Below, in pieces: positions 1 through 64,000 of a DNA stretch of 64,000 bases. Where the stretch lies: the NCBI GenBank assembly GCA_047495785.1, contig JBLDXI010000001.1, positions 4,030,001 through 4,094,000 of the forward strand. Direction: 5' to 3'. The stretch comes from Lepidodermella squamata (lineage: Eukaryota > Animalia > Gastrotricha). The position numbers were made by a program, and so were the translations under genes. The notes below the pieces were generated by a model that saw only the letters and a program-made list of their open reading frames with translations, ran no database searches and was not told the DNA's origin. Numbering within the stretch: the first letter of the stretch is position 1; every line of letters begins with the position of its first letter.

Positions 1-2931
1 AGGGTGCTTCAAGCTAATAGTCAAGGCAGTTTGGATGGGAAAATCCGTGCCGTAGTCATTAGAACCGGTTTCATGACGGCGAAAGGCGAACTTACCCGGC
101 TGATTCTCTACCCGAAACCTTTGGATTTTGAGTTCGCAGTTGATGCCGTCAAATTTATTGGAGTTATGGCAGCTATCGCTTTTGTTGGTTTGTGCTATAG
201 TATTGGACTCCGCGTTTCTCGTGGGGAAGAGTAAGTGTTTCACCTCAAGTTGAATTTAGCCAATTTTGTGATTTTTAGGAGAAACATTATCATACTTCGA
301 TCTCTCGATATTATAACAATCGCCGTTCCTCCAGCGCTTCCAATCGCCCTGACCATCGGCTACATGATGGCTCAGCGCAGACTGCAAAAACGAAGTGTTT
401 TCTGCACAAGCCCAAGTGCCATCAACGTCGCTGGAGTGGTCGATGTCGTTTGTATGGACAAAACTGGAACTATGACTGAGGGTGGTCTGGACTTCGAGAA
501 GCTACTCCCGGTGAAAGATGGCCATTTCGTCTCACATACCACCCCAGCTACTCTGCCAGACGATCATTTACTTAGGTGCCTAGTTTCCTGTCATTCCCTG
601 GCTTTGATCGATGGCAAGGCGATTGGCGATCCTATTGAGGAGAAAATGTTTGAACTAGCGAATTGGCACTTGCGACAATCTGATGTTGGCCAGACGTTCA
701 CCCTCGGCTCAGCAAATAATGAAAAATTCTCGCCGCTTATGGTCGTTCGTCCTCCAGAAACTGGCCATAGCATGGCTCCAGCGATCGGAGTTGTGCGACA
801 GCTCCCTTTTTCATCCCACTTCCAGCGAATGTCAGTTGTTGCATGCCCCGTTTTCGAGCAAGGCCAGCACTTGAATGAAACTGATAATATGGCTTTGTAT
901 CTCAAAGGAGCTCCTGAGGTTGTAGTCAACATTTGCCGAGTTACGACCGTCCCGGCTGATTTGGACATTCATCTTGGTGCTTTGACAGAAAACGGCTATC
1001 GAGTCTTGGGCCTGGCCACGAAATCCTTGTCCGGCTACGCTTTGAACGAAATTCTAGGCGCGGATCGGGATGATTTGGAACGAGATCTTGATTTCCTCGG
1101 TTTTCTGGTCTTTGAAAACAAACTGAAGCCTGAAACATGCGGTGTTATTAACAAGTTGAAACAAGCTAAACTGAGGACGATCATGCTAACTGGTGACAAT
1201 GCATTGACTGCTGTAAGCGTGGCGAGACAAGCTGGAATCATTGAAGAGAAGGACCAGGTCTTGATAGTTAATGCGTTCGCTCCATCGCCCGATACCAACA
1301 ATAAGCCTGTCCTTAACTTTATCGAGGTCCAAAGGCGATTCACCGGAAACGAGTCGGAATCAGAGGTTAACTCACCGCGAAATGTTGCGGTTCCTGTTAA
1401 AACTGGGAAATTCAAAGGCGGGGAAAGGCCACCCAGTTACATCCTAGACATGCTTCCTATAGCTCCGTCCAAGGCTATAAAGCTAGTTGTCACTGGATCT
1501 TCCTGGGCTGCGATAAAGGACCACTTCCCAGAGGAGATTGATCGAATTCTGATGCGAGGAGCTGTATTCGCTCGAGTAAATCCTAATCAGAAGAAGGATG
1601 TTATCGAAGGACTACAAAGACTGGGCCTTTACGCCTTGATGTGTGGAGATGGTGCTAATGACTGTGGTGCTCTGAGAGCTGCGTGTACCGGCGTTAGTTT
1701 ATCACAAGCTGAAGCTAGTGTCGCGAGTCCTTTCACCTCAAGAATCGAAAACATCTCGTGCGTCCATTTACTAATTCGAGAGGGACGATGTGCTTTGGTT
1801 ACTTCCTTCTCAATCTTCAGGTTTATGTTACTTTATGGTAAGAATTTCTTTTTGTTAAGTACGGATGGTTATTCTTGTTTGGTTTTAGCGTTCATCCAGT
1901 TCATCTCTACCTTCATTTTGTACTACACCCGAGCTAATTTGAGCCAATACGGGTTCCTTTACGCTGATCTATTTCTCGCAACGACTTTGGTCTTCACGAT
2001 GAGCTTTACGGAAGCCTACGACCACTTGGTGGCTGAAAAACCGCCGTCAAGCCTGCTTGACATACAACCACTGCTGTCGATCGTGATTCAGGGATTTTTC
2101 ATCATTTTCTATCAGGTGCTTTCTTATCTCTACCTCATGTACGGCCGCCATTCGTGGTTTCTACCGTTCAATCCGCCTGAGCATGATACAGAAAATTACT
2201 TGAGCTTCGAATACTACGCCGTGTTTTTGGTCAGTGTGTTCCAGTACCCTTGCATCGCGATTGTTTTGTCTAAGGTATGCACTTTTGATTGATTTAACCT
2301 TCGATAATATCATGTTTAACAGGGAGTTCCGTTTCGCAAACCGATTTTCACGAACTGGCTTTTCTGTCTGAATTTGTTTATCAATTTCGCGTCAAACCTA
2401 TTCACCTGCTTCGACCCTTTACCGCCGTTTCCACGGTACCCGAAGAACTTGGTGAATGCTGAGTTCTCATCATTCGGATCACTGCTGTCTCTAGAGTTGC
2501 CTCCCAACATGGAGTATCGAGGCATAGTCTTCCTTTTCTCCGTCATGTTCTGCTTCACCAGTTTGCTTGTTGAGATTATATTTGTCGAACGGCCTTGGCT
2601 GGCCAATGCGATAAGAAGTTGCTTCAGCAAGATTTCGCGCAAGAAAGCTCATCGGCGGAAGTATGAAGTTCTGGAAGAGCAACTCGGCAGTGCTGGCGAT
2701 AACTGGCCGCCTGTCAGCCGGTCTGCTCAGGACGGGGCGGTGACACTGCTGGCACAGGAGCATCAAATCGAGGGGCATAAGGCTCACCCCGAGAATCACG
2801 AGGACGAAATTTTCACTAGGCCTTTGCCTAAACTACCTCCCGGTGTCCAGAAATCAACAGATTTATCTGCAGTTGGTAGTTCGAATACGAAGGGCAATGT
2901 TAATGACGCTTTATTCAGCGCTGCGATATGA
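1..2931 (+). CDS. P5B-type cation/polyamine-transporting ATPase (ATP13A2/3-like), 3' part; 5' end lies outside the window
   Basis: PPALP, DKTGT phosphorylation site, KGAPE, MLTGDN, MCGDGANDCGAL. Introns 231-278, 1838-1888 and 2275-2322 (GT..AG) join the ORFs into one frame (SK|GVPFRKP). AATAAA at ~3006. Confidence 0.95.
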
Positions 2932-3470
2932 TTAATTGATTTCGACCCGGTGTATATCAAATTTGATTATTTATAAGAGTTGTGAGCCCTACAATTTTAT
3001 ATTCCAATAAAATCTGATAATGCAGTCATGATTTTTCGAATTGAGGAATAGCATTGGAGATACTAGAGGAGAAGAAATTTGTAGAACTTTAAGACAGAAA
3101 GATTGCTGTCCCAAAATTGTTAGAATATGTTTTCAGCCGAAGATCTGATTTGCGATTCCCGGCTGCATGGATGCCGTTTCCCAATCAGTTGCTGCCAAGA
3201 GTTGTAACGCTGATCTTAATTGTTCGCGAGCTCATTTCATAACGCTAACACGTTTGAATACAAAATATTCCCATTTTTATTATGCTTCCAATAAGAAAAC
3301 GGCAGAATGATTGTAACTAAGAGTTCGATTTCAGGAAGACTTTCTTGGTACAAAGGAAGAAAAATAAGTTGTTCGATTCGTCATAAGTATTGTTCACAAT
3401 CCCTCACTTGGGTATATACATTATACAAAAAAACGGACGGGTGAAAAACAAAGGTTGGTTGTCAGTGATT

Positions 3471-4106
3471 TTATAGCGCGACAAGAATGAGACACGACGA
3501 AGCAAGAAGACCTGTGGTGATAGCAAATGTGGTCACAGCCGACGACTTGGCTTGTTGCGATTGCGCTGACAAATCTGTGCCGCTTTTGCCTCCACGGTCG
3601 CGCAGCAATTTCGCTGTCGCGGTTTCCTTGGCGTAGTTGGCAGAGTCCAGAGCCGTCGCGCCATCCTTGGTCTGAGCGTTGATGAAAGCGCCACGGTCCA
3701 ACAGCAGCCGGACAGTTTCAGTCCGGCCAGCATACGCCGCGGCAATCAAAGCCGTTGAGCCGTCGTTATTTTTCGACTCAATATTCGCCTTTCTGTCCAG
3801 CAACAGCGCGCAGGTTTCGGTTTTGCCAGCGTATGCAGCGACAACTAATGGGGAGGATCCGTCACGGTTGGGCGATTCAATGTTAGCACCACGGTCGAGA
3901 AGATACCGACAAACTGCTGTGTTTCCAGCGTAGGCAGCAGCGACGAGAGGGGTAGCACCATCGACACCTCGTGCCTCGATATTCGCGCCCTGATTGAGTA
4001 GAGACGTGACAGCGTTGAGATTGCCTTCGTAGGCAGCGTTGATCAGATCGTCGTCTTTTCCAGCCAGCGCCACGCCAGCGAACAGCAGCAATGTTATGTA
4101 TCTCAT
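3471..4106 (-). CDS. Ankyrin-repeat protein (~4-5 repeats) with N-terminal signal peptide and C-terminal GPI-like hydrophobic tail, 211 aa
   Basis: MRYITLLLFAGVALA|GKDD signal peptide; repeats G(A/S)(T/S)(P/A)L..AA..G...V..LL..GANI; tail SSAVTTFAITTGLLASSCLILVAL*. Coding region has no intron. Confidence 0.9.
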   Translation of the reverse strand: MRYITLLLFAGVALAGKDDDLINAAYEGNLNAVTSLLNQGANIEARGVDGATPLVAAAYAGNTAVCRYLLDRGANIESPNRDGSSPLVVAAYAGKTETCALLLDRKANIESKNNDGSTALIAAAYAGRTETVRLLLDRGAFINAQTKDGATALDSANYAKETATAKLLRDRGGKSGTDLSAQSQQAKSSAVTTFAITTGLLASSCLILVAL

Positions 4107-6035
4107 TCTCAAAAATAACACTAGAAATAAACAATAAAGAAGCGTTGAAACAGAGGAAATGATCGAAAAGTGAAAATCTCAAATTATCAATTTCAATATC
4201 AATAGAAATAGTAATCACAATTCGGATGCTTAGGCAACATTTTAGCGGAAAATCAACAACTACACACTCGAAGTCGTCGTGCGATTTCCATCGTGAAAAC
4301 GACGGCTTAAAACACAATCAGGAGGGCATTCGCTTCCGTTAGTGATCAGAGATTGATCCCGGACAAGTTAAACATATGAATGCTAAATAATGATGCGCCC
4401 TGAAAAATCCGGACAAAAGTTTAGGACAAATTCAACTCATTTCAATAATAAAATCCCTAGTAATTCCCCTTTATTAGGCTTTAGGCTTAAATCACTAGTG
4501 GATTAGTGAGAGAAGAGGGGGAGGCTTAATCGCTTTTTCTGGCTCTAAAACAGTAATAGAAACGTTTATAACTCCTGAAAGTATCGTCAAATGAAACTCA
4601 ACTTCCTACTTGATTGAAATTCAAAATGGCCAACTGTTAGCGCCTTAATGGAAGTGTGTTGACTGATCGAAATGCTCGAAAACAATTTCTCGAAAGTTGT
4701 GTTGATCCTAGGAAACTAGAATCCTAGGAACTTAACGAGCCTATTGTGTCCTTACTGCGTGCAGATGTTAAGAAAGAATGAAGTTACCCTTCTGCCACAA
4801 AATTAAGACTTTGATTTCTAATCACTCGGTAATTCAGTTCTCATAAATTTAATGAGCAAGGCTAAACGCTGATCTCATTGGTTGTTGATGTCTAGACTGA
4901 GTAAATGAGAATGACAATTTATACGGCGAAAATCTTTAAAAATGTATCCAGGGTCTAGTAAATCACAACAAAGAACCTAAAATCAGGAATATAATGAAGA
5001 GAAGACATATAAAGGGAAATGCTGTCGGTTGTTGGGATTAAGGTTGCCTTTTCATTGAAAAAGGACAATTTCGCCTGAATATTCGGGCACCTGTCCAACG
5101 AGTTATAGCGATGAACTGTAATCCGCGAACTGTAAATCACTGCCAAGGACATAAGTTGTTCTATCTGCGGCGAATAAGCCGCCACCCAGGGGAGCGTGAT
5201 AAGGAAGGAGCAGCTTGAGACCATTTATAGCGCGCACAGCGAATTATACTAAGTTGACTGTGAGCGCGCGGTTGCCGCTCGCGGTCAGCCGTATATTCTC
5301 AAGACGGTGATAATATCGGCGCGCATTCGGCAATATTTGCACTCGACGCAGCTCTCTCGATGGCCTGCTGCGATCGATTTTTCAAGAGAGAGAAAGCCGC
5401 ATCGGTCTCAATACACACTTGAGTTTATATCCGCTGCTCTAACTATAACAGCAGACAAAGATATATGAGCGGCATTTACAATAGCGGGCTGGAAATCAGT
5501 ATTTTAAATACAACAAATGCGATTTGTTTCAGCTAAAAAATGACAAGTTGTTTCTTACGAGAGGATAGCGCGCGTCGGGTGAAAAAAGACGATGGCTTTT
5601 ATAGACAAGAGGGCGGGCGGCCATTGTTTTACGCCTAATCACGGCCCACTACTTGACGGAACACTTCGGACATGACTGTGCTGTAGTCGGATATTGCAGC
5701 CAGGTGTCGGCACAATGGCCATTCGGCATGACAGCTCTCGCTATGGAAAAAGAAGAAGAACGCGCTACTTGTCAGGGATATAAGACACAAGACCCAGCTC
5801 GGTGCGCCGCGTTAATGCGAGATTGAGCTCGTACTAGGTCGCGTGGCGTTATTTGCCGAGCAATTTTTTTGCCCTGCCTTTACTTACAAAGAACAGCGAC
5901 GTTGTCGGCCTAAGCGCAGCCGTTTGCATCAAGTAGATATTAATGTTTAATAATATTATTACTACCTGTCGCGAGCGCCTGAAATTGAGGTGAACGAGTT
6001 TTGTTTACTCTGTATTTAACGTGAGCAAATAAATG

Positions 6036-6060
6036 TCTCTCTCTCTCTCTCTCCCTCCCT
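6036..6060. repeat. (TC)n microsatellite
   Basis: tctctctctctctctctccctccct. Confidence 0.8.
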
Positions 6061-6939
6061 GAGTTCCAAAGCCCAGATTACGCCGCGGCAGTTGCACATA
6101 ATACGCCCATATTCCGTTTTTTGTGTTCACTTCATTGTCTCAGAGAAACGCCTTCGCATGCTTAGTCATCACTTTAACATGAAAGTATCAAGCCAAGCGT
6201 AGCAGATCAATTAAGATGAGGAATGATAAAGAAAACAAACAACGGTGAATTTCGTAGAATGAGTCAAAAAAAATTCGGCCTCGTAATTGAAGTCGTTGTA
6301 ACACTCAGCACGTGGGCATGTCTCAAGTACTCACCTTGTTGCGTGCATCGACTTTTTTGCTTTCCACTAACCGTTGTCCAGCATCACAGTTTGAAATTAA
6401 AGAATTCTGAGCTGCGTTTCTGTTTCGGTAAAGCCAATGGGATTAATGTTTTGTGTTATTTGTAGCTTGGTGAAAGTATCCTCAGAAACATTATAAAGCT
6501 CATCGCCTTCGGGCTAGATACGCCAGAAGTATTATGCTAAGAAATGCTGAGAAATGTATCTGCTTTGTCTGCATTTGGGCCACTTTGATGGTTATTCAGC
6601 CTATTCCCGGCGAATTATCAAAGAGATTGAATTCAACATCGGAAACCCGCGTGCTGGGTTACGAGTTATGCAACGACTGCAAGCCCAATTAAGTTTCGAT
6701 GATTTTCATTATCCAAATCTTCCGACTTCGTAGACTCAAGAATAAAAATGAGATGTCCACTCGCGGAAAATGAAGGCTTTCTGGTCGAATCCTCATATTA
6801 AGTTTAATCATCCATTTTGCATGATACATTTTATGAAAGCACTGTCCCTTCAGCGGAACGATTAAAGGAAGCTAGTTTATGTTAACCTTCACCAAACTTT
6901 TCAGTCTTTTGCTCTCACCTCGCATCAGACACTCATTGA

Positions 6940-7557
6940 TCAGGCGACAATCCGAGCGGCGACTGAATAGAAGACAACTGAAATAAGGGGAATCAAGCAA
7001 CTGGAGTCTTGAAAGATCGAATTCGACCCAGAAGCACCTCTCGCACGCAAATATTCCGCAGTGTCTAGGTAGTTTGCCCATTTCGCAACAGTCAAAGCCG
7101 TTGCACCGTTGTTGTCCCTTGCATTCATGTTCGCACCCCTCTCTATCAACTGCCTGATAATAGCTGTTCTTCCAGCGAAAGCAGCAGCAATCAACGGAGT
7201 CGCCCCATTCTTGTTTCTAGCTTCAATGTTAGCCTTGTTATCCAGAAGGATACCGACAGTTTCGTTCTGCCCAGCAAAGGCTGCTGTTAGCAAAGCAGTA
7301 TCCCAGTCTAAGTTCCTAGCCTCGATATTAGCGCCCTTGGTTATGAGAAGTTTGACAATCGCATTGTTTCCAAAATAACTCGCCTCGATCAATGCAGTAT
7401 TACCTTTCAAATCTCGAGCTTCAACACTGACACCCTTATCCAGGTAGTCCAAGATTGCATCGGGAAGATTATCAGATGCCGCGGCTATGAAAGCTGCCTC
7501 TCGAGATATTGCCTCGACACGGGCGAACAAAACCAAAAACCAGCAAATTCTAAGCAT
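6940..7557 (-). CDS. Second ankyrin-repeat protein with signal peptide and GPI-like tail, 205 aa; paralogue of 3471-4106
   Basis: MLRICWFLVLFARVEA signal; GNTALIEA, GATPLIAAAFAGRT, GANIEAR repeats; tail SGSNSIFQDSSCLIPLISVVFYSVAARIVA*. Confidence 0.9.
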   Translation of the reverse strand: MLRICWFLVLFARVEAISREAAFIAAASDNLPDAILDYLDKGVSVEARDLKGNTALIEASYFGNNAIVKLLITKGANIEARNLDWDTALLTAAFAGQNETVGILLDNKANIEARNKNGATPLIAAAFAGRTAIIRQLIERGANMNARDNNGATALTVAKWANYLDTAEYLRARGASGSNSIFQDSSCLIPLISVVFYSVAARIVA

Positions 7558-8371
7558 TGGTAGTAGTATACGCAAATAATTTTAATGTTTAATTCCTTCA
7601 TTTATGAGTTGTCTATTTTTCCGAGGCGATAGAACGTGAGCAGGTGAGCTAACAATAACGCTGTTTAATTTCTCGAGAATTCTCCCTAAATTGCACGATC
7701 TATTGATTTTTCTCGCTAGTAAAGCACTTGAGGCGTCAATGTTCTAAGGGACCATTCCTGTTCATGAAAGAAATTCGAAACCTAACAACATGATTCTTCT
7801 CGTTGAGACACTGCTTATCAGCTATTCATCGAACGTGTTTTCAAAGGTCTGAAGCGAAAATGCTTTTAAATCGTGTCTCAAAATTGCTACCCTAAACCTT
7901 TCGGAAATCCCAGATTCAACTTTGGGACTGTGATCTCGCGGAGGTTGAGTGTCTTTGGTGGGGGATAACTGTATTTAAGCGGTGATTTCCAGCGAGTAAA
8001 TCACACTGAAACAACTTTTTTCTCAATTCAAAGCATCTAAAACTTCAACAATGACTTTCGACTACATTTTTTACTACGTCATGGTTGTGGCTAATCAACC
8101 AACCCGTCGAGAAGTCAAGCATCAAACAACGAAGCGACAGCAACTCGAATATGTCAAGGTGGCTCTCAAGCCGCAATAATAGACATTTGTGAATTTCGAT
8201 TTTTCATACCTCTACTTGACAATAATAAAACACATAATCGCCCACCGTTTTTGTCTGTAATTGCACTTTGGTCCCATGGTGATACAGCGCAAAGTGATTG
8301 CTGTTTTGTTCGATGCATACAGAAATCGAAATTTTTGAAAGTTTTTAGCTGCGCTTCAGTTCGAACACAAA

Positions 8372-9695
8372 ATGATCCTGTTTTTGACAGCAATTTTCTT
8401 CGGCCAGGCTTGTGCAGATTTGCCAGAAGACATTTCACTCTTGCTGTATCCTGACCTGCAGAATGTGTACTACGATAAACATCCTACAAGTGAGCCATTG
8501 TATGACTCAACTTTTCAATTCAATGAAATTTGAATCTCCGCAGTATATACAAACTATCAGAACCATTGCAGATTGACGAATTACACAATTATGGACGATG
8601 AAAACTACTTCATTTATGGCAGTTTGCCAAAATCTGCCATTGCCTTATCCCTCTCTTACACAGCAAAGTGTTTTATTCAAATAACAGCCAGGGAAGATCT
8701 GATTTTACGACTTCAGCTTTCAATGGCTTCGTCGGGTCTTTGCAGATCAACCAGCGTCTCCCGGAGGTGGTCAGCTCCTGACCAAGTGATGCTCAGGGCA
8801 TGGAGTGGTTTGATAGAGGAAGCGTATCTGGAAACATCCTATGGCGACCTTAATTTGGTTAGTCACCCTATTTCAATCCATTCTAGGTAATTTCTTTCTT
8901 CTAAAGATAATGCAAGCTCCTTCGTCGAAGTTGGGCAACTATTGCGCATCCATGGACGTGAAATCTGCAGTAAACTCGGTTACAATTCTAGCTGAATTTA
9001 CGGGCGATTTTTCACCCAAAAGCGATTTCAACTTCACACTTCAAGTGACAACCCTCGACAAATCGTCTGTTTCTTACGCATCCGACTCTGGATCGCTTAC
9101 GTCAACGCAAGCTATCATTCTCTACGTTCTGCTCGCCATCGGGGCCTTTTTCCTTCTCGTCATAGTAGCATTCCGCATTTTCTTCTATCCACGCAACGGA
9201 GTTCCTTTCAAACAGTTCTGCCTACGTCACAAAATCTGCGGTTGCTGCGTTGGAGAAATTCAAAGCCAACCTGCAGCTAATGTAACGAGACGACGTCAGC
9301 GGCGCATTTTGAATGATGTCGCGAGTTTGGATCAAGTTGCTGCTATCGTTTCCTCCGGGCACTTTTCAACTCACACGAATGTTTTCCTTCACCAAGAATT
9401 GCAACGAGCAGCTGTTTACTGTAAGCAAATAAAAACGTGTTTTCTAGTTTAAAATTTTCTCTATTCAGATACTAACGTAAAATCGCAAAGGCTTATGCCG
9501 TTAATGGAGATGAAAAGTGTGGACTCGATGAAGTCGTTGCGTGGTTGCGAGATCCCATCAGCGAGCGCCCGTGGTCCTAGGATCCTTTCCATGGGGCTCT
9601 CGGCTGAAAGCGAGGAGCTAATCGAACCGAAAATGCCGGCATATCCAATCAACAATGCTGTCAACACGGCAACGCAACATATTATTTCAAGATGA
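8372..9695 (+). CDS. Family member A: type I membrane protein with divergent CUB-like ectodomain
   Basis: Signal MILFLTAIFFGQACA; phase-1 intron, then IYTNYQNHC..ENYFIYGSLP..C..FNFTLQV; TM AIILYVLLAIGAFFLLVIVAF; Cys cluster ICGCC; introns near 8490-8543, 8858-8907, 9421-9468. The 3' end is less certain. Confidence 0.75.
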
Positions 9696-11050
9696 TTCAT
9701 ATAACACAATTTCGTGTTCTGTGACACCCGTTTTGTTGCCTTGTTGTGTTTTTAAGATAAAATTCAAACTTCTGACTTTCCGACCGGCGTCACGCGACTC
9801 GATAGCTGTATGAATCAGATACCTGCCGGAAGCGCAGCACTCAAGAGTGCTTCTACGGAGAACGAATTCGATGCGAAACCTTTTCTCGGACGAATTTTCT
9901 GCGAGAAAAATTGACTTCTGCGAATGGCGTCGCCTGTCGAGCGCATGGTTGAGCATTTGTTCTACAGCGTGATGGTCGGGCTACCGAATTCGAGGAAGGC
10001 AATCTATTACCGCTACATATTGCGCCAGCTTCACATAAGCACGCCGTCTGATGACCAGCAAACATCAAGCAACAGTGATGAAAATCGGAGGGTTGTGCTG
10101 AATGTTGAGCAGGTCGTGCTGGAATTTCTTATATCAGACGACGGGCTTGTTACGAATCTTTCAGCGCAACGCGAATCATGATTCGGTTGTGTTCCGATTT
10201 CGTTTTGATTGTCGTGACTTTTACGATATTTGACTCAATAAATAATTATCGAACCCGGTGATTTTCCGCCTCTTATTTAGTGATGATATCAACTATCAAC
10301 CATATCAAGGCTTACAACGCTGATCTGAATCTAAATCCATCTACAGTGATGATTTTTTAGGTTAATTTTTGTTTCAGTATGTATTCATGTTGATGACGAT
10401 CAGTGGGATCTCCAGCCTAATATGACTTACTAATTAGCAAACCCAACAAAGAAAATGGAGTACGAATCCCAATATTTTTGGTATTTTAATTTTGTCGAAG
10501 GAACCTCGGATATTGGAATCCTTTATGTTTGGTTGGTTAAGCCTTGGTTACGCAGTGGAAGGCTTGAGGTGAAAATTGAGGGGAACATCGAAAACCTCTC
10601 GAGGGTGCCCTAAATTTGCAGAATTGCATAACAGCATCACATCTGAACCTAAACTGAACCTAATTTCTCCCTTTTACTTTGAACAACGATGGCTCGCTAA
10701 CGGTGAGGAATTAGCTTATGAGATTTTGTGAGCTTACTGCGAAATAGGTTTTGACCATTGATGGTCAAAATATATGAGCCCGGAGAACCTCATGGCTATG
10801 GAATGACAGTGTTTGAAAAAAGTCGACTTTGACTTTAGACTCTTTGAAGTTGACTGTGATGCAATTTTACGCATATTTCGTCGCGTTGCGTTTGAAGGGG
10901 CCGCTCTCGAAATGATCTATCCAAAATGATCAGCTAAGCGAGAGCCATAAGAGAGAGATACCGATTTATTGGTGGTCTGCGTTACATAATTCTTAGTAAC
11001 ATTGCCTTTAAGACACAGAGATATGAATTAATTAACTTCAGTATACTTGT

Positions 11051-11190
11051 ATGGTATGACATGAGTAAAACGTTTATATCTGTACGGAGCCACCCGAGAT
11101 TTACGAGTCGGAACGAGCCGGAGGCGAGTTGCGATGAGTAAATCGAGTGCGGCGAGTTCAGATATGAACGATTTACGAATGTTATACCGT
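11051..11190. repeat. 140-nt imperfect palindrome with five tandem GA/GA mismatches and a c(GGA)g loop
   Basis: Arms atggtatgacat-GA-gtaaaacgtttatatctg ... cagatatgaacgatttac-GA-atgttataccgt; centre aac-GA-gcc-GGA-ggc-GA-gtt. Confidence 0.8.
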
Positions 11191-11891
11191 AAAATATCGA
11201 ATTGTCAATGCGACTCGACCTATATTTCTGGGGACAATTCTATATTTAGGTGATATTTCTTAATAATAAGTATTGGTTATTTATCGTTGGTTGGAATATA
11301 GATGGTGGTGAAGAATTCGAATACTGTCTTTGAGGGCCTGTGAAGCGATATCGATGGCTGTGCCGGCGTTGATTCCATAATCGCGCAGAAGTTTTACGGC
11401 TTCTGTTGTCAGGGATCCGCGGGCACCGATATATAGTCCATGTACTTCTATTGAATCTAGGTTGTATGCTGCGCAAATAAACTTGCTACATGGCTCGTAT
11501 ATTGCGCGTTTTTCCGCATCGACCAATTCGAATTGGTTTTGCGAAGACTCGCATCTGATAGTTGGATCAATAATTATTCCTGTTCGGCTTCCTTTTCGGA
11601 GGGCTAGGATATCAAAGCGGCGAGAAGAGCCGTTGCTGGCTACACAATGTCCTTCCTCAGTCATGAGACGTACTATAGGACGCCGCGGCTTGCTGAGAAT
11701 CAGAAAAAGCGTGATATTTTTAATGAGGTCCAAAGTCCAACTTGACCAATGAATCATCTCATTACACTTTTTGCAATCATCTCAAGCCTCTTTTTTGCTT
11801 AAGATCAACGAGATCAACACATCTTTACACAGCATCACGCCGATCTTTTGCTGTAAATTAATTCTCAGCGGTTTTTAATTATTGACATTTA

Positions 11892-13258
11892 GAGCCATGT
11901 GATCGAAAAGAATGTTTTTATGAAATCTTATTCTCAGTAAATTTATTAAATTAATATTTTTCCGGGTGTGATCGAAAGGAAATTTGCCCCAATTTTTATT
12001 AAATTTATCTGATTTTGAGAAAACCTTAAAATTATTGCTGTTGCGTAACAAGTGAAAATATTGCGAAACACAGATGTAGGTGTCATTCTCAATTTCATTC
12101 TCAATATTGAAAAATTAAGGCGACTTCAAGTTCCTTGACGAAACTTGAATTTTTCAGCCTTCTTATTCAACATTTCGAAAAAAAAATCAATTTCAAGGTT
12201 CTCCAAGTTATAGCCTTATTTCGTGCTCTAGAACTTGAAACTATAATCGTAGGCTCAATTTTCGCTTCGCGTTGATCGGTTGATCGGTTCGCGATGGGAA
12301 ACAGAATGATAATAACGAGAAGAAGGGCAAGAGAGAAAGGGGCAAGAATTACACAAGAAATTAAAATTGTAATTCGATATCTTGGTATGAACCTCATCGC
12401 GGCGACTCCGGGAATCCATGTTTGGTGTCCCTCATAACGCATCTGAGTGATCCTTTGAGCGAAGTTCAGCGTCGATCCCAGGCCACGTTCGAATTGTCAT
12501 CGAATGTCTTTTTGGTATACTCAAAGGTTGCTTCAGAGTCATTCGCGATGATGACAACAAATTTCGACTCCGCTACACATTTATTCTGTGTGCCCGTTGC
12601 GTGCTTCATAATATTGCAACATCGCGAAACGAGCGTGTTGATGAAAACTGGCTACCTCAAGAGAAAGAAGGCTCACATAGTTTTTCCCACTTATCTAGCG
12701 CTTAAGGGTAGTGCAGTAGGCTTTGCTCGTCGGGGTCAACTAGTCGAAATTTTCGATGAAATTTTGACGAAATTGATAAAAATCAAGCTCGACTTCAATA
12801 AACTTGATATGAAGACGAACATCACAAGTGCCTGCTCAAACTTAGCGCGGTTCGAAGGAGAAAGTGTCTGGACAGGAATTGGCGATGTTTGTAGCCCTGT
12901 TGCGTAATCGATTTTGGGCAAAAATATATTAATTTTAAGGAATTTCGCCAAAAATCAAATAAAATCTATGTCCTGCTCGGGGCAGGACATAAATTTTATT
13001 TGATTTTTGCCAGATTTTGTCGTTTTCAGCCAAATTTTATTAATATTTGACAATAAATTGTCATGAATGAGGTCAAACAGGAAATTTAAATAAATTTTGA
13101 TAAATTTGACGCCGATCTGGCTCAAAAATTATCGAATCTTAAATATTAAATAAAAATTTACCGAAAAACGGTAAAATTTAAATATTTTTTAGCTCAAAAC
13201 GACAGAATTTATTTAATTTCAGCTTTTTATAAAAACATTTACTTCGATCACATGGCTC
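11892..13258 (+). mobile_element. PIF/Harbinger element remnant nested in the P-like element
   Basis: TIR GAGCCATGTGATCGAA..AATGTTTTTAT at both ends; 3-bp TSD TTA (11889-11891, 13259-13261). Frameshifted transposase C-terminus at ~12401-12760: GDSG.PCL..LIT ... VIECLFGILKGCFR ... CVLHNIA ... GFARRGQLVEIF. Confidence 0.85.
12950..13009. repeat. Inverted repeat (hairpin) inside the Harbinger remnant
   Basis: aaaaatcaaataaaatctatgtcctgc-tcggg-gcaggacataaattttatttgattttt. Confidence 0.75.
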
Positions 13259-15714
13259 TTAAAAAATTAAAATTTCATAAATTAAAAAAATTTTAATTTC
13301 GAAATTACTGGACTAAAATTTAATTCATATGCACATTCCAATATGCACAGTCCGCGGCCTTCGAGGGGCCCATGTAACGGGAGCTTCGAAGCCGCGGCGT
13401 CCTATAGTACGTCTCATGTCCTCAGTGACATTATATCCCTGGCCGCGCAATTCGCTCGCTATTTTCTGGCGAATTTTGTTATGTCTCGAAGTGATTAGCA
13501 ACGAGTTGTAGGGGCAGGCGCCAAGGACGTGAGCAAGAGATTCAATCTCAGCGCCGCATCGACGACACTGGTTTCCGTCCTGACTGACACCTGGTACCCC
13601 TCTAACCGGAGCCGTGTTTGTAGACATTTTGATCGCCATGGTCCATTCAGCAACGCTTAGCCCATTTCTCCGAAAAACCCAATTGTTTGTTTTGGGCACG
13701 CATTTGAACTGGGCAACTCCTCTCCCTTTTTGATCCAAGCTGCACCATGTTTCAAATTCTCGCAGTCGAAGAATGCGACGTATAATCTCAGCATTCGGAG
13801 GAAGAATTTTCTCCGGGTCGAATCGATCATCGTTTTCCATTTCCTCATCCAGATTCTGATCAAGCTCATCATTGTTAAGGTCAACATCAAGTTTCGCTAG
13901 ACATTCTTCCATTTCCTTCTCAAGGTTTCTGCAGGCCAGTACCAGGGGTTCGCCGTTAACTAACAATTTTCTACAAATATTATATATTTGAAGATAAGCT
14001 TCCCAAGTAGCTTTCGGAAGGCCAAGACCACGATGTTTACGAGCAGCATAGAAGAAGCTAGTGGGCGTGCTTGTAGGCAAACCGACGCATTCTTTAACGA
14101 CGCTACGCATAATGACGTCAACGGATTCCAAAAATGTTTTCCTGATCGCTTTAATTGGCGCCGTTTGAAACGGATAAATAAGCTTTGGCCAGATGAACTG
14201 AGTCAAAATAGTCAGTTTTTGGTCTGCTAGTAATAGGTTCGAATTTGCTAGCAGTTCTAGTTGTTCCTTCAGTTCAGAGATGACGGCTGCTTCGTCAAAC
14301 ACAATTTCATCATGGAAGGTGACGCCAAGATACTTGATCGTTTCATCGTTTTTGATTGCCGGAATGGAATCTCCGTTGCTTAAAATCAAAGGATCGCAGG
14401 ATAAAACACCATTTCCCACGATAATCGCTGCGCATTTCTTTACGTTAACTTCCAAGCCTATTTGAGAGAAGAGGTTTCGAGCCATTTCGACGAGTGTTGC
14501 AGCGGAATCACGACTTTTTCCGACTGGGGTTGTGTCGTCTGCAAAGCCGAGCACTGAAACGTTTGCTAGTTCTGATGAAAGCTTAAAACCATAGGCATCA
14601 GCTACTTCTTTTTCTGACAATTCACGAAGGACAAAATCGATACAAAAAGGTTGAAGATGGTTGGTGAGATTGGTGAGCCTTGCATAACTCCTCTTTGAAA
14701 TGAGATTTTAGAAGTTTTGTGACCATTTGCCTCGATCTGAGTGGAATTATGATTAATTAGCTCCAGAATCATTTCACGCAGGTTGCTTGGTATCGGTAAT
14801 GTTTCCAGAGTGCGCTGAATGTGCTCAAAGCCAATGTTGTCAAAGGCTTTTGCCAGATCCAGAAAGGTTACAACGCATGTAGACTTTTCTGCCTTCGCTT
14901 TTCTTAGACAACCGGAAACAATCGACGAGTTTATATGTGTACCGGCGCATGATGTAAATCCACGCTGGTTAGACGAAAAACTTACGTATTCTCGTAGTCG
15001 TCGATCAAGCATTCGTTCGAAAACCCTTCGAACAAGTGAGGTTATCGTAATTGGACGCCAGTTGTTTGGGTCACCCAAATCTCCAGATTTGTCGATCAAC
15101 ACTGTTCTTGCTAATTTGAGGCTCCTCGGAAGCATTTTCCTTTTCAGCATGGAGTTGTATATGAGGACAAGAACGTCAATGCAGCCTTCCGCATGAAGTA
15201 CTCTCATTAGTGTTCTGTCTGGTCCAGGAGATGTATCAAGTGCTATCCCGGCCGCGGCGGCTTTTACTTCGTCAGCGCTTGTTTCGGATTCGAAAGTAGA
15301 GTCAATTTTTGTTTGTTCGTCTACTGTCATCGCATTGTCGTTCAATAAAAACGGCAGTTTATTTGCCGATTCCCATTGGGTTCAGCGGTTTTCGAAAGTA
15401 ATAATAGAAATACTGTCAGTTGGTTGTGATTGATAATATTAAAGAAACACCATTTGAATAAAATCAAAGTTTGAATGATCACGGAAGTAATCACGTTTAT
15501 ACCACCTACATAATTCGATAGATCATCTCCAGAGGAGCATAACGATGTAAATTTTGGGTCATATTTGGTTTCCTTAATATATTGCAGTAACAATGAAAAC
15601 TTAGCAGCCCCTTTCAAACGCAACGCGACGATTTAGGTAACCTCACCCAAAATTGCTGTCGAGGATATCAGTGGCCATTCGTGAATCAATGGCCAAGTGC
15701 TAAATGCTGCCTTG

Positions 15715-16015
15715 CATTGTGTTTGAGGTTGCAAGTTGAAAAAAATCCGCACGCTGATTGGTCAGTTGGCTCGTATCCATGACTCCGCCTTGCTACTTGA
15801 TCGTGCGATCTATATAATTTGTGGCTTTTATTATTTTTATGAAGGCCGTATCGTAGCACGCGTTTCCAACAAATGCGTAAAACCATTCATAAAAAGATAT
15901 TTTTTGCAAACATTTTATGGATCGCACGATCAAGTAGCAAGGCGGAGTCTTGGATACGAGCCAACTGACCAATCAGCGTGCAGATTATTTTCAACTTACA
16001 ACCTCAAACACAATG
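15715..16015. mobile_element. Foldback/MITE-like element with ~96-bp near-perfect inverted arms
   Basis: 15715-15810 is the near reverse complement of 15920-16015 (cattgtgtttgaggtt..gatcgtgcgatc / gatcgcacgatc..cctcaaacacaatg). No clear TSD. Confidence 0.75.
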
Positions 16016-16630
16016 ATTTTCACTATTCAGTTTTCTAAGTTCGCCGATGTTTGTTTGCAAGGGGCCTATAATTATAGCAAATTTGTTCAAGTTTCAAGAA
16101 CGAAGCGTCCAAACCACATTGGAAACGAAAATAAATTGAATAAAAATGCAAATAGTGCATTTTTGTATATACCAATAATGCAACTTAGCTATAGTTTTGT
16201 GAATTACTTTTCGTGTCGTCATTTTTGGATGGCGTGGAACCAACTGAAAGCTCGGGTGGATTTAATCAATACATGGAGCTGAAATCACGGCACGTAGTTG
16301 TTTCTAAATCCCAGTATGACGGCACAGTAGCACAGTAGTACATCTTAATGGTAAGGATGAACTATTCAACTAATGGAAAATTGAAAGTAACTTGAAATTT
16401 CAAGCTGCAGAAACGCACCTTTCTCACAACTGCATCGATGATGTATGATGATAACCGGGAACCATAAAATGGTATTTTTCAGAAATATAACGCGCTTCAT
16501 CGTTTTGACTTGGTCTCCAACCTGGTCGCTTTATCTAATCGGGTCCTAATTGGGTTGGCGGACAGTGGCTACGAAATAAAGTGGCTATAATGGACTGCCC
16601 GATTCAGCGTTCAATGCATCCTACACCGTT

Positions 16631-16830
16631 CATGAGACGTACTATAGGACGCCGCGGCTTCAAAGCTTCCATAATATTTCCTCGAAAAAAATAATGAGAA
16701 AAGCTAGAAGTGTGAATACGCACACTTTTATATAGCAAAAAAATCAGCAAGTTGGACTGTGCACCTCATTAAAAAATCACATTATTTCTGATTTTCTACG
16801 AGCCGCGGCGTCTCTATCGGACGTCTCATG
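16631..16830. mobile_element. 200-bp MITE of the same family as 11662-13418, in opposite orientation
   Basis: Same CATGAGACGT.. TIR (right copy imperfect); TSD ACACCGTT at 16623-16630 and 16831-16838; subterminal sequence homologous to the other copy. Confidence 0.9.
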
Positions 16831-16939
16831 ACACCGTTGCTGGCTTACTGGAGGCTATGCTAAACACATGTCACTGCATTTCGATGTCCTTGGGCAAGAT
16901 TGCAGCTTTCTCGTTTTTTGTTATTTCGCAGCGTAAAAA

Positions 16940-17233
16940 ATGTCCATCTCATCAAATTAAGGCTGCAATATGTAGAACAGACGCATTCAAATACTCCTTC
17001 TTCAATCGCACTAGAGATGCGTGGAATAGCCTTTCTAATGACGTAGTATGTACCAATCATTCTATTTTCAAACTATTTGTGAAAAACAATCCTGACGTTT
17101 TCGAAAATTACCTCCCAAGTGTGGTGAGGCACCGTTCTCGAACAATGTAACAGTTATGCGCGTGCTTCTCTTTAATTTGCTGAACTCAATGATGAAATTT
17201 GCAAATAAACGTTACAATACAATATAATACAAT
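16940..17233 (+). mobile_element. 5'-truncated LINE 3' end (CR1/L2-like)
   Basis: C-terminal peptide FKYSFFNRTRDAWNSLSNDVV, then AATAAA and a tandem (TACAA)n-like tail at 17213-17233. Confidence 0.7.
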
Positions 17234-17671
17234 CATAAGGACCCTGCCGCGGGGTGCCCGCTGGTTATTCTTTTAGTACCCTGTAATTCGCTGCTAGATA
17301 TAACTTTTGTGGAGAATCGAATTGTATTAATTGTGATTGCTTCTGACGCTCTCGTCTGCAAACAACGCCAACGAATTAATGGAATAACGCAAAAATAGGC
17401 TACCCTATACTGATCGATGCATTCAACAGTCTTGACACAGTAGTTCGTACCGCTGAATAGGTGGTAAAATAACAATTCAGCCATACTTATGTTATCGGAT
17501 AATCGGCAGCATTTTGTCTCGTACAAGGAATACGCCAAACTGCCAGCCGAATAAGTACATACGTTGGCGACCTGTTTGGCGGCTACAAATGCACGTGCCA
17601 AGCGGGCTACTGAACTGGCTGGGGTTGCAAAACACGTGGGCTCGAGCTTTCATATCTATTGGCAAAACATT

Positions 17672-17712
17672 TTACCTCGGAATTATGTTAAGTTAACATA
17701 ATTCCGAGGTAA
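17672..17712. repeat. Perfect palindrome with 20-bp arms and 1-nt spacer
   Basis: ttacctcggaattatgttaa-g-ttaacataattccgaggtaa. Confidence 0.85.
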
Positions 17713-17958
17713 TGTTCCTTCCCAACTAGCATTTGGGAGAACCTTCAGACTGATCGACTGAACTGTTTTCCGCGAGCGAAGCGAGCTTAGCTGACGGATT
17801 TTTTCAAATTCTTGGGCCAGGAACGGGCTAAAATGCATAAAAATTGGGGAGGGAAAACGAATTTTTCATTGTATCAATTTAAGAAATCGAGCTAGCAAGG
17901 CATTCATTGAATACTCCGAATAGCCATCAAGAGCCAGGATCAAGGCCTAAATTTAATA

Positions 17959-18148
17959 CAGTGGAAACCCGATTCCCCGTCTTCTACGGCTCCACAAAAA
18001 TCCTGACGAGAAATCCGAATTGACGGGGAATTCCGGTAGTTTTGCATGCAATTGCCCTCCGCGGGCCCAAGTCGTTCCTAAATATTTACATATCGTGAAA
18101 TCAGGTCAGACGGGAAATCAGGTGACGCAAAATGTGGGTTCCACTCTG
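17959..18148. mobile_element. Possible Tc1/pogo-type MITE
   Basis: TA|CAGTGGAAACCCG.. left end and ..GGGTTCCACTCTG|TA right end; imperfect TIRs with TA flanks. Confidence 0.5.
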
Positions 18149-19494
18149 TATGATAATGTCCCTGGCAGGGACACTGAGTATAGCAAACCTACCACTGACG
18201 CCCAGTCTATCCTTCCCAGCTCTATTCCCATCGTCTCTGTATGTAGCGACTATGCGGGAGGCTGGCCGAAATGTCTAAAAATCCCGAAATAAGGAAGAAT
18301 TCCTCCATGGTAATGACTATGAAAATGGTCCTATTCATATAAGAGTGTGACTTGGATTACGCCAAGTTAAGCTTTTTCACGATTTTTCGCGTTTTCCGGC
18401 CAACTCGCGTGGGAAAGTGACATCCCCGGCGGGGACAGAATTCCGACCGAACTCGCCAGGGAGGCGTCCCCGGCACTAATTTAAGCACTGGATCTACTTA
18501 CTACATTTTTACCCAGGTTTCACTGGCGTTGTGAGTCATATTAACATTTGGTAGAAAACATCGTCCGCAACTCGGAAAACGAGCCCAAGAAGTTTCCAAG
18601 TGCTTAGATTAGGAACAACTACTCCCTACACCGTTATTTCCAAAGCGTAACTCCGAACACCACTATACACAGTGGCTATTATAGCAGCAACAGCAGTCAC
18701 CGCGTATTTTAATATTGGTGATCGGAGTGACGCTTTGAGAAATGGCCTACTGGCTCTAAATTGATGAGCGATTTCTCAGGGTAATTTATCCGCGTTGCCG
18801 AAGACATGGACTGAAATGGCGTTGTCTGTGCGCTGTTTGGATATGTAATGTGGCCTCAAATACCAGTCAAAATATAAAATTCCAAAAGGACAAAAAATTG
18901 TCTGAAAATGTGGTTGGGAATTTTGATGACTTGAGCTACTGGGAAAAGGGTGAAATGAAAATATCTTGCAATTTTATCGCGCTGCTGAGCGTAGGCGACG
19001 CTATCCTTCATAGATTCATGTGGCGTCGAAATGCTGATCAATCATAAGCATACAAAAATCCAAATGAATATAGCCTAGCAGACGGATGTTCTTCTCGAAG
19101 CTTTCACGATTGTTCAAAAATTGCTGCAAATCAAACTCACGGTGGACGTACGGCAGCTCAGCGAGCGGCATCAGAACAACTCGTCTTCCGTCACGCTATC
19201 CTGCAGTAGTACTGCACCCTATTTGATCATTGGCGCAACGCGCAGCGACATTGTTAACGTCTTACACATCATTCATAGAATATGCATTATCGTAAAAATT
19301 TCCGATCCACGTTCGCACAATGCATCCGGCTTCCGCATTGAGGATAGATCGCCCCCAGGTTGTCCAAGAGTTCGAGGGTTGTTTTGAACGCTATACAAAT
19401 AGCTTTTCTCGGAAAAAACCGCACAAAACCGTTATAAAAACGCAGGAAAATCGCCCAACCATGCATCACTCAACATTTCAAACCACAAACGATC

Positions 19495-20453
19495 ATGACT
19501 TCGAACCAATGGACCCTCCAAGGCAAGACAGCGATAGTCACCGGGGCAAATACCGGTATTGGCAAATACATCGCCCTGGAACTGGCACAGCAAGGAGCTC
19601 GGGTTATCTTGGCCTGCCGAAATCCTGCGGCGGCTGACGATGCTGCGGATGAGATAAGACGTGAGCTGGGGATGAGCGAAGAAGTTGGCGAGAAAATGGT
19701 GACCTGGCGCCAGGTTGACCTATCGAATCTGGAGTCAATCCGAAAATTTGCTGGAGAGATCAACTCGAGCTTAGACGAACTTCATGTTTTGGTCAACAAT
19801 GCCGGGCTTCTTCCCCCAGATGAGAAAACCCCGACCCTGGACGGCCGTTTCGAGTTGACATTCGCCACGAACCATCTCGGCCCATTCCTTCTAACGCAGC
19901 TTCTGCTGCCTCTTCTGAAAAAATCTGCACCGAGCCGGATTATCAACGTCTCATCGGTCGGATACAAGATGTGTAACAAGGTCGGAGGTTACAATATTGA
20001 AGACCCGCAATACGACGATCATCCGGAGAATTACGAACCTTGGCTGGCCTATTGCCAGACAAAGTTGGCAAACATTTTGACAACGCGTCAGCTGAAAAAG
20101 AGGCTGGAAGAAACTGGTGTGTCGGTTTTCAGCGTTCATCCAGGCATGGTTAAAACCGATATTTTCCGCCACAGATCGATGAAATTTTCACTATTTTGCG
20201 GACCTGTGGTCTTCATGTTTGGTCGCACCCCGCAAAAGGGCGCGAAACCTGTTGTTTACTGCTGCTCCGAGCCTGGAATTGAGGATATGAGCGGGGAATA
20301 TTTTGTGTAAGATTTGTTTCTTCTTTCTGAACTTTAAACTTTAGCTTTGACTTTTTCAGTGACAACAAGGTTGAAGCTCTTGAGCCCATTGCCAAAGATG
20401 ACGAAATAGGCGAGCGCCTGTGGCAGCTGAGCGAGAAGCTCATCTCAGAGTGA
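19495..20453 (+). CDS. Short-chain dehydrogenase/reductase, retinol dehydrogenase 12/13/14-like (copy 1)
   Basis: TGANTGIG, NNAG, TNHLGPFLLT, YCQTK, VHPG. One intron at 20307-20359; TATA-like TTATAAAA at ~19432. Confidence 0.93.
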
Positions 20454-20914
20454 CGGATTTTGAATACATTTATATGTTGTCCTGTTTGTGTTTGCGGTTG
20501 TATCAACAGGTTTAATAAAACTCCAAAGTAAAGACTAATTTCTGAGTAGGGACATTGAAGCGCTCTTTTAGAACATACTCTCTCCAATATGAAAGAATCT
20601 AGGCCTGATTTTTCGCTTTTTAGCCGTGAATTCAATTGATTTTTCGATACTTCATGTGAATGGAGCATAACTCCTTGATAAGGCAGATGATTCTAGTAGA
20701 ATCCTCTGTCGTTGAGACTGTTAGCACTGATTAGAACTCTGCGCATCAAATCAATACATGCTACGTGATATTTACCGCCATACTAGGGAAAAAGTGATGA
20801 TGATTGCGTGGTTAATGAATCGGATGGTGATCATAGAGCGATGATGGAGAGTCGTCTTTCATTTATGCTCATCTCGCTCAGTTTTTCAAGATTGCACTTA
20901 TACAGGCATACAAA

Positions 20915-22573
20915 ATGCTTCGCGCCTGGGTGCTTGCAGCTTTCAGCTTATCGCTAGCAATAGCCCAGGGCAATATCGCCTCATTAGAAACGGCCACCAC
21001 AACTGTCAGAATTCCGCTAAGCAATGCTACAACATTAGGGAGAATAACCTCGACTTCCAATTCATCAAATGTTACGGATTCTCGAACGAATGTTACGAAC
21101 ATAATTGCTTCAACGACATTAGCCCCGACTACAAGTAGGTCAACAACAACCACAACTACCCCTTTGATCGTGACAGACCTGAGACGTGAGTTGCGTTTTG
21201 AGATGAAAAATCGGATCTTAACTAGCTGAATTTCAGTAAATGGGTCAAACGATTTCAGCTGCGGGGGGACAGTAATTACGCCTCGAGAGTACTTTATCAA
21301 TCAAACCGATCGCTATGTAATCAGAACAAGGTCCCTGCAAACTGTGGCTATCGGAGCTCCAGGACAGTGGTCAAACTCTTCAGCTTTGACTTGTGTAGCA
21401 GCTATCGTAGCACCGCCGAACTTTCAACTCAGTGTCGATTTCCTGGATAATCTTTGTACAAGAGAGGGTGTACCAGCTTCCGGTTCTTGGCGGGATGGAA
21501 GTGGCTTGCAAGTATGGGATGGCTTCAATTTCGATCAAAGGCCAACTGCAAACGGATCTTATCTCAGGCCCCGAGCTGTTTCTCAAATTGTAAGCTTTGA
21601 TAATTCAGCTAAATGCTGATTTTCTTATTGATTTTTATAGCTGTCAATTCCTGCTCCTAGCTCGAGGATTTGCGCAGCAGAAAGTATTTCTTCGACCACG
21701 AATGTTGTGTCTATAATAGTGAAGCAGCCTCCGAATTATCTCTTCATCGCTGGGTCGAATAATGAAACCTCAAGCTCCCAGACTATAGTTTACGATTTTT
21801 CCCTGGTCATAACAGCGTCGAGGAAGCCATTTGTTACAGAGTTGGTTTCGAATGATAGTACCAACAACTTAGTCTATCTGTCTCTCTTATCTTTGATTGT
21901 GGTGCTAGTTATCATCATAATTTTAGTCAGAATCTTCTGCTGTGATACTGACTGTCCCTGTTTACTCCCGTCTCCCGAAGCAGCAGGGCGGAGTAGTTGT
22001 AAAAATTCTTGCATGGGTTGCTGCTACATTTTTTGCAACTGCTGCAAGCGAAGGGAACGCCGCGAGCCGTACAATATGTCAAACAGTGATACTTATGTAA
22101 CAGAGGCTGTCCACTCCTCAGTACAATCATCAGCTCAAACCTTCAATTCTGACATACCGATGACGAATATTCAGCAGAAATCAAACGGTAACTCTCATGC
22201 CAGGCAGCAAAAGTACCAGGCAGACACGGGAAATAGTTCGCCGCAATACTCCAATATCCGTCCTGCTGGCCAGTCGAAATATGCCGCGGCTGTTCCGCCG
22301 TCTAACTTTGTTTCTACGAATCCTCATGGACCAACACATACCACAGCGACTCAGCCAGCTGGCTTCACAGATCTCGGAGGCGGGGCTGCAGGATATGGCT
22401 ACGAGGAAGAGGAGGATGAAGAGGAGGAAATGGATCAAAACGGGGGAGGGATGTACGGCGGTGGGCATTTCGATCTGCGAAATGCGAACCCTAACAATCC
22501 TTTCCACGGCATGGCGCCGCAGTCGCAGCAAAATGTCCGTGGCCAGCCGAGTTTTCAAACTTACTACGGCTGA
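20915..22573 (+). CDS. Family member B: signal peptide, Thr/Ser mucin-like stalk, CUB-like domain, TM, Cys-rich and NPF-containing tail
   Basis: MLRAWVLAAFSLSLAIA; TCVAAIVAPPNFQLSVDF; LQVWDG; LSIP..C..STTNVVSI; YDFSLVI; TM LVYLSLLSLIVVLVIIIILV; CCDTDCPC, CMGCCYIFCNCC. Confidence 0.8.
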
Positions 22574-22772
22574 GTATCGCAATAATCTCAATAATATCTA
22601 GCCGGTTTTGTTTTTTGTGTTAAATTCTATCGTTAAGAATAAAGCGTTGGCGTGAGTCTATCCACTTTCGATTTTTTTCGCGCAAACGTTTGAATAATTG
22701 ATGAACAAAAAGCGTCATTAGAACGTAGGGTGGCTGCATTCGAACGAAGCCTAGTGTCATTCTTTTCATAAA

Positions 22773-23934
22773 ATGTTGTTCGAAACTTGCATCCTTTCCC
22801 TGGCTATCCGCCTAGCTGCTTCGGATAGGGTGCTATGGCTGTATCCTCGCTCATTCTACTACACTTGGGAAAAGTACAGTTACCATACTGGGAAGGGAAC
22901 CCCTAATCAAACTGGTTTGTTCGCGCACTCTGGCTCTTAAATCTAGCAATTATAATACTTTTCTTTTTCTTTCAGTGTACACGAATTTTCAGAAGCATTG
23001 CACAACTCCGTTGCTCAACTCGACGTCATACGCGATCGATTTTGACGAGACATACAACATTCACGGAAGTCTGCCTACGATCAGCTCTAACTCTCCGTAT
23101 GTTGATAAAAGCACCGGAACTCTGCTGCCAGAATATTACGCTCAGACATGTCAAATTTCACTGGTCGGGCCTGAGCGCTCAAAGCTAAGGCTGACGTTCC
23201 CGAAGGGTGCAACTGATTGCTCATTCTGGGGCACTGGCTGTCGCTTGGACGTTTCTCAACCTGGTGGGAGGTTGGTTTCTCTACCCTCTCCAGCTTGCGG
23301 ATCCTCGGAGCAGGTGTATCTCACGAATGGGAATTCAATTTCGATTAGCGTTACGTCATGCCTCTCAAGCCCTTTTACCAAATTCAACTTCACTTTTGTT
23401 GTCACAGTCGAGAGTAGAAGCCCAGATCCAATTGCTAATATCGAGGGTATAATCATAGCGTCCATATTCACTCCTATCATACTCGCGCTGCTCATTATCC
23501 TGATATCGAAGAAATGCTCTCAGTCAAACCACAGAACAAGGTGTCAGCAAAACGGATGTTGTTGCTGCCAACATAAGACTCGGCGAAATCAACACATTGC
23601 GCCAACAGTTTTCATTATACCCCCAACTGCAAGAGACGATATTGCGACGGCATCGGCTCCTAGGAGTTACGATCTCATCCCGCCCCGTCCTAACTCAGGA
23701 TTCTACGATGTGAATAAACGAGCTGTTTCTCCGTCATTCGACTCGCCACCCCCACCCTATGTTGCTGCAATGCAGGCAATCGGCAGATCGGCTGATTACA
23801 ACCGGCCTCAGTCAACAATTGGTTGGAACATGCAGGGGATAGAACGAGACCTGACGCAGGGTGAAATCTACCCCCAGCTTAGAGAACGCACCGAAGTTGC
23901 ACTGAGACCATCTAAACCTACGTCATATGCCTGA
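22773..23934 (+). CDS. Family member C
   Basis: Exon 1 MLFETCILSLAIRLAAS..WLYPRSF; intron 22915-22975; VYTNFQKHC..ETYNIHGSLP..CSFWGTGC..FNFTFVV; TM; CCCC; PPPPY; IYPQL. Confidence 0.85.
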
Positions 23935-24088
23935 ACATTGTTTTTTTTATGAATTCCGTAAATAAATCCAGTATGATTCATGGGAAATTTTTTATAATCG
24001 AATTTTATTAATAATTTACTATGGGGAAGTACGATGAATGTATTTATGCAAGGCTACAGCGCATCCTTTTATAGGCAAAACTAAAAAA

Positions 24089-25230
24089 ATGCTGCTGGTG
24101 ACATGTTTTATAACAATAGCCGTTAAGCATGTCGCTTCCGACACTGTTTTTTGGCTCTATCCGCGGTCGTTTTTCAATACTTGGGACAAGTATAGCTACC
24201 ATACCGCGCAGGGTCTCCCGAATCAAACGGGTTAGTTGTTGATGTCCAATGACCAAAAATGGCTACATTTTAAATCTTTTTTCGTTTAGTTTACCTTAAT
24301 TTCTTGAAACACTGCACCAGTCCAACCTTAAATGCCTCGTCATTTTCCATAAATTTCGACGAGACGTACAACATAGTTGGCAGCGTGCCACAGATGAGCT
24401 TCAACTCGCCTTTTGTCAACGGGGATACCGGAAGTTTGCTGCCAGAATATTTTGCACAGAACTGCTCCATTGCAATTTTCGGGCCGGAAAATGCACTTTT
24501 GCGGGTGAAAATTGTCAAAGATACTGCTGATTGCTCTTTCTGGGGACAAGGCTGCCAAGTCGTGCTGTCAAATCTAGGTAACCCAATCGTAGCTCTTCCT
24601 TCGACCACCACAGCCTGCGGACGGAATGAACTGAGCTATACAACGACTAGCAGTTACCTATCAATCAACTCTACATCATGCTTCTCGACTCCCTCGGCAG
24701 ACTTTAATTTTTCAATTGTTGTAACGGTAGTGGATGATGATGGTGATGGCAGCAATGCAATCGGCCCGATTGTTGCTGGGGTGCTTAGCGCGATTGGCGG
24801 GATCACACTGTTGATTATTAGGTCAATTTCATGTTGCAATGACTCTAACTGCACATGTGTGCTAGGCGTGTGCTGTATTTGTTTTATTCGAATTGCTAAT
24901 TCCTGCGGCTGTACTACGGCAGATCGGTGTTGCTGTTGCAAAAGACGCTCGGCTAATGTAGCCCCATCACTTGTTATCATCCCGCCCACTGCGAGGGATG
25001 ATCCGACGAATGCACCTGCCCCGGCTTATGAGGATGATGATGATTCGAAATCAGTGGATTCGGCTGTTGAATCACCACCACCGCCTTATATAACTGCAAT
25101 GCAGGAATCAGGTCTTCACCGTCCGAATTCCTCGGCTCGACCCCAGTCAAATGGAGCTCAGATACCTGATTTGTATCCTCCACTAACTAGAGAAGAAACT
25201 AACGCTATCAATAGATCCTCTAAAGTTTAA
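24089..25230 (+). CDS. Family member D (close paralogue of C)
   Basis: MLLVTCFITIAVKHVAS..WLYPRSF; VYLNFLKHC; CSFWGQGC; IIPPTARDD shared with C; PPPPY; LYPPL. Confidence 0.85.
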
Positions 25231-25428
25231 AAGACGCCCATTTTTCGAATAAATGTATTTTCTATTTGTCATTTCTCTGACTTGAATTATTGATTTATCG
25301 TTTAATGCGTAGTGGTAACAATAGATATTTGTTGCTAAGCAACAATAGATCTGTACGCAAACACGGCGACATGTTGATCCAGCGGCCAATGAACCCACCA
25401 CTTGGAATGCAGAATGCTCTGCGAAAGC

Positions 25429-26582
25429 ATGGCTGATGCGAGAACAGTTTTAATAGTCCTAGTATTGCAACTGGGCCAAGTTGAATGTGGCTCCAATGTC
25501 GCGATTTACCCAAGGTCATTTAGCTTCTCATCGGACCAATTTTACACTGGTCCGGGTTTCGCTGCTTTGAAATCACTCCCGAGTATCTCTTCCAGCGGCT
25601 ATCAGATCTCGGGAGCTTTGATTGATCAAAAAGGTGGGGTTGCCTTATTCTCAATTTAAAATCTTTCTAAGTCGTTTTAAATTCAGTTTATGGAAACTTC
25701 TACTATCATTGCTCGGGCTATCCTCTTTACACGCAGAACTACAACGAGAGATACATAGTCTATGGAAGTGTTCCGATGATGGCTGATGGCCGTGGACCTT
25801 TCGTCGACACTAGTGGAAATGTTCTAACGAGCTACCTCGCAGATGTGTGTCAATTTTCAATAACAGCTCCAGATGGGAATGTACAACAGGTGGCATTCAG
25901 CGATTCTCAATGCAGCCAATGGCCAGTTGGCTGCTCGATTAGCGTCTACGAAGGTTCCATTTTTAACAAAGCCGCGTTTTCATACACTCAAACGAAAGAC
26001 GGGAGTCTAACGAGCTGTAGTAACAGTTTCTACACAACCTCGAACATGGTCGCGGTTAGCATTGTTCAATGCAACCCGAATCCGAGTCAAAACTTCAATT
26101 TCACGATGACGGTTACCCCGGCGAAGAAGAATGATGAAGTTCCAATCGCGTACATAGCTATTGGAGTCGTTGTTGGAGTTGTTGTAATTGCTATAATTGT
26201 TACTATTATCTGTTGTTGCTGTTGTGCTAAGACTTGTTGTTGTTGTTTCGTAAATTTGTGTACCTGTTGCTTTTGTCAGAAGACTACGACTGTTACTACT
26301 CAAAACCAACCGATTTCGCCTTCGAAACCAGCAGCAAATGTTGCAGTTGTCTCCAAAAATACCGCTAAAGACAGCGTAACTCCAGGCATCTATCCAAAAC
26401 TTGACTCTCCGCCCCCTCATGCTCCTCCTGCTCCTTCTGTAATATCTCATCAAAATATAAATGAAACCCAGAAACCTTCTTCTGATCAAGGTGTGACACC
26501 TACTGATGATGAAATTTACTCGAAAAGTAACGTAGATAATCCTCAACCTTTGTACCCCGTGCTTAACCAGCCGGCCAAATGA
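25429..26582 (+). CDS. Family member E
   Basis: Signal peptide, IYPRSF, intron, VYGNFYYHC..ERYIVYGSVP; CSQWPVGC; CNPNPSQNFNFT; TM followed by CCCCC/CCCC; IYPKL, LYPVLNQPAK*. Confidence 0.85.
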
Positions 26583-26821
26583 ATAAAAAGTGAAGCCTCT
26601 GGACTCATATCGATTTTTTGAATTAGTAATGACCGCATCCATGAGTTTGCTACCAAGGAATAAAAAAACAAGCAAACGTTTATTGATCATAACAGATCCC
26701 ACCTGCATATCGTTCTATCGATCGCACCATTGTTCGACTGCAAACAACATCATCCCATCGCTAGATTTTTAGAACGAAACGAGCCTGTATTATCAAGGTT
26801 TTTATTCCTTACAAAAATCCC

Positions 26822-28290
26822 ATGTTAGGGTGTCAAAGTTTTATTCTCCTCATTTGGCTGAATTCAGCAAATGCTGCGAGGGTATACATAGGTTACTCAC
26901 CGAGAGTCTATGCCTTGTCATCGTATTCCTCGTACTATTACTACTCCGGTTACTCGCCGTATTCCAGCGTTTATTTGGGGATATCATCCTCAAGCAGTTC
27001 TTCTAGTGGCTATCAAACTGCGAGCAGCTTTGATGATCAAAGAGGTGAGTTTCATTCAAATAGTGTGGTTCCAACTAAATCGTCTTGGTTTTGATAGTCT
27101 ATAGTAACTTCATCTACCACTGCAATGCAACGCCGTCCTTTCAGCAGAACTACAACGAGCGATACTTCATTCATGGAAGTGTGCCTATGACTTACGACGG
27201 CTCGTCCCCATTTGTAGACACAAATGGGATACCTTTGACAAACTATTTGACCGACTACTGCCAATTCACCCTTGCTGCACCTACAGGATACGTACATAAG
27301 ATGACATTCAGCGATGACAATTGTAAACAATGGTCTAGCGGCTGCACGTTGACTGTTTATGAGGATTCATTCGGGGGGAAAACTATTCTAGACCTGCCAT
27401 CTCTCAGTTCAAGCTGCTCTAGTCGATCCTTATACACTAGTTCTAATGTAGTTGCAGTTAAAGTTACTCAATGCAATCCGAATCCGAGCCAATACTTCAA
27501 TTTCACCTTAACATTCGTGCCTGCGAAATGGGTGAGTAGCAGCAGCAGTATTTCAGGGGTGGTTTACATCTCAATTGGCGCTGTTGCTCTGGTGTTCGTC
27601 GGACTATTCTTTTTGTTCCGATGGTGCTGCAGGCAGCCGCGGTACTATCAAAGGATTGCATGTTACTGCTGCTGTATGAGACCCCCTGTCACCCAGGTGA
27701 CACCTCGGCAACAAGTTTTCGCAACTCAATCGTCAGCCTATCCACCGCCTCATATCCAGACTCAAATCATCATTCAGCCGAACGGGGAAATTGCAAGGTG
27801 CGAGAGAGATGCTTATGGCAACGTGATTCAAGTTACGGGTATCAACCAGCCGCCGCCTTACCCAACTGGGCCTAATAAAATGGCGGTTGCCATGCCAACA
27901 CCACCCCCTCCTTACCAGCCGCAACCGCCAGCTGATGTTAGATTGTTGAGAGCAGAGCTGTCAGTTTCCGAGACTTCTTCAGTAGCATCCAATGAAGCCT
28001 TACAACCAGCGGGCCCTGGTATTGCCTCGCACCCAGTATCAGCAGCGGTACCAAGCGTGGATCCAACAATTTATACTGCTGGCTCAACAGCTAAGATCGC
28101 TCCAGGCAGGCCGGGTACGCTACAGCCCAGAACTACTCCGACCGTCCAAAGTGCAGGCATTGTCCAAGGTCAAACTTCTGTGAATAATGGACCCTCGGAA
28201 AACCCTGGAGATCCGAACCCTGGAGACATATACGGTTCAACAGGGGATGCCCAGCCCCTGCATGCTGTGATGAATCAACCAGCTAAATGA
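26822..28290 (+). CDS. Family member F (close paralogue of E)
   Basis: MLGCQSFILLIWLNSANA; VYSNFIYHC..ERYFIHGSVP; CKQWSSGC; CNPNPSQYFNFT; TM; CYCCC; two PPPY; ends NQPAK*. Confidence 0.85.
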
Positions 28291-28845
28291 ACAGGAAATA
28301 ATAGATATGTCAGTGTTTTTGGCTCTTCAAAAGTGTGACATGATTAAGCTGAGATATTGTCATGAGTCATGAGATAATTTACTAATAAAATCACGACTGA
28401 AAAGTAGAATGCAAAGCTAGCAGTGAGGCCTGCTCGTGGGAGCCGAGGCGTGGTAATTTGAAACCGTTAGACAAAGTTTCTGGAATGCAGTGTCACAAAA
28501 AAATAATTAAGTACATGTTCAAAAAATTTTCCGATAACATATCGCAGTCATATTTCGCCAAATGTTCTCGCAGTACGCGGAAAGGCATTTTTTCTCACGT
28601 ATTTTGCATCTGACGACGTGTGAGGCTTCCTAGGGTCTTGAATTAAGACATGGGCCTTTTTATCACCCCAGGAGGAATTCGCTTAAAAGCTTAGCTGAAA
28701 GCTTCCGCTTCCGCTCGAACTCGCAACTTGGGACCGACCTGCCGCTATAAAATCAACGCAGAATCACGGCGAAAGCATCATTCAAGCAGACATATATTCT
28801 TACATTCAAAATCTTTACACGCCTCAACTAACGCTCGGCATCACC

Positions 28846-29061
28846 ATGAACGCACGCGTCGAACTACTCCTGTACAAAGTGATGACTGCTTCATGCTCGA
28901 AATCGACTCAAAGCGATGCGAAACCGAAACCTGTTCGAAGCCAATCTTGCGAACATCGGCCTGCAATCATGTCTCACATCACCCACACTATCAAACAGGC
29001 GGTGCGGGGTGATGGAGCGAAACTTCTTTTGGAGCCGGCCCTGAGCGCACCAAACCTTTAA
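28846..29061 (+). CDS. Putative 71-aa orphan small protein
   Basis: TATAAAA at 28746, Inr-like CATCATT ~30 bp downstream, CACC-ATG context, AATAAA at ~29092. Confidence 0.5.
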   Translation: MNARVELLLYKVMTASCSKSTQSDAKPKPVRSQSCEHRPAIMSHITHTIKQAVRGDGAKLLLEPALSAPNL

Positions 29062-29238
29062 ATAATTGTTATCTCAAGATTGTTATCAATCAATAAATAT
29101 GTATCTCTGCATAATTTCTAGTCTTTTGATCACGTAATTTGGGTGCATCTTACAATGATGCGTAAATAATTTATTGCGAAAAGGGATATTTAGTCCATCT
29201 TAATTTGCAGGCTCTAGTCTTTGTGCAGACCAATAGTT

Positions 29239-30276
29239 ATGAACTCTCGCGTAGCTTCAATTGTTTTGGTGCGAATTTTTGGCTTTAACGTGGTTTTTGG
29301 CCACTTGGGGCTGTGGATCTATCCCAGATCGTTTTTTAGCGGAACGCAACAGAAGTCCTCGGAGGCGAAACCTCCATCGTTTTCAGGTCGGCAAAATGTC
29401 CACTGTTTCAACGTTAATATACAAACTGAATCGATTTTTCAAGTTTACTCAAATTTCATACACCATTGCATAGCTGAGGCGTATGCTATCGACTTCAACG
29501 AAACTTATTACATTTACGGTTAGTTTTTCCCTCGATTTGCGCCACTTACGTCATAGGTCATGTGATTTGCGTCATGATTTCCAGGAAGTGTACCCGAAAC
29601 AGACGTATTTTCGCCTTACACGAGCAAAACAAAGCCTTACTACACGGAGTCACGTTTCTTGTCCCCAAACTGCTCGTTCACGATCCTGGGCCCTGAGCGC
29701 GGAATATTGTCCCTTCAGGTTGAAGTGATGCAAATGAGGCCGAAACCTGCTATCACTTCAAGAATCAATACGAAGTGCTACAAACACGAGTTCTGGTTTC
29801 ATTTTCATGGCCCAGCTGCAGTGGATGGGTTGACAGAACGAGTTATGAGCTCGTCAACACTGGCCTATGGTGGAACTTTCAGCGCGAAGACACACTCCAA
29901 TCTTGTCGCTTTTCACTCGCAAAATAACCTGAAATGTCGGCGAAATTTCACGATCAGGCTTACGGTGGAAAGACGTCCTCAAGTTGAAGTTACTGCTCAA
30001 ACCCGAAATATATTTTGGCCATTATTCGGAATAGGCGCTGCTGCTGTTACTGTAGGTATCCTGGTATTTTTTTACTGTTTTATGAGAAGGAAAATGTTGC
30101 CGCGGCAAGCCAAAACTCAGCAACCTCCGACGTCGATCGGACAACTCGAAAATCTTGAAATGCTGCTGAAATTGTATAATCAAGGCGAGTTGGGGGCGAT
30201 TTCGAACTGCGATATGAATGAATATAGCGAAAAATGCCCCAGACACGAGGTAGAGATTCACGGTGCAACTCTGTGA
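29239..30276 (+). CDS. Family member G
   Basis: WIYPRSF; VYSNFIHHC..ETYYIYG|SVP; CSFTILGP; SNLVAF; NFTIRLTV; TM IFWPLFGIGAAAVTVGILVFFYCF. Confidence 0.8.
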
Positions 30277-30482
30277 GTGTGAGAAATTTGTAAAACTTTT
30301 GAAGTAAACAACGTGAAATGTGCTGATCTGAAGCATTTACGACTACCATTAGCTAGTCCAGCCATAGCAACAGAGAGCTACGATAGCAACGATGGAGAGT
30401 TCACGCTGCACTTTGGTGGGAGAACGACATACGAACCTGGCAAAATTTAATATCAAATGAAAGTGCCATTCGAAAATCCGAA

Positions 30483-32080
30483 ATGAAAATTATCTTAACC
30501 CCAATACTGCAATTATTTTTCTTGATCTATTCTTGCCATGCACAGAAGGGTACCACGACCACCCTCAGTGATAAGGATGCTCTCTTGGAGCAGCTTCGGA
30601 TCATGGATGATATGCTGAACGAGTATGGCCACTATCCAATCGATATCAAAGATCGCAGGCCTTTGACGCCGAGATCAAATATGTATATTAACAATGTAAC
30701 AAGTGAGCTACTCACCTCATAGAAGATATACGTTGGGTATTTATATCTTACCTTTGCCTCTCAGTGTTTGGTAACTATCATGGTCATTGCTACAATCCGA
30801 AGCCTTACTTCACAGAAAACGAAAAAGATTCTTATACCATTTATGGCAAGTTTTTAATGAATTTCTCGCAAGTCGCTGTTAATGATAAAATGATAAAATA
30901 GGAAGTCTTCCTTCATCTGAGCGGAAGTATTCAATCTCTTCAAATACGCCATGTCACATTCAAATTTCGGCCCGAAAATTGAAAAACAACGACCCGGCAA
31001 ATGCAATGACTTTCAAGATTGCTTTCTCAATGGCTCTGTCTAGCTTGTGTTCAGCCTTGGGAATTCCCCAGGATCCGGAAGCCTTTGGTTTCAGGTTACA
31101 GGTCTTGGATGGCGATGTATCCCTGGATGATGCTACTAATGGCCTTAAAAACTCATCCATTGTAAGTTTCATTATGACGCCGATCATGCAAATAGCTCAG
31201 GAACTCTTCGCCTCAGCTTTTGGACCTTCCGAGCAAAAATTCAGATCCCTGCGCGTCAGCCATGGTTACGTCGACGAAAAACGTAATTACGATAATAGCG
31301 ACGTATAACATCGATACAATTGACCTCGACACCAATTACTCTTTGGTTATTCAAACAACCGTGCCTACGTCATCGACAGTTCAGAATGATGCAAAAGGGG
31401 CGCAATTTACCGCTTTGTGGGTCTGTATTGCCGTAATTTGCGTGGCTGCGATAGTCGCAGCTATCTTTTTCGTCTATCGAAAAATGAACAAAAAACGCTT
31501 AAGATCGAGCATCCTGCCGGTCTATCAAAAGAGGAGAAGCACTAATCCTCAGATAAGGATTACAGATGCTCAACTGCATGGACACCCTGTAACCCCAGGA
31601 TGTACGCATTTCCGGAAAAATCGAAAATGTCAATATTTTCTGTTTTAAAAACAGATCACTTTGAGGAAAAAGCTACTCAAATAGACCCGATCAGAACCCC
31701 TAGCCACGAGGAATTTAGATCGGTAAGTTTTAGTTCCTTACGACGCCCAGATCTCGTTCACCTTGTTTTTCTGCTGTTAGAGGAGAGCGTCGGTTGTCTC
31801 AGTGGGTGCCTTTAGTCAGCACGGCGGTATCGATCCTGTACCAACTCCACTACCCAACAGGCGAGTCTCAATTGTTTCTCTTTGTCCAGAAGTTCATTCT
31901 TTTATGCATGATTTTGATGACGCCTCACGTCGCTACAGCCCGCCCAACTCAGACCTCTCAGTTAGTCAAATTTCAGCCCAGCCTGGCTCCGCCCGACTCT
32001 CGCTGCCCCTTGCTACGACTGGAACAGCTCCGCCTGGCAGCAGACGGCATTCGTCTAATCTTGTTAATGGTCTTGAATGA
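30483..32080 (+). CDS. Family member H
   Basis: MKIILTPILQLFFLIYSCHA; VFGNYHGHC..DSYTIYG|SLP; CHIQISA; LQVLDG; intron 31162-31216 gives LLDLP..C..STKNVITI; TM ALWVCIAVICVAAIVAAIFFVY. Last exon ends NGLE*. Confidence 0.75.
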
Positions 32081-32441
32081 GAGGATACCCTCGAGTAACC
32101 TTGATTTCGTGGGATTTTCCTGCGACGCAGAGAGCTGCAGGCAGCTTTTAGCGAACATTTTGTCGCGTTTAGTGAGTGGTGATGAGTGATCATTAATAAA
32201 TTAGCGAATCGCTTATCCGGCGTCGATTTGTTGATGAAAAAAAACTAAGTTGCGTGGTAACCACGCGCATCCACTAGGAATTGTCACAATTTGGCTGAGG
32301 ATTCCCTTCAACCTGTTTTGCGGTGGAATAAAAAAAAACAAGTAGTAGCTTCAAAGCATCAACATGTTTGCTTGCTTTGCTGGACGCGGGCAATATAAGG
32401 GACGGCGAGCGATAAACAATCACAACAACAAGAAAGCTGGG

Positions 32442-33988
32442 ATGGAAATTAGCATCGCAATTTCCACCTGGCTCCTTGGTCTATTCGTCCTAACCGAGGG
32501 CGCAAGTATACCTCTCAATCTCAATGACCTCCCGAGTGATGACACCGCGATCTCTTTGTCCCTCTCAAACGATACTGACAGCAAAATCGCTATTTTTGGT
32601 AATTTTACTAATAGTTAACGAGGTAGAGATAAAATTGTGTTTCTTAGGCCCTCTCGTGAATAGAGACGATTCTTTTGAAATCAACATAGCAATCGCTGCT
32701 CCGGATGGATATTTGATACGGACGGTGTTTTCCAGTCGATTTTACTCATGCTACCGAGGTCGAAAGCCTACAAGTTGGCCAGCTGGTTGGACGATGACAA
32801 TTCACGACGAAAATCCATCGACCAGCGCATTGGTAAGGCTCTAAATCTTCTTAAACCCTGTTAAATAGTCCTTATTTCTGTCTCCAGCTTTCACTGCCCT
32901 ATGGAGCAACTTATCTAACCACGGGAAGTGCTTGTTTCGTAGCAGGAGCGATTTCGAGCTCGAACTACGCCACGGTTATCTTCCGATTCTCAGTAGACCC
33001 TTCGGCGAGCATTCTACAGACAGACAACAACTTCACCCTACTTTTAACCCCTGTTCTAAAGTCACAAGTTGACTGCTCGCTATGGGAAACAGCGTCAAAC
33101 AGCGTTTGCTCTGGCAAAAATGACGGAGGTTCCGTTTCTATGAACGTTGTCTACATCGTTGGGGCATTTATAGCCGTCATAGTTGCTGGGGTGATCGCTC
33201 TAATCGGAAGGGCAGCTTGTAAGCACTACGAGAAAATGCGGAATAGAAGACTGTCAAGTCATATCATTGATGCGAACGGTAATCTGGGAGATATCACAGC
33301 TGGGGAAATGAGCAGTCGACGAGTCCAGCGGAAGATCAAGCAAATTTTGATGCAGCCTGTTCCGTCACTAGCCGCTCTTGTCCAGCGACACTCTGAGGTT
33401 GCAGCTGTTACGGAAATGTGGCGCAAGGAGCATCATGGCAGGGAACATCGAAGAAATAGCCAAGTTCAAGGCACGAGTCAACTTCAGCCGCCATCTCAGC
33501 GCCGCCACGAGCCGTTAGGGAACAGACTTTCCACCCTTAGTACGTCAAGCCACGCTCCACTGATGCGGAACCACTCGAATAATCTAGCGGCAACCTTGAA
33601 TGCTCCCCTGGACCACAATCCAGACCCAGATCTTGGTAGGATTCTTGGATGAAAACCTTAATGTTTATTGATTTTCCTCCACGCAGAGGGTGATACAATG
33701 ACAGGATTCCCAAAGAAAGGAAGCAAGGGTATGGCAGAGACTGACTTCACTTATCCAAATGATGGTATTGTAAGTTTTGATTTGTTTACATTAGGGCGTA
33801 GTTGATTTTGATGTTCTATTTAGGAAATCGTTATAGGTCCTATACAACCAGCGTATTGTGCCCCCGATTTGACAACTGCAAGGCATGAGGTCTACAACGG
33901 CCAAGGACCATCCGCTCCCATTGACCCGTTATCGACTGTTGACGACCCTAAATCGCCGGTTCATCCGTGCGCAGTCGCTCAGATGTAG
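32442..33988 (+). CDS. Family member I
   Basis: MEISIAISTWLLGLFVLTEG; IAAPDGYLIR; SWPAGW; LSLP; SSSNYATV; NNFTLLLTP; TM VVYIVGAFIAVIVAGVIALIG. Two further exons end ..GPSAPIDP..VHPCAVAQM*. Confidence 0.75.
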
Positions 33989-34369
33989 TCAACAAGTTGA
34001 CTTATTCATTCGCCCCTTTTATTTTTTGTTAACACCCTAATCATCGCCTATTCACGTTATTTTTACATACAACACATGCTTTTGAATATTTTATTGTAAG
34101 ATGTGATTCAAGATGTTGTTGTTTGTGGACAATAAAAACTACGAGTGGTGAAGTAAAAAATGCATAGTAAACGCCGAGTGAGTGAATGGCGCGCGTGATT
34201 GGGCCGCTGCCAGCAACACGCAAAACAAAGAGCGCTGCTATTTCCAACCTATTGTTAGCAGGGGCGGAAAGCGACGCACGCAATTTTTGCGTTAATGTCA
34301 CCTTACCGCGAGGAAAAAATTACTCGCTATCAAAATCTTGGCATTTGGCCTTAAATTTTCACGAAAGAC

Positions 34370-35740
34370 ATGTCAAAATTAAGAATTCTACACCTGTTCA
34401 TTCTCGTCGTGGCACAATGCTCCTCGCAAGACACTTCGGTCTTTGAAAAGCTCAACTACGGCATTGATGACCCGCTGCCGAGTGTTGCGCCCCAGAAAAG
34501 ACACAGCCCTGCTCAATTTAATCAATATCAGGATGAGTTATCAAGAGGTAATGCGTTCTGTTTATTTCTTTAGAATAACTTCACCGTTTTTTGTTCCTAT
34601 AGTTTACGCAAATTACTTCGAGCATTGTTACGGCAGTCCGAGCTACTTTCTTGAGCAGAACCAGCGCTTCGTGATTCATGGTTAAAATAGCTATTTAAAT
34701 TTAGCATAAATTCAATGTCTCAATTTTTGCAGGAAGTGTGCCCTCGATCGAGGCAGGAAATTCAACAGGAAATAGCAGTGAAACCACAGCCAGTAACTCT
34801 CAATGGACTTCTTACTTCTACCTTTCGCCAGTCTGCTTGTTCACAATCACCGGGCCCAAAAATCAATTTCTGCAATTGAAATTTGATGATCCAACCAATA
34901 TTAACTGCAAATCATGGCCACCTGGTTGTTCAGTAACCGTGTGGAATGGGAATTACAAAACTGACCCGAAAAATTCGCCAATACTGCTAACTCTACCAGC
35001 AACTGCTCCGGATTCAAACTCAACAGATGAAGACACTAGGCCTACAGGTTGCTCATTTGAAGCATTTTCCAATACAAATGTACTGACAGTGAGAGTTGAT
35101 TCTTGTCTGCCGACTCCAAGTCGCGAATTCAACTTCACGGCTGTGATAGCTCCATTGAAATCAAAGGCTCTTCAAGTTGGTCTAGGGGATGAAGTTACAA
35201 CCAACTTCACCATGTTTTACACCGTGACTTTTGTCGTAGCTTTCGCTATTGCAGTTGGCTTCTTGATTCTGCGCATGTTGAAGCCACCGAAACGTCTGAA
35301 AGCGTTGAAAAATCGATTCTTCTGCTGCTGTCTGCCAATATCGATTCTGCCGCGGGGCGGAAGTGCTAATTACGTAACGCCCGCTCCAGTCAACAGCTAC
35401 ATGCTACAATTAAAAACTAATTGCGATGATTCATCGAATACCAGCTCCCCACTGCCGTCACGCTGCGGCGCCTACGGCGGGGTCGATTCATCAGGAACAA
35501 GCAATGCCAGTGACACAGCTCGTACGGTAACCACGATTGCCCCAGATAGTTGCCGGCAATCCAGTTAGTCAATTATTCATTTCAGTGAAAACTATAAATA
35601 GTTACATTTCAGGAATGAATAAGGTACACCCCCAATCGGAGCGACCGCCTCTCATCAAATCGCTGTCCGCCCAATCAAGAGATGACGACATTTCTTTGCC
35701 TGGTTTTCCCTCAAACGAACACATTTCATGTCCAGTATAA
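34370..35740 (+). CDS. Family member J
   Basis: MSKLRILHLFILVVAQCSS; VYANYFEHC..QRFVIHG|SVP; CLFTITGP; CKSWPPGCSVTVWNG; LLTLP; CLPTPSREFNFT; TM; FFCCC. Confidence 0.82.
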
Positions 35741-37320
35741 ATTCGCCCGAAACTCTATTTATAAGGAGTTGATATTGAATAAAATTTGCCGTGTCTCTCG
35801 GTAAATTGGTATATGTTGTTGTTTAACTCAATCTCAAATTCAAATATCAACTGAACCCCAAATGTTGGCATCTTAAAATCGAAGGTCACGACTTTCATCG
35901 TTGACTTTCAAAACAAATTATGCATATTTTCCTTTTCGTACACTACAATTTTTTGAAAAGTGGCAGTTTTGCTGATCACCAGGAAGCAAGTCAGGAATTA
36001 GGAACGTCATCGAAAGGTTCAAGTTCCTTCGTCAAATTTCATTTGATTCCCGGTTATAATGGCAGTTATATCTGGAAGCAACAGCGCGAGATCCCCCTGC
36101 TTAAATTTTTTCTAAACTTTAATGAACTTTGCTGAAATCGGATAGCAGCTTTTGAAAATAGTCAAATGTTGATCGAAAATCATTTCGCTGAGTTTCAGCT
36201 TGCGATTGTGGGACATGTCGAACTTAAGCGAAAGACGAACGATCAAAATACTTAAATCCTCCCATAAATAATAATATTTTGCTACATTTGTGGGGGTCAC
36301 GCGACTTCGATTTTAGCTGAATTTGTATTTTTCTGCATAAAATTACTAGGTATGAGAGAGAATTAGGTAGAATAATTGGCTCACATTTCTAATAAACCCT
36401 CTCCTGTCCGTCTAATTAGTTATAGCCTCAATTTTGGAGCAAACCCTGTCCTGTCCGTCAGGATCCCGGATCGTCCATTAGGCAAGTAAAGCAGTTGCCC
36501 TATCAAAATGTTGACACCGCAGATAACAAACCACAGGGGGGCCCTCAAATTCAAGGGCCCGCGCGGGCTCCATCTCCTGCAATTGTCTTATAGGATCATT
36601 CCATTCAATTATCCTAGTTCATGCATGGCAATGGACGACTCAATTTTTTGCTCTCGGATAAAACTCTGCTAATAGTAACCCTATTTTTTTCGTAGTGGCT
36701 CGCCCCATTTCTTTCCACTTAAAATGCAGTGTATTATCGACCGGAGGACCTCATCAAACAGTTCGCAATACATGCTTATCGATTGCGAAATCAAGCCTCG
36801 CTTAATTAATAGCTCGTTATGCCATCTGATTGACAACCCTCAGCTATAATCGAACCGGGCGTGTTTTTGCAAAGAGGAATAACGGATGCGCGATTTGTTT
36901 ACACAAATCCAATAGGCATACCTGCGGCCGATCTAAAAAGCCCGTCAAATTTAACACGGCGCTTTCGCTTAAATCGATATCGCCGACTGCGAATACGAAT
37001 GACGGATTTACTGAACGGGCCATGCGTCATGGCGCGACTGGCATACATGCATTACGGCAAGCCTCTGAGGCCTTGCCTCGCAAATCAAACAGGAAACGAA
37101 TTGCACCCCATATCGATTGCCGACAACCCGCGGCAAGCAACGCAGTTATTATTGCCGTTTTTTATTAATTTACTCAGCACTGTGTAGGTATGCTGCGTTT
37201 TTTCCTATACCTTTCATACTTTCTACAGCTAACATTTCAGCCCATGGCTGAAAGGAGTGGCGTTCTAAAAATTTTCCTTTTTAATCATAGGCTATTTACG
37301 AAAGAATAAATGAGAGTTTA

Positions 37321-38522
37321 ATGGAAATATTATTCAACGCATTAGTCTTGTTATCGGTCGCCATTTACGAGGGCCAAGTTAATGGTCTGGCGATTGCGCC
37401 TCTTCTGAACAGAGGAATAGCGAAGCCAAACAATCGAGGCGGATCGAATAGCTACAACTACCGACCAGTATCTGGCAGTAGGTCGGGAGGTTCCAGCTAT
37501 GCAGGAGTATCCTACAACTCCATAGTTGTTGTAGGAAAACCCAGCGCAATCTACGGAAGTGTCAGAGTTGTTAAACCAGTTACAACAAACGTAAGACCTG
37601 TCGATCTCGAGGAGCCTTATTATCTGTACGGCGATGATGACGATGACGACAATAGCACTGTCGCCAATGCCACAAACGCAGCTAACGCTACAGGCCTATT
37701 GAGAATGGGCTCAGTCTCAAATGTCACGGTTGTGAGCAACATCACTAGCTTGGCATCAATATTTCCGGCGGTCAATGGTTCGGCGAATAGTTCCAACACT
37801 ACAGCTTGGAAGATCTACGCGAATTACTTCAAGCAATGCGTCGATCCTCAGGGTTACGGCTTGAGCCAAGATGAGACTTATCAAGTCTACGGTGAGTTGC
37901 GATCTTATATGGATGAGCATTTTGAAAGCATTCAAAATTTTCAGCTCTTGCTCCTCCTGCGCCTGACGGAACATCCTATGCAAACTTCTCCTTCTTAGCT
38001 GTACCGGACGATGACAACAGTAATACGACTGAGTTGGCTTTAATCCGCGTATTCACCGATGCTTGCTTCTTCACGATAACTAATCAAAATGAGAGCGGTA
38101 GGCTGAAAGTAACCGTTAAAACAGCTGTTGGTCCAGGTGAGGACTGCGCTGCGCGAAAGGTCGAAAATTATCAATGGCCGTCGGGTTGCGTGCTCAACAT
38201 TTACCAGGGCAACACAAACAGCGATTGGACAATGGCTAGGTCAGCGCTGCAGATCAACTCGAACGGCGCGCTGACGTGTGAGCGAAGTTTTATCACCGAT
38301 CAAAACGCTGTCGGTTTTGAAATGAAGTGGTGTCTTGAGCACCAGGAGGAGATTAGCGACCGCCTTAACTACACAATACTAATCGAGCCTGTTGCCCCGG
38401 CCCCCGTTACAACTACAGCCGTTATCAACCGAACTGAAATCGCGAGGCCTGCTGCAAGCCGAGCGCATATTGGAGAGATCTCTTCTACTTTCTTATTATT
38501 CACTATTTTGATACTCTACTAA
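37321..38522 (+). CDS. Family member K, ending in a GPI-like hydrophobic tail with no cytoplasmic domain
   Basis: MEILFNALVLLSVAIYEG; IYANYFKQC..ETYQVYG; CFFTITN; WPSGCVLNIYQG; LNYTILIEP; tail ISSTFLLFTILILY*. Confidence 0.78.
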
Positions 38523-39037
38523 GAGATGGAGAGTGTCCTGCGTGCGTTCTTTATCGGTGTCAGGTTAAAACCAGTTTTCTACTATGCTGATGCTATCGTT
38601 TTATATCTGTTTCAAAAATTTACTTTCCCGCCTATTATTATTCACCTGATGTGTTTTCTGTCGTGACTGGCTGAAATAAAAGATTGCGGAAGAGGAGCTA
38701 TTCGTTTAAGTGAATGAAGCACGTAGGCGAAGGCATTTCGAACATTCGAGATTAGACATTTCCACCTCACGGCATTCGCATTAAGGTGTAGAATAACGCT
38801 GAACGAGAAACAATGACCGAGTCGTGACAGGATGGTGTGTAAGAACAAATCCTAAAACGGTGCGTTTCGTGGAAATTTCGGCACTCAAGCTTTCGCTCGA
38901 GGTGACAGTAGCTTCTGCCCAGGATGAGGAGGCGACGCCCGCAATTTATCAAGAAACTACTTCAAACGGTTATAAAACATGGCGCTGAGAAGGCCTAACC
39001 ATCAGCATTTCAACTTTCTCAAATCAGTCTCAGAATC

Positions 39038-39970
39038 ATGCAAGCCACTTCTATGCCTCAATGGACCGTTGCCGGCAAAACTGCTATCGTAACTGGAGCA
39101 AATACTGGCATTGGCAAATGTATTGCCCTCGAGCTCGCTAGACAAGGCGCTAAGGTGATCTTAGCCTGCAGAAACATCGAAGCGGCGGACGATGCTGCGG
39201 AGGAGATTCGCCGCGAGTTGGGAATGAGCGAAAAACTTGGCGAAGAAATGGTATCTTGGCGTCAAGTTGACCTCTCAAGCCTCGAATCCGTCCGTCGATT
39301 TGCGGAAGAAATCAACAAAAGCCTTACAGAGCTCCACCTTTTGGTCAACAATGCTGGTGTTTTGCCTCCGGATCAACGTTCTACAACGAAGGACAACAAG
39401 TTCGAACTGACATTTGCTACGAATCACCTCGGCCCTTTCCTCCTAACGCAACTGCTGCTTCCTCTACTGAAGAAATCAACGCCAAGCCGTATCATCAACG
39501 TATCCTCAGTTGGCTATAAAATGTGCAATCGCGTTGGCGGTTACAACATCGAAGATCCCCAATACGAGCAACACCCTGAGAACTACGAGCCGTGGATGGC
39601 TTATTGCCAAACTAAGCTCGCAAATATTCTCACCACTCGGCAGCTGAAAGAGCGACTCGATGGGTCTGGGGTCTCGGTTTTCAGCGTCCACCCTGGCATG
39701 GTGAAAACTGATATCTTTCGCCATCGATCAACGAAATTCTCTCTATTCTGTGGCCCGATTGTGTTTGCATTTGGTCGCACCCCTGCAAAGGGAGCCAAGC
39801 CGGTCATTTACTGCGCGACGCAGTCTGGTATCGAAGATCTGACTGGATCTTACTTTGTTGATTCTAAAACCGAGGCTTTGGAGCCTATTGCAACTGACGA
39901 TGCAGTTGGCGAGCGTTTATGGCGTCTCAGTGAAGAACTCGCTGGAATCGAAGCTGAGACAAGCGCGTGA
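39038..39970 (+). CDS. Short-chain dehydrogenase/reductase, RDH12/13/14-like (copy 2, intronless)
   Basis: Highly similar to 19495-20453 (TGANTGIG, YCQTK, SSVGYKMCN); reads YFVDSK through the position where copy 1 has its intron. Confidence 0.93.
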   Translation: MQATSMPQWTVAGKTAIVTGANTGIGKCIALELARQGAKVILACRNIEAADDAAEEIRRELGMSEKLGEEMVSWRQVDLSSLESVRRFAEEINKSLTELHLLVNNAGVLPPDQRSTTKDNKFELTFATNHLGPFLLTQLLLPLLKKSTPSRIINVSSVGYKMCNRVGGYNIEDPQYEQHPENYEPWMAYCQTKLANILTTRQLKERLDGSGVSVFSVHPGMVKTDIFRHRSTKFSLFCGPIVFAFGRTPAKGAKPVIYCATQSGIEDLTGSYFVDSKTEALEPIATDDAVGERLWRLSEELAGIEAETSA

Positions 39971-40132
39971 ATCTGATGAAAAAAATATCATCTGGAATGA
40001 TTAACTCTCTATGTTTTAGCACCGTTTTTCGGTTAATTTATTCACAGAATATTAAAATTTAATTTTCAATAGCTACGCATAGCGGAATCTTAAAATAAAA
40101 ACGTGTTTTCAACACATTGATTTCTGTTTTTG

Positions 40133-41212
40133 TCAAATCTTCGAGTTGGCAGTCAGGCTCCAAGTAGATGACAGCGCATCGTCATTAGGTTCAACTTTCC
40201 GAGCTTTTCCATCCTTGACCAGCTTCTCCAGGTGAAGATGGACGTTCTCTCCCGCGGCATGAATAATCATTAAATTGTCCTCTGGAATGTCCGGGTAAAT
40301 TCCAGTAACCATTTGTTTAATACTCGACACCTCTACACCAGATTGATGCTGCTTCGTCATAAATTCAAGAATTTGTTTCTCTCGAGCCTCTCGATGAGCT
40401 ATATACTGCTTCAACCGATTAGTACCATCCTCGATCACCGGACCATGGCCAGGGTAGAGCTTAGCCGGCTCCATTGAAGCGACGTTCTTCAATGAATTCA
40501 TGTAATCATGCAAATCGTCAAAGGTCTGAAACAAAGGTAAAATCTCGGTGGGAATTTAGAGTTTCACATTTTTTACCGTAGAACCTTCTCCAAGAACTGC
40601 ATCGCCTATGAAAATGGCGTTTTCCTCCTCAAGATGAAAGCTGACATGGTCATCGCAGTGACCGGGTGTCGCAATCGGTTTCAAGGTGGCCCCTTCCACG
40701 CTAAATTTTTGGCTCAAATCAAGGGCTGAAAACGAAAAATCGTAATCTTTCGCATCATCCCGTTTTCGCAACAGCTTCAGCACAGGAGCATTAGGTACTG
40801 TAAAAACTTATCAGTCATTTTTCGGTCATTTTCAGGATCATACCGACCTGTCAAATGCTTGGCAGCCAAAACATCAGCTACCATGCCAAGATGGTCATAA
40901 TGGTGGTGAGTCAAAATTATGGCTTTGATTTTAGCCTTCGCCTCGCTCAACACCTTATTCAGCAGTTCGATGTACCTGGGCGTATTAGGCGAGCTCGTGT
41001 CAATCAACAACCGCCTATCATTTGAGCCATCAATAATTCAACTATATTTTGCGTTTCTTTATCAATATTTACTGATCTCCGGTACCAACCAGGTACGAGT
41101 TTGTGCCCAGCAGCGTCATCGGCGACGGATTTTGACCCAAGATGCGAATCACGCGCTGCGATAATTGCTCTGTATCGGCAAGTTTTGTCAGTTTGACCGC
41201 TCTTGAAATCAT
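40133..41212 (-). CDS. LACTB2: Endoribonuclease LACTB2 (metallo-beta-lactamase fold)
   Basis: [56 protein letters not shown]; four exons. Confidence 0.92.
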
Positions 41213-41489
41213 GTTTTTAATATATTTCTATCGCAAATACACTCATAGAGTGAAAACATAGCTAAAATTTTATTGAACAAGAGACAATATATAATGACAA
41301 TCACGTGGTTTCACTCGAAGCAATAATACAACTCCCTACAGAATGACGGCTATGATCAAGAGTAAATGAACACCTATGTTAGTTAGGTCGAAGCCACGCC
41401 AGACAGATGTGCATTTCCGACGAGGACAGCCAGCAAGTCAGGGAATAGGCATAATTGCAGCATGAATCACGCAAATGAGAAGAATTTTT

Positions 41490-42024
41490 TCAGTAGCGAT
41501 ATTTGGTCGAGTAGTCTTTCGGCGATATCACAAGACCGCGGCCTTTCCGCGCACCGCGGTACACAGTCTCGACAATATCAATAAATTCCTGAAATCAATG
41601 AATAAAATCACAAAAAACCATAAAAAATCGAATTTTCAAACCTGAGGATCTTCCATGGCCCAGTTGATTTTGTTATTGTTACCAGTGCCCAAATCGATCA
41701 TGATGTGTTTGTTTCGGTAGAAGAACATGGTTGTGCATGGGTCGTACAATTCGTACATTTTGTTAAAATCTGGCACTTCGGAAATATCGACCAGATAAAT
41801 GACGGCGAAATTTTTCATTTTTTCAGCGCATTTGTAAAGAGTTTCATCCATAACCATGCACTAGAAAAATTAGAAAATAATTTAAAAAATCGAGAAATTT
41901 TCTGAAAATTTACCTGAGGATCCCAATCGTGGCCGAATCGCAGAATCACGACTCTTTCCTCCTCGGATAGAATGGACTGGTCGACTTGCCAGCCATTTCG
42001 AAGATGCGGTAGCATGTACGACAT
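41490..42024 (-). CDS. TXNL4A: Thioredoxin-like U5 snRNP protein Dim1
   Basis: Exons 42024-41914, 41860-41642 and 41588-41490 give 142 aa: MSYMLPHL..RFGHDWDP..DLGTGNNNKINW..PKDYSTKYRY. Confidence 0.97.
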
Positions 42025-42728
42025 TTTAAATTAATTTTTAATAACTAAAACGAGATCAACATCATTAGTGATGTAATATTCAACAAAACAATAGCAATTT
42101 ATTTTTTTGCGATCAATTTTTGCGATAATGTTTGCTCACAGGTTACGCATGAAAGGAGAACAAGAAAAGAATTAGAATACACTAATTAATTGATTAATTA
42201 ATAAGGCAACTTCTAGCACCTTGAAAATCACTCGCAGCTACGAGAAAAATACAACTCTAAAATCGCTCGATATATGGAATGGGCAAGAATTGGTAGTATT
42301 TCGCAACAATCACGTTTCGCGTACAGAAATAATCATCAACAACTACAAGAATTACAACACCGCCCACCAGAAAATACGACACGTTTTCAGGTAAAAATTT
42401 GGGCAACATTTTATTTCATGTAAGCAGACATTTTTTTATTAACGGGAAAGCATAGAGACTAGGGCCGAAAACCAGTGATTGCGAATTATAAAAAAATAAG
42501 TAACTTTTTCTCTCAAATTTGATTTTTTTCATCTTAATTAACCGGAGGTATTGACACGATATTCAAGGCAGTTTAAAAATTGACGAACCTCACTTATACA
42601 TCGATCGGAATTGGTTAAAAACACAGAAATTGAGACAGGGCTTAGAAAAACAAAAGGCAACAAAAGATATTGCCTCAGTCACTTGATTTCACGAAAAAAA
42701 GTGTCGGCTTTTCCAAGCCGTGTCCCAA

Positions 42729-45700
42729 TTATTCCCATTCAGTAGTAGCCGGTGGTTTGGCGGTCAGGTCGTAGAAAACGCGGCAAATGCCGTCGACCTT
42801 GAGAATATTCTGGCGCAGTTCTTCGACGACTTGCAGCGACAGGTGTTTGCCTGGCTGCGCCGGTAGCCCTGTCATGAAATCGTGCGTGATAAATGGCCGC
42901 AGAGCGATCGAATGGCGCTCGGTTGGGTTCGTGCTAACGCCCGATTGCACGTCTTCCAGATCGACTGGCAACAGGACGACTGGCATTTGCGCGATTTTGC
43001 TTAGGCAATCGTGTTTTCGCAGGGTGGCGGTGGCCTGGGCGTCGGCCTCGCACAGCCGGGTGATGGCTTCGTCGCGGAGGAAGGTCGGCGTGACGGCGTG
43101 GATAACCGGGTACTTCACAGCTGGGCCCCATCCAAAAACAACTCTGTTGATAAAAACATTAAAAAAATTGAAAAAGAATTTAAATTTTTTGACAACTGAG
43201 AAAAATTTCGGCGAAATGCTATCACTTCAAAACATGTTTTTCAAAAACTTTTTATTTCTAGTCAGAAGCGCTTTTCCGAGAAAATTTGAGCTCCAGCGTT
43301 TTTAGAGAAATTTATATTCAATTTTATATTTTCTCATAATTTCTTGGATAAAAAATTCAACTGAAAACAGGATTTCACTCAACTTCGTTTCGCTAGAACT
43401 CGATTTAGACGAATTTTTTTAATTATTTCAAATATTCACTGATATCTCTCAGTTTTCAAGATGTCAGGTCACAAGCAAAATTTTGACATTTTGTTCAAAT
43501 TGATATTTTCGTTCATTCAAGCCCACGCAAAAAAGTGTTAAATAGACCTGTATTTTTCAGAAATCCCTTTCATTCAAGATATTTGAGATTATCAATACAA
43601 AGTTATCAAATTGCAACGAGTGTGAATCATTTTCCGGCTACAATAACGACAGCAGCAGGAAAATGTAGAATACAACACGACACAATACTATCCTCATAGC
43701 TGTTCCATGAGTTCGCTCAAACAATATTTCGATTTTTTTGAAAAGTGAACTCACTATGCACTTGAAATTATAACGCAATAGTTTCGAGATCTAGTCAATT
43801 TAGAAAAATTGGATTTCAAAAATGAAATTTCAAAAGAAAAATATTAGAAATTTCCGCAACATAATCGCAAAAGTGACCGCAAAATTTGAAATCTTAAAAT
43901 TTTGTTAAATACTAGTAGCTTGCTCAAAATGTGTTTTTAACCCATGAATTATATTGAGAAAATGTATTTTAAAGATATCGAACCTGTTGACGTTTCTGCA
44001 GAGTTTCGGGATGATTTTCGCCAAATCGAACATCAACGCCCACATCTCGGCACTCGGCGCCTCCTTCGCATCCGTTGTCAAGGAAACCACATGGCTATAC
44101 GACCTCGCATCACCCTGAACGCCCACCGTTTTCATCGGCAACAGCGTCGGGTATAACTTCGGAAAATCAGCCATTCGGCTGAAAAGGCCCTTTTCGTGAT
44201 CACTCAACGTCAACTCGTGAACAGCCTCACTCAAATCGATAGAACCATCATTTGGCAGTGGGACTTTGAATAACTCGCATAAAATTGAAACAGTTTTCGA
44301 GTAACCGGAGCTGAAAAACGGCTTCGAGGCGCACAGAATTCGAATAGCGAGGCCTGGGCCGGGGAACGGGTGGCGGGAGACCAGCTCTTCCGGTAGCCCC
44401 AATTCCCGCCCCAAGGCTCGAACTTCATCCTTATGAAAATCCTTCAACGGCTCAACAACGCGATTTTGATCTCGCAACTGCCGAACTAAATACGTGTCAT
44501 TGTGATGCGTTTTAATCGCATCGGCCTTGTTAGACACCGAGGCGATATGGGAGGCTGATTCGATCAAATCCGGACGTAGCGTGCCCTGGCCTAAAATCAC
44601 GTCTTCGAAAACGAGGCCCATATTTCGCGTCACATCACCGACGATATTCATAAAAGTATCGCCGATAATTCGCCGCTTATCCTCCGGGTCTTCGACGTGG
44701 TCTAGCCGGACTGTCTCCCTGGGCGGGGTCGTTTTGTCCCGGTTATGGACTAGGGTGGTCGCATTTGCGAAATCCTTCGCCGCGTCGATTAATTTGACTT
44801 CTACTCCGAGGGCTTCTAGTGACTTAATAACTTGGCTCGATTCGTTTTTCCGCATAAAACCTGTATCAACGTGGATGAACCGCAACCGGTCGGCTGGGAG
44901 GGCTTTTGCTAACATAGCCCCGCATACTGTTGAATCGACCCCGCCACTGAGTAGCATTAATACTGATTTAGTCGGTCCAACGACGCGTTTAATCTCGGCT
45001 AGACACTCGTCGAGGCGAGATTTGATCGTGAAGTTGCACTTGAATTGGCAGACTTCGCGCAGGAAGTTGCGGATCATGATTTGTCCGTGTTCGGTTAGGT
45101 CGACTTCAGGATGGAATTGCACGCCGTAGAGGCGGGCGGTTGCGTCGCTGATGCCGGCGATAGCGCCGTTTTCCGTGCGGGCGATGACTTTGAACGAGGG
45201 TGGGGCGCTTTTCACAAAATCGCCGTGAGTTAACAACACGTTTTGAACGGGAGTCAGACCCTAAAGAAATAGAAATTTGCCTTTCAGTAAATTGTCTCCA
45301 ACTCGAAAAACAATAAATTTTTTCAGGAGTTTCAGCGGAAAAATGTGTTCCAATTTCCCCCTTGAGAATATTTTCAATGCCCCATATGGTTTCCGACCAA
45401 AATATGGCAAGAAGTCGACGGCGAATTTTGCATTTTAAAACCGAAAATTTTATTTACTCGCAAAATATCCGATTCTCAATAAAAAATTGAACATTAGCAA
45501 ATTTTTTTAAATCCCAAATTTTAAATTTCACCATGGGATCATTTTACAGAAACTGTTTATTTTGATTTTGATTTTTATATAAAAAATGATTTCAAATACG
45601 AATAGGTATTTGAAAAATCGCCAAGATACACTTTTCACTTTGCAGCGGTCATCTAAGAGCTCTGCCTACAAATTTAATTTATACTTTTTCCAACTTTAAG

Positions 45701-46417
45701 GCAGAAGGCTAACACTCTAGCAAATTTCTAATCCAATACATGAGAATTCGGTGCAGTGTGTAACATTCGAATTTCCGGATTGGATAAGAAATATGAAGAA
45801 ATTTCCAAGACTTTGGGCGTAAATTTGCATAATTGATCAAACAATTAACGCGTCCCTAAACAACCACTCAAATCCGAAGTTCAAGGCAGGAAAAAATGAA
45901 AATATTGTAGAAATAAGGAACAATTGCGAACACATCTCACATGAGCGAAATAAGTGAAAAAATCGATAAAATCTTAAATTACCGTAAATTTTGAGACTTA
46001 AAAATGGGCCGAAAACGGAATACTGGGTCTCTTTCGAATCAGATATGTTAATATTACCTTGAAAATGGCCGAACTGTCATCGACTGTTATCGCAAACTGG
46101 CCATCCTCACGAATGTCCGTCTGTCCAACAGCGCCGCCGAACTGACTCGCCAGCATTTGCAAGCCGTAACAGATGCCCAAAACAGGCAGTCCGCATGTAA
46201 AAATCTGCGGATCGTAATTTCCAACGCCGGCGTTATTCACCGAATCAGGCCCGCCTGATATGATAATCGCGCCATATTTCGCTTTCAATTCCTCCACAGG
46301 TGTCGTAAAGGGCACGATATGGGATTCGACGAACAGCTCACGAACCCGCCGATCAATCACCTTGCCATACTGCGCGCCAGCGTCCAAAATCGCAACAACC
46401 TCAGGCCGTTCAGTCAT
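42729..46417 (-). CDS. GMPS: GMP synthase (glutamine-hydrolysing)
   Basis: ILDAGAQYGKVIDRRVRE, GICYGLQ, QFHPEV, SGGVDS, IKTHHN, HPFPGPG, KPPATTEWE; three exons (46417-46058, ~45260-43984, ~43145-42729). Confidence 0.97.
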
Positions 46418-46528
46418 TTTTGAAAATTCTCAAAAAATTCTAGAAAAATCGCCGAAAAATTATTAAAAAATTAGGGTTATCCCTCGTTCTGATTGACTAG
46501 ACAATTACTAATAATTCATATTTTTCGA

Positions 46529-48773
46529 TCAAAATTCGAGAATGAAAGGCGTTACACTTTTCGCGTAGTCTTTCGGCAGTGCCGCGGCTAATTCCGACTT
46601 GCTAAGCCATTGCGGTTTTCTAAATGAATCACCCTCATTGGCAACTTTCAGCCCGATTTGCCAGTCCATCAAATGAGCTTTAAAGAAGAACACCTTCATG
46701 CCAGATTTTTTCGACGACTGCCGCAATGATTTCGGGTAGCGATAGCTGAAAACGCCACATGGGGCATTTCCGAGGAATTGAACCAGCGGCGGGAAGGGCG
46801 ATAGTTGCTGCTCGGGTGGGTTGATGCTAGGCAGGACGGTTGAAAGAGCTCGCTCAGCTGTTTGACGCAAAGTTTCGCCAGTTTTCCACTGAGCCTAAAG
46901 AAAATATGGAATAATTGATTAGAATTATTATAACCCAACTTTGTCAACCTCTCGCAACAAAAAAATAAAATATCCTACTATTAAATAGCATTTGTTTAAA
47001 TTCTACCTATATGTGAAAATTCGAAGTGTATGAAAATGCAGATGCTACGCTTGTTACTCAAATTATTATCATAGAGGCAAGATGTGCATTTGAAGCTTCA
47101 ACAATATCATCGCAGGGAAACGTAGATGATTTCACTTTCAGACTAACAAAACAAACGATAGCTCGCCTGGAGGAAGATCCGAACTACTTGTAGTTGGCAG
47201 ACGGGTTAGCAGAATCGAGACCTTTATTTGGCGCAACTCGTTCCTGGTCTCTATACCAGACGTCAGCGAGAATACAAATGAGACAGAAGACGATTTACTT
47301 GGAACTTGGAATTATTATCAAAATGTTCCGCTACGAGCTAAAGCTACAATTTATTTGTTCATTGTTGGATTTTCTCTCAAAGCATTTTTGAATTGAAATC
47401 GACATTCGATGAAATGATCATCATCAGCGCCGCATGGCTCCGCTTTCTCATGCACTGGCTGGTGTTATTCTTCCTCAAGAAACCTACGGCTCGCACCTCG
47501 ATGAACTCGCAGCTTTTCAGGTTTTCTCCGGTAAAAGTTAAAAGGATTCGAAATTCATTCAGTTACTTCAATTTTTGGAAGAAACTTTCGAAATTGAAAT
47601 ATGTCTGCAATGGGACCGTACTTATTGTTTGTGAATTGCGTGCTAATCTCATAATCCGTACTATCTCTACAGGCTTGCGTATAGGTGAGACTGCGGCAAT
47701 CCTCCGCGTTGTTCCATAACCCAGTGAAAAATCTATTCATTTGGCGTTCAAAGGTCTCAATTTCCATTTAAACTGCTAAGCACTCCAACGAGACTCTACT
47801 CGAATTAGCAAGGCTGTTTGCTAATAATAAATAACGCTCATGTTTGTTAGTTGGTTTTCGGAATAAGAGAGAAGAAAGAGAATAATAAAAAAAATGAATG
47901 AAGCCTGTCTTTATCTATTTGATTCAGCTCGAAAATTAAAAGATTACTGATCTAGAGAGTGATCGCGCGTAATATTATGCTTTAAAGCGCGTTAAAGTTC
48001 ACCGAAAGCGTTCACACTACACTGTTTCACCTTAACTTCAATTCACTTCAACGAGCACGCGACCATTTTTTGCTCATTTCACTTCACTTTCCCGTAGTGT
48101 GAAAAAGCATATTCTGATATTATATCAATGCGTTCCATTTCTTTTTTTCTTATCGATCAGTCTCATTTTATCGATCGCCAACAAGTTGTGTTCAATAGAG
48201 ATTAGTGATTATCATCGATTTCTCTTCAAACAATACCCATTTATGCAATCAAGTATGTAAATAATATAATACCTGAGGTAAAATGAGATGATAATCCTTG
48301 CCAACTTTCTGCTCAACCACAAAAACGAGTTTTTTATCCAACGCCCGGCGCGTCGACGCCGTGTCATTCTTCTCATCGGCCTCGGTAGTTCGAGGCGCCA
48401 ATTTGAACCGCTGCTTGTCCGCCTCCCACATGTCCTCAGCCTCGACTGCAGTTATGAACGGCCCAGATTCAACCACAGTCGTGCCACTCGGATCAGCCGC
48501 TGCCGCCTTTGCCTTCTTCTTCAAAATCGCCTGGTCATTTCTGTGGCGAACTTCGTGCTCGGAGAGCAGGCTGTTACGAATCTCCATGTGGCGAAACATT
48601 TCTTTCGCCTTCACTTCGAGTTCTGTAAGCGGGGGTTGAATGACAGGGAACCGCTGTAGGCAACAAGCGGCGTAAATATCAAAGGAATTCGCTACATCCT
48701 GAGCGGCTGAATGGGCGAATCTCGCTTTTGTTAAGGCGGATCGAAGTTGGAGAAATCTCGGAATCGCAGCCAT
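46529..48773 (-). CDS. MRPL46: Mitochondrial ribosomal protein mL46
   Basis: Exons 48773-48273 and 46894-46529; SLLSEHE, RTTEADEKND..STRRALD, LPQ|AQWKTGETLRQTAERAL, GNAPCG, KVFFFKA. Confidence 0.93.
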
Positions 48774-48966
48774 TTCAAACAACACAACAAAAATTCTAAA
48801 ATAAACAATAAATACGAAAAATTATGCTTTGAAAGCGTTGATTAAATCAAAAGTAAATGATTTCAGCCATATGCCGATAAATAATAATACAGAATAGCTC
48901 TTTTGTCAAGAAAGATGTGGATTAAAATATATTCTTCATGCACAATTTTAGGGCGGCATTTAATTC

Positions 48967-50474
48967 TCAAGGGAATGGAACAGCGGCTACGACGACAATT
49001 GCCACGGCGAGTAGGGCGATGATAATCCAGTAGGTGCAAGTGCCGCTCTTCTTCTCAACCATTTGAACATTGGTCGTTTGCCGTCTTAGCCGGTCCTAGA
49101 ATTAAAAAATAAAATAAAATAAAATTGAGAATACATAGAATTTGTTTCGATAACAATTTTTCTGCGCTCGTCGAGTCAACGCCCAATTTCTATTCCGAAA
49201 AATTTCAAATTGCGGATGGGACAAGACGTCGCTGAGTTCAACGGACCATTTCTTGGCGGACCACACTAATCACCCCTTATATCCTAACCAAGGATACCAT
49301 CGAAGTGTGCCACTTGAGTGCCAAGTGTAGCAAGGTGTGGCCCATCTAATGAGACTAATTATGACCGAACATTACATTTCATCTTAATAGGGGGCTGATT
49401 TAAATAGAGCGGTCCGCTAAATCAGAGTCCGCTGAGTTCCAAAAACCCTTGCTTTGCTGAACTCGGCGGAACCAATTTAGCGGACCAAATCAAGTTGTAG
49501 TACTTGAATGTTTGGAACTGCCTGAGTGAGGCTAAAGAGCTCAGGTGTGTATAGTAGGTCGTTAGATGGCCCTTTTCAGTAGGAATCTAGCAATCACATG
49601 GCACACCTCCAATCTGGTCCGAAACACTGGTCCGCTGAACTCAGCGACATACAAGACAATATTTATGCTTCTTCTCTGTTATTTACTTCAAAGTCCTCCG
49701 TTTAATTTTCATCCGATCTCTTTTAGTTCACTTTCCAATTGTTGTCATCAAACTTTTGGAAGTTTAGGTAAATCCTTGTTTTGGGACCATGGGGTCAAAT
49801 GATTGGTTAAGCCTTGAAGTCGACAGCGAAATTTTGAACAACGCAGGTGATCTTAATTTGGGTGTTAATGCCGTTTCGAAGTAGAATAACGTGAGCTTTA
49901 ATATGACCATTTTTTCCCCATCGTTACACTCATCTTACATCACGTTGTTTTATGACGGGAATAATCTGTTTCGTGTTTCGTCGAAAAAGAAATATATTCT
50001 GAAGAAAAATAATATTCTCAGACAATAAATATATTCCCCTTTTTCCTCTTTATACAAAAATTTCATTGAAAAGCTGCCAACATTTCAGATAATTTAAAAA
50101 TTATCATCCTAAATTTCGAAATTTGTGATCGGGTGGAAATATAAAATTCAAAGTACTGCCCATCTCTCGAGTTTGAACAGAAAAAATCGACTAAAAATTA
50201 CATTAGTGTGGTCGGCTGTCTGGGTAATATCCTCAATGAGATCGTTTTGTTGTTCGACTTCGCGCCCAATTCCGACCGCCAGTTCTTTCTGCCGATTGAT
50301 AACGCTCGCCAACTGTTCCAGGCCAGCATCTTGCTGCGAAATCAACTGCGCATGCCTAGCTCGGTGGTCGATCGACTCGGACGGTCCTTCGCCGGTATTC
50401 GAGCCATACCCGCCACCGTAACCGCCGGCTGTTTCGTCCTGAAAACGGGTGTAACCGCCCCGGCCTGATGACAT
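48967..50474 (-). CDS. STX8: Syntaxin-8-like Qc-SNARE, 133 aa
   Basis: Exons 50474-50202 and 49095-48967; SNARE motif QQDAGLEQLASVINRQKELAVGIGREVEQQNDLIEDI; C-terminal TM YWIIIALLAVAIVVVAAVP. Confidence 0.82.
49228..49648. mobile_element. MITE-like element in the STX8 intron
   Basis: TIR gtcgctgagttcaacggacca / tggtccgctgaactcagcgac; flanks ggacaagac / atacaagac (degenerate 9-bp TSD); internal copies of the TIR motif. Confidence 0.6.
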
Positions 50475-51615
50475 TATTTTGGTAAATAAAATTCAACCTA
50501 AAAAATTGAAAAATTATTAAAATGACGAAATTTTTCAACATTGTATTTTTCTCAATATTTTTCGCCATTCTGTCTGTCTTCAGTCGATTTGTATTTGTTG
50601 GTAAATTCAAGATAAAAGAAATTTTTTAATATATATAATTTTTTCATCTGACGGCTGGTTCTCAAATTACAGTTTTAGTCACTTGCGTCTTCACAAAAGA
50701 AAAATGTACACAGTTTTACGAAAGATGATGGTATTTAAATGCTAGTTCAAATCATTATTTTTCCAAGGTGTTGCGGTTGTTGAACGCAAGCAAAACGAAA
50801 TAAGAGATGATATATATATAATCTGATTTTTCATTCACCTGTCGTCGATATTTCCACTTTCTACACAGTCACAAACACGGCGGGCGGCCTGGCGGAGACG
50901 AGAAAAAAGAGATATACTATATTATATTTAATCTACGAACCGGGCCGCCCGTTGAAAGCTTCTGGTTGAACCTGAATTGTAGTATTTTCACCTAGTTCTC
51001 CTTGCCAACGAAAAACCGAAAACAAAGGAACAACATAGGCCTAATAAGAAAAATTTCGCAAGAAAAAATTCACAAAAATATTTTCTAAAATTCTTAGTAA
51101 AAATCGTTCCTTTCATGGGATAAGTCAGCCATTGGCCAGGAAATATTGAATAGTATAAGCTCTTACTTGTTCAATCTAGATTAATTCGAAATTAATTTAA
51201 AAATCAGCCTATTTTCCGACTCTTTTTATATCCTGGCATAAATTATTGAATAAAATTTCATGCGTTCTTTGAGTATTTTTGTATCTTTTTCTTGCGAAAT
51301 GTTCAGCGATGATAAAAACTAAAACCGCCCTGGCACCCGTCGACAAACTTGCGTTGCCGCAACAGCAATAAAACGGCTCAAATAACGTAACGCGCTTCTC
51401 AATCAAATATCTTTTATTATAACGATTTTTGGTAGCGTGTGAACATGATGGTGGTGACGCGGTGACGACTGCTGAAAAGACACTTAGTACTGCTCACGGG
51501 CCACGAAGATGAAGAAGAAGAAGAAACGTTCACATCGGTTGATGATGAAGATGATGTCCAATTATTAAATATATATGAAGACTATATTATACTGAGCTAG
51601 AGGTGTGCGCTAACG

Positions 51616-54531
51616 TCACAAGCTGTGGCGGTGTTTCGGCGGCTGCTGATCCGACGGCGGCGTCACGTGGCCGTTCGCCGACGGCTGGTGGTGCCCGTTC
51701 GTCATCGGGGTCGACGCCCCGCCCTGGCTGCGGCGCGACGACGACCGAGTCGCTTTCGCGCCCTGCTGGAGGTTTTCGTTAGGCGACGCTTCCGAGCTGC
51801 CCGTAGCCGCGGTTGTTGTAGTTGGTACGAATAACGAGGGTGGTACGCGGATGTTCTGCCTCACGTAGAATAAGATGTAGGCTTTGGCGGACTGCACGTC
51901 CTCGAGACTAGCTGGGCGCACCGTCGAGTCGTTGAAATGAAACCATTCACCGTTGTTCTGAGCGAAAGTCGTGAAATGCCCACTTCCAGTTCTATAAAAA
52001 AAATAACAATAAAATTCAATTTAATATATTAAAAAAAAATACCAATAAATTATTTCACTAATAATAAATTAATAAATTATTTCATGTCCCCAAATCGAAA
52101 TCGAAATTTACAAAAATAGTTAAATTAAAATTTCCGATAAATTGTCAAACCTAGATAGCTTTAACCCAATCGATTCAATTGTCAATTTGAAATTTTCTGA
52201 TGATTCACGCGTAATTCCAATCCAATCTAATCTTATGACACTCACTTCGGCTATCTTTGTTCTTTTGAGCATGTAATAAAACGATTATTTTACATAAGCA
52301 AGAAGTAACACTATTCCTCATCACGTTATCATGCCGGTAGAATAGCCTTACGTGCTCAAGTCTATATTCAGGACACTTTTTGCTATCATTTATGGGCCTC
52401 CGTGTAAACAAAGACGGGGAAACTGATATGGTCAGTATACGCTTATCTAGTACACGAGAAGCCGGATTACGAGTAGTATGATAGGGGAAATGCGATTGTA
52501 AGCTATGGTATCGATTTTTTCATCACGTAATAATAATAACTTATTGATGAGAAAATCGAGGAGAAAGTTGCTTAGCACAGTATATCGACTATTTGGGAAC
52601 AATTTTTATATAATATAGACCAAAATAACACTGGAAATATGAAATATCAAAATTTTCAATTAAAATTGTTCTCCTATTATATTTCGGAAAATTAAATCGA
52701 TTTAAATAAAAATATCTAAAATGTACCTAAAATTTTTTGTAACATTTGAAACTAGCAGATTGGATAATAAAAATAAATTAATATTATATGCTCACCCCGA
52801 TCCGTGATGAACCACCACAGCCGCAAGATCGTAGTGGCAATCGCTATTAGCAGCCGATAGACGAGTGCAGCGCTGTTCAGTCAACACATATTTCGACATA
52901 TCGAGACAGCGGAGTGGAAAATCGACGAAAGTATCTAATTTAATTCGATTAGTGCCGTTCCACCAGAACCGTTTCAAATGCACGCAAAGAACGTTCGGTA
53001 ACCGTTTGATCGTGAATTTCTTCGTCGACGGCTGCCGTTTTCGACACATCGGGCAGTAGAAGTGTTCAGATTCAGAGAGTTCTTCTAAATCTGTGAACGA
53101 GCTGAAGCAGTCAACCAACCGGCAAGTCAGTGAATTCGCGGCTAGCAGCTGGTCTTTCGGTATCGGAATATCAAGCGAGAGGTCGAGAAAGGGGTCGCGC
53201 TTCACGCTGACGTTATTGCACACGTGACACGCGACATCTGATTGAAGGAGGCCGCCGAAAATCGCCGCGACTATTGTCAACCGACCGAACATCGACATGT
53301 CACTGGGCGACGACGAGCCGAAATCTGACGAAAGAGCTGATGAAACTGAAACATACGGTTTCGCCCGGCCGTTACTCGGCTGTAAATGAGCTAGTTCGGT
53401 GTGAAGCCGGTCGAGAAGAAACCGCATGAATTCATGCGCGTCTTGTTGCTGATGGCCGCGAAACGAGGGTACGACCCGCCAAATCGCAGCGAACAACGCA
53501 TCGGGCGATATTGTCCTTACATTCTTATCACCTAGCGACAACAGGACTTTTCGTAGTTCTTCAACAACGAGCGAATCCTGTTGTTCACCGCTGTTGGGAT
53601 CTGATGGATGTAGACGAGATTGGTCTCGTTTTCGCCTCAAACGAGTTTCTGGCTGCGAAATCGGCGTGTAAGTATCGAGCAGAACGGGTAGCCGTGAATC
53701 CGCTCCGCCATTCACTCCGCTGCCAGGCGCCGTAGGTGACAACGATTGCCCAGCCACGGACTGACGACGTCGAATCACGAAGTTTTTCGCATCCAACGCA
53801 GGTAATTTGGTGATGTAAGACGCGAAATGATCAATATTGCAAAGAGACTGCACCACCGCGTTCATAAAACATGTATTACCGAGGTTCTTCAAGCCAGGCA
53901 ACTTGTTTGCCCCTGAAGATTGCTGGCGACTGGGCCTTGAGCTATTAGAAACACCGCTCTAAAAATTAATAATTCAAAAAATGATGGCGTATTAAGAAAT
54001 TTTAACAAACATTCGATCTTGAAAGCTTTGCTGGGGTAACGCCATTTTCTTTTGGAGAGCTTGTCGGCGTTAAAGAAGCTTTGAAACTGCGATGAAACGT
54101 ATCATCAAACCAAGTGCAGAACTTTCTAGAAAAATCACCTGTTCAACTGATTTCTCAGTGAATCGAGGGCTTCGTTCGAATTAACCACGTATTCATCGCA
54201 CATATAGCTATATTCAAATTATTAGACATTGAGGTCATCAATGGAAATTGAGTACCAATAAATCGCAGTCGAGTCGCAGTCCATAGATACTGAATGACTG
54301 CTCATCTTCTGGAAGTGGGCCAACGAATGGCCCTTCGCGTAGCGGCTACATCCGACGTGACCACAAAATACGCATATCCAAAGCTGATTTTCCACACCGC
54401 AAACTAAAAAATCATGCCCTAATCAAAAATTATATCCATGAGTTTAAAAGGGACTTACCGAGGCAAGATAATAAGAACTTCCTCGGCAGCTGCGCTAGGA
54501 TGCGATGATTAGTCAAATGCGGGCATTCCAT
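51616..54531 (-). CDS. USP3: Ubiquitin carboxyl-terminal hydrolase 3-like (ZnF-UBP + USP domain)
   Basis: MECPHL start; ZnF-UBP WICVFCGHVGCSRY..GHSLAH; GLKNLGNTCFMN; QQDAHEF; LKRF; VVHHGSG..GHFT; AYILFY. Confidence 0.9.
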
Positions 54532-55549
54532 TCAAATAAGCAATAAGTTCACGAATGCTTCAGTTCCATGTCCGTATCTAAAAAAATCAACATATAGAGC
54601 AAGGTATTTCAAAGTCAAAGACTATATAAAAATTGAATTTCGAACATAATTATTCATCAGGAGGTCCCAGGTTCCAATCATATGTGGCAGTAATATGATT
54701 AAGAGGCTGACGATACGATTCTGAAAGAGATTACGCGAAAACTTGAGCATTCGATGTCATGCGATAATTTAGATTACTCTTGAACTCTGGTTTTACAATA
54801 TAGGTTACCTTGACATCACCGGACAGAATGACTGATTGATGACTAAGTGCTCAGGAAATAACCTCAAAGCCATACCATCCCCAAGTTAATACCTGGCACA
54901 AAAGTCTAAAATAGAGGACACGCATGAGTCGAACTCTAACGGGCAGTCCTAAAGAAAAAAGTAAATGAATGAGCTATTACTGACCGAACATGGACTCCGA
55001 AGACCAAAGACAAAAAGCCAAACACTCGAAGAACGAGCTGACGAACGAGAACGACTCGAGACAGGACGACAAGAAAAAATGCACGCGCGCCAACTCGAAT
55101 ATCAAAAAATATAAATCGCCAATTTTGTATCAGAAATGATCTAATGCCACAAAAATAACTTTTTCGTAAATATAAGTCGAACAAAAATTACGCAATCAAA
55201 AAATATTGCCGCGAGATGAAAGGGACCGCGGCGAAAAGCCGACTGCGAAAATGTTTGAGAAGTGCCCTCAGCTGATCGCTTACTCGATACTCGATCCGTC
55301 ATACTTGGCTGCTAGCTCTGTGTGATGATGATGGGTAATGGGGAAAGATCTCGAGAGCTAGATTTTGCCTTTTGCCTTTGTTTTTGATTTGTTAATTCGG
55401 CTGGTTGCTTATCGATTTTTGAAATACGTCATCCGAACCTCGCTCTGCGGTTGTTTTTGATCGTTTTTAGTTATGGAGTTCGATCTATTTTCTCGTCAGT
55501 GTTTAAAATTGACTAAGTCTTATTCAATTTTGATGAATAGCTGCTATTT

Positions 55550-56971
55550 ATGACTGTCAATCATGCGTGGAAAGTTGTCAGATTATTTGCAATTTTAATT
55601 ATTGCCACTTTCTCGTTGATTCCCGTTTCTTTCATCGCTTTCGATTTTGGCGTCAATGAGAGCTCCCCAGATATCTCCACCCAAGAAATTTCAGCGGGAA
55701 GCAGAAGCTTTGGCAGCTTGGTCAACAAGGAGATCTTTGCTAACAGCTATATGCAATCGGGACATGTTTTCACCGAGAGATATCAGAATTTGCTGCCACT
55801 CTCTTCCCCATTAACTGTATCGCTGATATATTCCTTTTCGCCAGAAGTTGAGAAATACATAAGTGAGGCTATCTACGACCCTTTCACCGAAAATGTATAC
55901 ACTAGCCTCGGCCCGGCCATCATTGACATCGATAGGAAACATATTTTGACTGTCCAACGCGTTTGGTTGTCCCATTATGACAAGCTGTTTGCCAAAGATG
56001 CTAATTACAGGTCAAAAAATACGTTCCCCGAGAATTTTCTCTACAAAAGGACATTCGACTCCGAGTGGACGGCGTCTGAGAGAGGCCGGATTTTAGGAAT
56101 ACCGGCAGCTACAAACTGCAGATACATATACAGATCAGATGGTCCAATGGATCCACGTTTGTTTCGCTGGAACAATTCTATTTTTCTGTCATTCCATATG
56201 TGGCATTATGACAGCCAACTAAACGAAGGTGTTGCTCGAATGTTCATGTGGGATTACCGGCTGAACCGAATGGTTAAGCTTAATGTTCCAAAGGAATTCA
56301 GGCCGAGACTTCAAAGAGCTGAAATAAATTGGGTGCCTATATCTTTCAATAACACTCTGTACTTCATATATTCTTTTGACCCACTTCGTGTCTTCAAATG
56401 CGACTTCTACGGCAATTGTTTGTACTCTCATTGGCCTGACGGCGAAGAAAAAGCGCCTTTTCATTTCTTCCATGACGTCATTCGAGGTGGTTCGCCATTT
56501 GTTCTCTATAAATGGCCTTATTATATATCGATTGGTCATTCTCTGGTGGGCACAACCGATAACAAATCACTTTATGGTGCTCACATCATTGTTATAAGTG
56601 TTCATCCAGTTTTTCGACTGGTATACGTCAGCTCTCCGATTCAAGTGAACAAACGCTTGCTAGCTGGTCCAGTGGTTTCTCGAAATTTTACGATAATACG
56701 CCCATTTGTCTTTCCTGTCGGAATAATCCTCAGATCTCCAGATGTCATCGATTTTAGCGCTCATGTCAACGATGAACGTGGCTACATATTTCGAATTCGA
56801 AACGTTGACACTCTCATGAAAGCTGTGATAGACACTGATAGTCAAAATTCGGCGAAGAACCCGAGGGAACGGCCGAAAAAAATGAGACTTGCACATTATG
56901 TTATCGCGAAAGATTTGGCTGAGTTTCACAAAATATCTAACATTAGATATCCCGAGGTGTTTGATAATTGA
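55550..56971 (+). CDS. Intronless type II membrane protein resembling Bmt/GT91 beta-1,2-mannosyltransferase (five-bladed propeller) family
   Basis: N-terminal signal anchor; GPMDPRLF, EINWVP, YFIYSFDPLRVFKC, IRGGSP, IGHS, VYVSSPI resemble motifs I recall from the Bmt family. The family call is from memory. Confidence 0.65.
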   Translation: MTVNHAWKVVRLFAILIIATFSLIPVSFIAFDFGVNESSPDISTQEISAGSRSFGSLVNKEIFANSYMQSGHVFTERYQNLLPLSSPLTVSLIYSFSPEVEKYISEAIYDPFTENVYTSLGPAIIDIDRKHILTVQRVWLSHYDKLFAKDANYRSKNTFPENFLYKRTFDSEWTASERGRILGIPAATNCRYIYRSDGPMDPRLFRWNNSIFLSFHMWHYDSQLNEGVARMFMWDYRLNRMVKLNVPKEFRPRLQRAEINWVPISFNNTLYFIYSFDPLRVFKCDFYGNCLYSHWPDGEEKAPFHFFHDVIRGGSPFVLYKWPYYISIGHSLVGTTDNKSLYGAHIIVISVHPVFRLVYVSSPIQVNKRLLAGPVVSRNFTIIRPFVFPVGIILRSPDVIDFSAHVNDERGYIFRIRNVDTLMKAVIDTDSQNSAKNPRERPKKMRLAHYVIAKDLAEFHKISNIRYPEVFDN

Positions 56972-57087
56972 CGTTTCTTTCACTGCAAATAGGCTCAATT
57001 TAATTTTTGATGGTTTTGAAAACATCATTATTTTTGCTTAATTCAATTATTTATTGCTAATAGGTTTCGCCTTGTATTATAATATCG

Positions 57088-58595
57088 ATGTTTACCGGTT
57101 TAAGGCAGTTTGATGCGTTCTCGAAAACTCAATCCGAGTTTCAAATTCGCACAACTACCGGTGCAATTGGTGAGTAAAATTCGGCGATTTTTTCATGAAA
57201 TTGAGAATAATCGTTTTGCTATTCTAGTTACTATTCTCAGCTTGGTATTTGCGACGATTCTTTTCATAATGGAGCTTTCATTCTACCTATCCTCGTCAAT
57301 TCACACCGAGCTGCTGGTCGATACAGCTCGAAACCAGAAACTCCTCATTAATCTCAACATAACATTTTACGCCATGCCATGCTCGTTTTTAACCGTCGAC
57401 GCTATGGACGTTTCCGGGGCACAGCAGCACAATATTATGCATCAAATGTTCAAGCAGCGGCTTACGTTGGACGGAAAACCAATCGATACCCACGAGACAT
57501 TGGTGCCAAATTTGAAAAATGACACGGCCAAGGGCGGCGATGGCCACGGACACGGTCATGGCCACGAGGCCCACGCAGAGACTACGACTTTGACTAAAGA
57601 AATCGCCCCGCTAGGAGGAGCTTGCGGTTCTTGCTACGGCGCTGAGTCACCCGAACACCGGTGTTGCAATACCTGTGAAGATGTGCGGGCGGCTTATCGT
57701 AAGAAAGGCTGGAGAATTGATGCCTCGAATATGGTGACGATGGAGCAGTGTAAGGATGAGGCGAAATTACGGGTCCCCGGGTCATCCGAGGCGGAAGGCT
57801 GCCTAATTTTCGGCCAGATTGAGGTCAATAAAGTTGGCGGAAATGTCCATATTGCGCCGGGTCATACGTTCAAAGAAGCTCATGGTCATGGTGAGTTTTG
57901 GAAATTAATTAATTTTTTTATTCATTTTTAATACATTTTTATTTTTTTTTCAGTTCATGATATGCAAGACTTGGCTGGCGTGAAGCTCAACACTTCGCAC
58001 AAAATCACTCATTTATCTTTTGGCAAAGACTACCCCGACCGTGTCAATGCCCTCGATGGCGTTACAGCTGTGGCAAATTTCGACTGGACCATGTTCCAGT
58101 ACCACGTTAAAATCGTACCAACCGTCTATGTCCCACTCGAAGGCGAGGTAATAAATTTTAAATTCTTTCAGGAATGGGTAAGGTCCTAAATTGTTTGACA
58201 TGTCGACTTTATTTCCTCCCTTTTTATTTCATTGAAAATTGTATTATTTGCAAATAATTTTCAATTTTTGGCGTTGAATTTGATTTCTTAATTTTATATT
58301 TAATTTGCAAATTTTTGTAATATTTTAGGCGCTATTCACGAATCAGTACTCAGCGACGGTGAATCAAAAAATGCAAGAGAATTCGATGGAGAAAAACTTG
58401 CCGGGCGTGTTTTTCATGTACGACTTTTCACCGATGACCGTCAAATATACGGAGCAGAAGCGCAGCCTAACGCACTTTCTAACGTCAACCTGCGCCATTG
58501 TCGGCGGCGTTGTTACCGTGGCTGGTCTTGTCGACTCGTTGCTTTACCATTCAAGCCGCGCAATTGCGAAAACGCGGGAGCCGAAAGCTAATTAA
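57088..58595 (+). CDS. ERGIC3: ER-Golgi intermediate compartment protein 3 (Erv46)
   Basis: MFTGLRQFDAFSKT..|VTILS; DAMDVSG; CGSCYGAE..CCNTCEDVRAAY; VNKVGGNVHIAPG; LPGVFFMYDFSP; CAIVGGV. Confidence 0.95.
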
Positions 58596-59089
58596 CTTCG
58601 AAAATCAATCATATAATATCGTAAATTATTTCATGAAAAAATATTTATTCTTAGAGCAATTGATGAAAAATTCTAGTCGAGGGAAGAAGACTGCCAGAAA
58701 TTTTTGTGATCTTGTTTTGACTTGTATCGGGCCATTTTTTCGTTGATGAAAAAAAACACAAACTTGTCATTCCCTCGCAATTTCGTTTGATCTGAGTGTT
58801 GTAAAGTGTCACTAGAGAAATACAAGCCAATTTCAGGCTTGTTTTTCAATTGGATATTTCTATGTTCGTGAGTACTGGATGTTGAGAAAACTGCTGTGCA
58901 ACAAAAACCGAGCAGCTCAAAAATGAATGATAATAATAATAATTTTTGAAGGTGGATGACGCTATTATATATTCGGTCTGAAGAATAAATTTTTATAAGA
59001 AACCGCGAAAATCGATTGGTTTTGTTATTGGTAATGCGTAATTTTATTTCTTCGATAGGTGTGATATTTTGTGTACAGTGTGAGTGAAA

Positions 59090-59473
59090 ATGCCAGTCCC
59101 TCAGCATGCGATGCGAGGCCAGCAACAGCCGACCTGTTCCGACAAGGTGAAATTCGGGTTGAGAATGGGCTTTTTTGTTGGCATGTCCTCTGGCCTTCTA
59201 TTCGGCGGTTTTACCGCATTTCGGTGAGCTTCCAAAAATTTCAAAATTTCAATTTAAATTGCGAATTTCAGGATATTAAAATGTTTGCATTTTTTAAGCT
59301 TGAAAGTATTGTAAAACAATTCCGAATTTTAACATAATTTTCCTGGTTTTTTCAATTTTTTTAGGTATGGCCTTCGAGGTCGTGAATTAGTGAAAACTCT
59401 CGGCAAGGCGATGCTTCAAGGCGGTGCGACATTCGGCTTATTTATGGGCGTCGGCACGGCGATTCGTTGTTAG
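59090..59473 (+). CDS. ROMO1: Reactive oxygen species modulator 1 (Mgr2), 80 aa; absent from the ORF track
   Basis: Exons 59090-59223 and 59365-59473: MPVP..PTCSDKVKFGLRMGF..GLRGRELVKTLGKAMLQGGATFGLFMGVGTAIRC*. Confidence 0.95.
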
Positions 59474-62400
59474 CGTTTCAAATATACATCCTCGCAGTAG
59501 AGTTTCAAACCCGGCATAAATACAAAATAAATCATTATGTTTATCGACACCAGTTAAAGTCGCGTAGTAATTCAAGGGTGACTATTATTACTTTGCTCAC
59601 GATTGCTCCCGAAGCTATAAACCGATACCATAGCGTCGTCTGTATTTGTGTGCTTCTGATTCGATTTTTTCCAGAAAAAAGATGATAAAATAATTAAAAT
59701 GAAATAAAAATGAAAGACTATTAATGAAGGATGTATTTATTATTATGAAACAGCTGAGCATGCATATGGCGGGCCGAGTATGGTTTAACCAATCCGGAGA
59801 AATTGTGTCCAACCGAATCAGTTTCTCTCCAATTTATTTGCCAGCGGTAAAATTGCCGCTGGTAAAGTTTCGGTAAAATTGCCGATGAAGGAAATTGAAA
59901 AAAATATTGTGTTTGGTGTCATTTAAAAAAGGGTGCAACCTTTCATACATATTTTTTCCATTAAATTCGAGCTGAAAACATCAGGGAAATGCCATATGCA
60001 CTAGTTTTCGGTTTATATAAAAGAAAAACAGGGTTCCGAAAGCGTAGTCAATTTGTTTCGCATGAAAATGGTTATTGGAAAAGTGCAAGGGCCCAAAAAT
60101 CGAACTCTGTAAAAACGCGAAACTCGAACTAACCCTAACACCTTAACCCTGAACCCTAAGCAAATCCCCTTTGCGTAAACGTCACGCAATTATCAAACCA
60201 GTTTTTCCGGCTCTTTTCGTCGTCGCACATTTTTCCCACGCGAGAATGTACCTCAGACCTTTATACTTAAGGAAAATATACGGATCAACAAATAATTTAG
60301 ACGAACCGATATATCAACAAAAATTGTTGCTCTCCACCTGCCCTATTATAACCTGTTTTCCCTTAATATGAAGCAATTAATCATTTAATCATTTACGGGA
60401 AGCGATCTTGATACATCTGCGTGTTAATCGATGCGTAATAATGTAATAACCTGCTCGCACCTAATTGCTAATTGCTAATTGAGCAATTATAGGCACGAGC
60501 GGTTAGCAGTTTAACGCGGTGACCGTTGATCGTGTGTAACGCGCCGCTATTTCAGCGCGCGAGTCGACGCACCTGCTTTATTGTTGGCCCTCCAATATTT
60601 CAGCGTTTATTGAAATCACAGGCAAATTTGACATTAGACGGTCGATATAGATTGGACTTTGTCACGCAATACGCAATGCGAAATAATTGTTGTTAAAAGC
60701 CGGTAGAGTAATAAACGCCATAATTTGAATCTCACCAGAGATATGTATTTGGATTGAGATGATAGAGCCGCAACAAATTCACGGGCATTTTCAGCGAATG
60801 GCTAAATTCTTTAAGAACTAGATAAATCTGCGCCTCTTGTCCGGATTTTTGTGGGCTTATAACGTCAACGCAGCATAACATCATTATAATCCATCTAAAA
60901 CCTACCGGCCAGTAACCGCTCACCACCGATTACGCGACGCTGTTTCGGAAAGCTTCGGAAAGCACGCTGCACGCTACATTCATAGCTCAGAGCCTTATGA
61001 ACGCTGTTTTAAACTTTGATTTCCAAATTAACTTTGCTCTTGTCGCCTTTGGTATTACAAGAGTACAAGTTTTATCGGACCTATATTAACCGCTCTTTTC
61101 ATATTCAGTGCGTTTTTTACGGGTTAATATGATTTATTCACTTTTTAAGTAGTCGCACGTTATGAAGTGTGAGTACCTAACTACTACGGCGGGCGGCGGG
61201 AAAAATATCCGTCTAAATCATTTTATTGCTTCTATCACTGTGCGTCCCATTAGCGCATGACGTGACACTACGTGAATCATCGTAGTGCTATATTACAATG
61301 GGGAGGCGACTACAACTAAGTGTCTGGCCTTGGGCCGCCCGCTCCAATCTTGGTACTCAAACTTGATGTTTCGCGCGCAAAAAAATCGTTAATTATACGA
61401 CGTGTATATGCGCACCAGAAACATTGTTACTTTAATGAGGCTTTCCCTATGTATACTTTTAGTTGGAATCTCCGTTCTATCCACGAGCATGTTAACGCAA
61501 TCCTGATGTTTACAAATGTACCTGGCAATAATTAGAAGCTGTCATTTTTTGATATGAAACAATGGCAGTACGGCGCGCACCATAGCGGCGGAAATGTTTA
61601 ATTAACGGCCCCTATAGGTATTTCGAGTTGAGCGTGTTGAATGAAATTTGGCGCATTTCTCAGGAATTCAAGTATTATTTGACTCTTAGCTACTTTCGGA
61701 ATCGGCTTTTTTTTATTTACCACGCTTACGGCGGACATTTTGTTTACTGATTTTATACTTACGGTTCGGTCCGGCGTAATAGTCGACACAATCATCGGTT
61801 TTTGCAAATTCGCAGGCTATTATAATTTTTCTTTATAGAATGAATGCAGTTTTTCGCACGTTATGCATGTAGGAATACTACGGCGGGCGGCGGGTAAATT
61901 TATTTTCTGTAACATCAGGGATCAGGAATGAGCCAAACGAGTAAATTAATTAGTGTAATAGGGAATTTGTAGTGGGTTAAAGATTAATGGTTGGGTTATT
62001 TTTAATTTTTGATTATTAGAAATCAACCTGATTTCTGATATTCGACTTACCACATTCTGACATGATTATATCCTGCGATCTACCGGAGGAAATTTCAGGC
62101 TCGCTATCGGTATTTTACCCGGTCGGACCAATTTTCTCCGGTTTTTTATTCCAGCTAGCAAGAAGTTTCATTTTTGAATAACATTTCCATTTTGATTTTG
62201 TTTCTGTACTGAAAAATGCGCTTTGGACTGCTTAATTGACCGACCTTTATTAGGCCAGTTGTTATTCATATTTTTGTACTTCCTAGTAAAATCCATGTCA
62301 TCTGCTAATCAGGAGTAATAATATCCCTTGATTTGTACAAATATTAGTTTCATTTTTTTACAGTTCGATCATGAAATAATGTGACATCGCCTCTCTATTT

Positions 62401-62626
62401 AGGCTTTCTCACCCCCCTCCTGTATTTTCTTGCTGCCCGAGCGTAGCTAGAGTGTGGCGGTGGCTTACGGTAAGCTCCACCCACCGCGCGATGGCTACGG
62501 CTACGCTGTGGCCATTCACGGTTATGACCTCGCGCGCACTATTTTATTGCACCTAGCGGTACTTTTATTTGCTTGCGTTGGCCAATGGCAGTCGCCCGCC
62601 ACACAGCGGGCGGAGCTTAGATGGTC

Positions 62627-62633
62627 TATATAA
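62627..62633 (+). promoter_or_regulatory. TATA box, candidate promoter of the helicase gene
   Basis: TATATAA preceded by CCAAT (62582) and a GC box (GGGGCGG); a candidate 5'-UTR intron follows (gtaagg ~62854, polypyrimidine tract, tgtag ~62935). Confidence 0.5.
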
Positions 62634-63026
62634 GGAACCGAAAACCTCATAATGACCAGTTGCTGAATTTCAGTATTACTGAGAGTTATGGGTTTATAGT
62701 TGTAGAGTTGTAGAGTTGTAGAGTCATCTTACCCACTCGCAGTATTAGGTGCGATGACTTGGTCTTCTCGACTGCGATGGTTAATTATAGAATTGTAGAG
62801 GGTTTCATCCCAAGTCCTCGGGACTTGTATATTTACACAATGGAATGAAAGAGTAAGGCGAGTGATGACTGGTGACTCATTCAATTATACTTTCTCTTTC
62901 TTTTTATCTCCCTCCTCTTTGGGCTATTACTGTAGCTTTTATCTATTAATTTTACTCCCAAACAATTTTGTCTTATTATTTAGTATTACTTATTAGGTAA
63001 TTTTTATCAAAACTTCTAAATAAAAA

Positions 63027-64000
63027 ATGGCGTTTGGCATGCCGCAAGTGGAGTTGACCGTTTTCAATAACAGCGCCAACCAGCTGTGGTCAGGAATCGA
63101 TAACATGCCAGGTGGGCACAGCCTCCGCAGTCATCAAATTGAAGCCCTGAAAGAAATCAAATACCATTTCCAATCGACATCATCCAACGTTGCCCTCGTT
63201 GTCATGCCGGCTGGAGCTGGCAAATCTGGCGTAGCTGTTTTAGCGCCTTACGTACTGAAATGCTGCCGCTGCTTGGTCATCACACCTTCCCGCACCATTT
63301 CGCAACAACTTTACCGCGATTTCACGGGAGATACGGATCCTAGGACTGCTTTTCTATTTCGGACCAAAGTCTACGGGTTCCCGGACGGAACGCAATGGCG
63401 CTCGATTCTACCCACGTGTCGGAACATCAAAGCCGCGAGTCATTTGCGGCAAGCGATTCTGGAAGAAGCGCCCCTTGTTATCACGAACGCTCACAAAATT
63501 GGCGGAAGTAACGACAGCAACGCCAACTTGAGCATCGACGACATAGCTAGTAATTTGTTCGATTTGGTGATTGTCGACGAGGCGCACCATTATCCGGCTA
63601 AAACTTGGCGACGGATTGTTGATCACTTCGGAGACAGCAAGAAAGTTTTCCTCACGGCTACACCCTTCCATCGTGAGAAGAGAATTCTTCCGATTGATCA
63701 GCAGTGTTTTGAAATGACCATCCAACAAGCCATTGATGCGGGTGTGATTCGGCCGATAGCATTTTTCAACATCGAAGATGATCAGGATCCTGCTCAATCG
63801 ACCGCTAAATACGTGGCCCAGTATCTCGGTATTCATGACAATATCGACCCTAGTGTGGTTCACAAGGCTTTGGTGGTTTGCCAGGAGAAGGAGGCACTCA
63901 ACCCTGTGACTGACATGGTGCAAGCTTTTGAAGCGATCAACTTCCCATTTGCTGTATCCAAATACCATGGCGACTTGACCACCAACGAACTGGACCAAAT
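63027..64000 (+). CDS. SF2 DEAH-motif helicase of ResIII/YejH-like type, 3'-truncated by the window; absent from the ORF track
   Basis: Open for 324 codons: Q motif LRSHQIEAL, Walker A MPAGAGKSG (63204), LVITPS, DLVIVDEAHH (63576), FLTATP. Confidence 0.9.
   Translation, partial: MAFGMPQVELTVFNNSANQLWSGIDNMPGGHSLRSHQIEALKEIKYHFQSTSSNVALVVMPAGAGKSGVAVLAPYVLKCCRCLVITPSRTISQQLYRDFTGDTDPRTAFLFRTKVYGFPDGTQWRSILPTCRNIKAASHLRQAILEEAPLVITNAHKIGGSNDSNANLSIDDIASNLFDLVIVDEAHHYPAKTWRRIVDHFGDSKKVFLTATPFHREKRILPIDQQCFEMTIQQAIDAGVIRPIAFFNIEDDQDPAQSTAKYVAQYLGIHDNIDPSVVHKALVVCQEKEALNPVTDMVQAFEAINFPFAVSKYHGDLTTNELDQ

Follow-up and report, generated by a model that had tools for sequence, protein, structure and literature searches.

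The locus described here very probably constitutes a tandem family of eleven genes encoding surface glycoproteins with a single divergent CUB domain, derived from old duplications under purifying selection. What is new is a divergent branch of CUB that is missed by standard domain models, and not an undescribed domain family, which the original prediction had raised as a possibility, nor a new kind of system; this placement follows from fold and profile-profile comparisons.

Gene models and unity of the family

All eleven genes lie on the + strand, with genes B to K occupying positions 20915-38522 (Table 1), numbered along the window (i.e., the whole 64-kb stretch of DNA that was analyzed). 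A family HMM run in six frames over both strands of the whole window found no copy beyond these genes, in agreement with the number, strand and places originally predicted. Likewise, the ectodomains do align as one family, as had been claimed: in a leave-one-out HMM analysis using 500 shuffles of each member as control, 11 out of 11 members scored far above their own shuffles (33.6-148 bits, against 12.6 for the best shuffle), the weakest being I and B, and the motif string described as common to the genes is visible in the spliced alignment.

Two shared intron positions had also been described, and both were recovered: a phase-1 intron ahead of V/I-Y-x-N-F/Y in eight genes (A, C, D, E, F, G, H and J), and another phase-1 intron within IYG|SVP in five (G, H, I, J and K). 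A further common intron, of phase 0, precedes LL.LP in A, B, H and I. Transcription of genes C to F is shown by RNA contigs, which leave the C/D and D/E spacers uncovered. Four introns are confirmed by these contigs: in D and E they join the exons, and in C and F their loose ends match the upstream exon. The models of A, B and G to K were built from splice consensus and family alignment only, with no RNA support; among these, gene G may be degenerate or may contain an unmodelled intron.

Table 1. Positions, introns, support and encoded products of the eleven tandem genes.
Gene	Position	Strand	Introns	Support	Encoded product
A	8372-9452	+	8490-8543, 8858-8906 (predicted)	Leave-one-out HMM 69.0 bits	Signal peptide, four-Cys CUB-like domain, membrane span, 94-aa tail with CC pair
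B	20915-22573	+	21186-21236, 21590-21640 (predicted)	Leave-one-out HMM 42.6 bits	Signal peptide, Ser/Thr-rich stalk, CUB (SCGG start, four Cys; most canonical-looking of the eleven), membrane span, Cys-rich juxtamembrane stretch, long tail containing NPF
C	22773-23934	+	22915-22975	RNA loose end matches exon 1; transcribed	Six-Cys CUB-like domain, membrane span, CCCC, tail with PPPY and YPQL
D	24089-25230	+	24231-24289	RNA contig joins both exons across 59-nt GT..AG intron	Paralogue of C (core identity ~52%); tail with PPPY and YPPL
E	25429-26582	+	25634-25686	RNA contig joins both exons across 53-nt GT..AG intron	Six-Cys CUB-like domain, membrane span, 13 Cys in next ~40 residues, tail with YPKL and YPVL
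F	26822-28290	+	27045-27097	RNA loose ends match both intron sides	N-terminal Tyr/Ser-rich tract, six-Cys CUB-like domain, membrane span, tail with two PPPY
G	29239-30276	+	29387-29443, 29519-29584 (predicted)	Leave-one-out HMM 62.9 bits	Divergent; W..GC.L.V..G strand motif missing; short tail without motifs
H	30483-31648	+	30703-30764, 30846-30901 (GC-AG), 31162-31216 (predicted)	Leave-one-out HMM 53.5 bits	Four-Cys member; LPVY in tail; 3' end of model uncertain
I	32442-33652	+	32599-32647, 32833-32887 (predicted)	Leave-one-out HMM 33.6 bits	Two Cys, without N-terminal Cys pair (I.AAPDGY...); membrane span, 148-aa tail
J	34370-35568	+	34548-34602, 34681-34732 (predicted)		Six-Cys member; membrane span followed by CCC
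K	37321-38522	+	37892-37944 (predicted)		Signal peptide, Gly/Ser/Tyr-rich low-complexity region, N-glycan-rich stretch, six-Cys CUB-like domain

The ectodomain is a divergent CUB domain

According to fold and profile-profile comparison, the family ectodomain is a genuine and very divergent CUB homologue, in line with the CUB-like character originally attributed to it. Pfam CUB-type models (CUB PF00431, CUB_2 PF02408 and others) gave no match to any exon or ORF even at E ≤10, and a profile search of PDB sequences returned nothing significant; the homology is therefore carried by profile-profile and fold evidence. For the latter, an all-beta AF2 model of the gene F ectodomain (27100-27540; pLDDT 81.6, pTM 0.77) was submitted to Foldseek, whose top matches were CUB domains in PDB, AFDB Swiss-Prot and AFDB clusters (E 1e-5 to 4e-7). 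In VIA-align, the same model was aligned with spermadhesin PSP-II (1spp_B) with a Z of 13.0 and an rmsd of 2.2 Å over 111/112 residues; the best 50 entries were all CUB structures (Z 9.1-13.0), 78 chains had Z ≥8, and sequence identity to CUB structures was low (10-17%). A second AF2 model, corresponding to the full ectodomain of a relative, was poor (pLDDT 62.3), giving weak CUB support and an unreliable YPR segment.

In hhalign, the family matched one canonical CUB (P0008) with 94.7% probability (E 6e-8) and a set of 29 canonical CUBs with 97% probability (E 7e-11, 84 columns), against 0.3% (E 0.22) for the reversed control of the latter, and the similarity spans from the C.W.I.AP.G strand through the last strand. 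Further, the family HMM retrieved multi-CUB proteins from 1.84 billion sequences (P0006-P0009, P0012 and P0013; E 5e-7 to 2e-4), in five of which the best-matching stretch falls entirely or for the most part inside a CUB domain, and ESM features indicated CUB clusters with a value of 0.94. A new fold or domain family resembling CUB by convergence or chance would be compatible with the missing Pfam and PDB sequence matches and with the low identities, but such an origin is extremely improbable and was rejected, being contradicted by the high Z across a whole CUB domain, by the distance between the hhalign match and its reversed control, by the retrieval of canonical CUB proteins mostly within CUB boundaries, and by cysteine positions that agree with the canonical pairs.

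As in the CUB superfamily (PF00431; spermadhesins, C1r/C1s/MASP, neuropilins, PCPE-1 and TSG-6), the domain is extracellular, displays a jelly-roll fold, and has cysteines at the positions of both canonical disulfides. It differs from canonical CUB in having ~30-40 additional loop residues, a conserved YPR segment upstream, a last strand in which the N-glycan sequon FNFT stands in for GF.a.y, and a co-varying cysteine pair at the positions of the two Ca2+-ligand aspartates, or the loss of these residues.

Cysteine pattern and the calcium site

The typical member had been described as having about six cysteines, and this is the number found in C, D, E, F, J and K, with four in A, B and H, four (one of them displaced) in G, and two in I. 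In 9 of the 11 members, four cysteines align with the positions that the two canonical CUB disulfides (C1-C2 and C3-C4) would occupy, C2 aligning with the cysteine of CUB C.W.I. The extra pair, Cys4 and Cys6, co-varies among family members, both being present in 10 and neither in 7, with no instance of one alone; two independent profile alignments place Cys4 on the Asp of yDy and Cys6 on the Asp of SD. The Ca2+ ligands of C1r/C1s/MASP/cubilin-type CUB (Glu and two Asp, E...yDy...SD) are absent from the family, which bears out the earlier observation that the canonical motifs are missing, and members without Cys4 and Cys6 carry other residues at the two Asp positions. Since Cys4 and Cys6 align with the two Ca2+-ligand aspartates, a disulfide probably takes the place of the Ca2+ site in the six-cysteine members, the predicted disulfide connectivity and the presumed loss of Ca2+ binding both being deduced from the alignment.

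Protein layout and cytoplasmic tails

The common layout consists of a signal peptide, a short N-terminal YPR segment, one CUB domain of ~150 residues and a short stalk, with an N-glycosylation sequon (N-F/Y-T/S) on the last CUB strand in 10 of the 11 window members. One strong hydrophobic span is present in each of A to J, followed by a Cys-/Pro-rich cytoplasmic tail, and none in K; cysteine clusters come after the span in A to F and J. Five tails bear at least one of the motifs PPxY, YPxL and NPF, namely PPxY in C, D and F, YPxL in C, D and E, and NPF in B, and an LPxY is found in H. The tails of A, G, I and J contain no sorting motif, H has only its LPVY and K lacks a tail, and no P(T/S)AP was found in any of them. 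The combination of PPxY/LPxY with a single span, as in Nedd4-family adaptors, is thus a feature of only part of the family (C, D, F and H), with neither motif in the tails of A, B, E, G, I and J; PPxY is also present in the C/D-like gene of a relative (PPLY, PPTY) and in P0005 (PPAY).

Gene K ends in ...AASRAHIGEISSTFLLFTILILY followed by a stop, with a hydrophobic tail of 14-15 residues and nothing cytoplasmic after it; no 19-residue membrane span was detected at threshold, and no exon extending the ORF was found. From its sequence, this tail appears GPI-signal-like, and the K orthologue P0002 displays the same layout and ending.

Relatives and divergence

The array had been described as lineage-specific and fast-diverging. 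Relatives that are not CUB proteins are indeed rare, with only six in 1.84 billion representative proteins, and family orthologues on a syntenic metagenome scaffold (L001) are ~24-44% identical, against 53-93% for the flanking genes; judging from these identities, the family is diverging faster than its neighbours. The array is not, however, young: the closest paralogues show a pN of 0.32 against a saturated pS of ~0.8, and orthologues of I and K are found in synteny, so that a recent origin was rejected. Synteny with L001 provides well-supported orthologues for I and K (gene I and its orthologue group at 97/91 support) and likely ones for J and E/F, gene J sharing ~36% identity with the gene at 8875-9672 of L001. 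We infer that the array arose through old duplications kept under purifying selection.

Possible functions

We tentatively propose, from sequence features, that these proteins may work as CUB-tail transmembrane adaptors or receptors handling a ligand or partner by endocytic sorting, a possibility held with less than even confidence. The CUB ectodomain would bind a ligand outside the cell or another membrane protein nearby, the cysteine clusters next to the span would carry palmitoylation, and the PPxY, YPxL and NPF motifs would bring in Nedd4-family ubiquitin ligases, ALIX and EH-domain proteins, after which the protein and its bound cargo would be endocytosed and then sorted. This trafficking mechanism is suggested by short linear motifs, which easily arise in disordered proline-rich tails, and by analogy it may resemble the mode of action of LRP10/LRAD3 or of Shisa-like PPxY adaptors.

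Regarding the former, LRP10, a type I protein whose ectodomain contains CUB and whose tail carries PPxY, lowers surface IL7R, and the PPxY motifs of LRAD3 activate Itch/Nedd4 (PMC11315911). The array proteins resemble LRP3, LRP10, LRP12 and LRAD3 in their type I single-pass topology with a proline-rich PPxY tail, and the first three also in having CUB in the ectodomain, but they differ from all of these in the lack of LDLa, the single CUB and the juxtamembrane poly-Cys stretch; the Pfam model Ldl_recept_a matched none of the array exons or ORFs, and the LDLa-CUB arrangement of LRP3/10/12 was not encountered. Regarding the latter, Shisa-like, WBP1, VOPP1 and CYYR1 proteins were reportedly described by Pei and Grishin in 2012 as single-pass PPxY adaptors, and have been proposed to recruit Nedd4-type ligases for partner receptors. 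They, too, are small, cross the membrane once, and combine cysteines in the ectodomain with PPxY in a disordered tail; their ectodomains, however, are small Cys-knot-like modules instead of CUB, with no sequence relation to the array.

Alternatively, the proteins could be auxiliary subunits of ion channels or receptors, the CUB domain contacting the channel ectodomain in cis. NETO1/2, SOL-1 and LEV-10 likewise cross the membrane once and use their CUB domains to contact a membrane partner, and structural matches of the family include the NETO2 CUB domains (in GluK2 complexes); nonetheless, the latter match is general to CUB domains, with spermadhesins at the top, no channel gene adjoins the array, and NETO, SOL-1 and LEV-10 have at least two CUBs and/or LDLa, and orthologues conserved across animals, whereas the array proteins have neither LDLa nor a second CUB. 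We regard this function as unlikely.

The original prediction had raised the possibility of an immune, allorecognition or environmental-sensing role. In a pathogen or self/non-self recognition repertoire, the CUB-like ectodomains would diversify for foreign or allogeneic ligands, much as has been proposed for the CUB-like gene clusters of C. elegans. The presence of 11 paralogues in tandem, the low identity of the orthologous ectodomains relative to flanking genes, and two variant blocks of about half depth within the E and F ectodomains would fit such a repertoire, and there is a precedent in C. elegans, where 50-60 clustered CUB-like genes are infection-induced (PMC1635533). Like the array, C. 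elegans CUB_2 (PF02408, formerly DUF141) represents a divergent CUB-related domain in a clustered, lineage-restricted expansion, but those proteins are described as secreted, whereas the array genes are membrane-anchored and leave PF02408 unmatched. Furthermore, the paralogues are old, orthologues are retained in conserved synteny, and the coding variants listed comprise 23 synonymous and 15 non-synonymous changes, the densest block (gene E) containing 11 synonymous and 2 non-synonymous ones, the latter in one codon. With synonymous changes in the majority among the variants listed, neither immunity nor allorecognition is supported; nothing points to either of these or to sensing, and we consider a recognition repertoire rather improbable.

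Even more doubtful is a role as structural components of the surface or matrix, with Tyr/Ser/Gly-rich tracts in F and K that cross-link or adhere and CUB as a mere scaffold: such tracts are found in F, K and the relatives P0002 and P0022, and K is GPI-like, but most members lack them, and 10 of the 11 have a membrane span and cytoplasmic tail, five with sorting motifs.

Beyond the adaptor or receptor function that we tentatively favour, it is conceivable, with little probability, that the array and its sister loci in marine relatives form a lineage-restricted recognition repertoire, in which fast-evolving single-CUB ectodomains, their Ca2+ site swapped for a disulfide, would bind varied foreign or environmental ligands, and PPxY/YPxL tails would couple capture to ubiquitin/ESCRT-dependent uptake. 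If true, this family would constitute a CUB-based counterpart to scavenger or pattern-recognition receptors.

Identification and transcription of the gene array

The gene models were derived from stop-to-stop frames, followed by a minimal GT..AG chain search between fixed start and stop codons, and they place eleven forward-strand genes, designated A to K, where the original prediction had located them. Introns measure about 50-60 nt in this eukaryotic window. Logan contigs of the RNA run X1 contain a 59-nt GT..AG joint in gene D and a 53-nt one in gene E, and for C and F, loose ends of the same run reach across the intron to match the exon before it; SMART cDNA adaptor sequence is also carried by loose ends of this run. 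RNA depth covers C, D, E and F but falls almost to zero between C and D and between D and E. For A, B and G-K, the models are based on splice consensus and the family alignment. In gene H, the intron predicted at the conserved IYG|S site is of the GC-AG type, its donor reading GCAAGT.

Tblastn with six ectodomains, MAFFT alignment of the spliced ectodomains and a six-frame HMM scan agreed on exactly eleven members, all on the forward strand. As had been proposed, the ectodomains align as a single family, both in the spliced MAFFT alignment and in a leave-one-out HMM analysis, where members scored 33.6-148 bits and the best of 500 shuffles of each member reached at most 12.6 bits. Both previously noted intron sites were recovered, each in phase 1, one before V/I-Y-x-N-F/Y (A, C-H and J) and one within IYG|SVP (G-K), and a third, phase-0 site was added before LL.LP (A, B, H and I).

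Coordinates of the array, its neighbours and related genes of the metagenome relative (L001, L002 and L004, its scaffolds)
Feature	Location	Strand	Remarks
Gene A	window 8372-9452	+	gene model
Reverse transcriptase-like ORFs	window 13325-15345	-	431 and 247 aa; between A and B
First SDR paralogue	window 19495-20310	+	
Genes B-K	window 20915-38522	+	gene models
Gene C, segment skipped in one contig	window 23414-23551	+	stalk and membrane span
Gene E, variant block	window 25832-25975	+	
Gene F, modelled ectodomain	window 27100-27540	+	
Gene F, variant block	window 27327-27385	+	
Gene H, predicted intron	window 30846-30901	+	
Second SDR paralogue	window about 39059-39859	+	
DIM1	window 41.5-42.0 kb	-	order conserved in L001
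GMP synthase	window 42.7-46.4 kb	-	order conserved in L001
MRP-L46	window about 48.3-48.7 kb	-	order conserved in L001
UCH	window 51.8-53.9 kb	-	order conserved in L001
C/D-like gene	L001 3403-4566		
K orthologue	L001 10001-11161		
Tandem pair of members	L002 6245-6715 and 7579-8076		
Single K-like gene	L004 8810-9130		

The ectodomain is a cryptic CUB domain

The ectodomain had been described as CUB-like and, at the same time, as possibly a new domain family, and the latter reading agrees with the outcome of the standard searches. Pfam scans of ORFs and exons returned chance-level matches only, with no CUB-type model even at E≤10; the F ectodomain had no match in a word-indexed collection of 5.8 billion proteins, from which the window's own proteins are apparently absent; and PDB sequences searched by profile yielded no significant match. 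Profile-profile comparison and fold evidence raise the likeness to CUB homology, and the domain is accordingly a cryptic variant of the known CUB domain, a new domain not being supported. The family alignment built from exon pieces (A1, kept in place of the worse realignments A2 and A3) matched one canonical CUB domain (P0008:355-475) in hhalign at 94.7% (E 6e-8), and the eleven spliced window sequences matched 29 canonical CUB domains at 97.1% (E 7e-11, 84 columns), with a reversed-sequence control at 0.3% (E 0.22). An exhaustive search of 1.84 billion representatives with the family HMM gave only 15 proteins at E≤1e-3, six of them family members and at least six multi-CUB proteins, in five of which the best stretch lay mostly or wholly within a CUB domain. 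Two further matches, the HYR_4C repeat proteins P0004 and P0010, were set aside as probable repeat or compositional matches. ESM features led to CUB clusters at 0.94.

An AlphaFold2 model of the F ectodomain, built on A1, was all-beta and confidently predicted (pLDDT 81.6, pTM 0.77), and Foldseek placed CUB domains at the top in every library searched (PDB, AFDB Swiss-Prot and AFDB clusters), with C1r CUB2, neuropilins, PCPE-1 and spermadhesins as the leading PDB matches (E around 1e-5) and a best E of 3.8e-7 in the AFDB clusters. VIA-align superposed the model on spermadhesin PSP-II with Z 13.0 and an rmsd of 2.2 Å over 111 of 112 residues; 78 chains reached Z≥8, and the entries shown were all CUB structures (50 of 50, Z 9.1-13.0). 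From this superposition, the N-terminal VY.NF..HC...Y.I.GS.P pattern corresponds to the first CUB strands. To place the conserved YPR segment upstream of the domain, the relative's complete ectodomain, encoded without introns, was also modelled; the Foldseek matches of this second AlphaFold2 model were again CUB, though weak, and given a pLDDT of 62.3 nothing was inferred from its N-terminus.

The absence of the calcium motifs, correctly noted in the original prediction, can be related to the cysteines. In A, B and H, the four cysteines occupy the positions expected for two canonical CUB disulfides, and the six-cysteine members have in addition Cys4 (in GC.L.V) and Cys6 (in C..P..FNFT). Of the 17 complete sequences in the window and its relatives, 10 have both, 7 have neither and none has only one, the pattern that marks two cysteines bonded to each other. 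Both profile alignments put Cys4 on the Asp of yDy and Cys6 on that of F.SD, the two aspartate Ca2+ ligands of C1s/MASP-type CUBs. These alignments suggest that the calcium site has probably been replaced by a disulfide in the six-cysteine members. An N-x-S/T sequon lies in the last strand of 10 of the 11 window members, the exception being B, which has DFS.

Synteny, divergence and selection

Members of the family were found elsewhere in ENA metagenome assemblies and in one Logan contig, with one fragment also in a Tara Oceans assembly. The 24-kb scaffold L001 (ENA ERZ23486787) is collinear with the window at 34-54 kb, the conserved stretch being L001 8.7-19.2 kb, and carries C/D-like, E/F-like and I-like genes, followed by J, K, SDR, DIM1, GMP synthase, MRP-L46 and UCH. 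The only close match of the GMP synthase is that of the metagenome relative, at 73% identity, with named animals of many phyla at 49-55%; the source animal has no near annotated relative in the collection searched. Fast divergence of the array had been proposed and is borne out: identity between window and L001 is about 24-44% for family orthologues versus 53-93% for flanking proteins, hence divergence is faster in the family than in the genes around it. In a maximum likelihood tree, sequences of the window and the relative interleave, with supported pairs for K/K-like (98/99) and I/I-like (97/91), indicating that the subfamilies predate the split. Within the pairs C/D and E/F, identity is 52-54%, higher than with the L001 genes; as their synonymous sites are saturated (pS about 0.8), pN (about 0.32) and pS are given instead of dN/dS.

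Two other loci of the relative hold members, a tandem pair on L002 and, on L004, one K-like gene whose N-terminal tract is rich in Gly, Ser, Tyr and His. The C/D-like gene and the K orthologue of L001 are uninterrupted ORFs, without the introns of the window genes. The B-K array is flanked by two short-chain dehydrogenase (SDR) paralogues, which share 67% and 69% identity with the single L001 SDR that follows the K orthologue; an origin of A and the first SDR as a duplicate of K and the second SDR was not supported, since the tree places A with H (on long branches) and not with K. By eye, two ORFs between A and B resemble a non-LTR retrotransposon reverse transcriptase.

An immune or allorecognition role had been suggested for the array and has a precedent in the clustered CUB-like genes of C. 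elegans (PMC1635533), but it finds no support here, as 23 of the 38 coding variants listed in C-F are synonymous, and the pattern is one of purifying, not diversifying, selection. In the E block, 11 changes are synonymous and the 2 non-synonymous ones share a codon; the differences of the E and F blocks are clustered and stand at roughly half depth in each of the two sequencing runs, as from a second haplotype or near copy. In gene C, one contig of run X2 skips 136 nt in the region of the stalk and membrane span, with ends (TA..AA) that are not those of an intron, and an X1 loose end behind 23414 carries 27 nt absent from the window; an alternative allele in which a segment is replaced or deleted may account for these differences.

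Membrane attachment, tails and proposed function

Each of the eleven proteins has a hydrophobic, signal-like segment at its start, and a single strong hydrophobic span follows the domain in A-J. K has no such span and ends in a hydrophobic tail of 14-15 residues, as does its orthologue P0002, and therefore looks GPI-anchored. In A-F and J the stretch behind the span is rich in cysteines, E reaching 13 within ~40 residues. Tail motifs include PPxY in C, D and F (two copies), YPxL in C, D and E (two copies), NPF in B and, as the only one in H, LPxY (LPVY); five members have none of the four, namely A, G, I, J and the tail-less K. PPxY recurs in the C/D-like genes of the relative, as PPLY and PPTY in the L001 gene and as PPAY in the protein P0005, and the P(T/S)AP late-domain motif was not found in the gene models. 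Short linear motifs arise easily in proline-rich tails.

By analogy, the CUB ectodomain would bind a ligand or cis partner, the juxtamembrane cysteine clusters would be palmitoylated, and PPxY, YPxL and NPF would link the protein to Nedd4-family ligases, ALIX and EH-domain proteins, leading to endocytosis and sorting. Shisa-like PPxY adaptors offer one analogy for the tails, and LRP10 and LRAD3 serve as models (PMC11315911). Taken as a whole, we hold this mechanism only tentatively, as a possible reading that is somewhat more doubtful than probable.

The locus is a new cryptic form of a known domain, and not a new kind of system. Its meaning lies in that a whole branch of CUB domains can escape standard domain models, so that 11 genes here and at least 8 in the relative would read as domain-less. 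The family further provides a natural series on the part of the calcium site in CUB stability and ligand binding, with two-, four- and six-cysteine forms and membrane-spanning versus GPI-type members, and, in an animal lineage that has been little studied, it supplies candidate membrane adaptors for ubiquitin ligases of the Nedd4 type.

Follow-up and report, generated by a model that had tools for sequence, protein, structure and literature searches.

What, if anything, do the cytoplasmic tails of an otherwise unannotated family of membrane proteins recruit? The question arises in a 64,000-nucleotide stretch of the Lepidodermella squamata genome (contig JBLDXI010000001.1, positions 4,030,001 to 4,094,000; hereafter the window), which holds a tandem, lineage-specific family of type I single-pass membrane proteins with about 11 paralogues. 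They share a layout in which a signal peptide is followed by a single ectodomain of divergent CUB fold, bearing six cysteines and N-glycosylation sequons; then come a transmembrane (TM) helix, a Cys-rich and probably palmitoylated juxtamembrane stretch, and a cytoplasmic tail. A sequence-only reading of this DNA had noted that the tails collectively carry all three ESCRT late-domain motif classes (PPxY, YPxL and PSAP) plus NPF. It had proposed that the proteins recruit ubiquitin ligase and ESCRT to remove captured targets or to bud into extracellular vesicles, as ARRDC1 and viral Gag do. All of the motif strings that it listed were confirmed in place on the + strand, within the following features.

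20915..22573, + strand: gene B, open segments with TM helix and tail; exons for signal peptide/Thr-rich region, CUB-like domain (21230-21616) and TM/Cys-rich/tail (21641-22570)
22496-22504, + strand: NPF of gene B (NPFHG), single copy
22975..23934, + strand: gene C main exon, with CUB-like ectodomain, TM helix (23449-23505) and tail
23749-23760, + strand: PPxY of gene C
23869-23880, + strand: YPxL of gene C
24289..25230, + strand: gene D main exon
25078-25089, + strand: PPxY of gene D
25174-25185, + strand: YPxL of gene D (LYPPL)
25686..26582, + strand: gene E main exon
26391-26402 and 26553-26564, + strand: two YPxL copies of gene E
26406-26420, + strand: SPPPH of gene E, aligned to the PPxY of C, D and F, with His for Tyr
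27097..28290, + strand: gene F main exon, with an RNA contig over its 3' end
27850-27861 and 27904-27915, + strand: two PPxY copies of gene F, which lacks YPxL
29218..30276, + strand: gene G, short tail without any listed motif
30483..32080, + strand: gene H, approximate model, TM helix at 31418-31474
32364..33988, + strand: gene I, 1305-nt RNA contig with GT..AG joints; exon borders near 32597/32647, 32831/32887, 33634/33686 and 33769/33824
33908-33919, + strand: PSAP of gene I, in the last exon, a short open piece (33824-33985)
34370..35568, + strand: gene J, with CUB-like ectodomain, TM helix and a tail without listed motifs

RNA contigs from region 28100-34090 showed transcription of F, G and I and bore out the gene G intron at 29518/29585. 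Gene H, whose model is approximate, has an LPVY 12 residues past its TM helix. In gene I, the contig from run X1 (1305 nt) connects the PSAP piece with the remaining gene through GT..AG introns. Exon phase arithmetic on the tail of I, analyzed as three exon pieces, puts that join in frame, so PSAP belongs to the cytoplasmic tail of I.

The ectodomain is a divergent CUB domain according to structural modeling. AF2 modeled most of it with pLDDT of about 70-93, and the best Foldseek matches in the PDB (E about 1e-5, probability 1.00) were CUB domains, including those of MASP-1, spermadhesins, neuropilin and Neto2. Against single CUB domains the TM-score, by target, was about 0.6-0.68. Sequence identity to these structural matches was 8-21%, and the likeness is one of fold only. 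Pfam yielded nothing above threshold for any paralogue or for the separate exons, CUB model and LDL-A modules included, and a word-based protein search with C as query found no relative. An exhaustive profile search gave 10 matches in all. One of them, to the multi-CUB protein P0008 (E=1.4e-6), is the sole sequence link to CUB. Three others were set aside as repeat-summed noise: P0007, which Pfam identifies as a bacterial Ig-like (Big_1) repeat protein, and P0005 and P0006, which show the same kind of long multi-stretch match pattern.

On the other side of the membrane, the tails had pLDDT of 30-38 and are predicted to be disordered. They are 7-16% proline and contain lysines. The PPxY motifs lie C-terminal to the TM helix, beyond the basic and Cys-rich stretch, with the sequons and the signal-peptide exon on the ectodomain side. 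The models thus place PPxY in a segment that is predicted to be cytosolic and accessible.

To judge the motif counts, we compared nine window tails with 20,000 composition-preserving shuffles. PPxY occurred 4 times against 0.54 expected (P about 0.002), and YPxL 4 times against 0.16 expected (P about 1e-4). P[ST]AP (1 vs 0.21 expected, P=0.19) and NPF (1 vs 0.14 expected, P=0.13) did not stand out, so only two of the four motif classes exceed chance. The full set of late-domain classes plus NPF is literally present, but its PSAP and NPF members are single chance-level copies in different proteins, and chance is most likely what put PSAP in I and NPF in B. The stricter ELM pattern [LM]YPx[LI] fits two of the four YPxL copies (that of D and the second of E). 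C and D are recent paralogues, and their motif copies are therefore not independent events. Their tails are 44% identical overall, and the motifs do persist amid divergent sequence, as had been claimed. The conserved islands lie around IIPPTARDD, SPPPPY..AMQ and YPxL.RE. When all three-residue patterns were counted without bias in 15 tails, SPxP, PPP, SxPP and PPxY came out on top.

Metagenome contigs contain a syntenic array (L001/L002) in which family genes are followed by SDR, DIM1 and GMP synthase. The GMP synthase of this relative is 74% identical to that of the window; beyond it, the best animal matches are about 50-55% identical and come from many phyla. Conservation was judged on this one relative lineage, which supplied six tails. 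PPxY is present there in 7 copies over four of the six tails, against 0.21 expected, a count reached in 0 of 10,000 shuffles. The positions are those seen in C, D and F, and each member of the PPxY pair of F has a counterpart at the equivalent position in the relative's E/F-like gene. When five C/D-like tails, drawn from both species, are aligned, nothing stays invariant except the P, P and Y of PPxY and one other proline; tail identity between species is otherwise 20-25%. In these alignments PPxY is the best conserved tail element, both across paralogues and in the distant relative, and it has been kept while its flanks diverged. It is a trait of the C/D and E/F subfamilies: within the window only C, D and F carry it, it is missing from G, H, I, J and K, and in E a His stands where the tyrosine would be.

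The other motifs fared differently. None of the relative's six tails has YPxL, PSAP or NPF; of the four classes only PPxY recurs there. At the site of the C-terminal YPVL of E, inside a conserved QPL..V block, F has HAVM and the relative RAVL. The relative's I-like gene lacks PSAP, and its downstream DNA, read in all + strand frames, contains neither PSAP nor any other of the motifs. An orthologue of B was not found in the relative, and its orthologue of J (P0002/P0012) likewise lacks the listed motifs. YPxL in C, D and E is probably a young and species-specific acquisition; it might serve in endocytosis as a YxxPhi signal, bind ALIX or be a site of tyrosine phosphorylation.

We favor, with moderate confidence, the reading that these are CUB-like single-pass receptors whose conserved SPPPxY docks WW domains, most likely those of NEDD4-family ligases, for ubiquitin-dependent down-regulation. 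The PY motif of the C/D and E/F subfamilies would bind a NEDD4-family HECT ubiquitin ligase through the WW domains of the latter. The ligase would then ubiquitinate the lysine-containing receptor tail, possibly along with proteins bound to the receptor, and endocytosis followed by ordinary ubiquitin-dependent ESCRT sorting would deliver the receptor to the lysosome. Entry into the ESCRT pathway would thus likely be indirect, by way of ubiquitination. We infer both the WW interaction and this downstream fate from the conservation of PPxY among paralogues and in the relative, together with its predicted disordered, cytoplasmic location, and the ligase-recruiting half of the earlier proposal gains support from the same observations. 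PPxY partners include non-ligase WW proteins such as YAP, WWOX, MAGI and dystrophin, so the motif by itself does not fix the partner. The mechanism would belong to ordinary cell biology and would not amount to a new system. The value of the finding is that the conserved motif opens a way into a lineage-restricted receptor family that has no other annotation. The only tail element that selection has held fixed is a putative docking site for ubiquitin ligases, from which one would expect the surface proteins to turn over rapidly and under regulation.

A different reading, which we consider unlikely, is that YPxL and the conserved [IL]Y are tyrosine signals beside the PY motif, either YxxPhi signals for AP-2 mu2 or Src-type phosphotyrosine/SH2 sites of the kind found in CDCP1 and DCBLD2. 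Each YPxL doubles as YxxPhi, and an aliphatic residue precedes the tyrosine in C, D, E, F and the relative (EIY, DLY, GIY, TIY, DIY, LIY, SIY). In the C/D-like tails of the relative, xx[LV] comes directly after each of the six [PL]PxY motifs (PPLYSTL, PPTYSEV, PPAYREV, PPSYQDV, PPHYDDL and LPAYDDL), an arrangement that resembles the ENaC-type PPxYxxL. YxxPhi itself was mildly enriched (12 vs 7.6 expected, P=0.06), but this is marginal, and the alignment of the YPxL tyrosines between subfamilies gave an ambiguous result.

It is also possible in principle that every motif, PPxY included, is a functionless outcome of proline-rich disorder and common ancestry. The proline content of the tails suits such an explanation, part of the motif sharing must be inherited given the paralogue pairs C/D and E/F, and the motif classes were picked post hoc, from sequence already seen. 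We nevertheless regard this as quite improbable: PPxY exceeds the expectation from composition in both species, is the only invariant element in tails that have otherwise diverged so far, and ranks at the top of the unbiased pattern count.

Very doubtful is the original proposal in its full form, that the tails directly recruit NEDD4, ALIX, TSG101 and EH-domain proteins for outward budding into extracellular vesicles: C and D do each hold PPxY and, about 40 residues away, YPxL in a single disordered tail, YPxL exceeds the shuffles and takes the exact LYPxL form in D and E, and the PSAP exon of I is expressed and in frame, but YPxL, PSAP and NPF are missing from the relative's tails, the terminal YPVL of E has no equivalent in F or the relative within an otherwise conserved block, and the single PSAP and NPF both occur in proteins that lack PPxY. 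Direct ESCRT recruitment lacks support as a property of the family, with YPxL limited to C, D and E of one species and PSAP and NPF reduced to chance-level singletons, and outward budding of the Gag or ARRDC1 type would be speculation. We give hardly any credence to a narrower version in which LYPxL-type sites for ALIX arose in C, D and E of this species on a tail that ancestrally docked NEDD4, making a Gag-like receptor with two late domains; if true, it would mean self-release of the receptor on plasma-membrane vesicles or ubiquitin-independent, ALIX-dependent sorting.

ARRDC1 and the retroviral Gag late domains use PSAP/PTAP, PPxY and LYPxL. The window family shares these short motif classes, and C and D hold PPxY and YPxL in one tail. 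However, ARRDC1 and Gag are peripheral membrane budding factors, whereas the window proteins are transmembrane receptors whose YPxL and PSAP are not kept in the relative. The analogy to ARRDC1 breaks down further in that PSAP is a singleton in a separate paralogue, I, which has no PPxY, and P[ST]AP is absent from C, D and F. Ligands of EH domains usually carry NPF in multiple copies or followed by acidic residues, a pattern that the lone NPFHG of B, at chance level and with no counterpart in the relative's tails, does not show.

Neto1/2, CDCP1, DCBLD2 and SOL-1/LEV-10 resemble the family in having a CUB-fold ectodomain, one TM helix and a signaling tail, but the match is at the level of fold only and the tails are unrelated. 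In NDFIP1/2, PMEPA1, CYYR1 and Commissureless, WW domains are docked by PPxY or LPxY motifs that lie, often as a pair, in a disordered cytosolic tail. These proteins have other ectodomains and topology and no homology to the window family. LRP10 spans the membrane once, contains CUB and carries PPxY in a proline-rich tail, and two PPxY motifs in LRAD3 activate Itch/Nedd4 (PMC11315911). The window proteins share with LRP10, LRP3, LRP12 and LRAD3 (LDLRAD3) the type I single-pass topology and the PPxY tail. They differ in lacking LDL-A modules and in having a single, very divergent CUB-fold domain that Pfam misses, tails without detectable homology, a poly-Cys juxtamembrane stretch, and a tandem, lineage-restricted arrangement. 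We rejected membership in the LRP3/10/12-LRAD3 family, as there was no Pfam match to LDL-A or CUB, and the likeness is one of design. That design is PY-motif down-regulation as proposed for LRP10, LRAD3, PMEPA1, NDFIP and Commissureless.

An eleven-gene tandem family (A to K, + strand) occupies ~8.4–38.5 kb of the window, and its shared layout was established from open segments and alignments. A short exon 1 with a signal-peptide-like start precedes an ectodomain of ~155 residues (C to F each have six cysteines here, the analysed J exon five) with 1–5 N-glycosylation sequons. A single transmembrane (TM) helix, a basic and often extremely cysteine-rich juxtamembrane stretch, and a tail of 57–224 residues (6–16% proline) follow. 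The Pfam scan of the family proteins recognised no domain. AlphaFold modelled the C ectodomain plus TM with a mean pLDDT of 73 (~70–93 across most of the beta-sandwich), and the top PDB matches of the ectodomain model in Foldseek were CUB domains of MASP-1, spermadhesins, neuropilin, Neto2 and TSG-6 (E ~1e-5). The family profile matched a seven-CUB protein, P0008 (E = 1.4e-6). Based on the C model and this profile match, we read the family ectodomain as CUB-like. Along the entire tail of the full-length C model pLDDT was 30–38, which indicates disorder.

Immediately after the TM lie extreme Cys clusters (E 26211–26285, with 13 Cys among the first 22 tail residues; C 23515–23575; D 24830–24950; F 27620–27680) of lengths that differ among paralogues. 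They look like a multi-palmitoylation platform.

A word-based protein search with C found no relative; an exhaustive profile search recovered six family members, every one from metagenome assemblies. On contigs L001/L002 of a distant relative, a syntenic array runs C/D-like, E/F-like, I-like, J-like, K-like, then a short-chain dehydrogenase (SDR), DIM1 and GMP synthase, matching the end of the window array (J, K, SDR, GMP synthase). With just 74% identity between its GMP synthase and that of the window, this relative is distant enough for a conservation test. All named animals reach about 50–55%, so the host lineage is without a close annotated genome. K (window 37321–38522; L001 13087–14343) has the CUB-like domain, no TM helix with a tail behind it, and a short, hydrophobic, GPI-anchor-like C-terminus; its orthologue in the relative, P0004, is built the same way. 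Two paralogous SDR genes lie in the window array, at 19495–20310 (between A and B) and 39038–39970 (after K), and the relative's contig has one, after K; this arrangement points to a segmental duplication, or a rearrangement, that took part of the array with it. Reverse-transcriptase-like retroelement ORFs (13325–15345, − strand) separate A (8841–9452) from the remaining genes. Directly upstream of the relative's array, L001 3188–6187 encodes a 1000-residue protein with weakly recognisable cadherin-like repeats and a TM helix at its C-terminus.

The sequence-only reading held that the tails of B to I collectively carry PPxY, YPxL and PSAP, the ESCRT late-domain classes, plus NPF, and every string was found in place. 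PSAP sits in a separate open piece, 33824–33985. The GT..AG joints in its contigs identify run X1 as RNA; a 1305-nt X1 contig connects I exons near 32597/32647, 32831/32887, 33634/33686 and 33769/33824. Calculated from the exon phases, the last exon is in frame, which makes PSAP part of the I tail. X1 also confirmed the G intron and covered the F 3' end. In the DNA run X2, two contigs cover the I tail at 33475–33713, one identical to the window and one with 15 differences; the second may represent another allele or a close paralogue. Each window tail was shuffled 20,000 times with its composition kept.

Motifs in window tails against shuffled tails
PPxY: observed 4, expected 0.54, P = 0.002
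YPxL: observed 4, expected 0.16, P about 1e-4
P[ST]AP: observed 1, expected 0.21, P = 0.19
NPF: observed 1, expected 0.14, P = 0.13

PPxY and YPxL thus exceeded chance and PSAP and NPF did not, with fewer independent motif events than the counts suggest because C/D and E/F are paralogue pairs.

Conservation singled out PPxY. Four of the relative's six tails between them hold seven PPxY and one LPAY (0.21 PPxY expected; seven reached in no shuffle), and YPxL, P[ST]AP and NPF occur in none of the six. The relative's E/F-like gene has counterparts of both F PPxY motifs, in the same order and with matching context. When five C/D-like tails of both species, with 20–25% identity between species, are aligned, only P-P-x-Y and one Pro stay invariant; in the relative's C/D-like tails, xx[LV] follows all six PPxY/LPxY motifs. 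E reads SPPPH at the site of SPPPY in other proteins. When every three-residue pattern in 15 tails was counted without bias, SPxP, PPP, SxPP and PPxY came out on top, and YPxL ranked 41st. After PPxY, the best conserved tail element is an E/F C-terminal block, DPNPxD(D)xIYG ... QPL.AV[LM], kept across both species (F 28200–28287, E 26520–26579, L001 9380–9461). The nine residues IIPPTARDD (C 23614–23640 and the aligned D site) are identical in C and D amid divergent tails; they are absent from the relative and matched no known motif.

Judged by these alignments, the PY motif is a conserved tail feature of the C/D and E/F subfamilies, and this class is probably functional. The YPxL motifs, above chance in this species and common to C and D, are young, and they would suit YxxPhi or phosphotyrosine signals equally well; the C-terminal PLYPVL of E lies within the conserved QPL..V block, where F reads LHAVM and the relative LRAVL. 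For PSAP and NPF, chance is the best explanation. The claim for all motif classes was overstated: the motifs are real, with one class conserved, one uncertain and two noise.

Class I WW domains, chiefly those of NEDD4-family HECT ligases, have PPxY as their ligand. PMEPA1, NDFIP and Commissureless are single-pass proteins with PPxY tails. LRP10 and LRAD3 are known single-pass receptors with such tails (PMC11315911). Such precedents, together with the conserved PY motif, lead us to read these proteins as ligase-docking CUB-like receptors. The PY motif would dock a ligase, leading to ubiquitination, ordinary endosomal ESCRT sorting and receptor down-regulation. We infer both binding and fate for the window proteins, which may also act as adaptors. 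The family would be a lineage-restricted instance, itself new, of a known kind of system.
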